This document shows positions 1-64,000 of a DNA stretch of 64,000 bases, piece by piece (position 1 is the first letter of the stretch; each line of letters opens with the position of its first letter). The DNA is from Iphione sp. A-MEVVRFRX5 (Eukaryota). A model generated the notes under the pieces. The model was not told the DNA's origin and made no database searches. It worked only from the letters and a program-made list of their open reading frames with translations. The DNA is taken from positions 66,464,001 through 66,528,000 of the forward strand of contig OZ320319.1 in the NCBI GenBank assembly GCA_976226885.1. The letters are read 5' to 3'. The position numbers and the translations under genes are program-made.

Positions 1-127
1 ATAATTACACACTCGAGCATCTAAAGGTATTTTCAACAACTACTATGACTCTGGGTAGACTTAGAGACCGAAATTGCAAGCCACATGATATCGATGAAGA
101 CTTCTCTTCCTCACAACAGTTACTGAC

Positions 128-252
128 CTGCGGTTCAGGAATAGCTTGGAATATGGCCTCAAATGTGACGGTTTCGTTCTCCACCGCACTCTGGGCCTTA
201 GGTTTGGTAACGACAGTAGGTGCCAGGCCTTCCTCTTGTGGTTCTTCAGGTG
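128..252 (-). CDS. Titin-like exon, N-terminal half of an Ig domain (APEEPQEEGLAPTVVTKPKAQSAVENETVTFEAIFQAIPEPQ)
   Basis: Acceptor AG at 254-253, donor GTCAGT at 127-122; phase 1 to 0; Ig A-B strand pattern. Confidence 0.8.
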
Positions 253-857
253 CTGATATAGACAAAGTCGGATCGTAAAACGGAACGAACAGGTGAGCAT
301 TAATGCAGCAACCTCACTGGCAGGTACATCTCTACAGCTATTATCTACAGGATCTCCAAATACTGTTATTTATCTATTTGAACAGCAAAGATCTGCAATT
401 AGATGTCTTCATCTCTCACATAAATGACAAATTTGCAAAGATACAATTAGAGAATACTTCTCCTAAGAATTACTAATTCACAGAAATATAAAAATATATT
501 GCATTTTCTAACCAGCAGTTCCAAATTTAAATGTCCTAGATCAGTATAAACCTGTCTACAGAAATACCAAATCGTACAGAATTTTAACCGCCATTTTTTA
601 GATAAATATATTCCCGTCGCTGTCTTTTGCGCCACAGAGAATATAGAATCCAAATTTGTAACATGTTTGATGACGTACTATCTAATGAATACTTCCATGA
701 CTCATAATTCATGCAAAATGATAAACTGAACGAAAAGTAATCAGTGTCTTCATGCGTCATGAAATTGCATTCCATGCAAACCTGCTCTTGATGTCCTGGT
801 AAAATTATAATACACCACAAAAATAAATGACAGAGTTCCCGTTGGCTTTGTTCCTCA

Positions 858-867
858 AAGATGGCGG
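858..867 (+). promoter_or_regulatory. YY1-type motif AAGATGGCGG, candidate internal promoter element of the LINE
   Basis: Exact match to the YY1 consensus AANATGGCGG, ~13 nt inside the predicted 5' end, similar to the YY1 site position in human L1. Confidence 0.45.
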
Positions 868-965
868 ACTAAGCGGACGTGCCACTGAGAGGGCTCCGGT
901 GACATGGTGGTTTTTAAGTCTAAATTTGACGCGCTTCTACTAATACGTGGACCCAACAGTAGATT

Positions 966-2633
966 ATGGCTCCAGGAAAACAGACAAAAACGAACAGGAA
1001 GGGAAAACAGCCTGGCGGCCCAAGGAAGGACACAGAAAACTCTGACTCAATGGAACCTTCAGGACCGTTAGACAACAATGGAGGCAACACAGGTATTATG
1101 ACCCGAGGACGCCAAGGCGCTACACCCAAACCACAGCCAAACAATCAACCACCACCGCACACTCCACAGGAACAGCAGTGTGACGGCAATGGCTTTCAAT
1201 GTGGAGGACACGGCATCTCAAGTCAACTACCGGCTACATATGATGTTAGTAAGTACTCTGTCAATGATTTGCTAACCAGACTTTTGAACAATGCCCGTAG
1301 TCAGGACGAAAGGCTTAACACTTTGACGACAAGGCTTACCAACTTCGAATCTCTCGCACAAAGAGTGACCTTACTTGAAAAGAAAGTACTAGGCATTGAG
1401 GGTACCCATAGTGAATTAACCAACAAGTTAGAGGAAATGCAACGCGATCTCTCTACTGCAAATACAAAATCGACGTCTTGTTCTACCAGTGTTGAAGCTC
1501 TAAAGAGTACTGTGCAAAAGGAAGCAGACAAGACTCAAGAAGCACTGAACAAAATGAATAAGCTTCAAAATTCAATAGAAAGCGAGGTTGGCAAAACAAA
1601 ACAAGTATTACAAGAAATTAGGATGAATGAAAGAAACCCCACTGCAGATAATCGTACCTATGACGACGCTGAGATAACTGCTCGCAGAGCCAACCTAATA
1701 ATTGAAGGGCTAACAGAAGTTGAGGGTGAACGACTGATTGACGACACCATGGATATCTGTAGCAAAGTATACCCTGACATCCGTAAGCGCAACATAAAAT
1801 CAGCCATAAGAGGACCAGCAGTGAGAGGCGGTAACACGGAGTCGGGAGTGATAATTGTATCTTTCTCATCCGTGACAATCCGCAACGCGGTTTACAATAA
1901 CAGGACAAAACTACGGTTCAATGACGGCTACGAAAGTATAATGATTAGGGAAGACATTCCAGCCAATTTGAAATCAAAACACAATCTTCTTCACATAGTA
2001 GCTAGTGAAGCGAGAAGAAACGGGGACAGGGCATCAGTGAGAGGACTCAATCTTAGAATCAACAACGTTGACTATTCTCCAGACGACTTGGATTCACTTC
2101 CAAACGGTTTGACACTAGAAAAATGCTTTACAAATGAATCTGACACAGTATTAGCCTTCAAAAGTGAATATCATCCACTTTCAAGTCTTTCCCTAAATGT
2201 TTTTACACATGAGGGCATTGAGTTCAAGAGTGTTGAACACGCATACCAATCGTTGTGTGCGCTAGACCATGACAGCGAGGAATTAGCTGAAGAGATTAGG
2301 AACGCACCGACAGCTTTGGCGGCAAAACGGGCTGGCTATGGGATAGACCACAGTGCCCAATGGGAAGAAAAGCGTGAAATAGTCATGCGCGAAATTTTAA
2401 AATCGAAAGCAGCAGAGTGTGAAAATTTCAGACGGTCTCTGGTCAGCACCGGGACAAAAACTCTGGTTGAAGGCACCTACGATACTTTCTTTGGGGCCGG
2501 GTGTTCCCTGAGGAGCAGCAAAATCAAGGACAAGGAATGGACTGGTACGAACACAATGGGAAAGCTACTGGAAACTCTCCGCCAGGAAATACAGCGGGAC
2601 TTAGACTTCCCTTCACTAAATTCTACTACATAG
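966..2633 (+). CDS. LINE ORF1p: basic disordered N-terminus, coiled coil, RRM/CTD, and C-terminal NADAR (YbiA/DUF1768-like) domain
   Basis: 555 aa, strong Kozak context. Heptad region ~aa 98-220. RRANLIIEGL...IIVSF...IMIREDIP is typical of L1/L2-type ORF1 RRM. The C-terminus (~2148-2600) has FKSVEHAYQ, AAKRAG, WEEKREIVMREILKSK, TGTKTLVEGTYDTFFGAG and WTGTNTMGKLLETLR, the NADAR signature order. Confidence 0.85.
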   Translation: MAPGKQTKTNRKGKQPGGPRKDTENSDSMEPSGPLDNNGGNTGIMTRGRQGATPKPQPNNQPPPHTPQEQQCDGNGFQCGGHGISSQLPATYDVSKYSVNDLLTRLLNNARSQDERLNTLTTRLTNFESLAQRVTLLEKKVLGIEGTHSELTNKLEEMQRDLSTANTKSTSCSTSVEALKSTVQKEADKTQEALNKMNKLQNSIESEVGKTKQVLQEIRMNERNPTADNRTYDDAEITARRANLIIEGLTEVEGERLIDDTMDICSKVYPDIRKRNIKSAIRGPAVRGGNTESGVIIVSFSSVTIRNAVYNNRTKLRFNDGYESIMIREDIPANLKSKHNLLHIVASEARRNGDRASVRGLNLRINNVDYSPDDLDSLPNGLTLEKCFTNESDTVLAFKSEYHPLSSLSLNVFTHEGIEFKSVEHAYQSLCALDHDSEELAEEIRNAPTALAAKRAGYGIDHSAQWEEKREIVMREILKSKAAECENFRRSLVSTGTKTLVEGTYDTFFGAGCSLRSSKIKDKEWTGTNTMGKLLETLRQEIQRDLDFPSLNSTT

Positions 2634-3174
2634 CGAACACCAACGAACGGTATTGTTGTGTGTTTCTCGAATATTATTTGTCTTGTAATTAATTATTTCT
2701 CTCCTCTTCATTTCAGAATACACTTCATTAGTACGTTTTGCTTCAGAAGGTGTCAGTCACCGCTCGGGTTGTTATTATTTTCTGCTATATAGCGGAAATT
2801 CTATCAATTGAAGACATTGACGGATAGTGTGGTAACAAATTTCTTCCCTCAGGAACGTAAGTAGGCACTACTACAATCATTACAGATACCCGGCATTGTT
2901 AGGCTATACTACACTGCTGGAAGATATATCGAACAAATATGTCTATTTAATGTTGATTGTACTAGGGAATGAATGATTATGAACAATCGAGTTCTGTTAC
3001 CCTATAACAATATTTATACTCTGTCTGAGAATCTCAATGCCAGGTTATACTGCATTGTTCACTCTAATTCGTAATCAAAAAATAGGAAAGTTATAAATCA
3101 CTATATTACTTTCACATCCAATTGAATGACTTGCATATACTGACATTCTGACTGATTTCCATAGTGAATCTACC

Positions 3175-3786
3175 ATGGGCGCTCGCAGACGTATTCTACT
3201 AATGACCGATTCTCGTGGAAGGGATATCAAACATCACTGGACCCCAATAAATGGAACGGTTGTCAACATAATGGTACTGCCGGGGCTCCAATACAAAACT
3301 GTCTTCAGATATCTAAAAGGAGACTGGATAGGGAACTATGATGTGGTAATCTTACACATGGGAATATGCGATATCACACTGAAGAGAGGTAAGAAATTGT
3401 ACCTAAGACATGAGGACCCAGAGACATATGGCCTCAGACATTCTGTCATCTTATCTCATCTTGAGTCGATAATGAAACGCTGTGACTGGGTGAAACTAAT
3501 TATCGCTCCTATTGTAGGTCTAGACCTCAAAAGGTATAGTATGTCAACCTATTCTCAACATGCCCAGTCGGTCATTAACTCCAGTGTTTGGATAGTCAAC
3601 GAAAACATCAAACTGTTCAACAAACGTAATGGGAACTTCACACCGAACACGTACAGTCCAATCCACTACATGCAAAACGGCAAAAAGAAAAATAAATACG
3701 GTAAATTATCTGACGGTTGTCACCAAAACAGCAGAGTCTCTCTTAATTGGGTGAGACAGTATAGGATAGCTATATCAAAACTTTAA
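3175..3786 (+). CDS. SGNH/GDSL-type hydrolase (esterase/OSK-like fold), stand-alone ORF of the LINE
   Basis: 203 aa, perfect Kozak ACCATGG. Block I ILLMTDSRGR (Ser13), block II LPG, block III HMGICDI, block V LSDGCH (Asp-x-x-His). Confidence 0.75.
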   Translation: MGARRRILLMTDSRGRDIKHHWTPINGTVVNIMVLPGLQYKTVFRYLKGDWIGNYDVVILHMGICDITLKRGKKLYLRHEDPETYGLRHSVILSHLESIMKRCDWVKLIIAPIVGLDLKRYSMSTYSQHAQSVINSSVWIVNENIKLFNKRNGNFTPNTYSPIHYMQNGKKKNKYGKLSDGCHQNSRVSLNWVRQYRIAISKL

Positions 3787-4036
3787 TCGGTCCATGGCCA
3801 GACACATGCAACCGGAACATGTAATCACAGAATCTTTTGGCTGTGCGTGACACAATGTCACAGTTATACACAATTTGCCTGTACGTGACCTTACGACACA
3901 CTAATGTCACTAATTACTCAATGATTATATTCAAATTTAAAATGGAAACTAGAAGAGTTCATGCACTCTAAGAGTTGCCTACAATTAGCCTTCTCTTTCT
4001 CTATAGAAGTCAGCACTATCAATCTGTGAATGATTT

Positions 4037-4123
4037 ATCTTTGTATTATACTGTCTTTGATGTAATTACGTTATTACTCAATCTTTGTATTATACTGTCT
4101 TTGATGTAATTACCTTATTACTT
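4037..4123 (+). repeat. 44-bp tandem duplication in the SGNH-to-pol spacer
   Basis: atctttgtattatactgtctttgatgtaattac(g/c)ttattact starts at 4037 and at 4081. Confidence 0.9.
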
Positions 4124-4262
4124 GACATTTCCATTATTTTTTCTCGTTATCTATGTTTGAATACTTACTGCCGACCTTGTTACCGGAGCCCACTCAAAAT
4201 TTCAAAGCATATCATTTCTGTACTTTATTTTATTTAATTTGCATCTGTCTAGTTCGGAATAA

Positions 4263-7049
4263 ATGATGAAAGGGAGAGTTTTCTCTTACTGGAACATACA
4301 TAGCATTTTACCGAAATTAGAGGAAGTAAATAGTGTGTTAGAACAAAATGGGATCTTAGTTATGGGAGTAACCGAAACATGGTTATGTGAATCAATCCCA
4401 TCATCTGCAATAGAGCATCTGGGATATCACTCACATAGGCAGGACAGAGCATCAGTTAAAAAGGCTAGAGGTGGCGGCATAGTAACATATGTTAGTAATG
4501 CAGTACAGTCAGAAGTCTTATTAGAAGATAGTATCTGCACCGATGATATTGAATGTCTGTGGGTCAATCTCCGCAGTAACTTTAGAAAACCAGTGATTAT
4601 GGGAACAGTGTATAGGCCACCTGAAGGCGATATCACTAACTTCCAATCATATTTGAAAGAAAAATTAGCCAAATTCAGAAAAGGGACAAAAAATGAAATA
4701 ATACTGGGCGGTGATTTCAATATTAATTTTTTATCTGAATCAAACGCACAACGACATCTGTCATGCACCTGTGCATCCTTTGGACTTACTCAGTTGATTA
4801 CTGAATCCACGCTTATACACCCAACAGCCAAGTCCTGTTTAGATCTGATTTTCACCAGTTTAGGCAACATATCAAACAGTGGCACCTTATTGAATGCATC
4901 TAGCGACCATTTACCGGTCTTCATATGTGATAAGAAGCCCAGGGAAAAAACTCGTAGAAAAACAATACAGGTTAGGGATTGGTCTAACTATGACTCATCT
5001 ACTTTGAAAGAATGCCTAGAGGACACGGTCATCCGCCTAGGGACAGACAGTGTACTGGATGCGGAGACAAAATGGGTTGAACTTCAATCAGCAATAACAG
5101 ATGCAGCAAAACATGTATGCCCACTCAAAGGAAAAGTCATCAAAACAGGCAACGGCTGGGTAGATGGGGAACTAAAAGAATATATTCGAAATAGGGACTA
5201 TTTCCATCGAGATTTCAAAAGAACAGGGAGCGTAGACTCTTTCAGGATCTACAAGTTCTATAAAAGCAAAGTAAAAAATCATACAAAGAAATTGAAAAGG
5301 AAATTCATCTCGGACAAACTTAGCAGGTGTAAGAATAGCAAAGATTACTGGTCAGTCATAAACAACGTAGTGTTACGAAAGGACAAGACGCCCCAGAATA
5401 TTGAACTGAAAGAAGGTGATGACTGGGTGGGCAGCGAGCAGGTACCGGAGGTCTTGAACAACTACTTTGTAGACCAACCTACATCATTGGCGGACAACCT
5501 GAACGTCCATGTACAACTGAAACAGCCTGACATGGACGGATGGGAGATGAAACTGGTAAGAACTGATGAGGTGTTTAAGGTAGTTAGCTCTTTAAACTGT
5601 AAAAAACCTAGTGGGATAGACGGGATCCCAACAAAACTGCTGAAAGACTCTTTAATAATTGCAATAGAACCACTTCGAGACATCTTCAATGAATTAATCG
5701 TCAGTTCAAAATTCTTAAACCAATGGAAGGAAGCTAAAGTCACACCGCTTCACAAAAAAGGCAGTAGGACTGATAAGAAAAATTTCAGACCCATAGCAAT
5801 TTTACCAGTAGTAGGAAAGATATTCGAGAGATTAATGTACAATCAAATTAATAGCTACCTTGACTCGATTGATTTCTTTGCCAAAGAACAGCACGGTTTC
5901 CGAAGCCTGCACAGCACTGAGACAGCAACAGCGTGCCTACTGAAGGATGTGTACGAAGCAATCGACGACAACCGACACGTAGGAGCTGTCTTCGTCGATA
6001 TGACTAAGGCATTCGACGTTGCAAATCATGGTAAAATTATCGAAAAATTGACAACGGTAGGGGTTGGTCAGAGAACTATACAGCTCCTAAGATCCTATCT
6101 ATCAGACAGACTGCAGCTGGTGAGGTGCAATTCGAGCATCTCAGCACAACGAGACATCACGGTTGGAGTGCCCCAAGGGAGTATTTTAGGTCCCTTTCTA
6201 TTTAGCATACTAATTAATGATCTCCCAAAAGCCCAAATAGTAACGAGCAGTATCATGTACGCAGATGACGTGACCATCTATGCCATAGCATCAAACATAA
6301 TGGCACTAAGACTCAAATTACAACGTGGTGTCAAAGACATACTGAGCTGGACGCGCCAAAATGGTTTAGTAATTAGTGAGGAAAAAACTTTCTACATGAC
6401 TTTTGGCAAAAGTAAAAATCTAGAATTAGATTTGTCTCTAGACAATCAGATAATATTGAAAAAAACAAGTTGCAAGTTCCTAGGCTACCACATAGATAAT
6501 AACTTATCATGGAGATCTCTCTTGCAACATATGCAAAGAACAACCAAATCACGTAGCTACTACATTGGTAAAATGTCGAGACTACTCAGTTTCAAAGACA
6601 AATCTATACTCTTTAAAAGCTTCCTGCTATCTCTCTTCGACTATGGTTTACCATTCATAGTAAGTCAGAAAAAGAAATATGTTGACAACTTGCAAGTAAG
6701 TTGCAACCAAATCATGCGAAACATAATCATGGGTAGAAGATTCAATTATCAATCAAATTTGTCATTAAGGAAAAGACTGGGAGTAGATTCCTTGGAAATA
6801 AGAGGTCGCAGGTCACTGCTGTGCCTGATCCATAGGTTATATCTACTAGGGATATTAAAGCTAAAAGGGAAAAGAAAGAATGCTACAAGACTAAGCATAT
6901 CCCTCCAGCTACAACAAAAAAGACCAAGAACCTCCTTTTACAAGCTCTCCTTCATTTATACAGGTATCGAGTTGTGGAATGCCCTCCCGACGAGAGTCAA
7001 ATCAAAGAGAGACTTGAAGGCTTTCAAGCGGTCACTACATCACTGCTGA
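4263..7049 (+). CDS. LINE pol: apurinic-like endonuclease plus reverse transcriptase
   Basis: 928 aa, uninterrupted. APE motifs WNIHS, GVTETWL, RGGGIVTYV, VYRPP, GGDFNIN, LDLIF, SDHLPV. RT motifs NFRPIAILPVVGKIFE, QHGFR, FVDMTKAFD, GVPQGSILGP, YADD, KFLGYHID. CR1/L2-type C-terminal SFIYTGIELWNALP. Confidence 0.97.
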   Translation: MMKGRVFSYWNIHSILPKLEEVNSVLEQNGILVMGVTETWLCESIPSSAIEHLGYHSHRQDRASVKKARGGGIVTYVSNAVQSEVLLEDSICTDDIECLWVNLRSNFRKPVIMGTVYRPPEGDITNFQSYLKEKLAKFRKGTKNEIILGGDFNINFLSESNAQRHLSCTCASFGLTQLITESTLIHPTAKSCLDLIFTSLGNISNSGTLLNASSDHLPVFICDKKPREKTRRKTIQVRDWSNYDSSTLKECLEDTVIRLGTDSVLDAETKWVELQSAITDAAKHVCPLKGKVIKTGNGWVDGELKEYIRNRDYFHRDFKRTGSVDSFRIYKFYKSKVKNHTKKLKRKFISDKLSRCKNSKDYWSVINNVVLRKDKTPQNIELKEGDDWVGSEQVPEVLNNYFVDQPTSLADNLNVHVQLKQPDMDGWEMKLVRTDEVFKVVSSLNCKKPSGIDGIPTKLLKDSLIIAIEPLRDIFNELIVSSKFLNQWKEAKVTPLHKKGSRTDKKNFRPIAILPVVGKIFERLMYNQINSYLDSIDFFAKEQHGFRSLHSTETATACLLKDVYEAIDDNRHVGAVFVDMTKAFDVANHGKIIEKLTTVGVGQRTIQLLRSYLSDRLQLVRCNSSISAQRDITVGVPQGSILGPFLFSILINDLPKAQIVTSSIMYADDVTIYAIASNIMALRLKLQRGVKDILSWTRQNGLVISEEKTFYMTFGKSKNLELDLSLDNQIILKKTSCKFLGYHIDNNLSWRSLLQHMQRTTKSRSYYIGKMSRLLSFKDKSILFKSFLLSLFDYGLPFIVSQKKKYVDNLQVSCNQIMRNIIMGRRFNYQSNLSLRKRLGVDSLEIRGRRSLLCLIHRLYLLGILKLKGKRKNATRLSISLQLQQKRPRTSFYKLSFIYTGIELWNALPTRVKSKRDLKAFKRSLHHC

Positions 7050-7235
7050 GCAAACCCTGTGAACTACGACATTTTTGCAGCAATAAGAAGAAGATAGCGT
7101 CAATATAATTCATATATCATATTGTGTCAAAGAAAGAAATAGAACTTTATTTACTACTGCTGAGTAAACCTTGTGTACTACAATGTTTTGCAAAAAGAAG
7201 AAGAAGACAGCGACAATGTAATTCATATATTGACT
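7042..7235 (+). repeat. Diverged ~114-bp tandem duplication at the start of the LINE 3' UTR
   Basis: actgctgag(c/t)aaacc...agaagaaga(t/c)agcg(t/a)caat(a/g)taattcatatat begins at 7042 and at 7156. Confidence 0.8.
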
Positions 7236-7378
7236 CTTACTGCATGTATATAGAAGAGAACTAGCAGGATAAGTAGATGACAAATGGCCAACATACAGAG
7301 AGTTAACACTGTAATTTGCAAATGCACCCTTCGTTATGTTCACAGGGATATCTTGCGATGTATTTCGCTTAAGACGTG

Positions 7379-7406
7379 AATAAACGTATCTTGTATCTTG
7401 TATCTT
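7379..7406 (+). terminator. LINE 3' end: poly(A) signal AATAAA plus (GTATCTT)3 tail
   Basis: AATAAA at 7379-7384 followed by three perfect 7-mers at 7386-7406; short tandem-repeat tails are typical of CR1/L2-group LINEs. Confidence 0.8.
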
Positions 7407-7490
7407 GTTGGTGACTCATACTTATTAGTTCGCCGCGTGCTCCGCATAACCTTCCCTGAGGCCCGTACTGTACTAGAACAGCCGTCTTAC

Positions 7491-7808
7491 CCTCCAGCAC
7501 GACGAGCTCGGCCGAGCAGGTCGAGGTACCCACTGGGTTCTTGGCCACTACCGTGTAGCGGCCCGTGTCCTCGGGGAACACCTCCTTGATGACGAGCGAG
7601 CAGCGGTTGTCATCCTCGTCGTACGTCTGCACGAAGTCGGGCGCCGGCTCGATGCGCGTGCTGTCCCGGAACCAGGCGATTAAAGGCCGGGGCCGGCCGA
7701 ACACCGTGCATTCGAGCCGCGCCATGCAGCCGTCCAGGATGCACTGACTACTCAGCGGGACGGTGAACTCCGGGCCAGACGGTTCGCCGATGAAATCCTC
7801 GATGTCCG
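7491..7808 (-). CDS. Titin-like exon, one complete Ig-I domain
   Basis: PEFTVPL...ARLECTVFGRPRPLIAWF...DTGRYTVVAKNPVG; AG at 7810-7809, GTAAG at 7490; 318 bp, phase 1-1. Confidence 0.92.
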
Positions 7809-8249
7809 CTAAGTGTGCGGGAGAGTTTGGAGTAAATTCTGTGAATCCCGGATTGTACTCTCCCTTGGACATATATGTGCAACTATAGGTGTATGCTGTT
7901 TAAGCTTTGCACCCGTGTCTATGTAAGCATATGGGGCTGTTCTTGTGTGTGAATTAATACCTATGTGTATGAGTGTTTGTTTACCTTTCATTGTGCAATG
8001 GGGATGGTATCTTCTGGACTAGCCATGCTTAGGGATACCTCAGTTAATACGTATACTGTGTTGCATGCACATACATGTACCTATTCCGCGATCAAATAAC
8101 ATTACCAAAGGAATAAAACAAGAAAAGCAAACATGTAACTAACTTCTCGGAAAAATTCTCCATCAGTAATGGTCGTATATATGAACAGACAAAATGAATA
8201 ACGATATTTCTAGACTATGAAATTCATAAATGGCGTCGGCAGATCTTAC

Positions 8250-10019
8250 TTGCTTCTGCAGACATCTCGTCGATTGCTCCAGCTAGCTGCCTTTCCACCA
8301 ATCGAATGTACTGCTCCTTGTTCTTCAGGTAGGAGCCGGGAACCCATCCTTCCTTACCATTGAAGGTCTTTTTCACCAACCACCAATCGTCCTGAGAGTC
8401 ATCTAGCACCTCCACTTTCTCGCCCTCGTGCAAGGACATGACCTCGTCCGACTCAGGGTCGTAGGCACTGATGGCGATGTAGAAGGCGCCATGCTCGCCC
8501 GCCAGTTCCGAGCCACTCAGGTGTGAGTGGCTGGAGAGGGCGTCCAGCTCCGAGAGCGAACTGACCGATGGCGCTGACACTGCCTCGCCGCCGCCGCCGC
8601 CGCCGCCGCCATCGGCCGCAGCTTCATCGTGAGGGCCCGCAACGGCGTGAGTAACAATACTCTCCACGCGGTCGCTCTTCTTGCGCAGCTGCTTGACGTC
8701 AGTGTCAGTCTTGATTTCACTGAGCTGCTCAAGGGAAAAGGCCCCACGTTGGTTGAGCTCCATGCGGATCGTCTTCACCTCGGTAACTGTGCTGTTGACA
8801 GTCACTTCCTCCAGTAGTTGGGTTTCCTCTGTCCTGTAGGCCTTGTCCGTCTCCAGCTGCAAGCCCACCAGGTTCTCCACGCCAGGGCCTGGTTCAAACA
8901 CGGTGTCTGGCCGCAGAGTTACCTCAAAGGTGGGCTCAGTAGGGAATGACCTCTGTTTGGATAGCTCATTGCTGGCCACAGCGGCGTCCGCTTTTGTTCC
9001 TTGCGTACCGTCGTGTGCGCGAGTGGACACCTGCATGGTGGCCTCCTCCTCCCGCACAACCATCTGCTTTACTACCTCTGCACGTAGTTGCTCGTTCGCC
9101 TTCTGTGGGTGAGGCAACACCACTACACTAGTTGTTTCATACACAAACGGATCAGTGCGAGTGAACTTAACCTCTTGCGTCCGTTCTTGTGTGAACGTTG
9201 GCTTTTGACTTCGTTCCATCTTCTCCTCTACCTCCTCTCTCCCTACATCCACTTTTGCCGCTGACTCTCTGCTGATCTCCGCAGCCTCAACTCTGTCTTC
9301 TGCTGCCTCAACTCTGTCTTCTGCTGCCTCAACTCTGTCTTCTGCTGCCTCAACTCTGTCTTCTGCTGCATCACCTCTGACTTCTATTGCATCGACTCTG
9401 ATGTCTTCCGCCTCACCTGTGACTTCTTCTGCTACATCTCTGACTTCTCCTGCCTCACCTCTGACTTCTTCCTCACCTCTCACTTCTACTGCATCGCCTC
9501 TGAGTTCCCATGCCTCGACTCTGATGTCTTGTGTCTCACCTCTGATTTCTACTGCCTCACGTCCGAGTGCTCCTGCCTCGACGTTGACGTCTTCAGTCTC
9601 GCCTCCTAATTCTTCTGGCTCAAATCTGATTTCTTTCGCCTCACCTCTCACTTGTTTTACCATTATTTCTGTCACCTCTGTAGTCGAGAGATTCTGAATT
9701 TCATCCATTTGAAAATCTTCTTCATCCATCGGAAGTTCTGACGCTTCTCCTTCTGTAATGTCTTCTTCTGAAAGTGTAATGTCTGATTCCGACTCCTCGC
9801 TCTTCCAAACTAAGGGCGCTGTTCTGACCTCATTCACTGAACCTCCTTCACTACGTACTTCAGTCTCAAAACCTAATTGCTCGTCATCCTTCGGTAATAA
9901 AACTGTAGGCTTATCTCTGCTCCTTTCAACTTTCTTAATTTCTTCCTCAGAAATCTCGGACAAGCTTTCGTCAGAGTAGTCACCATCAGGGGCGGAGTGC
10001 TGACTCGTCTCTAAGATAC
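8250..10019 (-). CDS. Titin-like exon: acidic low-complexity region plus SH3 domain (~8326-8484)
   Basis: FYIAISAYDPESDEVMSLHEGEKVEVLDDSQDDWWLVKKTFNGKEGWVPGSYL is a canonical SH3 pattern; AG at 10021-10020, GTAAG at 8249; 1770 bp, phase 1-1. Confidence 0.88.
9284..9367. repeat. Coding 21-bp tandem repeat x4 (EDRVEAA) within a longer degenerate 7-aa repeat tract (~9280-9650)
   Basis: gcctcaactctgtcttctgct starts at 9284, 9305, 9326 and 9347. Confidence 0.95.
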
Positions 10020-10255
10020 CTAATCAACGACCCAAAACATGCGAAACTTCTAAACACACAACATGCAACAACACAGCAAGTTTGTAATTCAAAAAAATGT
10101 TGGAGAACAACATTATCCACTAACAACACACTACAAAAAGGACAAAAAATAGGTTTAAAAAATCCATGCAGACAACGGAATGAAAACTTTAATCTTGTAA
10201 GGAAAAAGCGTACAAGCAAATTGCAAACAAAACAGAAAGACTCAGGGCGTCTTAC

Positions 10256-10347
10256 CAGAGACCACCTCTGTCTCAACTTCCTCTACCACTTCTTGCGTCA
10301 TCTCTGCCGTGACCTCCTCGCCCATGTCGGTCTGGTCTTCACCGATG
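10256..10347 (-). CDS. Titin-like small acidic exon (IGEDQTDMGEEVTAEMTQEVVEEVETEVVS)
   Basis: Pyrimidine tract with AG at 10349-10348, GTAAG at 10255; 92 bp, phase 2-1; absent from the ORF track. Confidence 0.75.
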
Positions 10348-10914
10348 CTTGAAAAGTAAAACTGAGTGTTATATACATCGATCATTGAAATGTATACAGT
10401 CAACTGTGCTTAATCGGACCTCAGTTGCCCAAATTCCTCCATATATGGATCTTTTTTCCTGCTACATTCCTGCCTTTTTTAATCAATTTTATGTTTAGAC
10501 AAGTGCCTTCCGTGCCTGCACTGGTTCATTAGAGTGTGTGTGTAGTGTGGTAGGGGAAAGGATCAAAGTACAGACCCATCTGGCCTTTTACAGCCTCAGT
10601 TCTGCTTGACTGAATAGAGGTGGGTAGGAATACACCACTCTGTGCAGAAAGTAGGGCCACATAAGTCATATACTTTTTAGTAATAAGCATTTTACATACA
10701 CAAAAGATGCATAATCATTCCCCTTTTGCCTTAAAATATAGCTATGGATGAAGTACTAATAAAAATAATGTATTTTCATATTTATCACATCAGAATGAGA
10801 TGACAGTCCCATGGCCTGACTACTTTCAGGCAACGTCTTATATAGATAGTGTAATTAAGGGAACTCCTGGTTCGTTTAGGTGTGACTGACTGTATGTTTG
10901 AAAAAAATTTGATC

Positions 10915-11215
10915 AGATCAAATCATTAGAACATTACAGAGTAATTCTTGCATCTATGAGGCAGTAATCAAACAAGTAGATCATGACAGGGGAATTCTAA
11001 CATCTTTGAAACAGTAATCAAATTAGAAAACGTGACAGTGGAATTCTTACATCTATGAAACAGTAATCAAATCAGTAGAACACGACAGGGGAATTCTTAC
11101 AACTATAAAACAGTAATAAAATTAGAAAAAACATGACAGGGGAATTCTTACATCTATGAAACAGTAATCAAATCAGTAGAACACGACAGGGGAATTCTTA
11201 CAACTATGAAACAGT
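10915..11215. repeat. Intronic minisatellite, ~50-bp unit x6 with alternating A/B variants
   Basis: The (g/t)aattct core recurs at 10942, 10992, 11041, 11091, 11142 and 11192. Confidence 0.9.
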
Positions 11216-12056
11216 GCCAGGTTTACAAGGGATTAGGTAAGAAATTTTGATATTTTAGTACATCTGAGTCAAGGTTCAGAATATGAATAAAATATGATAA
11301 GATCGAAAGTTCTTATTCAAAGTCTTATTGTCTTATTCAAAGAAAGCAACAGTCATGATTGCTTATTTTTTCAGTCAGTGTGGTATCATACTTTCTCATC
11401 TAACACTTACTTAACAGATAAACAAACTCTTCCGTGTCCATTGCCGAGGTCAATTTTTCTTTGTTTACCACCGCTAGTGCGGCACCTAATAAACCTCGAA
11501 TATGTATTACTTAATATACATCTGTCCTGGAATTCCGATCCCTCACATGACAACCCCCATACATGGTACAGACCATGCCAGGTCGTCTCTACCTGCCCTT
11601 GGTTCCTCACATTTGTCCTTTGGCTTGATTTCCAAGTATGTTTATTTTCATAGCCTCTCGGATGTGTGTTCACCTTGTTTTTGTTTTAAAAATTATGGTT
11701 ACCAATTGGCGTGTTTCAATGCAGATGAGTGGCATGTAGCATGTGTACTGTATGTTTTTCAAAGTGGAAAATGTCCCAGTTCTGTATGGGAACTATGGTT
11801 ATATACTGAGATGATACATGTTGAGCATGCTACATGTACTACTGGTGAGTATGATGGCATGGCCAGACTTATCATGGCACTCAACAGCTGACAAACACAC
11901 TACACACATACATGGAAATTAAGCACTATGTGACAAAGATTGGAAGTAACAGACTAGGAAAAAGCCTAAAGAAGAAAGGAGCAAGCAGCTTAGTAAATCT
12001 TCATGTTACATATCTCGCCACCATGTGCCTATCTACTCGCTAAATCCCTCACTCAC

Positions 12057-12081
12057 CGGTACTCTGCTGCTGCCTCCTCAA
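12057..12081 (-). CDS. 25-nt micro-exon (VEEAAAEYR across junctions)
   Basis: cttttacAG|TTGAGGAGGCAGCAGCAGAGTACCG|GTGAGT; phase 1-2, exactly bridging the phase-1 donor at 12930 and the phase-2 acceptor at 10348. Confidence 0.72.
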
Positions 12082-12930
12082 CTGTAAAAGACCAAGACAT
12101 AAGATTTAAAAAATGACTGGATGTGTTCTACATACAAAACATTCAGGTGCACAAAAACAAACTGCGGAACAAGAGAATATCTTATAATTATATACATATT
12201 TCACCTAAAATTGAAATACCTATCATGAAACAAGTTTGTTCTTGGTGAACGCATAACGGCATACATGAAATAAGACAGCAATCAGAAGTAGAAACACGGA
12301 TGCTCAATTCAACAAATTCCAGCTATGGACACAACATTCCGGCTATGAACACCAGGCATGAACAAGGGATTGTTTTGAATCGCACATCAAAGATACTCCG
12401 TTACAAACAAAATGGATGGAATATTAAACAATGAAGGAAAGCATAGCATGCACATAAAGTCAGGACCCGATATCCAAATGGTCACTAGGTTCACTGATTG
12501 TTGTTTAGAAATAAGCGAATGTTGATATTTAATGATTCATATGGTAAAATTTCTGCTCATGTCAGGGAAACATATTTCAAATTTTTTTCGGTAACATATT
12601 TCAAAATTTTTTCGGTTATCGGTTCTTCGAGATCGAGTCCAAACTGTACACAGTTGAAGTTTCAATTCAGTTTCAACTCGCATACTTCTGATAAGTAAAA
12701 GCCGAAAATGTTCCTGGAAGAAATATGGATGCTAATTACAGCAGGGAAATGGATGCATGAGGGTCACTGAAACTGGAAGCTATTAACATATAAAACACAC
12801 TAAATATAAAAAATGAGTAAATCAATTATTAATACACAACGCGGTTAAGGTGGGGTACATCTCAAATGAACCAATGCTTGGATTTGGAAATCTTGAAAGA
12901 CCAATGATGCCGTGCACAGGATAAATATAC

Positions 12931-15567
12931 CTTGGGGAGCCACTTCATGACGCTCTTTCTTCATAATGATGACTTTAGTTGTTTCTGGTTGCTGTATTTC
13001 CTCAGGCATAGCTTCCTCTGTAACAAAGGAAACTGTCTCCTCAACTGTCTCAGGTTCCATGTCAGCTTTCTGCATGACCACCTTCTGAGTAATCTTGGAT
13101 GTGACCTTGGCCTGACTGACTGGTGTTTCAACAATGGATTCAGGTTGAGCTTTCTCAGTTGTGAACATGATGGTTTCCTGAACTGTTTCAGGAGTCACTT
13201 CTGCTTCTTGTGTTACAACCTTCTGAGTTATCTGAGATGTCACCTTCACCTCACTTACTTTCTTTTTACTAATAGGCTCTGGTTGAGCCTCCTCTGTTGT
13301 CAATTCAACAGCTTCCTCCACAGTCTCAGGTGCCATTTCTTCTTCCTGAGTGCTAACAATTTGGGGTATTTGTTCTTCAACTGTGACTTGTTCAACAGAT
13401 TTGTCAGCAATCTCTTCTGGCTGAGTCTCCTCAGTTACAAACATGGCTGTTTCTTCAACTGATTCTGGAACAAACTCTACTTGTTGAGTGCTGACTTGCT
13501 GAGCTTCTTCCTTTTTAATAATTACTTTAGCTGTTTCTGGTTGCTGTATTTCCTCAGGCATGGCTTCCTCTGTAATAAAGGAAACTGTCTCCTCAACTGT
13601 CTCAGGCTCCATGTCAGCTTTCTGCATGACCACCTTCTGAGTAATCTTGGATGTGACCTTGGCCTGACTGACTGGTGTTTCGGCAATGGATTCAGGTTGA
13701 GCTTCCTTAGTTGTGAACATGATGGTTTCCTCAACTGTTTCAGGAGTCACTTCTGCTTCTTGTGTTACAACCTTCTGTGTTATCTGAGATGTCACCTTCA
13801 CCTCACTTACTTTCTTTTCACTAATAGGCTCTGGTTGAGCCTCCTCTGTTGTCAATTCAACAGCTTCCTCAATAGTCTCAGGTGCCATTTCTTCTTCCTG
13901 AGTGCTAACAATTTGGGGTATTTGTTCTTCAACTGTGACTTGTTCAACAGATTTGTCAGCAATCTCTTCCGGCTGAGTCTCCTCAGTTACAAACATGGCT
14001 GATTCCTCAACTGATTCTGGAACAAACTCTATCTGTTGAGTGCTGACCTGCTGAACTTCTTCCTTTTTAATGATTACTTCAGCTGTTTCTGGTTGCTGTA
14101 CTTCCTCAGGCATAGCTTCCTCTGTGATAAAGGAAACTGTCTCCTCAACTGTCTCAGGTTCCATGTCAGCTTTCTGCATGACCACCTTCTGAGTAATCTT
14201 GGATGTGACCTTGGCCTGACTGACTGGTGTGTCAGCAATGGATTCAGGCTGAGCTTCCTCAGTGGTGAATGTTACAGTTTCTTCAACTGTTTCAGGAGTC
14301 ACCTCTGCTTCTTGTGTTACAACCTTTTGAGTTATTTGAGAAGTCACCTTCACTTGACTGACTGGTTTGTCAGCAACGGATTCAGGCTGAGCTTCTACAG
14401 TTGTGAACATAATGGATTCTTCCACAGATTCAGGTGCTAACTCAGCCTTCTGAATGCCCACTACCTGGGGAATTTGCTCTCCAACACTTATATGATCAAC
14501 TGGCTTCTGTGCAATCTCTTCTGGTTGAGCTTCCTCAGTTGTAAACACAGCTGCCTCTTCAAAGGAGTCGGGCACGAATTCTACCTGCTGAGTGCTAACC
14601 TGATGGGCTTCTTTCATCTTTATTGTCACAGTTTGGTCGTCTTTCTTAGGAACCTCCTCTAAAGACGCAACTTCCTCCTGTATTGTTTGCTGAATTTCTT
14701 GGGTTCGATCCGATTCAATAGTTACCTTTTGTTCAATAGTCAATGTTTGGCTCACAGGTGTAGTTGCTACTTCGCCCATCTCAAAAGTCACTTGTTGCAA
14801 CTGAGCTGATTCCTTTTCAGGCGAGATATCCTCAGTGTCTTTTGTTTCCTCAACTTGCATCTGTGAGAGCTGCTCCATGGCATGAATTTCTGGTGCTGTT
14901 GTTGGGGCTGCCTCGGATAGGTCCATGGTAATAGCCACAGGTGCAAGTTCTTCTGATGCATCCTCAAACAAGTCTTCCTCAGCTTCCTCAGGGGAGACTT
15001 GTGAGATCTGCTCAGATGTCATAACTTCTAGGGGTTGCTCAGCTTTCGCCTGACTGATCTCATACTGTACTGGACTGGCTTCAATCTCTTCTGTTGTGGT
15101 CGGCTTCATTTCCTCGCGTGTTTCTTCACTGATCGTGGGTGCCATCTGTATTTCACCCATAGCCTGTACTTCTGCTGGCAAAGAGATGCCAGGCTGCATC
15201 ATTTCAACTTGGATCTGACCGGAAGTAGCAGATTCTTCGCTGAAAGTGCCTGGCTCCTCTTGTGTCATCTCGAGGGAAATGTGTTCCTGCTGTACCTGTC
15301 CCATGGCTTGCACCTGAGCAGGCACTGCTATTCCCGCTTGGACAAATTGTACGGGAGCCTGTGAAGGCTCAGCAGTTTCAGATACCTCTTCTCCTATAGC
15401 TTCTGATATTTCCTCTGATTTGAGAATAAGTTCTTGCGTTCCAACCTGTGTATGACTAGGCATTTGTTTACTCTCTAACACCTTCACCTCTGTGTGGATT
15501 TCTTCAGGGGTCACCACTTCGAGTGGTATAGGGGATATGTCTTCCTCTGTGAATTCTATCTTTACCA
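12931..15567 (-). CDS. Titin-like PEVK-like exon (879 codons) containing three 184-aa repeats
   Basis: AG at 15569-15568, GTATAT at 12930; 2637 bp, phase 1-1; E/V/T/Q/P-rich. Confidence 0.85.
12965..14620 (-). repeat. Coding higher-order repeat: 3 x 552 bp (184 aa = 4 x 46 aa)
   Basis: ccatgtcagctttctgcatgacc starts at 13057, 13609 and 14161; four 46-aa subunits counted by hand. Confidence 0.92.
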
Positions 15568-16385
15568 CTGAAATATGTTACAAAATATGGAATATTTCAC
15601 GATTCAGTAAAGTAATTAAAGATGTATTAACAGTGAACTTATTCGTAGAAATGTTACCAGACAAATAGTAATGGTCAGGTTGATAATCTGAGTCAATTGA
15701 ATATGAAGATATACGGAGGAAGGTTGCGTGAAGGTTTGCATTTACATTGCAAATCTTAGCACATATTTGCAATAAAAGAACCAAGTTGAATAAAACGTCT
15801 ATCTAATCATAATCCAATTATTAGGGCATTTCTATTTTAACGCCTTATAACTCATGCAAGAACATTTTCATGAAATGCATTCACTATTTGCTGAACATCA
15901 TAAACTGAAACCTGAACAGCATAAATTGAAATAAAAGATCTTCTCGCATTGCTGAAATCCATTATCGAATTCAGAAATCCTGAAAAAAAACATGCTAAAA
16001 TATCAGTTTTATAAATGATAAGCATGCTCATGAAACGAACAAGAAGTGGCAAAATAAAGAAGAACGTATTTTCAAATGAAATGAGCGCTGAACTAAGAAG
16101 CATCATAGTAACTGAAAGAAAGAGTATAGATTATACTAAACTATGCATGAAACACATGCTAAGCTAAAGCATCTGTGCTTTCCGAAACTACCTGTGTCAC
16201 ATCATGCAAACTGTGGTGCTCGTCCACATTTTTCCATGCGTAATGTGACATCTGGAGATGCTAAGCATGATGGAAGTGCGATCTCTTCTATTTTCAGGCA
16301 GGACAAATGGATTCATATGCTTATGAAACCGAATGAGAAAAGATGGCGACTTTTTCAAAGTCATGCACTATCCTGTTGTATATAC

Positions 16386-19300
16386 CTTCACTTTCTTCTG
16401 GTGCTTCGCCTAGCTTCTCCTTTATATCTGTTGTTAGCGTCAAAGGCGTTGATTTTTCTTCAACTGGAACGAATTCTTCCTCAGCCTCATATTCAGCAGG
16501 TACTTTCAACTCATCTTCTGTAACCGTTTCTGGTATCATCTCATCTTCGTCAACAGAGACAAATGTTTCAGGCAATATTCCAAGGCTAACTTGTTCAGGT
16601 GATGGCGCCATTTCTTCTGTAGGCACCGTGTCCTCTGGTTCTGTAGGACATATTTCCTCTGATATTTCCTCTGATGAAAGGATGGTTTCTTGTTCACTTA
16701 CTTGAGTGAGTTCTGGCATCTGAATTCCTGCAGTAGAAACTTGGAGAGTAATTTCTGATGGCTGTACCTCCTCATCTTTCTCCATCACAACCTCTTCAGT
16801 GACAGTGTCTGGTTTAAATTCAGCATGCTGAATTCCTGCTTGTGTCAACTGAGGCATTTCTACTCCCGCTGTAGAGATCTCTACAGTGATTTCCGATGGT
16901 TGGACTTCTTCATCTTTCTGAACAACTATCTCTTCAGAGATTGTCTCCTCAGTGATTTCAGCCTCTTGCATTCCAACCTGCACTGGCTCAGGCATCTGAG
17001 ACTCAGTAGTAGGAACTTCAAATGTGATCTCACTTGGATGTACTTCCTCATCTTTGGGAGCAGCTATTTCCTCAGATACAACTTCAGAGGGAACTTCTTC
17101 CTGCTGCATTTCTACCTGACTCTCCTGTGGCATCTGGATACCAGCTGTTGAAATCTCCATAGTGATTTGAGATGGTTTGATCTCCTCATCTTTTTGAATC
17201 ACTATTTCCTCAGATATATGCTCTTCCTTGAGTGGGGCTTCCTGAATGCCAACTTGAGTAGGCTGTGGCATCTGAATTCCTGCAGTGGACACTTGCAGAG
17301 TGATCTCTGATGGCTGTACCTCCTCATCTTTCTCCATCACAACCTCTTCAGTGACAGTGTCTGGTTTAAATTCAGCATGCTGAATTCCTGCTTGTGTCAA
17401 CTGAGGCATTTCTACTCCCGCTGTAGAGATCTCTACAGTGATTTCCGATGGTTGGACTTCTTCATCTTTCTGAACAACTATCTCTTCAGAGATTGTCTCC
17501 TCAGTGATTTCAGCCTCTTGCATTCCAACCTGCACTGGCTCAGGCATCTGAGACTCAGTAGTAGGAACTTCAAATGTGATCTCACTTGGATGTACTTCCT
17601 CATCTTTGGGAGCAGCTATTTCCTCAGATACAACTTCAGAGGGAACTTCTTCCTGCTGCATTTCTACCTGACTCTCCTGTGGCATCTGGATACCAGCTGT
17701 TGAAATCTCCATAGTGATTTGAGATGGTTTGATCTCCTCATCTTTTTGAATCACTATTTCCTCAGATATATGCTCTTCCTTGAGTGGGGCTTCCTGAATG
17801 CCAACTTGAGTAGGCTGTGGCATCTGAATTCCTGCAGTGGACACTTGCAGAGTGATCTCTGATGGCTGTACCTCCTCATCTTTCTCCATCACAACCTCTT
17901 CAGTGACAGTGTCTGGTTTAAATTCAGCATGCTGAATTCCTGCTTGTGTCAACTGAGGCATTTCTACTCCCGCTGTAGAGATCTCTACAGTGATTTCCGA
18001 TGGTTGGACTTCTTCATCTTTCTGAACAACTATCTCTTCAGAGATTGTCTCCTCAGTGATTTCAGCCTCTTGCATTCCAACCTGCACTGGCTCAGGCATC
18101 TGAGACTCAGTAGTAGGAACTTCAAATGTGATCTCACTTGGATGTACTTCCTCATCTTTGGGAGCAGCTATTTCCTCAGATACAACTTCAGAGGGAACTT
18201 CTTCCTGCTGCATTTCTACCTGACTCTCCTGTGGCATCTGGATACCAGCTGTTGAAATCTCCATAGTGATTTGAGATGGTTTGATCTCCTCATCTTTTTG
18301 AATCACTATTTCCTCAGATATATGCTCTTCCTTGAGTGGGGCTTCCTGAATGCCAACTTGAGTAGGCTGTGGCATCTGAATTCCTGCAGTGGACACTTGC
18401 AGAGTGATCTCTGATGGCTGTACCTCCTCATCTTTCTCCATCACAACCTCTTCAGTGACAGTGTCTGGTTTAAATTCAGCATGCTGAATTCCTGCTTGTG
18501 TCAACTGAGGCATTTCTACTCCCGCTGTAGAGATCTCCATAGTGATTTCAGATGGTTGGACTTCTTCATCTTTCTGAACAACTATCTCTTCAGAGATTGT
18601 CTCCTCAGTGATTTCAGCCTCTTGCATTCCAACCTGCACTGGCTCAGGCATCTGAGACTCAGTAGTAGGAACTTCAAATGTGATCTCACTTGGATGTACT
18701 TCCTCATCTTTGGGAGCAGCTATTTCCTCAGATACAACTTCAGAGGGAACTTCTTCCTGCTGCATTTCTACCTGACTCTCCTGTGGCATCTGGATACCAG
18801 CTGTTGAAATCTCCATAGTGATTTGAGATGGTTTGATCTCCTCATCTTTTTGAATCACTATTTCCTCAGATATATGCTCTTCCTTGAGTGGGGCTTCCTG
18901 AATGCCAACTTGAGTAGGCTGTGGCATCTGAATTCCTGCAGTGGACACTTGCAGAGTGATCTCTGATGGCTGTACCTCCTCATCTCTCTCCATCACAACC
19001 TCTTCAGTGACAGTGTCTGGTTTAAATTCAGCATGCTGAATTCCTGCTTGTGTCAACTGAGGCATTTCTACTCCCGCTGTAGAGATCTCCATAGTGATTT
19101 CAGATGGTTGGACTTCTTCATCTTTCTGAACAACTATCTCTTCAGAGATTGTCTCCTCAGTGATTTCAGCCTCTTGCATTCCAACCTGCACTGGCTCAGG
19201 CATCTGAGACTCAGCAGTAGGAACTTCAAATGTGATCTCACTTGGATGTACTTCCTCATCTTTGGGAGCAGCTATTTCCTCAGATACAACTTCAGAGGGA

Positions 19301-22300
19301 ACTTCTTCCTGCTGCATTTCTACCTGACTCTCCTGTGGCATCTGGATACCAGCTGTTGAAATCTCCATAGTGATTTGAGATGGTTTGATCTCCTCATCTT
19401 TTTGAATCACTATTTCCTCAGATATATGCTCTTCCTTGAGTGGGGCTTCCTGAATGCCAACTTGAGTAGGCTGTGGCATCTGAATTCCTGCAGTGGACAC
19501 TTGCAGAGTGATCTCTGATGGCTGTACCTCCTCATCTTTCTCCATCACAACCTCTTCAGTGACAGTGTCTGGTTTAAATTCAGCATGCTGAATTCCTGCT
19601 TGTGTCAACTGAGGCATTTCTACTCCCGCTGTAGAGATCTCTACAGTGATTTCCGATGGTTGGACTTCTTCATCTTTCTGAACAACTATCTCTTCAGAGA
19701 TTGTCTCCTCAGTGATTTCAGCCTCTTGCATTCCAACCTGCACTGGCTCAGGCATCTGAGACTCAGCAGTAGGAACTTCAAATGTGATCTCACTTGGATG
19801 TACTTCCTCATCTTTGGGAGCAGCTATTTCCTCAGATACAACTTCAGAGGGAACTTCTTCCTGCTGCATTTCTACCTGACTCTCCTGTGGCATCTGGATA
19901 CCAGCTGTTGAAATCTCCATAGTGATTTGAGATGGTTTGATCTCCTCATCTTTTTGAATCACTATTTCCTCAGATATATGCTCTTCCTTGAGTGGGGCTT
20001 CCTGAATGCCAACTTGAGTAGGCTGTGGCATCTGAATTCCTGCAGTGGACACTTGCAGAGTGATCTCTGATGGCTGTACCTCCTCATCTTTCTCCATCAC
20101 AACCTCTTCAGTGACAGTGTCTGGTTTAAATTCAGCATGCTGAATTCCTGCTTGTGTCAACTGAGGCATTTCTACTCCCGCTGTAGAGATCTCCATAGTG
20201 ATTTCAGATGGTTGGACTTCTTCATCTTTCTGAATAACTATCTCTTCAGAGATTGTCTCCTCAGTGATTTCAGCCTCTTGCATTCCAACCTGCACTGGCT
20301 CAGGCATCTGAGACTCAGCAGTAGGAACTTCAAATGTGATCTCACTTGGATGTACTTCCTCATCTTTGGGAGCAGCTATTTCCTCAGATACAACTTCAGA
20401 GGGAACTTCTTCCTGCTGCATTTCTACCTGACTCTCCTGTGGCATCTGGATACCAGCTGTTGAAATCTCCATAGTGATTTGAGATGGTTTGATCTCCTCA
20501 TCTTTTTGAATCACTATTTCCTCAGATATATGCTCTTCCTTGAGTGGGGCTTCCTGAATGCCAACTTGAGTAGGCTGTGGCATCTGAATTCCTGCAGTGG
20601 ACACTTGCAGAGTGATCTCTGATGGCTGTACCTCCTCATCTTTCTCCATCACAACCTCTTCAGTGACAGTGTCTGGTTTAAATTCAGCATGCTGAATTCC
20701 TGCTTGTGTCAACTGAGGCATTTCTACTCCCGCTGTAGAGATCTCCATAGTGATTTCAGATGGTTGGACTTCTTCATCTTTCTGAATAACTATCTCTTCA
20801 GAGATTGTCTCCTCAGTGATTTCAGCCTCTTGCATTCCAACCTGCACTGGCTCAGGCATCTGAGACTCAGCAGTAGGAACTTCAAATGTGATCTCACTTG
20901 GATGTACTTCCTCATCTTTGGGAGCAGCTATTTCCTCAGATACAACTTCAGAGGGAACTTCTTCCTGCTGCATTTCTACCTGACTCTCCTGTGGCATCTG
21001 GATACCAGCTATTGAAATCTCCATAGTGATTTGAGATGGTTTGATCTCCTCATCTTTTTGAATCACTATTTCCTCAGATATATGCTCTTCCTTGAGTGGG
21101 GCTTCCTGAATGTCAACTTGAGTAGGCTGTGGCATCTGAATTCCTGCAGTGGACACTTGCAGAGTGATCTCTGAGGGCTGTACCTCCTCATCTTTCTCCA
21201 TCACAACCTCTTCAGTGACAGTGTCTGGTTTAAATTCAGCATGCTGAATTCCTGCTTGTGTCAACTGAGGCATTTCTACTCCCGCTGTAGAGATCTCTAC
21301 AGTGATTTCCGATGGTTGGACTTCTTCATCTTTCTGAACAACTATCTCTTCAGAGATTGTCTCCTCAGTGATTTCAGCCTCTTGCATTCCAACCTGCACT
21401 GGCTCAGGCATCTGAGACTCAGCAGTAGGAACTTCAAATGTGATCTCACTTGGATGTACTTCCTCATCTTTGGGAGCAGCTATTTCCTCAGATACAACTT
21501 CAGAGGGAACTTCTTCCTGCTGCATTTCTACCTGACTCTCCTGTGGCATCTGGATACCAGCTGTTGAAATCTCCATAGTGATTTGAGATGGTTTGATCTC
21601 CTCATCTTTTTGAATCACTATTTCCTCAGATATATGCTCTTCCTTGAGTGGGGCTTCCTGAATGCCAACTTGAGTAGGCTGTGGCATCTGAATTCCTGCA
21701 GTGGACACTTGCAGAGTGATCTCTGATGGCTGTACCTCCTCATCTTTCTCCATCACAACCTCTTCAGTGACAGTGTCTGGTTTAAATTCAGCATGCTGAA
21801 TTCCTGCTTGTGTCAACTGAGGCATTTCTACTCCCGCTGTAGAGATCTCCATAGTGATTTCAGATGGTTGGACTTCTTCATCTTTCTGAATAACTATCTC
21901 TTCAGAGATTGTCTCCTCAGTGATTTCAGCCTCTTGCATTCCAACCTGCACTGGCTCAGGCATCTGAGACTCAGCAGTAGGAACTTCAAATGTGATCTCA
22001 CTTGGATGTACTTCCTCATCTTTGGGAGCAGCTATTTCCTCAGATACAACTTCAGAGGGAACTTCTTCCTGCTGCATTTCTACCTGACTCTCCTGTGGCA
22101 TCTGGATACCAGCTGTTGAAATCTGCATTGTGATCTGAGTGGACTTGATCTCCTCATCTTTTTGAATCACTATTTCTTCAGATATATGCTCTTCCTTGAG
22201 TGGGGCTTCCTGAATGCCAACTTGAGTAGGCTGTGGCATCTGAATTCCTGCAGTGGACACTTGCAGAGTGATCTCTGATGGCTGTACCTCCTCATCTTTC

Positions 22301-25300
22301 TCCATCACAACCTCTTCAGTGACAGTGTCTGGTTTAAATTCAGCATGCTGAATTCCTGCTTGTGTCAACTGAGGCATTTCTACTCCCGCTGTAGAGATCT
22401 CTACAGTAATTTCCGATGGTTGGACTTCTTCATCTTTCTGAACAACTATCTCTTCAGAGATTGTCTCCTCAGTGATTTCAGCCTCTTGCATTCCAGCCTG
22501 CACTGGCTCAGGCATCTGAGACTCAGCAGTAGGAACTTCAAATGTGATCTCACTTGGATGTACTTCCTCATCTTTGGGAGCAGCTATTTCCTCAGATACA
22601 ACTTCAGAGGGAACTTCTTCCTGCTGCACTTCTACCTGACTCTCCTGTGGCATCTGGATACCAGCTGTTGAAATCTCCATAGTGATTTGAGATGGTTTGA
22701 TCTCCTCATCTTTTTGAATCACTATTTCCTCAGATATATGCTCTTCCTTGAGTGGGGCTTCCTGAATGCCAACTTGAGTAGGCTGTGGCATCTGAATTCC
22801 TGCAGTGGACACTTGCAGAGTGATCTCTGATGGCTGTACCTCCTCATCTTTCTCCATCACAACCTCTTCAGTGACAGTGTCTGGTTTAAATTCAGCATGC
22901 TGAATTCCTGCTTGTGTCAACTGAGGCATTTCTACTCCCGCTGTAGAGATCTCTACAGTGATTTCCGATGGTTGGACTTCTTCATCTTTCTGAACAACTA
23001 TCTCTTCAGAGATTGTCTCCTCAGTGATTTCAGCCTCTTGCATTCCAACCTGCACTGGCTCAGGCATCTGAGACTCAGCAGTAGGAACTTCAAATGTGAT
23101 CTCACTTGGATGTACTTTCTCATCTTTGGGAGCAGCTATTTCCTCAGATACAACTTCAGAGGGAACTTCTTCCTGCTGCATTTCTACCTGACTCTCCTGT
23201 GGCATCTGGATACCAGCTGTTGAAATCTGCATTGTGATCTGAGTGGACTTGATCTCCTCATCCTTTTGAATCACTATTTCCTCAGATATATGCTCTTCCT
23301 TGAGTGGGGCTTCCTGAATGCCAACTTGAGTAGGCTGTGGCATCTGAATTCCTGCAGTGGACACTTGCAGAGTGATCTCTGATGGCTGTACCTCCTCATC
23401 TTTCTCCATCACAACCTCTTCAGTGACAGTGTCTGGTTTAAATTCAGCATGCTGAATTCCTGCTTGTGTCAACTGAGGCATTTCTACTCCCGCTGTAGAG
23501 ATCTCTACAGTGATTTCCGATGGTTGGACTTCTTCATCTTTCTGAACAACTATCTCTTCAGAGATTGTCTCCTCAGTGATTTCAGCCTCTTGCATTCCAA
23601 CCTGCACTGGCTCAGGCATCTGAGACTCAGCAGTAGGAACTTCAAATGTGATCTCACTTGGATGTACTTCCTCATCTTTGGGAGCAGCTATTTCCTCAGA
23701 TACAACTTCAGAGGGAACTTCTTCCTGCTGCATTTCTACCTGACTCTCCTGTGGCATCTGGATACCAGCTGTTGAAATCTCCATAGTGATTTGAGATGGT
23801 TTGATCTCCTCATCTTTTTGAATCACTATTTCCTCAGATATATGCTCTTCCTTGAGTGGGGCTTCCTGAATGCCAACTTGAGTAGGCTGTGGCATCTGAA
23901 TTCCTGCAGTGGACACTTGCAGAGTGATCTCTGATGGCTGTACCTCCTCATCTTTCTCCATCACAACCTCTTCAGTGACAGTGTCTGGTTTAAATTCAGC
24001 ATGCTGAATTCCTGCTTGTGTCAACTGAGGCATTTCTACTCCCGCTGTAGAGATCTCTACAGTGATTTCCGATGGTTGGACTTCTTCATCTTTCTGAACA
24101 ACTATCTCTTCAGAGATTGTCTCCTCAGTGATTTCAGCCTCTTGCATTCCAACCTGCACTGGCTCAGGCATCTGAGACTCAGCAGTAGGAACTTCAAATG
24201 TGATCTCACTTGGATGTACTTCCTCATCTTTGGGAGCAGCTATTTCCTCAGATACAACTTCAGAGGGAACTTCTTCCTGCTGCATTTCTACCTGACTCAT
24301 CTGTGGCATTTGAATGCCTGCAGATGCCACCTGCTGAGTGATTTGAGAGGGTTCAATTGCCTCATCTTTTTCTATGAGAACTTCTTCAGAGAATGTTTCA
24401 TGTTTGATTTCAGTTTGCTGAATTCCTACTTGTGTCAACTGGGGCATCTGAATTCCTGCTGTTGAAATCTCCAGATAAATTTCTGATGGCTGAACTTTTT
24501 CATCCTTTTGGATGAGAAGGGCTTCTGATACTGTTTCTACAGTCACTTCAGACTGTTGCATTTCCACCTGAAGTGGTTGAGGCATTTGTGACTCAGCAGA
24601 TAACCCCTCAAACACTACCTCAGTTGGCAGTACGTCTACATCTTTTGGAGCTGCAGTTCCCTCAGATACAACTTCCATAGGGATATCTTCCAACTTTGTC
24701 CCAACTTGAGTCATTTGTGGCATATGGATACCAGCTTTGGAAATCTCAAGAGGTATTTCAGTAGTTTTTACTTCCTCCTCCTTCTGGGTCAATATTTCTT
24801 CTGAGATGATATCTTCCTTAAGCTGAACTTCTTGTGTACCTACCTGAGTAAGCTGGGGCACTTGGATTCCTGCAGTAGATACTTGCAGAGTTATCTCAGA
24901 TGGCTTGACTTTCTCATCCTTCTCTATCACGACATCTTCAGTAACAGTGTCTGTTGTAAACTGAGCATGCTGAACATCTACCTGTGTCAACTGAGGCATT
25001 CCAACTCCCACTGTGGATATCTCCATGGTGATTTCAGATGGCTGAATTTCTTCATCTTTGGGTGCAGCAATTGTTTCTGATATGGCTTCTATGGCTACTT
25101 CCGCCTGCTGCATTTCTGTCTGGACTGGTTTGGGCAGTTGTTTCTCAACAGTCGGTATGTCTAAAACAACTTTTGTTGGCTGAATCTCCTTATCCTCTGG
25201 ATGAGTAATTTCTTCTGAAACAGTGTCATAAAAGATCTCCTCTTCTAGCGTTTCAACTTGTGTCGTTTGTGGCATCTGTATTCCTGCTGTAGAAACCTCC

Positions 25301-25763
25301 AATGTGATCTCAGTAGATTTGATTCCTTCATCTTTCTGAGTCACTATTTCTCCAGAAATCCTTTCCCCTTTGAGATGAACTTCCTGTACACCCACCTGAC
25401 TTGGCCGTGGCATCTGAACTTCTGCGGTAACAGCATGTCTATGCATTTCAGACGGAATCACTTTTTTGATCAATGTTTGCTCTTCACGAAGTTCCTGCAC
25501 TTCGTCTTCCTTAGGGAAATCAATCTTAGTTACCTGTGTAACTTGAGAAGGAACTATATCAACTGTTACTGTCTTGGTTTCTTTTTCGGTGCGGAAGGTT
25601 TCTATTGTCTGTTGAGGCGTTGCTATTTCAAAGGAAACTGGCTCAAAGCCACTCTTTTCGGGTAATTCTAACTGAACTTGTTCTGAGACATATTTTGTCT
25701 CAGGTTGACTTTTCTCCAGCTTCACTGCTATAGGGCCTACCTGGATTTCAGCACGCTGCAAGG
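16386..25763 (-). CDS. Giant 9378-bp PEVK-like exon (3126 codons), mostly tandem repeat
   Basis: tttgtAG acceptor at 25765-25764 is the phase-1-compatible choice; GTATAT donor at 16385; open throughout. Confidence 0.85.
16710..24310 (-). repeat. Coding higher-order tandem array: ~14 near-identical 552-bp units (184 aa = 4 x 46 aa), with diverged 138-bp monomers extending to ~25400
   Basis: Antisense shadow ORFs start every 552 bp from 16825 to 24001; units differ by only a few substitutions. Confidence 0.97.
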
Positions 25764-28227
25764 CTACAAAAATACGAAATGTTTCGTCAATTTGACGAAG
25801 AATTTAATGACTGTATCAACAATGTAGAATCAGAATCAGTGATATAAATAAATGGAATTATATTGATTAACGTCATTTGAAAAACACATAGTAGAAACAT
25901 TTAAACGTTTTACGTATATCCTATATCAAAGACCCTCTGTACTTCTCAGAAGACGTTTAGATTGCAGAAAATATTCTAAATGAAAATCTTTGCTTGAGAC
26001 AATATTACACATGTAGGTAATAAATTCCAGATGAATTCACACATAGTGCGTCACTTGGTGCACCTGGAGAAAAAATTAAAAGTCATATATATTAGTAGGA
26101 GCAAGATAAGGATAAAATCTAAATAACTGAACAAGTGACGGTTATGAACTGGGCAAAGCAACATTTGCTATTTTTCATAACATTTATAAATGCATCATCG
26201 CATAGAATCGTCTTTTCGTCTTGATAACAGTTCGGTATTGGACAAGATACTAAAGTATTTTTGAGGTCCGTTCATTTTCTTCAACCAAATCCAACTATAC
26301 TAAAGCTCAAAACCTACTCTGACAACAGAGGATTTTGGTCAAACTGAACAACAGGCAGGTTTGGAAGATTTGATTCAATGTGCCCGTCAGTGAAACATAT
26401 TCGAGGTTTAAATATGACATTAAAATAACATCTGTAGTTTGCCTCGGGGCCCATATCCGATTATAGAGATTCCATGTAGTTACACTATGCTAACTACTAA
26501 CAGTAATGGCATAATGGGTCCCAATTTCTTTGAAAAAATGATCATTTTTTTATTCTGTGGAAAGTTATTTCCTCTTCACCTCCCACAACCTCTTGTGCAA
26601 TAATCAATGTCCCTCAGATCTTCTCAAGGGTAAGTGCTTGCATCATCACAATGACAATTGCATGTCCTATAATGTGACTGATGCACTTGCCAACATATAT
26701 CATGCGGACTTTTTAAAACACATACAAAGGGCAAATCTTTCCTTCTGTGTGCGAACCACAGCTGTAATCATATCACATAATAATGCACTAGCATTAAGTG
26801 CTCTGCAGGCACGCAAAATCCATTAAGTCAGATAGTATACCTAGGACACCATGTACACGTATAAGTTAATTTCAGCTTTCACTCAAAAGCCACACACCGA
26901 CAGATACTGATTAATATCTATTACTCCTTTGATGTTTGTTCTCAAACCCTTTGATGTCATGTTCTCAAACCCGGATGACATCTCTTTTACTTACGGAATG
27001 ATTCCTTATTCAAGGAATCAGGTATAATCTTTGTATAGCAGAGCATTGACTGTGACAAGAGTATTTTGGAGGTACAGGGCTAGGGGCATGGGGGACTTGC
27101 ATAAGAGTATCTGGAAAGAAACAGAAAACGACAAAAGGCAATAGGTAAACAGAGAAAACAATAATGACAAGTGAATATCTTCTATTATACCGGGAAGATA
27201 ATTCCCACAATTTAAAAGGGATTGTATCTAAACGGATGCTCCACAGACGGTATGAGGAGGTTGTATCATTCAATCTTTTTTTTTGTATTGCTGCCGTCAA
27301 AATTAACATATACATATTAAATTAACCTTACCATTTTAGTGTAAAAGATCATTCCTATTGTTGCAGCCTAATATTCTCTGCAAAAAGTCGCATCATTAAA
27401 ACATAAAAAAATTCTAGGTGGAACAATGCTACATTTTATTTTTGCTGAGATTTGAATAATTAGACTTTGTACTAAATTTAACATTGGAGACCAAAATGTT
27501 GTAGTTTGGGCGTATTTTCCGCCATTTTGTGTTATCTATAACTAAGAGAAAATATCAAAATCACTGACGTCCACAAGATGCATTGTTTTGTTACTTAATT
27601 TATCTCTTCGATCTCTGGAAACGCTTGCGAATGTCTCTTAAAATGAGTGTGTGATGATAAATAACAATATGTGTCAGTTTTCTCTTAATGCAAAAGGCAT
27701 CTTGCATCTTGAGGAGCATGATGATTTTTCAAATGAAGAAACTACATATTATAAAAGCAGCAACATGTTGGTCTATTCGTCTACATTTCCCACGATCCGT
27801 CGTAAAAGCATATTTATCCTGAAATCACTGACCAGAAACAATTGTTCCACTAGTGAATTACATCAATACTGGTGTGAAGAGCTAGAGCATTTCCCTTTTA
27901 TACTGATTTTTGCAGACCAAAAACTGAACTTGTATGCAATGGTAAATAAGCATATCTGAGAAAGCACGTGAATGCAAAAACGCGATAACTCTGTCTGTAA
28001 AGCCAGTCAATAAATTCAATATTCTCGTGTAACTATTTCTTTACTTAACAATTTTGGATTTCCATGTGTAATTATGCTTATTTTGATAGCATACAGATAT
28101 CAAGCTAACATACTTTAGTCTCAAAGGCTTGTACATTTTATAAATATCCAGCTCTTTGTACCAGGTATCTCCACGCAATAACAGGAAGGCAATGATATTT
28201 GTTTGTATTCATTGAACCACTACACAC

Positions 28228-31200
28228 CTTTCACTGACAGTGTTGCTGATGTCTGTACAGTGCCACGTTGGTCGGTCGCCCTGCACGTGTAGCTGCCGGT
28301 GGTAGCAAGGCTCGTGCGTTTCACAATCAGTACCCGCATGCCATCAGCCATGCTCTGGATGTCGAACCGGGCCGATCGGGTCACCTGGTAGCCGTTAAAC
28401 AGCCAGGTGACCTTCATTGTTGTGTCCCCGGAGAAGCGGCATTCGAACCGCGCTGCTTGGCCCTCTCTCACTGCCAGGTCTTTCAGGCCTATTTCAACAG
28501 TGAGTTCCTGGGCTGCTTTCGGCAGGGCTTCTTCTCCAACACTTTCTATAGTTTGGGATTGGGATGGGGTCACTGGGACAGGGGCACCAGATTGGGTGGT
28601 TGTTATCAACTCTCTTGTCACAGTCTGCTCTTCTAAAGCCCTCACGGCCTGCATTCTACTGACCTTGCTAACCTTCTTACTTACAGTTACACTGCTCTCT
28701 TTGACGACCCTACCGTATCTGTCCTTTGTACCAATGTCGACTAGCTCTTCACGCCCTATTACCACGTCACCTTCAGCTGACTCAACCTGGGACTGTTCAC
28801 TATCGCCTTGTGAAGTGACGATACTCTCCTTTATTTGCTGAACGACTGAGGACTCCTCACCCAAATCTCCCAACTCCTTTCTTATTTCATATGATGTATC
28901 AGTCGCCTGCTTTCTTGCTACCCGACCCGTCTGTTCTACTTGCCAGATATCCGATCTACCCTCTTTCCTCTCTAGCATGCTAGGCTCAGCACCAAGGGCA
29001 TCGTCTGGCGTTTCTCTGACCTTTCTATTTCCTTGCTCGATGTTGATTGATGCCTCACCCGACACATCTAACCTCGTCCTGGTCCATGTGAGCTGCTCTT
29101 CACTACTGAGCTCCTCTTTCCTGATATCTCCGGTAGTGGTCTGCTCATAAATCTGTGTTTGAATGGTCTTAGAGTCAGTAATGTCGGAATCCTTTTGATG
29201 GGCCTCTGTCATTTCTGATGTTTTCGAAGTCATTTGAGCTGTTCGCCGTGGTTCATGCACGGATATCTTGGCTGGGGAGGCTTTGTATAATTCTGCACTC
29301 CCTTGTGAACTACGTCTTACATATTCTATTTTAGTGTCTGGCAGAGACTGAGTATATTCCATAATTTCTTTTGAAAAGTTGGGTAGAGCTTGTACTTCAA
29401 CTGAGTGCCGTTTGGCTCTGGAAACCTCTCTTCTTGGTTCAACATCACCAGTAGCTTTTTCTACATCTCTATAAATTACAAGAGACTCAGTATCTTCAGA
29501 GATATCCTTAGAAATGTGAGGAGTTACTTGCACTTCAATGGAATGCCGTTTTGCTCTTGAAACCTTTGGTTTTTGTACAATATCATCAGTGGCTTTTTCC
29601 ACATCTCTATAAACTACAAATGCCTCACTATCTTCAGAGATATCTTTAGAAACATGGGGTTTAACCTGCACTTCAATTGAATGACGTTTGGCTCTTGAAA
29701 CTGTTGGTTTTTGTACAATATCATCAGTGGCTTTTTCCACATCTGTATGGACTATAAAAGCCTCTGTGTTTTCAGAGATATCTTTTGAAACATGGGGTTT
29801 AACCTGCACTTCAATTGAATGACGTTTGGCTCTTGAAACTGTTGGTCTTTGTACAATATCATCAGTGGCTTTTTCTACATCTGTATGGACTATAAAAGCC
29901 TCTGTGTCTTCAGAGATATCTTTAGAAACATGGGGTTTAACCTGCACTTCAATTGAATGACGTTTGGCTCTGGAAACCTTTGGTCTTTGAACAACATCAT
30001 CGCTGGCCTTTTCCACATCTGTACAGACATCAACCTTTTGAACCTGCTCCTCTTTGACCTCTTCAGATACTGGCGCTGCCTTAGGATAGACCTGGGGCAT
30101 GCGCAATGCTTTGTTAATGGGTGGGCCCATGACTAGCCTCTCCTCGGTAAACTCTTCAGTGAAATCCTCCCCAGTTGCATCGTCGGTACTATGCACCTGA
30201 ATATCCTCCTTCTGTACCAACACATGCTCCTCCCTCCTTGCTGTGAGCCTCACATTCTCTGAGGTGTCTAGGGTCACCTCTGTGAGGGATTCAGATGCCT
30301 CTGTAAGGTCCACATCGCTAATATTATCTGCTGCATCATCAGTACTATGCATCTGAATATCCTCCTTCTGTACCAACACACGCTCCTCCCTCCTTGCTGT
30401 GAGTCTCACATTCTCTGGAGTGTCTAGGGTGACCTCTGTGAGGGACTCAGATGCCTCTGTTAGGTCCACATCACTGATATTATCTGCCGCTTCGCTGTCA
30501 ATGTCCTCCTTGGTTTCATCTGCACGTGTAGAGGGTTTCTGCCGAAGTTCTACAGCCTGCACTTCCAAGCCCACCTCTATCCTGCCTTCTTGTACTTCGT
30601 CTGTGGGTACTTCTTCCAATACGTTGACATCCTCAATGCCCACTGACTCAGACACCGGTTTGATTCGCCCAGCAGGTCGGTCTGATGACCCTGCAGTCTC
30701 GACGGCGATGGAGGAAAGCACTTCCATGTTTGATTGCTCCGTGGGTACCTCCTCGACCATTACTACCTGGTCTACTGACGACTCATCGATAGAGAAGCGA
30801 GTTCGACAAACAATGCGATTTCGTATGTCAGTCACAGGCTTCTCATAATCATCGATGGTCGCAATGGCTGGAGTAGCTTTAATAACTCCATCAATCACGC
30901 CAACAACATCATGGCTATCACTGACATTAATCAGCCCAGTAGCTTCCTCCTGCATCGTTTCTGACACTGTTTCCTTCTCCAACGAATCTACAGCCAACTT
31001 AACGGCGATCGTACCAGCTATTAGTTCAACTTCCTCACAGTGGGCATCTTCGACCTTTGTGTCTTCGACCTCTTGAGTACTCTCAACCTTGACCTGCTCT
31101 TGGTTTTCACCAGTCAGCTGTGCTACTTGAGGTGCGATGGCTACGTCGTTGTCTTCCAACTTCTGCTCCTGAAGCCCCTCAAGGAGTTGCTCACTGCTGA

Positions 31201-34200
31201 TGTCGGTGAGACTATGCTGTGAGCCGAGGGAGACTACTTCTTCCAGTTCATCTGTCTGCATTGACGTGCTAAGACCAGGCTGAGAAATCGTCGTCAGCTC
31301 GTCCAACACATCGACCTCTACAGACGTGTGCTGCATGCAGATGTCCAGTGCGGCAGCTTCCTCCTCAGGGACGTCCTCTGATAGCGGGAGTGTCTTTTCA
31401 GCAGCCCTTGGGGAAATTTCAACACTTGCCAAACACCCATTTAAGGAGCCCTCTGCCACATGATCGACTTCGATCTCTTTCAGAGGCTGAAATTCTATAT
31501 GTTCAGAAATGTCCTCCATTTGTTCTGGGGAGGTATGATACAGTGCGGCACCTGAGGTCACTGCAGCAGTTGAATCCGCCTTCTCCACGTCTGCTTGGAG
31601 GGCTTTTGGTGACACTTCAGTACGAACCTCCGGCAACGTGTCAGTAATCTCTTCCTGAATGATCTGGTCAACATCTTGTGGTGATATCCTATGTGTTGTT
31701 TCCAAAAGTGAGACCTCTGACACAAGAGATTGCTGTTCGGCTAATGGTTGTTCAGTACCTACAGTTTCCGATTTTGACTCAGTTTCTACGGTGATAGTTT
31801 CTTCTATCACAGTCTCAGCAGTTGTCGCCTCTTTGCCAGAGATATCAAGTGTCATGCTTTCATCCTTCTGAATCAGGGTCTTTGCAACGTCGTCCTTAGC
31901 CTCCAGCATTCTTGTTGCTTCTTCAACTGCGTCTTGTTTCTCTAACACTGGTGCCGGTTTCTCTAACACTGGTGCCGGTGTGTCAACATACATGTAGGTT
32001 GGGCGTGTCAATTCAGCAGACTGGTAAGAAGTACTGGATGCTTCTTGGAGTTCATCTACAGGGAATTCAACAACGAGGGTTTCGTCACTACCTAGTTTCT
32101 GTTCTTTAAGGATCATTATTTCATCAAGACCTTGTTCGGTTGGGATCTCAACAACAAGGGTACGGTCAGTGCTTGCTGTCTCTTCCTTTTGAAGGCGTGT
32201 TTCTCTATCACTTTCGCTCGGTTTCTGTGAATCAGGCACTACTTCTAATGGTTTTTCAGATGTAGCATATTCACGTATAACCTTCATTTTACTCTCAGTT
32301 ACACCCAGTGCGATCTCGCTTAGAGCTTCTGTGGTGGCCCCCTTTACAACATCATCAGCTACTTGCATAGCAAGAACGGTAAGTATGTCTTCCTCCTTAC
32401 GTACTTCTTTGGTTTCATCTGCTGAGGCCCTTTCTTCAGTTGCGTCAGACTGGTCTACTATTGTAGGTACGGTTCCGGGTTCCTCCTCCGTTACGATCTG
32501 GCCAAACTCAAGTTTGGTATCTTTCACGTCCTTTTGAACAGTGGTGGTTCTTGATTCTGATGTTTCTGAAATACCGACAATCTTTCGCTGTTCTATAGAC
32601 ACTGTTTCTTCTGGCACTGCTTGGGTACTAGGTTTAATAGCCTCAACCTTTGGCACCGTCACTTGCGGTGTGGTTTTGTGTTCGACAACCTCGTCAACAG
32701 TTTCCAGGAAGATTTCCTCAATCACTTCGACGATGGTTTGCTTATTTCTATCGCTCCTTGCCTGTTCAACTGCTTGTTCCTCTACATCGGACACACTCGC
32801 AGTGGCCTTCTCTGGCGAATCTCTTTGCACATGATCTGTCCCTTCAGTGCTAATCTCCTCTGTTACCACCGATGCCACACTTTCTGGTCTCTTCATAGTT
32901 GTCGCCTGCTCAGTGACAGGCAGACCTTTCTGTTCGCCAATCTGAGGTGCCCCTTCCTGCGTCACGTGGGACTTGTAATGCTGGTAAATATCTGGGCTAT
33001 GCTCTTCAGACGCACCGACTGGAACCTCATCGGTGGCTTCTGGTGTAGAGAGTTCTACCTCAGCACAGGTTGACTGCTCGCTCTTACTATACGTCCTGGC
33101 ATCAATGCGCCCACTTTCTTCAGTGGTATGATGCGTTTCTGTTTCTTGTACGCCTTGGACCTGCTGGTGCATCATCTCCACCTTCTCAAGAGAAGTTGTT
33201 CGTTGCACTAGGTCTAGATCGGCCGTGACGGAATCTCCGACAAGTTCTGACGTTTTCATGATCGTGGCTTCCTCAGTCGAAATTAATTCCTCAGAAACAG
33301 AGCGTGGTTCCCTTTCAGGTTCCCGTTCTTGCTGGCTCTCTACGCGACTTTCGACCGATACAACACCTGACACTTCCCTCTCAGATTGTTCCAAGAGGGA
33401 AGTCGTTCTGGATTTATCTTGGATGTCAGCCATCACGGTAGGCGTCTCATCCCTATGTACGAGTTGCTCCTGACGTAAGGCTGTGGCTAGCTCGTCAGAA
33501 GTGATAGGAGCTGCTCGCTCAATAACAACGCTAGTTGTGGATGTCACACCACTGGGAAGCATCTGCACCGGAGGTACGCTGAATTGCGTGATTGTTTCTT
33601 CTGGAACATGAGGTACAGTGACGGCCTCGCCTGTGACCTTTGACACTGTAGTTGTCTTCGTATAGACAGTGGATCCATCCGTCAGACCTACAGTCATCGG
33701 GCCGGTTGGCTCTGTTAATTGTTCGACATCTTTATCTTTCAGAGCCTGTGAGGGTTCGACTTTCACAATCATTTCCTTCGGCATTTCACGGAAGATGACT
33801 TTATCTGAAATAGTTGCCACCTGCGTCAGCTCATCAAAGCTCTGTGGAGGGACTCCCTCTATCTCAAGTGTAGGCGATAGACTGGCCGCAGGCTTATCAG
33901 CACTCACCACCTGTATCTCAGTTGTTTCATCTGGTTTTGCTGATATCATTGGCTTCTTCCAGATTTTTTCCTGGATTTGTAATGGCAAGGCCTGCCTGAC
34001 AGTGGTCTTGATGTCACTTTCTGCCATAGCAACCATGGCATCTATGCTGTGATCTAGGGTCACTGGACAAATTCCCTTGGTATCTGCCCGCGCTATCAGC
34101 GAATCGATATCTTCATCCAGAGTGACTTCTTCGGTGGTGGTTATTACGGCAGGACGGACGTCTGTGACGGTTTCGGTGATGAGTTCTTCACCAGGTGTAC

Positions 34201-36345
34201 CTCTTAATCGTCTCTTCAGATCGTCGTGTTCTTTCATTTTCGGTAACTCCTCCTCAGTGAGGTCACGCTCCTCCTCTGTGTACCTATGGTCGACGTCTGA
34301 ACCTTTCGTCTCTGTAAATTCTTCCGTCCTTCTCAGTTTTCCAGGTTTTGCTTTGATTTTGACTTGTGTGGTCACCTTTCCGTCTGCTAGGATACCAGCC
34401 TGGATGTGTGTGGGGAGGCTGTCAAACTCGACCTCACTAACTTTCTCCTCAGTTTCCCAGATTTCATATTCTGCCTGATACTCTACTTTAGCATGCCTCT
34501 TCCTTTCCTCATATTCTTTAAGGGTGTAGGTCTTTGTGTATTCGGTGATCTCTTCAAAATGTTCGCGGAGCTCTTCCTGATGGTACACCCAGACGGACTC
34601 ATCCTTTACGTTGCCCTTTTTCTTTTCTATTACAGCCTCCAGCGCTTCAACTGGCTCTTCCTCGGGAAGCGATTCCACCTCACCTTCCGAAACACTCAGC
34701 TCTGAAGGCTCTAGGAAAATTTCCTCTTTCTTCGTCGAAACCTCAGCCTCAACCTCTACTACTTTCTCGATCTGTGTAATCTCTTCTACCTCCTGCGTAT
34801 GTTCCGTTAATGTCTCCTCATCATGGACCCACGCTGACGCATCGGACGCCTTTCCTTCTACTTCCTTTACTTTAACTTCACTGGCACTTACACTCGCTTC
34901 TACCTCTTCTGAAATAGTCTCAAACTGTTCTGACACAAACGCCTCATGCTGAGACAAATCTCTTGTATCGACTTTCATCTCTTTTGATTCAACTACCTCT
35001 CTATATTCCTCAACCTCCTCAAAATGTTCAACGAGCGTATCTTCTTTATGGACCCAGGCTGAGCTGTCCTTTGGCTTGTCTAATTTGACCTCAGAACAGG
35101 TTTCAATCCCTTCTACAGATTCTACTTCAGGTTCACCTATACTTTCGAGAGTACCCTCTGATGCCTGCTCTGAAAGAACCTCCTGCTTTGCTGTAACCTC
35201 CTCCTTAATGTGTTCAACTCTAGTGTATTCCTCAACTTCCTGGAAATGCTCAGTAATCTCATCGTCGCTAAACACCCAGGCAGAGTCGTCTTTTGCCCTC
35301 TGTGCTGGTTTCTCCGCGACCACTTCGCTAGCATCTACAATATCTATTTCAACCTCAGTCAGCGAACCTATCGTTCCCTCGGAGGCACGTTCAGACACGA
35401 CCTCCTGTGAAGTGATAAGTTCAATCTCTCTAGTCTTTGTGACCTCTGTGAACTCTTCTACCTCTTGGAAATGTTCAGTAACTTCGTCATCACTGAAAAC
35501 CCACACCGACGCGTCTTTTGCTTTTTGCTTGGGTTTCTCAGTGACCTCTTCGCTAAGATCTACGGTCTCAATATCTAACTCATTCAACGAATGGGTTGTG
35601 CCCTCTGACACACGTTCAGACAGAACTTCGGAAGCCATCAGTTCGGCTTCAGTAGTCTCTACCTGCTCCCTGTATTCTTCTACCTCCTCAAAATGTTCAG
35701 TCACTTCATCGTCGTCAAATACCCACACAGAGGTATCCCTTGCCTGATGGATATCCTGCTTTTCAACAACTGCCTCACTAACTTCATCGGAAGCAACACT
35801 GGATAATGAACGAACCTCACCCTCAGAAGCACTACTCAGCACTTCAGGCTCTACAAAAATATCCTTTTTCAATTCAGCACCTTTCTCTTGTTCAGTTAAT
35901 TCGGGAATATCAAACGCATGGGTTTCAATTGGCACGTCGAACTGAAAAGTGACTAGATCATCAATGGGGGGACCAGACTGATGTCCTGGGATGGGAGCAT
36001 CGACAGGGGGTACTTCGTCAGGAACTATTTCGTCTTCGACGACTGGCTGCCTGTCTGGGGATGGCGACCTTGGCCTCCGTGGAGGCTCGACCTCCTCTGG
36101 AACAATCAACGGTTCATCAATGGGTGACGGAGGCCTGTCATCATCGGGAGCTTTGCCGGGGCGATAACTAGGGGCGCGAGTCTCTGGAATGATCTCTTCT
36201 TCCACAACGGGCTCACCTTTTGTCTCCGTTTTGGCTACTTGCAATGTCATCTCTGACGTGCTCAACGCCACCTCCGGCTTCTTCACCTCGACAGTTGTCT
36301 TTGTCGTGTGAGTCACGGTCTCCAACATCTCTTCGGTGATCTCCT
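28228..36345 (-). CDS. Giant 8118-bp exon (2706 codons): acidic PEVK-like region with several repeat families and a terminal Ig-I domain
   Basis: AG at 36347-36346, GTGTGT donor at 28227; phase 1-1; ends ...VREGQAARFECRF...WLFNG...TGSYTCRATDQRG. Confidence 0.85.
29340..30019 (-). repeat. Coding 138-bp (46-aa) basic repeat, 4 full copies plus 1 diverged (DVEKA..VSRAKRHSIEVQV)
   Basis: ttcaattgaatg starts at 29672, 29810 and 29948; units start at 30019 and step down to 29467. Confidence 0.92.
30175..30490 (-). repeat. Coding 156-bp (52-aa) tandem duplication (ADNISDVDLTEASESLTEVTLDT...)
   Basis: tatctg anchor at 30325 and 30481. Confidence 0.9.
34538..35737 (-). repeat. Six diverged 74-80-aa coding repeats with a DxSxWV....E..EHF.EVEEY core
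   Basis: Motif starts at 35737, 35515, 35290, 35068, 34843 and 34603 (74, 75, 74, 75, 80 aa spacing). Confidence 0.85.
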
Positions 36346-39300
36346 CTGTTGAATGAAACAGGAACATCATAATAACATGGGTGCTAAAAGACCTGAAGGG
36401 AATATGGGGATATAACCCCCAAAAATGAGAAAATAAACAATAATGTGGTAAAATAACGTAAGGGGATGAAATAAAAGGGATTAACTGATAGTCGTCTACT
36501 TATATGCAAGTTGTTTGGGAAGTAAGAACTAAACAGAAATGTTGAACTGAAATAAATTAAATAAAATAAAAACAACACCCGCATCACTGCGTCTTTCTCA
36601 CATCCAAACACACCGACTGCAACATTCTTACTGAAGATGGCTCCCGTTCCACATGGATTATCCTTCACTGAATACTTCACAGTTCGCTTGGTTTGTTTTA
36701 ATTTTAAAAAAGCGAGATATTCTCACCTGTAAGTTACAATCCTTATGATATCCATTAATCACTGGCTCATTTCCAACATGTTTGATGCTATTAACATATT
36801 CTTATTGATATGATTAATATATTATGATTGATTCGGACTATTTGATAACGATTAGTTTGAGATAATTTCAAAGTACGGGTATATATTGTATATATTACGA
36901 AGAACCTAATTATATTGTCAGCATTCGAAGACTACCGCATCTGTTATATATTTCAAGGGAGGGAAGAAGAAATGTAAACCATTCGAAGTGCATTTTGTAG
37001 GTTCCCCCGGACATCAACCGTGAGCAACGTTTCAGAGTATGTAGATACATATAGGGTGACCAAGTAAATAGTGATAAAGCAAACTCACCGGGCGGGAACA
37101 TGCAGATGAGAGGTAAGGTGCAAAATCCGAACGCAAACGGCTAGTGGAGAAAAATTGCAAATCAATAACAACACAACAAGAGAACGGTTTTTATTTCATA
37201 CCAAAATGTGTATATTAAACAGGGGAGAGGTAACAAACTGATGGCGGGGAATAATTTGCATGCGAAAATAAATGGGGCTGTGGATGAAAAAAAATGTTTT
37301 ACCACAGTGTCTATGTCACAACAAGGGCGACAGCACGAGACATAACACACACAGATGGTCCCCTCCTCAACATAGGGCACAGCGACAACAAGCGCGCCAG
37401 CTTCTGAGCTGAGTGAAAGCAGATCTGTCATAATCGAACCCGTTGTATCAATACTATGAAAATGACTAATCTACTTTTGGACCTTTTTTTTTTCTTTCGT
37501 GGTATACGTAATACCGAATCTCAGCTTGGCCACCGCTTTTAGGGAATCCTTTTCATATCTATGAATCTTCCGTGGAGAACCAGATGAGCCCCAGGCTGGA
37601 CCAGGTGTGTCTCGTGATGTCAGAAAGCACCAGTTGTGAATATTCAAATCCGTTTTAATAAGGCTTGTGAATATTCAAGAAACCTTGTCTAGAGAAAAAC
37701 TAACAAGGCACAAAATCAATTTAAAAAATGTTATTCTGAATGTGCGGTGCAATCACATACAAGGAGACCAGTTCCTAATCCCAGACTATAAATTTCAATT
37801 ATTGGGATAATTTCGATATTACCCTCTGTATATTATCAGGTTTGATTCAACATGAGAGCAGCGAAATAAAATTAAAATTAATCCACATTTCCATTGTTCC
37901 GGACTACTTTGGTTGGTTTAATAAAAGCCAATGGGACGGAAAGGATGAAATACCTTGGCAGGTATTTCTTTTGTCTGACAGTTACCAAAAGAGCAGCAGT
38001 TATAATGCGTAATTAATCAATGATAATGACAGGGGTTTGTGAGTGTAGCCTCCTAAAACAGTGGTTGCACCATGCATCAGTGGATTCAAGAAACCAGCTT
38101 CTTAATAGTTGGCAGGTCATCAAACATTGGGGGAGCAGAGGTACACCATTGTACAAAAAAGCATTGCAAAAAATGCAAAAAATTGTCACTTAAAGATACA
38201 GTGAATATCATACCGCATTTAATAAACCACAGAGAAGACGCTTAAAGTAGCAATGGTAGTAAAAGTGTGGTCACTGTAAACTTATACTATACCCTGGTTC
38301 TTTCTTCACAGGCCTCTTACAGCTCTCTGCATGTAGCTTGTGTAAGAGCAGTTAACCAAAACTCACATGGAATGAGCAAATGTATTTGATAATGACCTTA
38401 ACTCGCAAAGGACCCAAACTGATGCACTTCGATTGGTAAGAATTTCTTATTTTGTTTTCTTAATTAGAACTACGATTCTGTAAACTTTACAATTCAATCC
38501 GCTTTTATTTCTGGTAAAAGCTTGTTTGTGTACAAAGTACAGAAGTCACACAACTTGACTCTCATATTTTGGGTCTATCTTCTCCCTTTGAACGAACTGC
38601 GAAGGCAATTACTCTGCAATATTGAAATGTTACCAGCCCCTTTGTATTATAGACCTGCCAACAGATTAATCGGCGACGTTCTTGAATGGAATTCCTCCCA
38701 GAACTGCTCTGTCAAACGACAAACGTGGGCTCAACAAATGAGACATCACAATGAGATAACAAATAATGAACTGAATATAAAGGAACCCAATTCATAGAGG
38801 TGTAACGGAAGTCAATTTTCAAAAAAAAAGAAATTATGACAAATGAGCATTTCTTCTACACTAGCATGATCAGTTCCATTCAGTATATCGACTACCTCCC
38901 ACGATGCCATTCATATAAGCAGTTCTGATCTCACACAAACATGGAAATAGAGCGCGGGTGTCTCTGTTCACAATACACTGGCGCCTGCATGATGGGTTGG
39001 GCTTCTTCTACGAGTAACAGGTTGTAAGTACTCCGATTCAAAAAAAGCACCTATTCCAACAACTTCACGTCTTGTCTAACACTTGGTCTGTCCTTCTAAA
39101 GGAACATCACATATTAGTCCCAGGCTTCAAACATGTGCGCCTTTTACAGGTATACTTTTTAGTAAGTGGGGAGCGGTCGTCGGACTAATCGGAGTATCTA
39201 AATGAATGAGAACGGACTAAAAATAACGCGCTTTTTGCCCTGACGCATAACAAGTGTAGTACAAATAAAACAATGTTCAACAGAAACAATGGACAGTGTT

Positions 39301-41759
39301 CCTTATACCTGCTTTGAAAACAGAAAATAACAATGTACTAGAGCTATTGGTTCTGGCACCACAATTGGAAAATGCTTCCAAGACATGATACCCGTAAAAA
39401 CATGCTCTCGTCGTCTAAATTGTGTGACTTCTCCACAAGGGACAGTTAAAAAAGGGCCACAGGAAGGCGGGTAATGGCTATAACACAATTTAAGAAGTCT
39501 GACAAAAGACCGCCATGGTGAAACACACCAAGACGGTCACAAGAATACTTTCACGATCGGCCGTTGATGATCAAAAGAAAGGCACATTGTATTGAGAGGG
39601 TCAGTTAATTGTACCTTTAAAATCGACCAGACGGTCGTCGTAGAAAGTATCTGAAAGTTCCACCAAGTTTGGCTTTTCACTGGCTTTTTTAACAAGACTA
39701 CCCAGCTTTGTTTGTCCTTGGGGGAGATTTCTTGTTCGACAGCACGTAGAAATATGCTGTGCCAGTACCAATGAAACCTATGATGAATGCTGCTGAGGAA
39801 AAAAGTCCCTACCACTTAACTGATAGCATGCCTATTATTACTCATCAGAGCTACACCTAACAGTCTTCCTAACACCATGTACTTAATTGCAGAAATCCTA
39901 CTCCGCCTGCTACTATGCAGTATCTTACTCTGCTCTATCCTGATATTAGGAGGTCTTGCCACAGACCTTACGTAGGGTCTTACATTAGATTAAATGTGTC
40001 GGGCTTAGGAAAGGCCTATACTGTTACCACACCAGTCCATCACTCCATCCAATCTGAAACATACCATTGCCAGTCACATATGCGATGCGAAATCTCCACA
40101 TCGTAGTGGTTGCAGTGGTCTACTGCGAAATTGGACATTCCATGTTACCTGAATGTTTCATTATTTATTTTGTTGACGAGAACTACCAGATGGTAGAGTC
40201 ACCGTAGACCATAGGAACTTGCAAGCCATTACCGAGTTCTGCTTTCGTTGAAGGAATCTGATATGAAAACCTGATTTTTTTTGGTGTTTTTTTGGTATAA
40301 AAACTACAGTCGGGGGCCATCTTTGAGAAGCGGTTCACCTTGTCAGGTATCAACGGTCCTTCGCGAAAAGCATCTGACTTCAATGGGTAGCTACCATGTG
40401 CTGACATCCGTGGAGGGCAGAAAATTGCTATTATGGATGGAAATCATTCTCGAACATGCCCTGTTAGGGACTCCGCACAGCTCTGCTACATTGGACTTAA
40501 GACCTACGAGTCAGGGTCCGCGCTGAGCACTCTTCACCACTGGGCAGGTCTCCTATCCGTAAACGGGAGAATAGAAGTTATCCCAGATCTTATTCCCCCA
40601 ACAGCATTCATCAACATTACAGGAACGTTACCACACCATCAGTGCCAGGTCCAACAGCAGTGCACAAAGTGTAACCATGGTTACATGTGGGACAGATCAA
40701 GCAGGAATAAGGGGAAAGAGGTTCCATCCCAAAAAATACTGAAATAAAAAATGAACGAACAAAAGGACCTAATCTAACAATGACATGAGATTCGTGAAAA
40801 GCTGACTTATTTTGATCTTACTATTTCTAAGAGTGCTGAGGACGTCAGCTACGCCTATGGCACGCGGGACATTGTCTCAATTGGTAGTAGCACCAGAATG
40901 GGTTCCGTACTTCACATGATGCCACGATAAGCTGAGCCAGTCATGAAAACAGAATAATTGTCAGGGTTCTGTTGATCTTCATAACTAACTCACAACTTAT
41001 CGGCTGCAAAAACCACTCGCTACGTATGATGTTAAATATACTATGTCTCTCCGGTTAAAGTCACAACAGAGGTCAGGTCGAGGAATCAGTATGGTTACTT
41101 CGGTCAACTGTCTTTTTGAGCATGAACACTTTTGCTGAAACATTATAAATCTACTTTCACCAGCTTTTTACAATATGTATATCATCCTGAGGTATTACAT
41201 TCAATGGTGGCAGTGAACAAGCTGACTGAGACTAAGTAACCATCGGTCAGTATTCATTGTAGGCACACTAAACCATGAACGCGCGTTACACAGATCTGCA
41301 TTTCACCAACCACTTGTCGCTGGCCTTTTTAATCTTTGGCATGAGAAAAAATTGATGCAACTTTAACTCATATGACTCTACTCCTATGTCCATTCCATTC
41401 TTATAGACCTCGTTACATTACATGAAGTCATTTACATCACTGAATCGGGAAGTTCAACCAGCATTGCAAGTAGAGGTTGTGATTTTTGTTTTTTGTTGTT
41501 GCTGTTGCGGGTTGAGAATTCACCACGGACTAGAAGCTCTAATAACTACCACACCAGCCTGCTTCCACCACCTCGACCCCCAAAGGTGGTATTAAGTAAA
41601 AGGGTGGACTGGGGGGTCGGGGCGGCGGGCAGGCGAGCGGGCGGGCGGGGGGCGGCCTCCCCGGTGAAGGCGGGCGGACCCTCCTCTAGCAACACGGGCT
41701 AGTCAAGCACGCAGCTGCTGCATGCGCTAGGTGGAACCAGTCGGGCAGAGTGGGCTTAC

Positions 41760-41925
41760 TTTCGACGAGCAGCTCAGCGACGGTGCTGGCTACACCGCTC
41801 TCGTTGCGCGCCTCGCACATGTACTCGGCCTCGTCGGCCACGCTGACCTTGGCGATGTGCAGCATGCAGCGGCCGTCGCGGTACTCGGCGAACATGTGGT
41901 CTGTGTTCACCAGCTGCTTGCCGTC
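41760..41925 (-). CDS. Titin-like exon, C-terminal half of an Ig domain
   Basis: DGKQL...DEAEYMCEARNESG; AG at 41927-41926, GTAAG at 41759; phase 0-1. Confidence 0.88.
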
Positions 41926-42328
41926 CTGCAGAGAGGAGGCCAGTGGGACGTGAATCATCGTACATCCATAAGTATCTATAGATGACTGACTACCACAAGA
42001 CATAAGACATGCAAAAATAATAAGATTTGTCTGCATATTTGGAGGGCTCAAGCTCGAAGTGTTACGACGTATTTACCGGTATATCTACACATCATACACC
42101 ACGAGATCGGAAAAGGAAGGGAGATTAACTTCTAAATGCTCAATAAAGAGAATATGGATGTAAAAAGACCGTGTGAAATATAACAATATATTTAAGCTTT
42201 ATCAATGCATAATTTTTAATGCCTTATCCAATATATCGCAAAAATGAAACATAAGCATTACGAAATCAATTATGATCCTATCGGTCCAAAGGTGTGTAAA
42301 AGGTATCAAGTGGCAACGTTTTGATTAC

Positions 42329-42462
42329 CTGGTACCAGATGATCTCCGGCTCTGGGTGAGCAGCCACGCGGCACTCGAGCGTAACGGGCATCGACTCAAA
42401 GATTTCCTTGTGCTCCAGCATCTGCGTGAACCGCGGGGCTTCGGGCACCAGTTCGACCACTT
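42329..42462 (-). CDS. Titin-like exon, N-terminal half of an Ig domain
   Basis: APRFTQML...VTLECRVAAHPEPEIIWYQ; AG at 42464-42463, GTAATC at 42328; phase 1-0. Confidence 0.88.
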
Positions 42463-42682
42463 CTGTAAGTCAAGGTAATCATGTCTCGTTTAATGGCTTA
42501 CATTTATTTCTGCAGGAACACAGGCCACTGCACCACGGTATAAGTTGGAACGTACCATTTGCCCATGTTGTTCACTTATTTGTCCCCATCTGGCAACCCG
42601 TGCCCCCCCCCTTTTTAGCCTTTTCTTCGTGCAATTTCAGTGTTTCATTCATAGGATTCAAGTCTACAAGAGAAACACTTAC

Positions 42683-42811
42683 CTCTGAACTTCTTCTGAA
42701 GAGATATTTCAAGCTCCGCCTTTTCAGGCTCTTCTTTCTTGGGTGCTCCAACAAATGGTGCGTCGACATCCTCAATTGGTGACTCGGGTACGGATTCTGG
42801 TTGGGAGGATG
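42683..42811 (-). CDS. Titin-like small linker exon (43 codons)
   Basis: SSQPESVPESPIEDVDAPFVGAPKKEEPEKAELEISLQKKFR; AG at 42813-42812, GTAAGT at 42682; phase 1-1. Confidence 0.72.
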
Positions 42812-42879
42812 CTGGTATGAGAAAATCAATATTTTCAACATGGGAGGATATTGGTATGAGAAAGTCAATATTTTCAACA
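42802..42879. repeat. 39-bp tandem duplication spanning a splice acceptor
   Basis: tgggaggatgctggtatgagaaaatcaatattttcaaca versus tgggaggatattggtatgagaaagtcaatattttcaaca. Confidence 0.9.
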
Positions 42880-43087
42880 TATACAAGCGAAGGGAACACA
42901 AGCGACGTTTCTCATATATGCATAAGACATTGATCAAACATGAAATACAAACTTGATATATGAACACAAAAATTTTGATTTAAAAGTTACTCGTGTGCAT
43001 TTTCACTGCTTAAAAAGAATGAGTCGTCAAGACTGTTCTTTAAAAATAATAGAAAAGATGTAAAACTGACAGGCCGGGCCTACTTAC

Positions 43088-46000
43088 GCAGGACGGTGAG
43101 GTAGGCGGTGGTGACACAGGTGCCTGCCTCGTTGACTGCCTTGACGGCGTATTCTCCCTCGTCGTCGGGCAGCACGTCGGCGATGTAAAGCGTGCACACG
43201 TCCTGCTCGTAGGTGATCCGCACATCCTCCGACTCCTGGATGATACGGCCCTCCACATACCAAGTCACCGTCGGCTTGGGCACTCCCTTGACGCGGCAGA
43301 CCAGTGTGGCCCGCTCGCCGTCAGAGGCCGTGACATCGGATAGTGGCAGCTCGAAGACGGGCGCCATCAGTGACTGGGCGGGTACCCTCGGCGCCTGCGT
43401 AACTTCCGGGACGATTGTAGAGGAGCTCGGCTCGGGTTTACGGATGACGGAAATCTCCTCCGACATGAACTCCGTCACTACCTCCTGCTCCTCGGTAACC
43501 TCCTGCGCAGTGCGAACGACCTGCTCGGTTTTGATGGCTTCTTGCAGTTCTATCTGTTTGCGTGCCATCTCGGGTGAGACCTTCTCCACTGAGAATGAGA
43601 GGTTTTGTTCTGCAGCCGCCTCCACAGACATAGTAACCTTCTGCTCCTGCGTCTGGAATTTCTGCAACTCCTTCTGCGCTTGCTTAAGGCTGGCGGTCTC
43701 CTCTGTGGGTGCGACCTCGGCTTGCTCTAAAAAATGCTGCTGTTGTTCGGTGGTGGTTTCCACGGTGCGGCTGACTGATGATGGCCGCACCATGGTCTCG
43801 AGGCGGTAGCGTTCTATGACGGCCGGTTCGTACTCTGGCCTCACAATGGCAGGGATCATGATAATCTCCTTGATGTTGGCCAGGTATTCCTCGGCAATAC
43901 CTTCAGGCGAATGGCGCTCTTCGACTGGCTCGATGCGAGTCTCCGGTTTGTCGCCCTCCTTGGGTGTTCGGAGCATCACTACAACGTCCTCTTCCATGGG
44001 GATTTCTTCATCGTAACCCTCAACGTCGGCCCGGGTCGTCAGAACGTCGACCAGTTCCTCAAAGGTGCCAACCCGCGACTGAGTCGGCGAGCGAATGTCA
44101 CAGAGTTCCAGGTCGACAGCCACGTTCGATTGCATGGTAGTCTCCTGGTTGGCGTCATCTAGGTCAAGGGATTCAGTCTTCTGAGGTACCGTCACCTTCT
44201 CCTGGACTCCAACCATGGATGGGCGACGTTCTTTCTTCTGTGCCTTGTCAAGGATAACCACCACCTCTTCTGGCTTGGTTTCGGTCACTTCAAACTCAAT
44301 CTGAGCATCTTCAGTGTCTTCTATAGACTGGTGAGCCTGAAGTGTAGGAACAAGCGTCTGTGCCTTTTCTTCCACGAGGGGAGTCGCCAGGTCAACCACA
44401 ACTTCTTCGCCAGGAATTTCTGGTTCTGTTGCTTCGAAGAATATGTCTTCTTCTTCCTCTTCTGAGTGACGTTCTTCTGTATAGTCTACATGAGCAGGCC
44501 TAAGATCCTCAACTTTGGACTGCTCAAATACTTTGGTAACTTCTTCTTCGTCGGGTGCAACTGGAGATGGCATTCGGTCCAAGATGTCAGTGATGGACTC
44601 CTCACTGATTTTCTCTTCCTGAGTTTGGACGAGGCTCTCACGGGCAGCCTCCAAAACATTGCGACCAAGGTCGACTTTGACTTCTTTGCCTTCAGTGGAT
44701 GCAGGCTCTGTGCTGTCCACGAATTCTTGAGTCATTTCCTCACGGAGATCCTCGACCTGCGTCAGGACGTAGGATTCTGTCACTGGTTGAACCGATGACC
44801 TACGTAGCTCCACGCGCACCTCACTACGTGATGGTGTTTGCTCATCAGGTACAGGAGAAATTGCACCGGTTCCCTCCTCAGAAACGTCTTCTCGGACTTC
44901 ACCGACGTGAGTTTCTTCTTTAGATTTCTCAATCTCCTGTATCATTTCCACGATAATTTCCTCCTGTTGGGTCGTTTCTGTTGTAGTTTCTTCAACATGT
45001 CCTGTGATCATTTCTGGTGAAACTCTTTCTTCAACTGCTGCAACCATAGATGCAGGCTTCACTTCTGGCTGTACTTGACCAAATTCGACAGTCATTTCTT
45101 CTTGCTGGCTGATTTCTGTCAGTGTTTCTGGCAACTGGTCAGTGATAAGTTCGGGTGAAAGCCTCTCTTCTATAGCTGCTACCATGGCAGTTGGCTGAAC
45201 AGGCTGTGCATGGCCAAGGTCTACAATAATCTCATGTTGTTGTGAGACTTCTTGCACAGTGGAAAGTACTTCCTCAGTTCTTTCTTCTGGCAATGGCATT
45301 TCTTCGATGGCCTGGACCAAAGCAGTTGGCTGCTCAGGTACTGCCAGCTGGAGATCAACAATAACTTCTTTTTGCTGACTTTGCTCTTCTGTTGTGAGCT
45401 GCACAACACCTGAGATTTCTTCTGGGGTTATCTTTTCCTCAACAGCCTGAACCATAGCAGTAGTCCTCTCTGGTTGAGCTTGTCCCAACTGGACAATAAT
45501 TTCTTGTTGATTACTTGTCTCTTCAACAGTTGATGCCACTTCTTCTGTGATCTCCTCGGTTGATACCTTCTCCTCAACAGCTTGGACCATAGCAGTAGTC
45601 CTCTCTGGTTGAGCTTGTCCCAACTGGACAATAATTTCTTGCTGTTTACTTGTCTCTTCAACAGTAGAAGCAACTTCTTCTGTGATCTCTTCAGTAGATA
45701 CCTTCTCCTCAACAGCTTGAACCATAGCAGTAGTCCTCTCTGGTTGAGCTTGTCCCAACTGGACAATAATTTCTTGTTGCTTACCTGTCTCTTCAACAGT
45801 TGATGCAACTTCTTCTGTGATCTCCTCAGTTGATACCTTCTCCTCAACAGCTTGGACCATAGCAGTAGTCCTCTCTGGTTGAGCTTGTCCCAACTGGACA
45901 ATAATTTCTTGTTGCTTACTTGTCTCTTCAACAGTAGAAGCAACTTCTTCTGTGATCTCCTCGGTTGATACCTTCTCCTCAACAGCTTGGACCATAGCAG

Positions 46001-48373
46001 TAGGTCTCTCAGGTTGAGCTTGCTTCAACTGAACAATGATTTCCTGTTGTTGGCTTGTCTCTTCAACTGCTGAAAGTACTACTTCTGTGATCTCTTCAGG
46101 TGTCACCTTTTCTTCGACAGCTGTGACCATAGCAGTTGGTCTCTCTGGTTGTGCCTGCTTTAGATCAACAACAATCTCTTGTTGCTGACTCGTCTCCTCA
46201 ACTGTGGCAACCACTTCCTCAGTGATTTCTTCACTTGTAACTTTCTCCTCCACTGCTTGCACCATAGCAGTTGGGCGTTCTGGTGCAGCCTGTTTCAGTT
46301 CAACAACAATTTCATGTTGCTGAGTCGTCTCCTCAACAGTTGAAGCTACCTCTTCAGTGATCTCTTCAGTTGCAACTTTCTCTTCCACGGCAGAAACCAT
46401 GGCTGTGGGCCTTTCAGGTTGGGCTTGTTTAAGCTGAACCACAATCTCCTGTTGATGAGAAGTTTCCTCCACAGTAGAGGCAACCTCTTCAGTACTTTCG
46501 GGTATGATCTTTTCTTCTACTGCCTGTACCATGGCTGTAGGCCTTTCTGGTTCAGCCTGCTTTAACTGAACAATAATCTCCTGCTGTTGTGTTGTTTCCT
46601 CAACAGTTGAAGGCACCTGTTCCGTGATTTCTTCTGTGGTAACCTTCTCTTCTACTGCTGTAACCATAGCAGTTGGTCGGTCAGGTTGGGCCTGCTTCAG
46701 TTCAACAATGATTTCCCGTTGTTGGGTTGTTTCTTCTACTGTAGAAACTACCTCTTCAGTAATCTCTGGGCTAATTCTCTCTTCTGTTGCTACCACCATG
46801 GCTGTTGGCCTTTCATGTTGGGCTTGTCTCAGATCCACAACTATCTCCTGTTGTCGTGGTATTTCCTCAACCACTGACACTGCACTATCTGTGACATCTT
46901 CCATAGCTATCTGCTCTTCCAGGGCTTTGACCATGGTTGCTGGCTGTGCCGGTTTAGCCTGCTTCAGTTGAACAGTTATTTCTTGTTGATGTGTAATTTC
47001 TTCTGGTGCCATTTCAACCTCTTCAAAGACTTCCTCAGGCATGACGGCCTGCTGCATTTGGGCCTGCATTTCCTTCTTGAAACTAATATCAACAACCTTA
47101 GTTTCAATGTGTCTGACCTCTTGTGGTAGGGTCTGAACCGTTTCTGCCTCAGGCACCATTTCCTCTGTTATCTCTTCCTGCTGTATTTCCTGCTGGGAGA
47201 TTGCCTGCTTGGGTATCTGCCATTTCACGTCTGCCATTTGCACAGTCTCCTCCATGAACTCCTCTGTCATTTCAACCTCTTCCTCTTCAACGTGATCCTC
47301 CTGGATCTCTTGGCGCAGCTTCTCCATCTTGGCAATGAAGGCAGACGTCCTTTCAATGAACTCTATCTCATCCTCACTGACGCATTTCTCATGCTCAGAA
47401 AGTTCTGCTTGTGATGCAGATGCCTCCTCAGAGTCTGGCACGTACTCGTAAACGTCAACCTTGAGGTTTCCTGAGGTGATGGCAGTTCCGTATGGGTTGA
47501 CAGCAATGCACTGATACTCGCCATTGTCCTGAGGGAAGACCTCCATAATGTGCAGGATACACTCTCCAGTTTTCTTGTTGTAGGAGCACTGGAAGTCAGG
47601 ATTCTCCTCGACTGGTTGGTCATTTCTGTACCACGTTATCTCCGGCATTGGGTTCCCTGTGACCACACAGCGGAAGGTGACCTCCTCTCCGTCCATGCAG
47701 TTGATGGAAGCCAGCTCAATGACGAATTTAGGTGGTTCACCATCAATCTGAATCTGGAGCATCTGGCGTTTTGTTTCAATAGCCTCAATGCGCCTCTTCT
47801 GCAGGATGGTCAGCTGAGATGTCTCCTTCTTCTCTGGAGCTATCTCTACTTCCATCTTTACACCGCGAAGGGCAGCAAGCTGCTTGAACTCAATAAAGGA
47901 CTTTTCAATCCTCTTCTCTGGCAGCTTGAAGTGCAGTTCCATTTCCTTCATTTTGGCATGGTGGTCAATGGCAACGGTTTCTGAAAAGCGTCGTTGTTTG
48001 TGTACCAGGGGAATGGATAATGTCTGCCTTTGTGTGGCCTGTGCTTCGACCTGCTTCTTCATTTGGGCGAGAGTCATCTTGGATTCAACCACTTTGGGTG
48101 GTTGAATTTCCACATGAAGCTTCATACCCATTGGAAGGGAATCTCTGCGAGTGAAGAATTCAGATCGTTGAGGCTTTCTCTCTGGCAGGGCAAACTGCAA
48201 TCGATACTCTTTGGGCTTACTATGATGATCAATGGACAGTGTTTCACTGAAGCTTCCAGATTTGAAGACTTTCATCACTGGCTGTGTAACCTGTTGAGCC
48301 TTTGTGGTCTTGACAACTTGAACGGTGCGTTTCACAATTTTCTCTGTGTCTTCATCAGAAGATGAGGATGGCA
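43088..48373 (-). CDS. 5286-bp exon: two Ig-I domains flanking a ~45-aa repeat array
   Basis: Ig motifs EPPKFVIEL...DNGEYQCIAVNPYG and APVFELPL...DEGEYAVKAVNEAG; AG at 48375-48374, GTAAGT at 43087; phase 1-1. Confidence 0.9.
44950..47040 (-). repeat. Coding 135-bp (44-46 aa) repeat, ~15 copies, four of them near-identical (EEKVSTEEITEEVASTVEETSKQQEIIVQLGQAQPERTTAMVQAV)
   Basis: tgtcccaactggacaataatttc starts at 45481 and 45616 and continues at 135-bp spacing. Confidence 0.92.
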
Positions 48374-48549
48374 CTATAACGAAAAATTAAATACAAGGTT
48401 ACAATATATCCAATGGTATATAGAAAAGTAAAACTTTTGAGCGCTTATGATCATAAACAGTAACTGATGATGAGGGCCTTTTTACACTCGCTGGTAATTT
48501 TGATATTAAGACCATTTACACACAGCATAATCAATAGGTGGCTACTTAC

Positions 48550-49029
48550 GCTTAACAAAGAGGTGAGCATGTGTGACAGCTGCACCCAATCTGTTTTCCG
48601 CCTTGCACATGTATTCCCCTTCATCCTCTGGAAAGACTTCCGCAATGGTCAGTGTGCTTTCTCCACGGACGTGGTCAATCTTGATCTGGAAATCACGGCT
48701 TGGCTTGACCGGCTGGCTATTGAAGTACCAAGTAATAGACGGCTTAGGTATTCCACGGAACATGACCCTCATGTGGGCACGGTCTCCATCAAAGACCTGT
48801 TGGTCATTTAGAGGCAGTGTGAACCGTGGGGCCTCCAGCCGGTCTGCGGGCATCTCGATGTCAATGACAGCACAAGGCTCTGTCAGCGGTTGTGGTGGCA
48901 CCTCAGGAGCGGCCTCTGGGGCAGCATGGACCCTTGGACCAGACTCGGGTACAATAGGACCCTCTGGCTGGGTTTCTGGTGTAGTTTTGGTTGTCTCAGT
49001 GCGGGTTACAACGACCTTTGTCTTATCAG
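48550..49029 (-). CDS. Titin-like exon, Pro-rich linker plus Ig-I domain
   Basis: APRFTLPL...WYFN...DEGEYMCKAENRLG; AG at 49031-49030, GTAAGT at 48549; 480 bp, phase 1-1. Confidence 0.9.
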
Positions 49030-49277
49030 CTGTAAAGCAATGTGAGAGAACACGTGTTAAATCAAATGGAATGAGGATATATCGATCCCTACAAAGTTCG
49101 TAGAGTTTGAAGCACTTAATAAGGTTCTATATGCCTACATCTCTCTATAATCATACTGCATATTACTGCATCATCAAATCGAAGAGCTAGCCATAACAAG
49201 AATCTACTTTTCCTATCCATAAGCGCGTCAATGTATGAAGCAGATTATGGTTTCCCAAGAAGAAAAACAGAACGCAC

Positions 49278-49495
49278 ATTTAACAACGAGCCTGGTGCGA
49301 CTTGTGGCACTACCCAGCTGGTTCTCGGCCTGGCAGATATATTCTCCTTCATCCTCAGGCTTGGCATCTTTGACGGTCAGGCGGCAGAGACCATAGTCGA
49401 ACTCCAGCGTGATGCGCTCGCTCGGGAAGATCTGCATGCCTGTCTTGTACCAAGTGATCTTTGGCTCAGGCTCCGCGGCAACTAGGCATTCCATA
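49278..49495 (-). CDS. Titin-like exon, C-terminal part of an Ig domain
   Basis: MECLVAAEPEPKITWYK...DEGEYICQAENQLG; 218 bp, phase 2-1; donor GTGCGT. Confidence 0.85.
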
Positions 49496-49788
49496 CTACG
49501 CAGAGAAGGACAGGATAAAAATTAAAATGCGTCTGGGAATTTCCTAGAGACTGATGCTCTTTCTCATCTGAATCTGGATGGAATACTGCGTAATAGTAAC
49601 AAATTAATCCCATGTGTCACACCAAACCAGCTACAATGTAGTGTTTTCTTTGACCTTTTATGATATCAACAGACTCTCAACCAATGAAAATGCATTTTTT
49701 GTGACATCATCGGAAAACTAGGTAAAAGAAAATTACACTGTAACATAGTTTTTGGTACTCGGCAATGGGTCAATTTGGTGTGACTTAC

Positions 49789-49948
49789 ATTGCCGTTGCT
49801 CCCTCATTGACGGTGTACTGTGGTAACATAGCCTCGGTGAACTGGGGGGAAGTCTCAATGACTCGTGTTTCCTGTTCTCCAACCACCGTCACCTTCTCTT
49901 TCTTGACAGACACGGTCTTCTCTGTCACTGTCACCTCGGCATGGGGAG
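49789..49948 (-). CDS. Titin-like exon, linker plus Ig A strand (TSPQFTEAMLPQYTVNEGATA)
   Basis: AG at 49950-49949, GTAAGT at 49788; 160 bp, phase 1-2; absent from the ORF track. Confidence 0.8.
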
Positions 49949-50637
49949 CTTAACAGAATATTGAGGCAGGTAAGTTTCAGGTAACACACGGGGTAAATTC
50001 AGAACGTTATGAAGAAGCAATAAGACATCTGTTAATTTAACAATATAAGCAGCACAGCAGGAAAATAGTTATTTGTGTTATTGCCCGTCATGAGCCCATA
50101 TAGATCATACATAGTGAGTAGTAGTTAAAATGTCAATTATTCACGTTTTTGTGAGTTTGAAAATTTCATGTATGTAATATCATATACAGTGGTTGGAGAG
50201 TGGCCATGCATAAATAAATGTAAAGGATATGAAAACCCATTTTGGGGAAACTGTACAGAAAATGAAAGTAAATGTGGGGAAACATGTAGACGAACAGAAC
50301 TAGAATGTTTGGACAGTAACGGAAACATGATAAACATAAATGGTAAAACGAGGAGGGAACAAACATAAATGTATGGTCGAGGAAACGAGGAAACCCATTT
50401 CTAATACAAACCGATTTGGAAATGAAGAACTAAAATTAAAGAATCGTCGAAGGAAAGAAGATAACCTAAGCCTCTATGTCTAAGATACAAGACCGAGCCT
50501 CTTTCTACCATCCGACATATTGTGTTCCGTATTTACATTGGTGTTTTCTGTGTAGAATTGCTCTTTGTTTTGTTCGTGCAGCAATCTACCAGCGCTAGCT
50601 CTAGTCTACCTAACCTGATGCAGTGCTGTCTACTTAC

Positions 50638-53600
50638 GAACGACTACCAGGTTGGCAGTGCAGGAGGCGCGCCCTCCGCGGTTCCTCGCCTCGCACTTAT
50701 AACTCCCAGCATCAGACAGACGAACATTCAAGATGTCCAGGGAGCAAACCGAACTGGTGGCGTCCACCACTACCCGATGCCTGTCGGAGGGTGGCAGTGT
50801 TTGACCGTCCTTGTACCAGCGTACCTGCGGCCAGGGCGCCCCGTTAAGGCGAGCCTCTAGGTGGCAATGGTCGCCCTCTGTTGTCACGGCCGGCTGAACG
50901 GGTGTAGTGAAGCGCGGCGGCTGGCACACCACACCACGGTCCCTGCTCACCGTGCTCACGTCCAATTGGTCGTCCTGTTGCACTACTGAGGTTGTTTGCT
51001 CCGAGCTCCATTCTGTGCACGGCCAGGCAGGATGGGCGTGGCTGGGCGCCACCACCGTCATAGGCTTCGTCCTGGGAGTCACTACCAAGCTGCTCTCAGT
51101 CGTGGGAGTCAACGCTAGGTCAGATTCAGTCGAGGGAGTCAGCATGACATTGCTTTCAATCCGGGGTGTCATCAACACAGTAGGCTGAGCCCTAGGAGTT
51201 GACACCAGGACCGGCTCGGCCTTTGGAGTCCATACCACACTGGTTTCTGTTCTAGGGGTTATCACCATGTGTGCCACTGGAGCAGGTCCATCGCTGGGTT
51301 CCGTGATAGGAGTCAAATGTACAAATGAACTGACAGCTACGTCGTCGTGGGCCACCGTTTGGGGAGACAGCCCGTCGTCCGGTCGCCCTTCGTCTACCCT
51401 GCCCTCCAGCTCTCCGTATGCTGGGCTCTGAACTGCTTTATCCACAGAAGGGGGGCGTTTAATGCGTCGTTCGTACTTCTTTGATATCCGCCTGATGATG
51501 GTTGTCTCCTCGTCCTCCGTCTCCGTGTAGATCTCTTCGACGTCGGACGTGCGGTCCAGGACTGGTTGTCTTTTGCTGTCTCTCGTCTTCAATGTTGTGT
51601 TAGTCTCTTCCTCGACTTTCCTGGAATATTCTGTCTTTATCTCTTGTTGACTCTCATGCGACGGCCTCATTAGAGTGCGTACTTTCTCTGGTACATGCTC
51701 CACCTCCTCCGTTCTCCGAACAACAGTTTTAGTCTCCTCCTCAGACTGTTTCTTGTCATCGCTTTCTATCTGAGACTCCAGGATAGATGTTTTGGGATGC
51801 CTTGTCATGTGAATAGGAACTACCCTCACCCGATCATCTTGACGCACAGGGATGGGTCTGTAGTCGCTTGGGTGACCCTTCTTGGAGGCCTCCAAACAGA
51901 TGGTCTCTGTGAAGCCCGAAGGAACATCGGTGGTGGTCGTGGTGTACTTTGTCGATGTGAATACTTCCGTATGTATTACCTGGTTCGTGGAGTCTGTTTC
52001 CTCCCTGAGATCATCCCTGAACCGCATTGGTACTAACTGCTGGTCTTCCTGATCCTCCGGTTTCTCTGGTATAGAGTCTACGCTAATTTGGTGCATCATG
52101 GGTGAGATGTCCCTCATAATCACCGTCTCTGGAATACTCCCGTCAGAATCACTCCTCGTTTCGTCCGTGGGAATCCGCGACAGTTTCTTCCTTTTTCGCT
52201 CAGCCCCATCTACTAACTCACCCTCCCATAAGGGCGGGCTCTCTAACGCATCCAGTGCCAGGTCTCTCTTCCGCGATACTTGATCTGGCTGAATAACCTC
52301 CTCCACGACAGCTGAGGGTTCCTCGCCTAAATCATCGACTTCCATTGGAATTTCCCCGTCTGCTACCTCATCAGGAACTGGTATTTGCTCCTTTTCGGTG
52401 CTGGGTGTTTCAAGTACACCAGGCGCCTCCTTAGCTGTGACTACGTCTTTCTGCTCATCCTCACTTCCCACTGTAGTCACATCTTCGGTGCAAATCCTTC
52501 CATCCTCTACGGTCTTCCATTCTGCCTGATCGCCCGCCTCATCAAAGGGAAGATCTTTGTATTCGATTTTCCTTTCGCATCTAGTCTCTATTATTAAGTG
52601 TTCATCAACGGGATATTCACCTGCGTCGCCGACGCGATCCGGAACGTTTTCTTTTGTGCTTGCTTCAGTGGTAATTACTGAAACCTCTATTTGAGGTTCT
52701 TCTCTGAAAACAACCTCCTCTGTGACCGTACCTATCACAGATGGAACGACTTCCTCGGCTGTAGGCAAAACTGCCAGGTGAGGTTCCTCTTTCACCACAC
52801 CAACCTCCATATCTACCCGCTCAGGGCTCTCCCCTTCGGCCGGTTCCTCTTTGGCGTCTTTGAGTTGGGCCTCTTCGAGAACAATGTCCTCTCTCACTTC
52901 CACAATTTCAAACTCTGGAATTAATTCTTGGTGTTCAAGGACAACCTCTGATTCCTGCGACCGAGGCCGAATTTGAACTGGAATGTAGTTGTCTGTGTCT
53001 TCTACCTCAGACTCGGTGTTGTACTCCGAGTCTGTCTGCACCTCGGCATGGGACGTCTTCCTAGCTACACTTCTATAGGACCTGTGCTCTTTAGCTGTGG
53101 TATACACCACCTTTGTCTCGGGTCTTGGGTGGACCAAGACGGTCACGCCATGATCGACCGGCGGCCCGGACAGCGTTTTGGTTTCGATTTTCGTGACAGT
53201 CTGGTGTTCTTCCTTTTGTTCCTTCCTCTCCATCACTTCACTGATGATGACTCCATGAGGGGCCTCCGAAGGAGCGTGTATGGAGAACTGGGCTAGTTCG
53301 ACGACCAGTGACTTGCCAGGCCTCGTGGCTTGATCGGTAACTGGGGGTTGCTGTGATGGTTGTAGTGCTGCACACTCGACGTCGGACTCGGGCTCCTCAA
53401 CAACAGGGCCTTGGGTTCCTGGTACCAGCTTGGTCATGGTTATATGCTCCACCGGTATAGTGACACTACGCATCTCAACGTCCGAGTCGGGCTCTTCAAT
53501 GATGGGTTGACTCACCTGTAAGTAATCCTTACTGGGCTCCTCCAGCACGCTTCCAGTCCGGCTGCTGGCGCGGCTGCTCAGGGCAGGCTCTATGATAACC

Positions 53601-53889
53601 AGCTGGGCTGAGGACTCGGCTCGGCCAACTGGGTTGGTGGCCACGCACTTGAACGTCCCTGTGTCCTCAGCGAAACTTTCCCGTATACATAAATGGCAAA
53701 AGCCCGTCGCTGGGTCGTACGCCGTCTCGTAATAGTGGAACTGATCAACGCACATATCATTCAGGAACCAGGATATTTGGGGCGGAGGGCTAGCGACGAC
53801 TGTGCATGAGAATGTGACCGGCCCGCCTTCTTTCAGAGTGATGGGACGCAGCTGCTCGACGAACATCGGAGGGTAGGTCGTGGTGGGTT
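50638..53889 (-). CDS. 3252-bp exon: Ig domain, long low-complexity insert, Ig domain
   Basis: YPPMFVEQL...DTGTFKCVATNPVG and QPPRFTTPV...DAGSYKCEARNRGG; AG at 53891-53890, GTAAGT at 50637; phase 1-1. Confidence 0.88.
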
Positions 53890-54621
53890 CTGGGTACATG
53901 GGGGATAATACAGAGAAAATAAACAGGTGGAGCCCGTAGTCAGGACGTGGTGAGTATCCTCTACGAAATAAAAAAACAAAGGAAATGAAAAAAAAATTAA
54001 AAAGCCATGCCTCCTTGCTCATCACGCATGCTGTTATCAGATATTCGTAGGCATCCAGTTTGCAGGGACTTTGGTGACAGTCCTCTCCATGTGGTCAGTA
54101 AAGTAGTTGGCTCCATCAATCTTCAGAAGCATACTCGTCTCCAGTGACTGCCAATGTTACTCTCTACGTCTCGCAAAGTTTCGATGCACTTTTGTCTACG
54201 TCCTCGCTTTGGCACGTGCTTGTTTAATGAACTGCAATTTTCTAGCGCCAGATCTACACAAGACAATATTCTACTCTATTCTCCTACTAGACTACCGACA
54301 CAGCAGAAACGAATGAATAAAGGAAAAGCAGCACATAACAACTCTATGGCCCCTTCGTCGACCGATGACAATTGCCATGTGTGTACAAAATGAAAACCAA
54401 ACAAGATATATGTTTTCGTCTGAAAACGAGATAGGCACAAAGAAAGTCTGCCTCTCAGACAAGTCAATCTTGCGTACGTGGATGTAGATGCTTATGAAAT
54501 GTGAGATTTCAGATGTGACATGGAAGAATTAATGAATGTGAATTGAAGGAATGATAATGAATTCGGGAGATTCCAACAGTGCTGATCTTGCTAACTATTT
54601 CCACCCTCTCCTTGGTGCCAA

Positions 54622-54626
<5 letters not shown>

Positions 54627-54686
<60 letters not shown>
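54627..54686. repeat. (CT)30 microsatellite, intronic
   Basis: Direct reading of the sequence. Confidence 0.97.
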
Positions 54687-54689
<3 letters not shown>

Positions 54690-54915
54690 GCACACACACA
54701 CGCATGCATACACACTCTTCTGTCGCCCTCTGTCTGTTTATCTTCGCATTCTCCCCTCAGCTTGGAGAATCAGATTAGCTTGACTGGCCTCAAGGAACGG
54801 AAGCTTAGGGTTCTATATATTTTTCCAGTTAACTTTCTACTACGAAGCTTTACCTTCAGGGAAAAAGAGGTTTTCTATACCATATTTTTTTTCTGCACAG
54901 CGATTTGGTACTTAC

Positions 54916-56235
54916 GCACGATAACGAGATTAGATGTGCTGTTGGCGCGGCTAATGGGATTAGTAGCCTGACATGTGTAGTTACCCTGATCGTCATTTCT
55001 CACATTATCTATCTCCAATGTGCACTCCATGCTCGTCTCGTCAAAGGTGGCCCGCATGCGGTCACTGAGGACCACTTCTTTTCGGTCCTTCAGCCACCTG
55101 ACCACGGGGGTTGGCTTGCCTTTGATTATGCCGGAGAAGACTGCCTGCTCGCCCTCGCGGACCACCTGCGGCTTGGTGGGCTGCTCGAACTGAGCAGGGG
55201 CCAAGTTGGGGTCGGTCAGCACGCCAAAGGATGTCACTCTCTTACTCTTCTCCTCCTCGATCTCTAGCGTCGGCTCAGTTGTCCTTTCCGTTACTGTTTC
55301 ATCTTTCGTTTCTTGCTCGGTGGACATTTCCGACCGGCCTTTCATGATTATCTCTCTAGTCTTTCTATCGCTTTCATCATCTGAGGCCTTGTCCGGCCGT
55401 GGCTCTGCTGATGGACGTTGCGCCTGAGACGGGTCACCCCTAGGACCTGCCTGGTCCATCTGCTGCTGGGTCTGCTGAGTGACTGTGGCAATCTCCACAA
55501 GGACGGGCGTCATGGGGCGGTCAATGATCAGCGTCTGCGAGAATTTCCTCTGGCTTTCACCCTCTTCGGGGTGACGACGCCGTTTAACCCTGTGTTCTCG
55601 AACCCTGGTGATGAGCTCTGTCTTGTGCGCCAGTTCGGTATCAGCGGCGTCTACCGCCACTGGCAGCTGTCTCTCTCTGCCGTCTGCGCCCTCGACGAGA
55701 GCGTCCATGCCATCGAGCAGGACCACCACCTCTCCCGGTGGAAGTTTCTTAGCGGGCAGCTGTAGAGTGACCGAATGCTTACGCTCGGGCGAGGGCGGTG
55801 GCTTCAACATGCCGCGCATGCCCTTGGTCTTGGAGTACTTGGTGCGGCGTGTGTTCTGCTCGTCACTCGTACTGGTCTCACTCGTGCAGGTGTACCCGTT
55901 GGACGGCACCTGTACTACGAGCTGGCAAACCGTCACGTTCTGCCCGATGCCGTTCACTGCCAGGCACTTGAACTGACCCGAATCCTCCGGGAAGCATTCG
56001 GGTAAAACCAGTCTACACACACCCGTCTGGATGTCGTATGTCTTAACAAAGTCGATGTTGTCGTCGACGTTGCGCCCGTTGTGGTACCAGTGGACCTCCG
56101 GGAGGGGGCAACCAGTCACCACACATGTCAGGACTACAGTATCGCCGTCTTTAGCTCGCGTGGACTGCAGCGGCTCCGTGAAATAAGGAGCTTCCAATTT
56201 CTCGACGGTGTAGCCAGTAATTTCAGCTAAGGCGG
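54916..56235 (-). CDS. 1320-bp exon with two Ig-I domains
   Basis: APYFTEPL...DSGQFKCLAVNGIG and APAQFEQP...DQGNYTCQATNPIS; AG at 56237-56236, GTAAGT at 54915; phase 1-1. Confidence 0.9.
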
Positions 56236-58155
56236 CTGCGGAAGAACCAAGTCATAGCACGCTGAGTGCGGGCTTGTCGTCATCTTATTAATAATGGGAC
56301 CACATGCAGTGTGCCAGGACGTGCTGTGCAACCAAAGTTAGTGCACAGTGCTCAGCAAATTTTTTCACTTTTATCCCGTATCAATTTTTCTGCTTTTGGT
56401 CAACATACAGACCCAGCGGTGCTCACAAAACTGTATTTCTTTAAAATGTTCTGGCTAGTTATATAAAAATGTTACAAACTTAATCCTCAAGGTGTCTCCT
56501 TAAATTGCATTGCTTTTTCACTGATGTTTGCCTGTTTTCACTTTCCAAAATTAAAAAAAATAATAATTACTTACGCTAAAATTTGCTCAAATCGCTTGAC
56601 TTTTCTTTATGTGAAATATTACGAATTACTACCCCCTTCCGAAAGGAAGAACTTAACCCTAGGGCGGGTACAACTGGAACTTGCCGACTGAATCATGCAT
56701 GAAGGGTTAACGAAGCGCATTTTTCAGTGACGATTCCATGTAGCTAGCGGTGCGCTATCAGTACTTAAATTACACAGAAGGTCCGTAACGCAGACTCCAG
56801 ACAGTCACGTAGCTGTCAGTCTAGGCATGACACAGGAACTTACATTTAATGTTACTGGAGGTTTCACTACGTCAAGATATTTACCTATTTACTTTTAGGT
56901 GGATGTGGAACGAAAGCTATTGGACACACTTCTCACTTAAAATTCACTGACGATTAATCATTTTTAGTGGAAAACATTAGGTATAAATTTTATATATCCT
57001 TGGTAATCTCTAAGGTGCGCTGTAGGCTTTGGGGATTGTGGAATGCATGATTTATTCTCAAATAAATGCGCATTCATAACAGTATAACAAGACATAGGAC
57101 ACAACACATGAAGGGAGAAGGAGAGGGTGACATTGTAAAATAAACTAAATATCATTATAAATCTTTGCAGTTTAGTCAATGGCCTCAAATTACATGGCAA
57201 ACCTGATTTAAAGAAAGGAGAGATTTATGATTTTATAAAGAAAATGAATATGAAAATGAAACCATGAATGAAATGACAAGCATGGTGAACATTGTTGTAT
57301 ATGACAGATACGGACAACACGGAAAGCACTAGCCTGTCTTTAGACAAACACCTCAATATTTAAACCTTCATCTGTTGTGCCTTTTTTCTCAGCTGCGTGT
57401 GTGAGCATGGCTGTTGTTGAAAGTACACCCAGTTGGAAGAAACCGAGTGAAACTTTCGGTGCAGTGAACAAATAGCTCAACAACAGCTTAGAACAGAACG
57501 TGTCGTTCTATGGCTTCTTCCCTGCTCCGACAGAACGGATCATAAGCAGTATCTCGATCAGGAAGAAACATTAGGAGGAATACTTACTCAACTGCCGAAC
57601 CATTCTCTTGCAGGCAACTTATCATCAATGAGCAAAAGACAAAACAGGCAGTGGGAAGCCAATGAGAAGGAAATGCCAACGTGTACCCTTCGTACAACAG
57701 TGGCCATTTCTACATCAGACTCCCTTAAACTCAAAGAGGAACCAAAGGGAAGAAATGAATCCGAACACAAAACTACGTACACCTTTCCAGATGCGTGCGT
57801 CGACCATGCATAATGGTTCAGACAAGACAACTACAAACTACCATTCAACTGACGAGCACAGTGGAACAATGAGAGGGAATGTATTATCAATTACAGGAGA
57901 GTTATATCATTAAACGTGGAAGTGGTATTTCAACATGAGTGAATACTGTTACTGTTGCCGCACATATAGTATTTATGGATCCAGTTTTGTTGGTTTTGTC
58001 TTTACATCTCAGATGCAGCTCAGCTTTACTAGTGAAAGTGAACATACACAGATGTACATGAATAATACGGGAAATATCAGAACATGACAGGCGCGATATA
58101 AGGGAGAGGTTATGAAGCGGAGTGAAGCTGAAAGTTTGTTGTATGTTATACTTAC

Positions 58156-58941
58156 GGACAACGACGACGTTGGCTGTACAGGTGGCCCGTCCGGCCGTGT
58201 TGGAGGCGCGGCAGGAATAAACTCCTACGTCCTCCTGGGTGGTCTTGCAGACGCGCATTACACACGTCATCGTGTTGGGGTCGAAGGTCATGGTGACGCG
58301 ATCGGACGGCTCCAAAGGCTTCTTGTCCTTGAGCCACTCGACGGTGGGTGTCGGTGCGCCGCTGACAGTGGCGCTGAATTGGCAGTCCTCGCCCTCCTTC
58401 ACAACCTGTGGCTGGATTGGCTTGACGAAGCGCGGTGGCTCCCCGCTCTCCTTCTTGACGATCTTCTTCACCACCTTCACGTCCTTGTGCGTCACCGTCT
58501 CTCCAACCAGAACGTTCTCTCCAGTGATGTCCACCTCCTGTTTGCGAGTCACCTTAGGCTGGCGCTGCGGCTCGGAGACATCCATAGGGACGACAGCTTC
58601 CACGGTGGGCTGTGCCTGAGGTACGACCGGCACCTCAGACTCCTTCTTCTTGATGGACAGCTTACCTGAGCTGACGGCCGTGCCGGACGAGTTCCTCGCC
58701 ACGCACTTGAAGGTGCCCTCGTCATCGGGCAGGCACTCGACGATGACACAGTCGGTGCGGCCCGTCTGCTTGTTGTAGCTGATGACGAAGTCCTCGCTGC
58801 GGTCGATACATTTGTTGTTGTGGAACCACGACACCTGCGGCTGTGGTTTGCCGATGACGGTGGCCGTCAGTGTCACCTCCTCACCATCCGCCGCCGTGCA
58901 GTCCACCAGGTCCACGGTGAACCGGGGAGGCTCGGGGGGTT
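58156..58941 (-). CDS. 786-bp exon with two Ig-I domains
   Basis: PPRFTVDL...DEGTFKCVARNSSG and PPRFVKPI...DVGVYSCRASNTAG; phase 1-1. Confidence 0.92.
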
Positions 58942-59202
58942 CTGTTGATCAAACCAATCGCATCAATAAATTACATATGTACGACCAAACAGGTTTCTTT
59001 CTGATGAATATGAAGAACACTTATCTCTCAGTGAATGTACATGTAATTATAATATAACGGGTGTCTGACTCTTGAGTTCCATTCATGATTATCATCGCCG
59101 TTCAAAGAGCGGTCTTCTTGATAGGACGTCTGCGTGATTGACTGATCAAGATCACCATCTAAAACTCCCACCCCTGAGGGTTGATGCTATGTGAACACTC
59201 AC

Positions 59203-59420
59203 CCATGACGTAGAGCGTGGTGCTGCTGACGGCCTCGCCCAGGTCGGACAGGGCCCGGCACGTGTAGACGCCCGTGTCGGCGCCGATACAGTCGCACACC
59301 TGTAGCACGCTCTTGTTGCCCTCCGTGGTCATGGAGTACTTGGCTGAGGGCCGGATCTCCATACCGTTCACATGCCATGTGATCACTGGTGGCGGATACG
59401 CCTGCACCTGGCATTCCAAC
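59203..59420 (-). CDS. Titin-like exon, C-terminal part of an Ig domain
   Basis: LECQVQAYPPPVITWHVNG...DTGVYTCRALSDLG; 218 bp, phase 2-1. Confidence 0.9.
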
Positions 59421-59781
59421 CTGTAAGGACGGGGCAACGTGGAGACTGCAGAGTGCTTAGGTTGACAACGGTGGGATAAATAGTCCCCATAGACAGTTAT
59501 ACTAAACGCGCGAGAATTGACTAAATATTCTGTATTTTAATTTTTCCTCTTGGATTTAAAAGTCCCTACAATAGATACGTATGTGACCTCTGACGTGTAC
59601 ACGCCTGCCTAGTATTACGGGTCAGGATACTCACGAAAAGTCCCTGTTGGCTGCTTGCCGGGTCACGTCAAACTTTGAAAATGGTTGTTAGTTTTTTTTT
59701 CCGATGACACTTTCTCATTTCGACTGCATGTATGGATGGTACCAGCACGTAGGTCAATGTGACGTATGAAGGTGTACTCAC

Positions 59782-59926
59782 CTGGCAAGTCCCTTCTCAG
59801 TGACCCTGATTTCGGGCTGTAGGGGCTGCACGAAGGTTGGGACCATCTCAATGGTCTCAGGGCGACGGGTGGCGGTCAGGGTGACCTCGTGGGTCCTCTG
59901 TGGCAACTGCACTACTTTCTCAGATG
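59782..59926 (-). CDS. Titin-like exon, linker plus Ig start (MVPTFVQPLQPEIRVTEKGLAR)
   Basis: AG at 59928-59927, GTGAGT at 59781; 145 bp, phase 1-2. Confidence 0.82.
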
Positions 59927-60223
59927 CTGGAGGATGAAAACCCGAGACGGCAATTACTTTCCCAGAAATACTGGATTACGTTTAGTAAATCAAGTAAATA
60001 AATAAAGGAAATCACATCAATGATTAAATGCGAGACGCGACGTATATATATATATACATGTATGTCCTTTGACAATGTTCATTTACCCAGCTGAAGATCG
60101 TTTACGAAGTGCGACATTCCTAGATATATGCGGTTCCGTACACAGAAAGACATCCTATGAAGTTTTAGTTGTTATTATCCGTTAGTTTTGCTCGGAATGC
60201 GGCTAGGGTTTTTGGGTACTCAC

Positions 60224-60441
60224 GTCGGATGTTGAGCGTGGTGCGCCAGGTGATCTCGCCCTGTGGGTTCTTGGCCTTCAGCATGTACTCGCCAGCATCG
60301 TCCGGCTGTACGTTGAAGATGATGAGAGTGATGATGCCGCTCTCGTGGGCCACCTTGAACCGCTGCGAGGGGTGGATCACCCTGCTGTTCTTGTACCAGG
60401 TGAACTGTGGCGTCGGGTGCGCAGCGACCTGCACCAACAAC
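60224..60441 (-). CDS. Titin-like exon, C-terminal part of an Ig domain
   Basis: LLVQVAAHPTPQFTWYKN...DAGEYMLKAKNPQG; 218 bp, phase 2-1. Confidence 0.9.
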
Positions 60442-60844
60442 CTACGCAGAAAATTGGGAGAGAAAAAAAGGACCGTCAAAATTTCACCAAAGGTACGCAC
60501 GGGGATTTAGACGTACGGCAGCGAATCTTGTACATGTATGCCTTTAGGAAACATATTAGAATCACCCTTAAAATTTCTGTTCATACACAGTCCCTCATGA
60601 AAGACTCCCAACACTTATCAAATCTCTTTTGCAGACTGGTCCTGTAGAAATGAATTCCTGGACATTAAATAACTTCAATAAGACAGAATTGATGCTTCAA
60701 TCTGAGATGATGTTGTCCGATTAAGATGACTTTTGTGATTTATTTATGTCTATTATAGATAATATAGTATATGGAAATGTTGCTTTTAATGATTGTCTTT
60801 CGAAAAGACATGTGAAAGTGCAAAAATACAGCTGTTATTCATAC

Positions 60845-60962
60845 TTTGTGGTGTGTCCTACGGGGACTTCTCTCACTGGAGATGGACTCTTGACGATCAG
60901 TGGGGCCTGAGGAGGTGGTGTCTGAGCTACCTTCATCTGAGCCGTAGATACACGTGTAATAT
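60845..60962 (-). CDS. Titin-like exon, linker plus Ig start (APLIVKSPSPVREVPVGHTTK)
   Basis: ttgttttatatcAG at 60964-60963, GTATGA at 60844; 118 bp, phase 1-2, joining the neighbouring exons in frame. Confidence 0.75.
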
Positions 60963-61969
60963 CTGATATAAAACAAATAACTAAAGTAAGTGCACAGGGC
61001 CTTCTGAATGCACGAGTACTCAATCCTTGAAACTTCTATGTAGAATGAAGGGTTGTCTGAGACTACGTGAAACACTAGGAACAAGTCATTACTTACAGAC
61101 ACGTTGGAGTAGTTCTGTATAAAATCTAGATTTTTACACGCTTAAGAATCACGATCTTTCAAGCTATTAACTACTGCGTTTGAATGTATCTTATACATAT
61201 ATAGGCAATAAATATATATACTCACCGGTTAGGGAGTTGCACCGGATTGCATGCAAAGTAGCAATATGACTTCAAAATAGTTATCAACGCGCGTCATCGA
61301 ATGAGTGGCGGCGACAAGAAGGTTCAAGGCATTCATGGAGTTGGCGGGAAAATGGAGGAAAAAGTCGTCCATGCCTTCTGCGTTTCGAAATCATGCAACT
61401 GCCATAGCTAGGAACGCTGACATACCGGTATTGACTATGGCAGACGAAAAGCTCAACAAACAGGAGGTTGATGCTAACGTGTATGAAATACTACTCGCTA
61501 ATTAAAATGGTAAGTAACCATAAAACGCCATACAAAACTACAATCACACACATTCACACACGAAAATAAAAACAGGGATCTACAAACCAACTTGCATATA
61601 AGTAGAGAACGGGAGTGTATGTACTGCATAAAAACAACACCTGCAAAAGCACGGCTTGCATGCGATAACATCTGAGTTATTGAACATACAAATAGGATGC
61701 TGACGTATATCTTACAATAAATACAAAGCCTTAATCTATTTTTTGATGCTCAATAACATACAAATGCGGTCAGGCGGGAAAAACTTCAAAATATGAGCAG
61801 CCCACCACAGGGGCAAAATCTAAGGTATCAATAAGGTAACAGCCCAACACGAGGGGGCCGACCTAGGTGTTAATATTGTAAACGTACACAGTCATATATT
61901 AACAGCTCCAAGACAAGTGGCCAAGATAGGGTGTCCGTACGTATGTGGCCAACGTGAGATGCTCCTTAC

Positions 61970-62099
61970 CTTCTACGTGGAGTTCAGACGAGCACTCGGC
62001 AACTCCTGCCGTGTTGAAGGCGCGGCAGGTATAGATGCCTGTGTCGTAAATGCCTGGCTTGGTTATCGTCAGTGAGTGTCTGTTGAACTCCTGCGTGAT
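61970..62099 (-). CDS. Titin-like exon, C-terminal half of an Ig domain
   Basis: HSLTITKPGIYDTGIYTCRAFNTAG; phase 0-1. Confidence 0.87.
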
Positions 62100-62364
62100 C
62101 TGATAGCAGACATGATAGCCCCAGTCAGTGCCATGTACACGAAGTACAAAACTCAAACGTGGGCAATCTCTCTTCTCCGCGGAAAATAATTACAAAAGAG
62201 CAGAAGGTCGAAGGATCCGAAACCAGCATTGCAACGGCCCCATAAGAAATCAAGAAATTAATCGTAACTAAATTCTAAGCCTATCGTATCAGTCAAGTCT
62301 CACCTTCTTCTAGTCTGGTGTTTGTGAAAAATCCACTTGTTATAGAATAGCGAGGCTAGCCTAC

Positions 62365-62549
62365 CTTGTACTGCGGGCTGTTGTGGATCTGGTGCCCTTG
62401 GCGGAACCACACGACCTGAGGCTGTGGGCTTCCAGCCACGATGGCCTCGAAGCGCGATGGCTTGCCCTGTTGGGTGCTCACGCTAGAGATAGGTTTGACG
62501 AAGCGTGCTGCCTCAGACTCCGTGTCCAGTTCTGGTTCGCTTATCAAAG
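62365..62549 (-). CDS. Titin-like exon, N-terminal half of an Ig domain
   Basis: ARFVKPISSVSTQQGKPSRFEAIVAGSPQPQVVWFRQG; phase 1-0. Confidence 0.87.
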
Positions 62550-62741
62550 CTGCTCAGAGAACAGGAGGAATTGCCTTTAGGTACGTAAACTCTATAATAA
62601 ATTCACCAACTTACATCAATGGATCAAATTCACGACGACCGGCAAGATAAATATGACGCGACTTTGCTGCTGTTTTACATAATATATCTGTGAGAAACCT
62701 AATGTCTCTTAAGACCGCGATTGAGAACTAAGAGCACTTAC

Positions 62742-62930
62742 CGTTCACTTTGAGATGTGCTATACAGGTGACCTCGCCGGCCTGGTTACGAGCGGTACAC
62801 TTGTAGATGCCCTCGTCCTCGGGGAAGGCTCCCGCAATGCTGAGAGTGTGCTCGCCATGTTGGGATTTCATCTGGAAGTACTTCGATGGCTTGATGATGC
62901 TGTTGTTGTAGTACCATTGGACCACAGGAT
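62742..62930 (-). CDS. Titin-like exon, C-terminal part of an Ig domain
   Basis: PVVQWYYN...DEGIYKCTARNQAG; 189 bp, phase 1-1. Confidence 0.9.
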
Positions 62931-63254
62931 CTGTGCATTTGAAAGAAAGCATACCTGATTGTTACCCTTCTGCTACGATAGCTGCAGTTGTAATATTCTT
63001 ACCCTTGTTCATATAAACCATCAGCAAATGATGGGGATTTTTCTTTCTACATTTTTCAGTTTTGTGAGAGCATGTTTCCTTTGTATTAGTTTATCTTACA
63101 AAAGATAACATATACGCTCCTTAAATGTACGATCCACTGCTATCTTTTTACAACTAGACTAAGTCCTTTCTCTGATAGAGTCATCATCATACCTAATCGT
63201 AACTTAACGAGACAACCCAGTCTCTAACTCAGTCTCCAACCATCCGGAACTCAC

Positions 63255-63707
63255 CAGGAGTGGAGACGATCTTACAGACGAACATGGCCGGATGGCCCTC
63301 GTCGACTCGCTGGTCGCGCAGCGGCTCGACCAGCTGGGGCGCCACCTGCTGGTCAATGGGCACCTCGATGACCCTGGGTGCCAGGGCGGCCGTGGCCGGC
63401 TTCTTGACGTCGAGCCGGGCCGTACAGGTCGCCTTACCGAGCGGGTTGGTGACGACGCACTCGTAGCGCCCCACGTCCGACTCGCGCACCTCGTAGATAA
63501 GCAGCGTGTAGTGGTCCTCCTCGACGATGAACTTCCAGCGCGGGGACTCCTTCATGCGGATGGCGTTCTTGGCCCAGTGGACATCGGGGCGTGGGTGGCC
63601 GGACACCTGGCAGTCGAACGTGGCAGGCTCGCCCACCTTGATGTTAATGTCGTGCATCTGCACGCGGAACTCGGGCGGTAGCTCCTTCTCCTTGGCCGCC
63701 TGGTCAG
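63255..63707 (-). CDS. Titin-like exon, one Ig domain plus the start of the next
   Basis: LPPEFRVQM...DVGRYECVVTNPLG...APQLVEPL; AG at 63709-63708, GTGAGT at 63254; 453 bp, phase 1-1. Confidence 0.92.
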
Positions 63708-64000
63708 CTGCAGTTTACAAGAAACCAGTTAGGTTCTGATTCATCACACTGACATTGAGCACATCTTAACATATATTGTATGAAAGTAACTGTAGTCGAG
63801 TGTTAATCGTTTATCCCAAATTATCAATTTCCGTTTCTTGAAAAGGATTTTCTCTTTTAAAATTTGAAAAGTAAATTGTTTCTTATTGCAAGTATCAACA
63901 TAAGGATGGACGTTAGTTCCTGCTTATTGTGTATTAGGATCTGTACCTACAATATCTACAGGGATTATTGTTGCATTCAGTAATTGGCAGTTTTCCCCCT

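What the first reader, a model, noticed from the sequence alone, without database searches (positions are those of the whole stretch)
966..2633. LINE ORF1 protein fused to a NADAR (ADP-ribose/guanine N-glycosidase-like) domain: a possible retrotransposon anti-defence enzyme
Seen: the 555-aa ORF1 has a coiled coil and an L1/L2-type RRM (RRANLIIEGL...IIVSF...IREDIP). It then runs in frame into a ~150-aa C-terminus (~2148-2600) with NADAR motifs in the expected order: SVEHAYQ (Glu424), AAKRAG, WEEKREIVMREILKSK, TGTKTLVE, YDTFFGAG (Asp506; the usual Trp is Phe) and GTNTMGKLL. Established: NADAR/YbiA proteins hydrolyse N-glycosidic bonds, including removal of ADP-ribose from DNA guanine in the bacterial DarT1-NADAR system, and phage NADARs counter DarT1. 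The CR1/L2-group ORF1 accessory domains I know of are PHD, esterase, RRM and CCHC; I know of no described ORF1-NADAR fusion but cannot search. Inference: ORF1p coats the element's RNP, so it could carry a de-ADP-ribosylase to the integration site. There it might reverse host ADP-ribosylation of DNA, RNA or protein by PARPs, or by guanine-specific pierisin/CARP-1-type transferases known from some invertebrates. That would parallel phage anti-DarT defence.
Basis: partly seen in the sequence, partly recalled or inferred. Interest (0 to 1): 0.93.

Follow-up and report, generated by a model that had tools for sequence, protein, structure and literature searches.

The report
LINE coat protein carrying NADAR enzyme
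A jumping gene (a LINE retrotransposon) in this invertebrate genome ends its RNA-packaging protein in a true NADAR enzyme domain, the kind that strips ADP-ribose off DNA and RNA bases; related elements keep the fusion under selection, it has had only one passing mention in print, and its function is untested.

Summary
ORF 966-2633 is open (555 aa). Its C-terminus is a true YbiA-type NADAR domain (Pfam 79.9 bits against a cut-off of 35.1; best fold hits 8BAU and 2B3W). It sits in frame behind an L1-type RRM-CTD module.

The fusion is not a chance nesting:
- The top 24 NADAR relatives in this genome lie upstream of the same small SGNH-esterase ORF, 23 within about 1.4 kb and one 7.6 kb away. Twenty are also followed by an APE-RT that is among the closest relatives of the window's ORF2.
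- The layout recurs in unrelated public assemblies.
- More than 1,300 public 50%-identity cluster representatives match at E<=1e-10.
- Selection keeps the domain: dN/dS is 0.07-0.35, and the catalytic Glu/Lys/Glu triad is kept in 27 of 27 genomic relatives and 131 of 150 public ones.

The fusion is not undescribed: a 2025 paper notes NADAR in oyster Tx1 LINE ORF1s in one sentence. This particular copy is unusual: it is single-copy, and the phosphate-binding Lys/Arg is Cys431. A 99%-conserved RRM Arg is also lost (Gly294), so this copy may be impaired.

The counter-defence function is plausible but untested. This scan has already reported the same fusion many times on other DNA of this genome.

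The parts
698..706 (.). Candidate 5' target-site duplication TGACTCATA. If real, the element starts at 707.
   Evidence: The same 9-mer recurs at 7412-7420, 3 nt after the 3' tail. About 0.01 is expected by chance for a match at that place. Suggestive only.
707..965 (+). 5' UTR; the exact start is uncertain (another reader placed it at 846).
   Evidence: Lies upstream of the ORF1 ATG. It has no DNA similarity to other copies.
966..2633 (+). ORF1, 555 aa: low-complexity N-terminus, coiled-coil-like region, RRM, CTD and NADAR.
1263..1640 (+). Coiled-coil-like region of ORF1p (aa ~100-225).
   Evidence: Weak matches to many coiled-coil families (BST2, SMC, Rad50, HAUS) over aa 95-245. Inferred, not modelled.
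1683..2141 (+). L1-type RRM (aa ~240-330) plus C-terminal domain (aa ~331-392). The RRM has Gly294 where 99% of relatives have Arg/Lys.
   Evidence: Foldseek hits 2YKO/2YKP/2YKQ at E 1e-5 and 2LDY (RRM-CTD). The family profile hits L1 ORF1p at 8.6e-8. Departure at 294, codon GGA.
2142..2606 (+). YbiA-type NADAR domain (aa ~393-547; Pfam match aa 399-542).
   Evidence: PF08719 79.9 bits. TIGR02464 80.3 bits. 8BAU and 2B3W are the best fold and profile hits. E424, W466, E502 and D506 are kept.
2256..2258 (+). Codon TGT = Cys431, at the position of the catalytic, phosphate-binding Lys (K50 of 8BAU, K95 of E. coli C7 NADAR).
   Evidence: Lys/Arg stands here in 27 of 27 genomic relatives and 133 of 150 public representatives. 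The role of the Lys is described in PMC11543638.
3175..3786 (+). Middle ORF, 203 aa: free-standing SGNH/GDSL-fold hydrolase.
   Evidence: Model pLDDT 91. 72 PDB matches at E<=1e-3, all SGNH esterases or acyl-transferases. Ser13, Asp180 and His183 are invariant in 16 sequences; the block III Asn is Cys. 3,299 first-look candidates in the genome.
4037..4137 (.). 44-bp tandem duplication in the spacer between the middle ORF and ORF2.
   Evidence: Tandem Repeats Finder: 2.0 copies, 97% match.
4263..7049 (+). ORF2, 928 aa: apurinic-type endonuclease (aa 10-219) and reverse transcriptase (aa 497-744).
   Evidence: PF03372/PF14529 and PF00078 at E 9e-34. 52-56% identical full-length relatives lie downstream of the NADAR ORF1 relatives.
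7050..7408 (+). 3' UTR. The last 73 nt (7336-7408) are conserved and it ends in (GTATCTT)x3.3 at 7386-7408.
   Evidence: Microsatellite tail. The last 73 nt are 86-95% identical to the 3' ends of elements whose RT DNA is only ~70% identical. The predicted RNA fold is no better than shuffles (z -0.63).
7412..7420 (.). Candidate 3' target-site duplication TGACTCATA.

Best explanation
Shown: window ~707-7411 is one full-length, single-copy member of a large and old lineage of three-ORF, CR1/L2-like LINEs. Its ORF1 protein is an L1-type RNA-packaging protein (coiled coil, RRM, CTD) that runs in frame into a YbiA-type NADAR N-glycosidase domain. A separate SGNH esterase ORF and an endonuclease/reverse-transcriptase ORF follow. 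The fusion is inherited along the lineage and kept by purifying selection with its active site intact. Inferred: in the family, NADAR rides in the ORF1p-coated RNP. There it most likely hydrolyses the N-glycosidic bond of ADP-ribose (or a similar adduct) on guanine or cytosine of the element's RNA, its new cDNA or the nicked target DNA. This is the activity shown in vitro for every NADAR family tested, and it would remove a modification that blocks reverse transcription or integration. Whether that modification is put on by a host defence enzyme is unknown. Specific to this copy: the phosphate-binding Lys/Arg is Cys431 and a near-invariant RRM Arg is Gly294. This element may therefore be weakened or inactive even though all three ORFs are open.
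For: - Domain and fold.
- Family-wide linkage in this genome: 4,215 first-look NADAR candidates, and all 150 scored have E<=5e-19, mostly in 450-650-aa open frames. Most of the 29 nearest relatives fetched align with ORF1 from the coiled coil or RRM through NADAR. Of the 24 best non-self NADAR loci, 23 have the SGNH ORF 0.5-1.4 kb downstream on the same strand and one has it 7.6 kb away. Twenty are followed by one of only 49 scored ORF2 relatives.
- Divergence tracks across the parts: NADAR 49-57% goes with ORF2 52-55%, and NADAR 34-42% with ORF2 41-46%.
- Other assemblies: NADAR ORF then APE-RT in L041; NADAR, GDSL, then ORF2 in L043. Their ORF2s are 30% and 26% identical to the window's along their length.
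- Public breadth: 1,319 cluster representatives at E<=1e-10. Nearly all of the best 150 are matched from within the RRM through NADAR.
- Selection: pN<pS in 210 of 210 pairs; NADAR dN/dS is 0.07-0.35 where dS is measurable.
- Active site: the positions of E43, W89 and E125 of 8BAU are kept in 148, 145 and 148 of 150 public sequences and in 27 of 27 genomic ones.
- Biochemistry from papers: all four NADAR families remove G-ADPr from DNA and RNA, and YbiA-type ones also remove C-ADPr (PMC12945103; PMC11543638).
Against: - No enzyme assay or expression data exist; no RNA run was listed.
- This copy lacks the Lys whose Ala mutant loses activity in E. coli C7 NADAR. 17 of 150 public relatives also lack a basic residue there.
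- No nucleic-acid ADP-ribosyltransferase was found in the genome. DarT, Enterotoxin_a and ADPrib_exo_Tox were blank with silent controls. There is only one PF01129 ART-family frame, of unknown substrate.
- YbiA itself acts on riboflavin intermediates, so the physiological substrate of orphan NADARs is open.
- The CR1/L2 placement rests on the tail, the ORF2 size and the C-terminal motif, not on a reference RT tree.
Confidence: 0.5

Rival explanations
1. NADAR processes the element's own RNA ends or cap and does not reverse a host attack. It could, for example, clear ADP-ribose- or NAD-derived groups from the transcript, as proposed for NADARs of RNA viruses.
For: Structural neighbours in the ESM Atlas include NADAR fused to the mRNA capping enzyme of Nucleocytoviricota, to the RdRp of Pisuviricota, and to Macro domains in bacteria. 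PMC12477816 proposes RNA-intermediate processing for the retrotransposon NADARs. The domain is welded to an RNA-binding RRM-CTD in a confident single model (pTM 0.88).
Against: No NADAR has been shown to act on RNA termini. In Table 1 of PMC12945103, terminal phosphate-ADPr is removed by macrodomains, PARG and ARH3, not by NADAR.
Confidence: 0.2
2. The domain is kept as a non-catalytic nucleic-acid-binding or structural module, at least in this copy and in other members that lack the Lys.
For: Cys431 in the window. 17 of 150 public representatives have H, I, M, A, C, N, T or F at that site while keeping the fold. Other notes of this scan report copies with lost catalytic residues (these are leads only).
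Against: The two Glu and the Trp are kept in about 97-99% of family members that are only 25-57% identical overall. That is the pattern of an active site, not of a scaffold. Some Lys-less sequences may be decaying copies.
Confidence: 0.15
3. The domain is a small-molecule N-glycosidase like YbiA, acting on riboflavin intermediates or NAD-derived metabolites, with an indirect benefit to the element.
For: The best NCBIfam model is TIGR02464, the riboflavin-intermediate N-glycosidase, above its cut-off. It carries the YbiA-type Glu at the E125 position.
Against: There is no evident reason for thousands of LINE copies to keep a metabolic housekeeping enzyme fused to their RNA chaperone. YbiA-type enzymes also hydrolyse G- and C-ADPr on nucleic acids.
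Confidence: 0.05
4. The fusion is an accident of this locus: a nested insertion or a captured host exon.
For: The window's element has no close DNA copy in the genome.
Against: The same colinear ORF1(RRM-CTD-NADAR), SGNH and ORF2 order occurs in at least 20 diverged loci here and in other assemblies. Selection acts on the domain.
Confidence: 0.01

Closest known systems
Tx1 LINEs of Crassostrea gigas in Repbase, whose ORF1 proteins contain YbiA-family NADAR domains (one sentence in PMC12477816, Genome Biol 2025)
   Same: A LINE ORF1 protein carrying a YbiA-type NADAR domain in a lophotrochozoan-type invertebrate. Its function is unknown.
   Different: Those are classed as Tx1 (L1 group). The window's element has a 928-aa ORF2, a microsatellite tail, a conserved 3' end and a separate SGNH ORF, which are CR1/L2-like features. 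One public locus (L042) does show a NADAR ORF in front of a very different RT (21% identity over 227 aa), so the domain occurs in at least two LINE clades. I could not read the Repbase sequences.
Ectocarpus Gypsy LTR retrotransposons with an N-terminal NADAR domain in Pol (PMC12477816)
   Same: A retroelement-borne YbiA-family NADAR that is conserved within a lineage.
   Different: It is an LTR element, the domain is fused to Pol and not to the RNA-packaging protein, it is found in a brown alga, and the authors suggest bacterial origin.
Phytophthora nicotianae NADAR (PDB 8BAU) and E. coli YbiA (PDB 2B3W)
   Same: The best fold and profile matches. The E43, W89, R93, E125 and D130 equivalents are kept. 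The Glu at the E125 position defines the YbiA subfamily.
   Different: Those are free-standing single-domain proteins. In the window the K50 equivalent is Cys, R79 is Tyr and W133 is Phe (Phe in 24 of the 27 nearest relatives in this genome).
Human LINE-1 ORF1p (PDB 2YKO, 2LDY), the type II ORF1p of Khazina and Weichenrieder
   Same: Coiled coil, RRM and CTD in the same order. Type II is known from the L1, CR1, L2 and R1 clades (PMC4120745).
   Different: No known type I-V ORF1p has a C-terminal enzyme of this kind. The 448-element survey of Jockey-superfamily ORF1s does not mention NADAR, DUF1768 or YbiA.
Esterase-bearing (type IV) ORF1p of CR1/L2 elements such as ZfL2-1 (PMC3905857)
   Same: An SGNH-fold esterase encoded upstream of ORF2 in a CR1/L2-like LINE.
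   Different: Here the esterase is a separate 203-aa ORF between ORF1 and ORF2, found in an invertebrate. In some relatives it is fused behind NADAR (P0002).
DarG1 antitoxins and phage anti-DarT1 NADARs (PMC11543638, PMC11257639)
   Same: A mobile element carrying a NADAR.
   Different: Those have Asp (DarG1) or His (phage) at the E125 position, and a known cognate transferase, DarT1. Here it is Glu, and no transferase partner is known.

Membership tests
NADAR superfamily (Pfam PF08719) | Profile match above the curated threshold | tested here: met
   79.9 bits against a cut-off of 35.1, aa 399-542. The family profile hits 8BAU at 3.3e-27.
NADAR superfamily (Pfam PF08719) | YbiA-like fold (helical core with flanking small sheets) | tested here: met
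   Model pLDDT 95.6. Foldseek finds 8BAU at TM 0.71 and 2B3W at TM 0.74 as the top hits.
NADAR superfamily (Pfam PF08719) | Catalytic Glu (E43 of 8BAU, E88 of E. coli C7 NADAR) | tested here: met
   E424. Glu in 148 of 150 public and 27 of 27 genomic relatives.
NADAR superfamily (Pfam PF08719) | Phosphate-binding Lys (K50 of 8BAU, K95 of C7 NADAR; Arg tolerated in vitro) | tested here: not met
   Cys431 in the window, codon TGT. Lys/Arg in 27 of 27 genomic and 133 of 150 public relatives. The family meets this feature; this copy does not.
NADAR superfamily (Pfam PF08719) | Hydrolysis of base-linked ADP-ribose or another N-glycosidic bond | not testable with these tools
   Needs an enzyme assay.
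YbiA subfamily of NADAR | Glu at the E125 position (Asp in DarG1/BC4488, His in phage NADARs) | tested here: met
   E502. Glu in 148 of 150 public relatives. TIGR02464 scores 80.3 bits against a cut-off of 73.7.
DarTG1-type antitoxin or phage anti-DarT1 NADAR | Cognate DarT1 transferase, and Asp or His at the E125 position | tested here: not met
   The residue is Glu. PF14487 DarT gave no match in the genome, though the control genomes were silent too.
L1-type (type II) ORF1p | RRM followed by CTD, of the L1 ORF1p fold | tested here: met
   2YKO/2YKP/2YKQ at E 1e-5 to 2e-4 and 2LDY at 6e-4. Profile E 8.6e-8. No hit to Pfam PF02994 itself.
L1-type (type II) ORF1p | N-terminal trimeric coiled coil | tested here: inconclusive
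   Only weak matches to coiled-coil families over aa 95-245. Oligomer state was not modelled.
CR1/L2-like LINE (Jockey superfamily) | APE plus RT ORF2 of about 900-1000 aa | tested here: met
   928 aa with PF03372/PF14529 and PF00078.
CR1/L2-like LINE (Jockey superfamily) | 3' end conserved among elements and ending in a short tandem repeat, not poly(A) | tested here: met
   (GTATCTT)x3.3 at 7386-7408. The last 73 nt are 86-95% identical in elements with ~70% RT identity.
CR1/L2-like LINE (Jockey superfamily) | RT groups with reference CR1/L2 sequences in a phylogeny | not tested
   No reference LINE RT set was available, and homologues carried no names. The placement is my inference, which also uses the C-terminal WNxLP-type motif known to me from CR1-like ORF2s.
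SGNH/GDSL hydrolase (middle ORF) | SGNH fold with a Ser-Asp-His triad | tested here: met
   72 PDB hits at E<=1e-3, all SGNH. S13, D180 and H183 are invariant. The block III Asn is replaced by Cys. Pfam itself was silent for the window's copy and weak for L043.

The most novel reading that the evidence does not exclude
Animal LINEs, and perhaps other mobile elements of these genomes, carry an active base-specific de-ADP-ribosylase. They do so because the host, or microbes living with it, ADP-ribosylate guanine or cytosine in retroelement RNA, cDNA or nicked target DNA as a restriction mechanism. CARP-1-type transferases, reported mainly from bivalves but also from Cnidaria, Porifera and other Bilateria (PMC12945103), are one candidate. 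That would make this a eukaryotic counterpart of the DarT1 / phage-NADAR arms race.
Probability: 0.2. Interest if true: 0.9.

Novelty: new variant of a known kind. Interest (0 to 1): 0.6.

Why it matters
Published classifications of LINE ORF1 proteins (types I-V) list RRM, CCHC, PHD, esterase and coiled-coil modules but no ADP-ribose-related enzyme. The only mention I found is one sentence in a 2025 paper. Here the fusion proves abundant: thousands of candidates in one genome and more than a thousand public protein clusters. It is also old and under purifying selection on its active site. That makes a concrete question testable: do animal cells ADP-ribosylate nucleic-acid bases of retroelements, and do retroelements erase the mark? 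A positive answer would reveal an innate anti-transposon mechanism in animals that parallels bacterial DarTG. It would also give orphan eukaryotic NADARs a physiological substrate. For this copy the interest is lower. It is a single, possibly impaired member, useful mainly as a natural Lys-to-Cys variant.

Tried and rejected
- Longer loci. Linkage therefore rests on coordinates from three genome searches, compared by eye, and not on a script.
- Word-index protein searches. The whole ORF1 found only two relatives. The NADAR region alone found none, because of the length window. The exhaustive representative search was needed.
- Names and taxa. The ESM Atlas gives Annelida as the commonest recorded phylum for the nearest clusters.
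- Expression. No RNA run was listed for the element.
- Host transferases. DarT (PF14487), Enterotoxin_a (PF01375) and ADPrib_exo_Tox (PF03496) gave nothing, but nothing rang in the control genomes either, so these blanks are uninformative. I had no usable CARP-1 or pierisin query.
- 3' end structure. The last 109 nt fold no better than shuffles (z -0.63).
- Script error. A first residue mapping after hmmalign was off by six positions and gave nonsense counts. It was corrected.
- Chance nesting was rejected (see rivals).
Full report
**1. Observation**

One search lists an ATG-to-stop ORF at 966-2633 on the plus strand, 555 aa. It is followed on the same strand by a 203-aa ORF (3175-3786) and a 928-aa ORF (4263-7049).

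- Pfam matches NADAR (PF08719) at aa 399-542 with E 3.2e-22 and 79.9 bits, against a gathering cut-off of 35.1.
- NCBIfam TIGR02464 (riboflavin-intermediate N-glycosidase, the YbiA type) scores 80.3 bits against a cut-off of 73.7.
- By sequence alone the domain already finds the two solved NADARs, 8BAU and 2B3W.
- ORF2 carries the endonuclease and reverse-transcriptase families.

**2. Anatomy of ORF1p**

I aligned aa 225-555 with 20 relatives from this genome and 51 public ones (A1) and folded it. The model has mean pLDDT 95.6 and pTM 0.88.

Foldseek against the PDB returns, in order:
- P. nicotianae NADAR with ADP-ribose (8BAU, E 3e-9, TM 0.71);
- E. coli YbiA (2B3W, TM 0.74);
- nine chains of the human LINE-1 ORF1p trimer (2YKO, 2YKP, 2YKQ; E 1e-5 to 2e-4);
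- the RRM-CTD structure 2LDY.

The family profile hits 8BAU at 3.3e-27 and L1 ORF1p at 8.6e-8. ORF1p is thus an L1-type (type II) protein with RRM and CTD, with NADAR welded on behind. The region aa ~95-245 gives only weak matches to coiled-coil families, so I take the coiled coil as inferred.

**3. The whole element**

- The middle ORF has the SGNH blocks, with Ser13, Asp180 and His183 invariant in 16 sequences. The block III Asn is replaced by Cys in this genome's clade.
- Its model (pLDDT 91) finds 72 PDB structures at E<=1e-3, all SGNH esterases or acyl-transferases.
- The 3' UTR ends in (GTATCTT)x3.3 at 7386-7408.
- The last 73 nt are 86-95% identical to the 3' ends of elements whose RT DNA is only about 70% identical.
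- A 9-bp repeat, TGACTCATA, at 698-706 and 7412-7420 is a candidate target-site duplication.
- The tail, the conserved 3' end, the short ORF2 and its C-terminal motif point to a CR1/L2-like element. That placement is my inference. No reference RT tree could be made, and homologues carried no names.
- The element lies antisense in an intron of a host gene with I-set Ig and SH3 exons.

**4. Is the fusion a property of the lineage?**

Yes, on four counts.

- A six-frame search of the window's own 1.18-Gb genome with the NADAR domain gave 4,215 first-look candidates. All 150 that were scored had E<=5e-19, and most sit in open frames of 450-650 aa.
- Most of the 29 nearest relatives fetched align with the window's ORF1 from the coiled coil or RRM through NADAR.
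- I compared the coordinates of the NADAR hits, the SGNH hits (3,299 candidates) and the ORF2 hits (only 49 scored). Of the 24 best non-self NADAR loci, 23 have the SGNH ORF 0.5-1.4 kb downstream on the same strand, and one has it 7.6 kb away. Twenty are followed by one of the 49 closest ORF2 relatives.
- Divergence tracks across the parts. Loci with 49-57% NADAR identity have 52-55% ORF2 identity, and loci with 34-42% have 41-46%. That fits joint vertical descent.

**5. Outside this genome**

The exhaustive search of 1.84 billion cluster representatives with aa 234-555 found 5,952 proteins at E<=1e-3 and 1,319 at E<=1e-10. Nearly all of the best 150 are matched from within the RRM through NADAR.

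Three contexts were fetched:
- L041 has two identical 664-aa NADAR ORFs followed by a 977-aa APE-RT. That ORF2 is 30% identical to the window's over its whole length.
- L043 has a NADAR ORF, then a 229-aa GDSL ORF, then ORF2, which is 26% identical.
- L042 has a NADAR ORF 127 nt upstream of an APE-RT that is only 21% identical over 227 aa. That is another LINE clade, and its NADAR lacks the flanking RRM similarity.

P0002 and an ESM Atlas cluster join CCHC, NADAR and GDSL in a single ORF. The recorded taxa of the nearest Atlas clusters are mostly Annelida.

**6. Selection and active site**

Codon alignments of 21 genomic sequences give pN<pS in all 210 pairs for the RRM, the CTD and NADAR alike. 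Where dS is measurable, NADAR dN/dS is 0.07-0.35.

I mapped the residues that Schuller et al. describe for 8BAU and E. coli C7 NADAR (PMC11543638) through the alignments:

| 8BAU residue | Window | Public relatives (n=150) | Genomic relatives (n=27) |
|---|---|---|---|
| E43 | E424 | Glu in 148 | Glu in 27 |
| W89 | W466 | Trp in 145 | Trp in 27 |
| E125 (marks the YbiA subfamily) | E502 | Glu in 148 | Glu in 27 |
| K50 | C431 | Lys/Arg in 133 | Lys/Arg in 27 |

The full Glu-Lys/Arg-Glu set is kept in 131 of 150 public and 27 of 27 genomic relatives.

**7. What is special about this copy**

- It has no close DNA relative in the genome. The next best match is 71% identical over the RT only, and the next best NADAR is 57% identical at the protein level.
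- At the K50 position it has Cys431 (codon TGT). Only 2 of the 150 public sequences also have Cys there. In E. coli C7 NADAR this Lys is essential for efficient guanine-ADPr hydrolysis, and Arg can replace it in vitro.
- Among 52 alignment columns where at least 90% of the other sequences share a residue class, the window departs at four. Relatives depart at 0-4, with a median of 1.
- Two of the four departures are basic residues conserved at 96-99%: Arg/Lys294 to Gly in the RRM (codon GGA), and 431. The other two (283 and 284) look like a one-residue deletion in the RRM loop.
- Both substitutions are one step from Arg codons (AGA to GGA; CGT to TGT at a CpG). With no close copy to compare, this cannot be checked.
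- All three ORFs being open argues that the insertion is young, yet its ORF1p may be impaired.

**8. Function**

The architecture, the inheritance and the selection are shown. The mechanism is inferred.

- Published work shows that members of all four NADAR families remove ADP-ribose from guanine in DNA and RNA, and that YbiA-type and NADAR-type enzymes also remove it from cytosine (PMC12945103; PMC11543638).
- ORF1p coats the LINE RNA and enters the integration complex. A base de-ADP-ribosylase fused to it would therefore act on the element's RNA, cDNA or target DNA. I rate this reading at about 0.45-0.5.
- Whether a host transferase writes the mark is open. DarT, Enterotoxin_a and ADPrib_exo_Tox searches were blank with silent controls. 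One PF01129 ART-family frame exists.
- CARP-1 homologues are reported mainly from bivalves, and also from Cnidaria, Porifera and other Bilateria. I could not search for them.
- Rival readings are RNA-end or cap processing, a non-catalytic role, and a metabolic role. RNA-end or cap processing is supported by viral fusions of NADAR with capping enzymes and RdRps.

**9. Comparison with the literature**

- The 448-element survey of Jockey-superfamily ORF1s lists types I-V and never mentions NADAR, DUF1768 or YbiA. It found esterase ORF1s only in vertebrate subgroups (PMC4120745).
- The only mention of NADAR in retrotransposons in the searched library is PMC12477816. It describes an Ectocarpus Gypsy lineage with NADAR in Pol. 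In one sentence it adds that ORF1 proteins of several Tx1 LINEs of Crassostrea gigas in Repbase appear to contain YbiA-family NADAR domains.
- The kind is therefore known, barely. The three-ORF CR1/L2-like layout, its abundance, the selection on it and the active-site census are new detail.

**10. Earlier notes of this scan**

The scan holds 230 notes with the word NADAR for this genome. Several follow-ups reached the same reading, including the 2025 paper and copies with lost catalytic residues. I found the paper independently before reading those notes, and I tested the claims here. A note of a PolB-NADAR fusion in the same genome was not checked.

**11. Verdict**

This is a new variant of a barely described kind, of good interest as a family, and this copy is a probably weakened single member.

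Noticed in passing
window 3175-3786: The middle ORF is a free-standing SGNH-fold hydrolase. Ser13, Asp180 and His183 are invariant, but the oxyanion-hole Asn of block III is replaced by Cys (GICD) throughout this genome's clade. The relative in L043 keeps Asn (GIND).
   Followed up: yes
window 1845-1847 (codon 294) and 1809-1817: In the RRM this copy has Gly where 99% of 71 relatives have Arg/Lys. It also lacks one residue in the conserved R-[ILV]-G turn.
   Followed up: partly
window 4037-4137: A 44-bp tandem duplication (2 copies, 97% match) lies in the spacer between the esterase ORF and ORF2. That spacer is about 480 nt here and about 110-150 nt in most relatives.
   Followed up: no
window 698-706 and 7412-7420: A 9-bp direct repeat TGACTCATA flanks the element. 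It is a candidate target-site duplication and would put the 5' end at 707, not 846.
   Followed up: partly
window 7369-9963, minus strand: Host gene exons encode an I-set immunoglobulin domain (E 3e-21) and, further on, an acidic repeat region with an SH3 domain (E 3e-12). The LINE lies antisense in the intron, about 80 nt from what reads as a GT donor near 7486.
   Followed up: partly
L042:8001-11867: A 505-aa NADAR ORF (P0001; NADAR 39% identical to the window's) sits 127 nt upstream of an APE-RT that is only 21% identical to the window's ORF2 over 227 aa. NADAR-bearing ORF1s therefore occur in at least two deeply separated LINE clades.
   Followed up: partly
L041:8001-16453: Two identical 664-aa NADAR ORF1s lie 2.8 kb apart, each preceded by the same 135-aa ORF, before a single 977-aa ORF2. 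This is a tandem duplication of the 5' part of an element.
   Followed up: no
P0002 (714 aa) and an ESM Atlas cluster (Annelida): Some relatives join a CCHC zinc knuckle, NADAR and a GDSL esterase in one ORF. The esterase is therefore fused behind NADAR in some lineages and split off in others.
   Followed up: partly
G000:C22:19330202-19330666 (minus strand): This is the only match in the genome to the ART family (PF01129, 67 bits, in a 308-aa open frame). It is a mono-ADP-ribosyltransferase of unknown substrate.
   Followed up: no
same genome, another piece (scan note s1-353830): An earlier first-reader note reports a PolB-NADAR fusion in this genome. If it holds, more than one class of mobile element here carries NADAR.
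   Followed up: no

What the first reader, a model, noticed from the sequence alone, without database searches (positions are those of the whole stretch)
12965..47040. A 45-46-aa period recurs in four sequence-divergent repeat arrays, two with the same 4x46 = 184-aa super-repeat
Seen: array at 12965-14620 = 3 x (4 x 46 aa); array at 16710-24310 = ~14 x (4 x 46 aa); the basic KRHS array at 29340-30019 = 46-aa units; array at 44950-47040 = mostly 45-aa units. They lie in four different exons and share little obvious sequence, and the KRHS array differs even in charge. Inference: either selection fixes unit length (a molecular ruler matching a filament or binding-partner spacing, or a cryptic small fold), or all derive from one ancient 138-bp module whose length was kept while sequence drifted. 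Vertebrate titin PEVK uses ~26-28-aa PPAK modules, so this would be a different elastic-module design.
Basis: partly seen in the sequence, partly recalled or inferred. Interest (0 to 1): 0.7.

Follow-up and report, generated by a model that had tools for sequence, protein, structure and literature searches.

The report
46-residue spring module in worm titin
A giant titin-like muscle gene, reportedly of an annelid worm, builds most of its elastic region from about 108 copies of one acidic, floppy 46-residue unit whose length (not its sequence) is kept across related species, while a fourth, basic 46-residue array looks unrelated.

Summary
On the minus strand, four giant in-frame exons of a titin/Sallimus-like gene carry tandem arrays.
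- A: 12 x 46 aa, in three 184-aa super-repeats.
- B: 64 x 46 aa with no indel; 14 super-repeats are 90-100% identical in DNA.
- C: 5 x 46 aa, each with a KRHS site.
- D: about 16 units of 44-46 aa.

A, B and D are one module family. This rests on profile tests against column-shuffled, locally shuffled and reversed controls, and on hhalign (B-A E 1.4e-6, B-D E 2e-4). C matches none of them (E 0.7-0.85), so its period may be coincidence.

The two 4 x 46 super-repeats arose separately: their sub-unit types show no one-to-one match.

Relatives of exon D keep the module length. Anchor-motif spacing is 45-47 aa in all 25 single intervals. A stretch of four old modules is 189-191 aa in eight of nine sequences and one module shorter in the ninth. 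The neighbouring Ig domain is only 41-71% identical, and adjacent linkers vary two-fold in length.

AlphaFold2 finds no fold. I read this as a polyanionic, PEVK-like entropic spring with a length-constrained module. The cause of the constraint is unknown. No RNA data were available, and I found no relatives of arrays A or B.

The parts
43088..48373 (-). Predicted exon D (5286 nt, phase 1-1): linker, an I-set Ig domain, the module region, a variable linker, then a second I-set Ig domain
   Evidence: ORF and Pfam I-set hits. Acceptor TTATAG|TG and donor CTGC|GTAAGT read. Sequences from related species are collinear with it and with the flanking Ig exons.
44865..47024 (-). Array D: about 16 homogenised modules of 44-46 aa (ORF D residues 451-1170)
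   Evidence: Lag 45 autocorrelation. Anchor motif E-[IV]-x-V-x-L spaced 45, 44, 45, 44, then 45 x 10, then 46, 46. Units are 53-98% identical in DNA.
43875..44864 (-). Old, non-homogenised modules of exon D (residues 1171-1500). They include the 190-aa DIFFE-to-IKEI stretch at 43878-44447, whose length is conserved across species
   Evidence: Anchor spacing 46, 93, 46, 47, 46. The stretch is 189-191 aa in 8 of 9 sequences and 143 aa (one 47-aa module missing) in one.
28228..36345 (-). Predicted exon C (8118 nt, phase 1-1): about 75-aa repeats x 6 (34451-35818), a long unique region, 52-aa x 2 (30176-30487), the KRHS array, and a terminal I-set Ig domain
   Evidence: EHF[EQ]E[VI] spacing 74, 75, 74, 75, 80.
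29333..30022 (-). Array C: 5 x 46 aa, near-neutral (about -1 per unit), each unit with a K-R-H-S site; not detectably related to A, B or D
   Evidence: DNA identity 68-92% and dN/dS about 0.15-0.45. Profile tests z 0.8, 0.4 and -0.7. Wrap-around score 75 against 73 for shuffled. hhalign E 0.85 and 0.72.
16386..25763 (-). Predicted exon B (9378 nt, phase 1-1)
   Evidence: Acceptor TTTTTGTAG|CC and donor GAAG|GTATAT keep the frame with exons C and A.
16654..25485 (-). Array B: 64 x 46 aa with no indel. The first 8 units are diverged. The next 56 units form 14 super-repeats of 184 aa (16654-24381)
   Evidence: 63/63 intervals of 46. Among the 14 copies, DNA identity is 97-100% for the middle twelve and 90-95% against the two edge copies. 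The four sub-unit types have pS 0.71-0.89 and pN 0.22-0.32.
12931..15567 (-). Predicted exon A (2637 nt, phase 1-1), joined in frame to exon B across an 818-bp intron
   Evidence: Acceptor TTTCAG|TG and donor CAAG|GTATAT.
12947..14602 (-). Array A: 12 x 46 aa, as 3 super-repeats of 184 aa
   Evidence: 11/11 intervals of 46. Super-repeats are 81-95% identical in DNA, dN/dS about 0.2-0.35.
14603..15538 (-). Degenerate, B-like modules at the start of exon A (units of about 44-48 aa)
   Evidence: The B-unit HMM hits ORF A at E 7.6e-8. Wrap-around alignment. Model-free anchors are spaced 46, 48, 48.
8227..9963 (-). Downstream exon with a 7/14-aa acidic repeat (9284-9653) and an SH3 domain
   Evidence: Pfam SH3_1 at 3.2e-12. 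It is 40% identical to the SH3 of a beetle protein that has a repeat-rich N-terminal region, then SH3, Ig and Fn3 domains. TRF 21-bp period.

Best explanation
The window holds the elastic (I-band-type) part of a giant titin/Sallimus-like muscle gene. Earlier notes of this scan call the animal an annelid.

Shown:
- Three symmetric phase 1-1 exons (D, B, A) are built from one ancestral module of about 46 residues.
- The module is strongly acidic (-7 to -9 net charge per unit; about 20% Glu plus Val, Gln, Thr) and carries 2-3 prolines.
- It has a short hydrophobic anchor (E-[IV]-x-V-x-L), a Pro a few residues later, and an EE-rich boundary.
- It is predicted to be unfolded.
- Arrays grew by tandem duplication of whole modules or of blocks of 2 or 4 modules. 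Growth is very recent in B, older in A and D.
- The equal period of A, B and D is first of all common descent.
- Module length is also under constraint: old, non-homogenised modules keep 45-47 residues across species while their sequence drifts, and changes come as whole modules.

Inferred:
- The arrays act as a polyanionic, PEVK-like entropic spring.
- Spring length is tuned in 46-residue quanta by copy number and probably by exon skipping.
- Together the roughly 108 modules (about 4,900 aa) would give near 1.9 micrometres of contour length.

The reason for the length constraint is not known. The KRHS array in exon C is a separate, younger repeat, probably a multi-site kinase target, whose 46-residue period is most simply coincidence.
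For: Gene identity:
- I-set Ig domains in five of the ORFs scanned, and an SH3 domain downstream.
- The SH3 is 40% identical to that of a beetle protein with a repeat-rich region, then SH3, Ig and Fn3.
- Splice signals keep all four exons in phase 1-1, with lengths divisible by three.

One family:
- Column-shuffle profile test: A-B z 4.2 (0/300), B-D z 3.0 (2/300), A-D z 2.0 (16/300).
- Wrap-around alignment to the cyclic B profile: A 605 (shuffled max 205, reversed 223); D 691 (241, 329); P0001 370 (150, 138); P0002 186 (54, 63).
- hhalign: B-A E 1.4e-6 (probability 90%), B-D E 2.1e-4, D-A E 0.008.
- In the 1.18-Gb genome the profile hits only these three exons.

Length constraint:
- Anchor spacing is 45-47 in 25/25 single intervals in 12 sequences from other organisms. 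Longer intervals are multiples: 91-93 and 138.
- DIFFE-to-IKEI is 190 x5, 189 x2, 191 x1 and 143 x1 at 32-48% identity (one pair 68%).
- In the same sequences the next linkers range over 72-122 and 26-51 aa.
- The flanking Ig domain is 41-71% identical and has indels of its own.
- The B sub-unit types are saturated at synonymous sites yet have no indel.

Purifying selection: dN/dS well below 1 in A, B and C.

Disorder:
- AF2 on a B tetramer: pLDDT 42.8, no secondary structure.
- AF2 on the D tail: pLDDT 49.5, pTM 0.16, isolated helices only.
- No Pfam or PDB relative.

Charge and composition.

C is separate.
Against: - No RNA or read data could be obtained (none was listed), so exon use and B copy number rest on the assembly and on splice signals.
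- No relative of arrays A or B was found in other species. The cross-species length test therefore covers only the D-exon modules.
- B-D and A-D similarity is modest, and the register used for the hhalign input was chosen with the B profile.
- The AF2 alignments were shallow (9-12 sequences), so a marginal structure cannot be excluded.
- One more distant relative (P0016) has a 149-151-aa repeat upstream of the conserved stretch. Expanded arrays are thus not always built on 46.
- The spring function is an analogy, not a measurement.
Confidence: 0.68

Rival explanations
1. Descent only. The equal period is inherited from one module and kept by the mechanics of tandem duplication and gene conversion, with no protein-level selection on length.
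For: Thirteen of B's 14 core super-repeats are 93-100% identical to one another in DNA; the first core copy is 90% identical to the last and 94-95% to the rest. Parts of D are 93-98% identical. Uniform length inside these arrays therefore needs no selection. Degenerate units in exon A drift to 44-48 aa.
Against: The four old modules between DIFFE and IKEI are only about 25-30% alike, so gene conversion between them is unlikely. Yet the stretch is 189-191 aa in eight of nine sequences whose neighbouring Ig domain is 41-71% identical. The only change seen is the loss of exactly one 47-aa module. Adjacent linkers in the same proteins vary two-fold.
Confidence: 0.17
2. Templated ruler. Each 46-residue module binds one period of a regular partner (thin or thick filament, or a neighbouring titin chain), as nebulin modules do on actin, and the 184-aa super-repeat matches a higher-order period.
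For: Length is conserved without a fold. A conserved short hydrophobic anchor recurs once per module. Super-repeats of 4 modules arose twice.
Against: There is no binding evidence. Super-repeat order is not constant: 4 in A and B, 2 in part of D and in P0001, none in the old modules. A charge of -7 to -9 per module argues against binding acidic actin. Degenerate units of 44-48 aa are tolerated.
Confidence: 0.1
3. All four arrays, including the basic KRHS array, derive from one ancient 138-bp module. C has diverged beyond recognition.
For: The unit length is identical (46 aa) and the array lies in the same gene. C units contain an I-E-V-Q-V stretch that resembles the anchor.
Against: No profile signal: z 0.8, 0.4 and -0.7, wrap-around score equal to shuffled, hhalign E 0.85 and 0.72. 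Motif order and spacing differ, and so does charge. The gene also has coding repeats of 7, 52 and about 75 aa, so one more repeat falling at 45-47 has a chance of roughly one in six (my own estimate).
Confidence: 0.08
4. Cryptic small fold. Each module, or each four-module block, folds into a compact domain, which fixes its length.
For: Indel-free conservation is at least as tight as in the flanking Ig domain. AF2 gives a few helices at pLDDT 65-83 in the D tail.
Against: AF2 gives pLDDT 42.8 with no secondary structure for the B tetramer, and pTM 0.16 for the tail. Each 46-aa module has 2-3 prolines, 20% Glu and 0.1-3% aromatic residues. There is no PDB or Pfam relative.
Confidence: 0.05

Closest known systems
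PEVK spring region of vertebrate titin (PPAK modules of about 26-28 residues plus Glu-rich segments)
   Same: A disordered, proline-punctuated, Glu/Val-rich repeat region lying between Ig domains in the extensible part of a titin-family protein. It is encoded by exons whose phase allows skipping, and length is tuned by module number.
   Different: - The unit is 46 residues, not 26-28.
- P+E+V+K is only 43-49%.
- Lysine is scarce, so the chain is a polyanion rather than a polyampholyte.
- Whole arrays sit in single giant exons rather than one module per small exon.
- No PEVK Pfam or sequence match was seen.
Tandem disordered modules of C. elegans TTN-1 (coding satellites of 117 bp = 39 aa, 24 bp and 42 bp; PMC6210790, which cites Forbes et al. 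2010)
   Same: An invertebrate titin with kilobase-scale, near-identical coding tandem arrays. Assemblies can misjudge their copy number. They are thought to be elastic.
   Different: The unit length differs (46 against 39, 8 and 14 aa). I did not test sequence relatedness because no TTN-1 sequence was on hand. Conservation of module length across species has not, to my knowledge, been shown there.
Drosophila Sallimus (I-band titin) PEVK exons 31 and 32 (PMC12063666)
   Same: Very large spring exons included in long-sarcomere muscles and skipped in short ones. An SH3 domain follows the spring region and Ig/Fn3 domains lie beyond it. [quoted passage not shown]
   Different: The fly and beetle Sls-like fragments tested show no significant match to the 46-aa profile. 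Splicing of the worm exons is inferred only.
Nebulin 35-residue modules with a 7-module super-repeat
   Same: A short module of fixed length, organised in super-repeats, with no globular fold.
   Different: Nebulin is basic, helical on actin and has the SDxxYK motif. The worm module is very acidic and proline-containing, is predicted to be coil, and has a variable super-repeat order. It resembles nebulin only in its length constraint.

Membership tests
Titin/connectin-Sallimus family, extensible (I-band-type) region | Tandem I-set Ig domains flanking long unique or repeat sequence | tested here: met
   Pfam I-set hits at E 1e-16 to 6e-47 in five ORFs. Further Ig exons were mapped by tblastn.
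Titin/connectin-Sallimus family, extensible (I-band-type) region | SH3 domain downstream of the spring region, as in Sls-type proteins | tested here: met
   SH3_1 at 3.2e-12 in 8227-9963. It is 40% identical to the SH3 of a beetle protein with a repeat-rich region, then SH3, Ig and Fn3.
Titin/connectin-Sallimus family, extensible (I-band-type) region | [quoted passage not shown] | not tested
   Reported only by earlier notes of this scan (s1-323585, s1-313927), 80-170 kb downstream on the same strand. I did not check continuity of the gene.
PEVK segment (vertebrate type) | About 70% or more Pro+Glu+Val+Lys, and 26-28-residue PPAK modules | tested here: not met
   P+E+V+K is 43-49% with Lys at 3.6-6.9%. 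The period is 44-46 aa.
PEVK segment (vertebrate type) | Intrinsic disorder with no stable domain | tested here: met
   AF2 gives pLDDT 42.8 and 49.5, pTM 0.10 and 0.16. The alignments were shallow.
Nebulin-like filament ruler | Fixed-length module with constant super-repeat order, helical, binding one filament subunit per module | tested here: inconclusive
   Fixed length: met. Constant super-repeat order: not met, since it is 4, 2 or none. Helicity is not predicted. Binding cannot be tested with these tools.
   Met for A-B and B-D, weak for A-D, not met for C against any.

The most novel reading that the evidence does not exclude
The 46-residue unit is a new kind of length-quantised, unfolded titin module. 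Its once-per-module hydrophobic anchor on a polyanionic chain docks in register onto a periodic partner, either a filament or a parallel titin chain. If so, the worm's spring is also a ruler or zipper, and its stiffness is set by reversible anchor contacts. The neighbouring KRHS array could then be the kinase-controlled switch.
Probability: 0.12. Interest if true: 0.75.

Novelty: new variant of a known kind. Interest (0 to 1): 0.45.

Why it matters
Elastic regions of titins are usually treated as fast-evolving sequence in which only composition and total length matter. Here a predicted-disordered module keeps its length as tightly as a folded Ig domain. It does so across species whose flanking Ig domains are only 41-71% identical, while copy number swings from about 5 to about 20 in one exon and to 64 in another. 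That gives a concrete, testable case of length selection on a disordered repeat. It also gives a third design of titin spring beside the vertebrate PPAK and nematode PEVT modules, in animals whose obliquely striated muscles stretch very far. If the constraint reflects binding in register, it would bear on how invertebrate titins set sarcomere geometry.

Tried and rejected
I replaced it with my own profile dynamic programming and single hhalign runs.
- HMMER unit profiles gave large negative scores on these biased sequences because of its composition correction. They were not usable, apart from the hit of the B profile on ORF A.
- The look-up of sequencing runs listed no run, so read laying was not used and there is no expression or copy-number check.
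- Two protein-database searches with array B (whole exon, region 1-700; and residues 1-644 alone) found nothing.
- The ESM Atlas gave no usable hit, and PDB sequence searches found nothing.
- Two hits of the representative search (P0033, P0041) are unrelated repeat proteins and were set aside.
- Paper searches found no description of an annelid titin spring module. Forbes et al. 2010 on TTN-1 is not held.
- I did not build or search a joined (spliced) protein. Exons were handled one by one.
- I considered and dropped numerical matches of 46 residues to the 14.5-nm myosin or 5.5-nm actin periods. They depend entirely on an assumed extension per residue.

Full report
**What is in the window**

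The minus strand carries very long open reading frames rich in Glu, Val, Thr and Gln. Pfam finds I-set Ig domains in the ORFs at 28223-36370, 43083-48374, 50633-54025, 54878-56197 and 57905-58915. It finds an SH3 domain in 8227-9963. That SH3 is 40% identical (E 4e-16) to the SH3 of a beetle protein with a repeat-rich N-terminal region, then SH3, Ig and Fn3 domains.

Earlier notes of this scan call the animal an annelid. They place Ig/Fn3 super-repeats and a kinase 80-170 kb further downstream on the same strand. I did not verify either point. A LINE element occupies 846-7406 on the plus strand.

The four array-bearing ORFs have good splice signals that keep one frame:

| Exon | Coordinates | Length (nt) |
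|---|---|---|
| D | 48373-43088 | 5286 |
| C | 36345-28228 | 8118 |
| B | 25763-16386 | 9378 |
| A | 15567-12931 | 2637 |

All four are phase 1-1 and divisible by three, so any of them could be skipped without breaking the frame. This is read from the sequence. No sequencing run was listed for the window. I neither built nor searched a joined protein.

**Checking the observation**

Autocorrelation of the translated ORFs gives clear periods:
- A: lags 184 (0.49 identity) and 46.
- B: lags 184 (0.86), 368 and 46.
- C: a local lag of 46.
- D: lags 45, 90 and 135.

TRF sees 138 bp at A, B and C and 135 bp at D. Written in rows of 46, array B stays in register for 64 units, residues 93-3036, window 16654-25485. 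A model-free anchor ([MLV]-P-x-x-x-Q) occurs 64 times at exactly 46 residues, in 63 of 63 intervals. Array A has 12 units at exactly 46, in 11 of 11 intervals. C has five units. D has about 16 units of 44-46.

The B array starts about 1.1 kb further upstream than stated. Degenerate modules also continue in exon A (14603-15538) and exon D (43875-44864). The same gene has coding repeats of other lengths: about 75 aa x 6, 52 aa x 2, and 7 aa.

**Age and selection**

Thirteen of the 14 core super-repeats of B are 93-100% identical to one another in DNA. The first core copy is 90% identical to the last and 94-95% to the rest. The amplification is therefore very recent.

The four sub-unit types inside the super-repeat are old. 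Synonymous differences are saturated (pS 0.71-0.89) while pN is 0.22-0.32, and there is no indel between them. A and C also show dN/dS well below 1. D units range from 53% to 98% DNA identity (all). These are coding sequences under purifying selection.

**Are the arrays related?**

- *Column-shuffle test.* I compared unit profiles in every circular register and shuffled the columns as a control. Results: A-B z 4.2 (0 of 300 shuffles as good), B-D z 3.0 (2/300), A-D z 2.0 (16/300). C against A, B and D gave z 0.8, 0.4 and -0.7.
- *Wrap-around alignment to the cyclic B profile.* ORF A scores 605 (locally shuffled at most 205, reversed 223). ORF D scores 691 (241, 329). ORF C scores 75 (73). The other exons score nothing.
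- *hhalign on two-unit alignments.* B-A E 1.4e-6 (probability 90%), B-D E 2.1e-4, D-A E 0.008, C-D E 0.85, C-B E 0.72. The register of those inputs had been chosen with the B profile, so the full-length, in-register hits are not fully independent.
- *Whole-genome search.* A profile of four-unit blocks, searched over the whole 1.18-Gb assembly, hits only exons A, B and D.

I conclude that A, B and D are one module family and that C is not detectably part of it.

The shared features are an EE-rich boundary, a hydrophobic anchor E-[IV]-x-V-x-L, a proline some residues later followed by a hydrophobic residue, and then another acidic stretch. Net charge is -7 to -9 per module in A, B and D. It is about -1 in C, which has 16.5% basic residues and a K-R-H-S site in each unit.

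**The 4 x 46 super-repeat**

Within each array the four sub-unit types are 16-30 of 46 identical. Between arrays every a-type against b-type pair is 7-12 of 46, with no cyclic one-to-one match. The four-unit order therefore arose, or was homogenised, separately in A and B. Part of D has an 89-aa (two-unit) order, and a related species has a 91-aa (46+45) order.

**Relatives in other species**

A word-indexed search with exon D and an exhaustive HMMER search with its module region found about 20 related sequences. They come from NCBI, ENA, JGI, Logan and Tara metatranscriptomes, and none carries an organism name. They are collinear with exon D and its flanking Ig exons. The Ig domain that ends the exon is 65-71% identical to four of them and 45-46% to two more distant ones.

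1. The anchor motif is spaced 45-47 residues in all 25 single intervals in 12 sequences. The longer intervals are 91-93 and 138. The short ones add up to 46 or 92. The one outlier (100) lies in a sequence that looks frame-shifted. A few of these sequences are near-duplicates, so the intervals are not all independent.
2. The stretch from the conserved DIFFE motif to the IKEI motif holds four old modules that are only about 25-30% alike. Its length is 190, 190, 190, 190, 190, 189, 189 and 191 residues in eight sequences. In a ninth it is 143, which is exactly one 47-residue module less. Pairwise identity over this stretch is 32-48%, with one pair at 68%. In the same proteins the next two linkers range over 72-122 and 26-51 residues, and the folded Ig domain itself shows small indels.
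3. Copy number is free. The distance from ADVKWQ to DIFFE is 929 residues here, 481 in P0001 and 212 in P0002 and P0058. It is far shorter (about 160 residues from the P0030 sequence; not measured by script) in P0030, a 68%-identical relative that lacks the homogenised array. That could also be an assembly collapse or an isoform.

One distant relative, P0016, keeps the 191-residue stretch but has a 149-151-residue repeat upstream. Expanded arrays are therefore not always built on 46. Searches with array B found nothing in other species, so the cross-species evidence covers the D-type modules only. Fragments of a gastropod titin-like protein and of fly and beetle Sls-like proteins show no significant match to the module.

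**Structure**

AlphaFold2 on a B super-repeat, with a 12-row alignment of four-unit blocks, gives mean pLDDT 42.8, pTM 0.10 and no secondary structure. On the 333-residue D tail, with a 9-sequence alignment (the window sequence plus eight relatives), it gives pLDDT 49.5, pTM 0.16 and a few isolated helices at pLDDT 65-83. There is no PDB or Pfam relative. Both alignments are shallow. This argues against a cryptic fold but does not exclude a marginal one.

**Interpretation**

The simplest account is a PEVK-like entropic spring made of one acidic, proline-punctuated module. It is amplified in whole modules or blocks inside cassette-compatible giant exons. The roughly 108 modules would add about 1.9 micrometres of contour length, which is an inference.

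The equal period of A, B and D is common descent. The cross-species data add a real constraint on module length that gene conversion cannot explain. Why length matters is open. Possibilities are spacing of the hydrophobic anchors along a polyanion, binding in register to a periodic partner, or a marginal structure.

Array C is best read as an independent, younger repeat carrying kinase-type sites. With several other repeat lengths in the gene, one more falling at 46 is not remarkable; I estimate the chance at roughly one in six.

**Comparison with what is known**

Vertebrate PEVK uses 26-28-residue PPAK modules in many small exons (established knowledge). C. elegans ttn-1 has coding satellites of 117, 24 and 42 bp whose copy number older assemblies underestimated (PMC6210790). 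[quoted passage not shown]

The worm module works like these but differs in unit length and charge, and I found no sequence similarity to them. I found no paper describing it, though the library lacks most subscription-journal work on invertebrate connectin.

**Limits**

- No run was listed.

Noticed in passing
window 29333-30022 (-): Each of the five 46-aa units of array C carries R-A-K-R-H-S, a basophilic (PKA-type) kinase consensus, in an otherwise acidic gene. Together these hint at multi-site phospho-control of stiffness.
   Followed up: partly
window 34451-35818 (-): Six repeats of about 75 aa (spacing 74, 75, 74, 75, 80) with a conserved W-V-[FHY] ... E-H-F-[EQ]-E-[VI]-E-E-[YFI] motif. 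They are aromatic-rich (6%) and very acidic, and unrelated to the 46-aa module.
   Followed up: partly
window 30176-30487 (-): A 156-bp (52-aa) unit present twice at 92% identity, just upstream of the KRHS array in the protein.
   Followed up: no
window 9284-9653 (-): A 21-bp (7-aa) acidic coding repeat of about 18 copies in the exon that ends in the SH3 domain.
   Followed up: no
window 12931-48373 (-): All four giant exons are phase 1-1 with lengths divisible by three (5286, 8118, 9378 and 2637 nt), so each could be a skippable cassette. This is inferred from splice signals only.
   Followed up: partly
P0036 compared with P0058 (same 90% cluster): P0036 runs from the ADVKWQ region almost directly to the IKEF motif and so lacks all modules, while the related P0058 has them. 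This could be an isoform made by splicing inside the giant exon, or a paralogue.
   Followed up: no
P0016, residues about 500-1300: A distant relative of exon D carries a 149-151-aa tandem repeat in place of the 45-46-aa array, while keeping the 191-aa four-module stretch.
   Followed up: partly
window 41755-41973 and 42314-42451 (-): An Ig domain split over two small exons just downstream of exon D. It is 51-60% identical to the corresponding domain in three relatives.
   Followed up: partly
window 10917-11215: An intronic 50/101-bp tandem repeat, about 6 copies at 82-88% identity.
   Followed up: no
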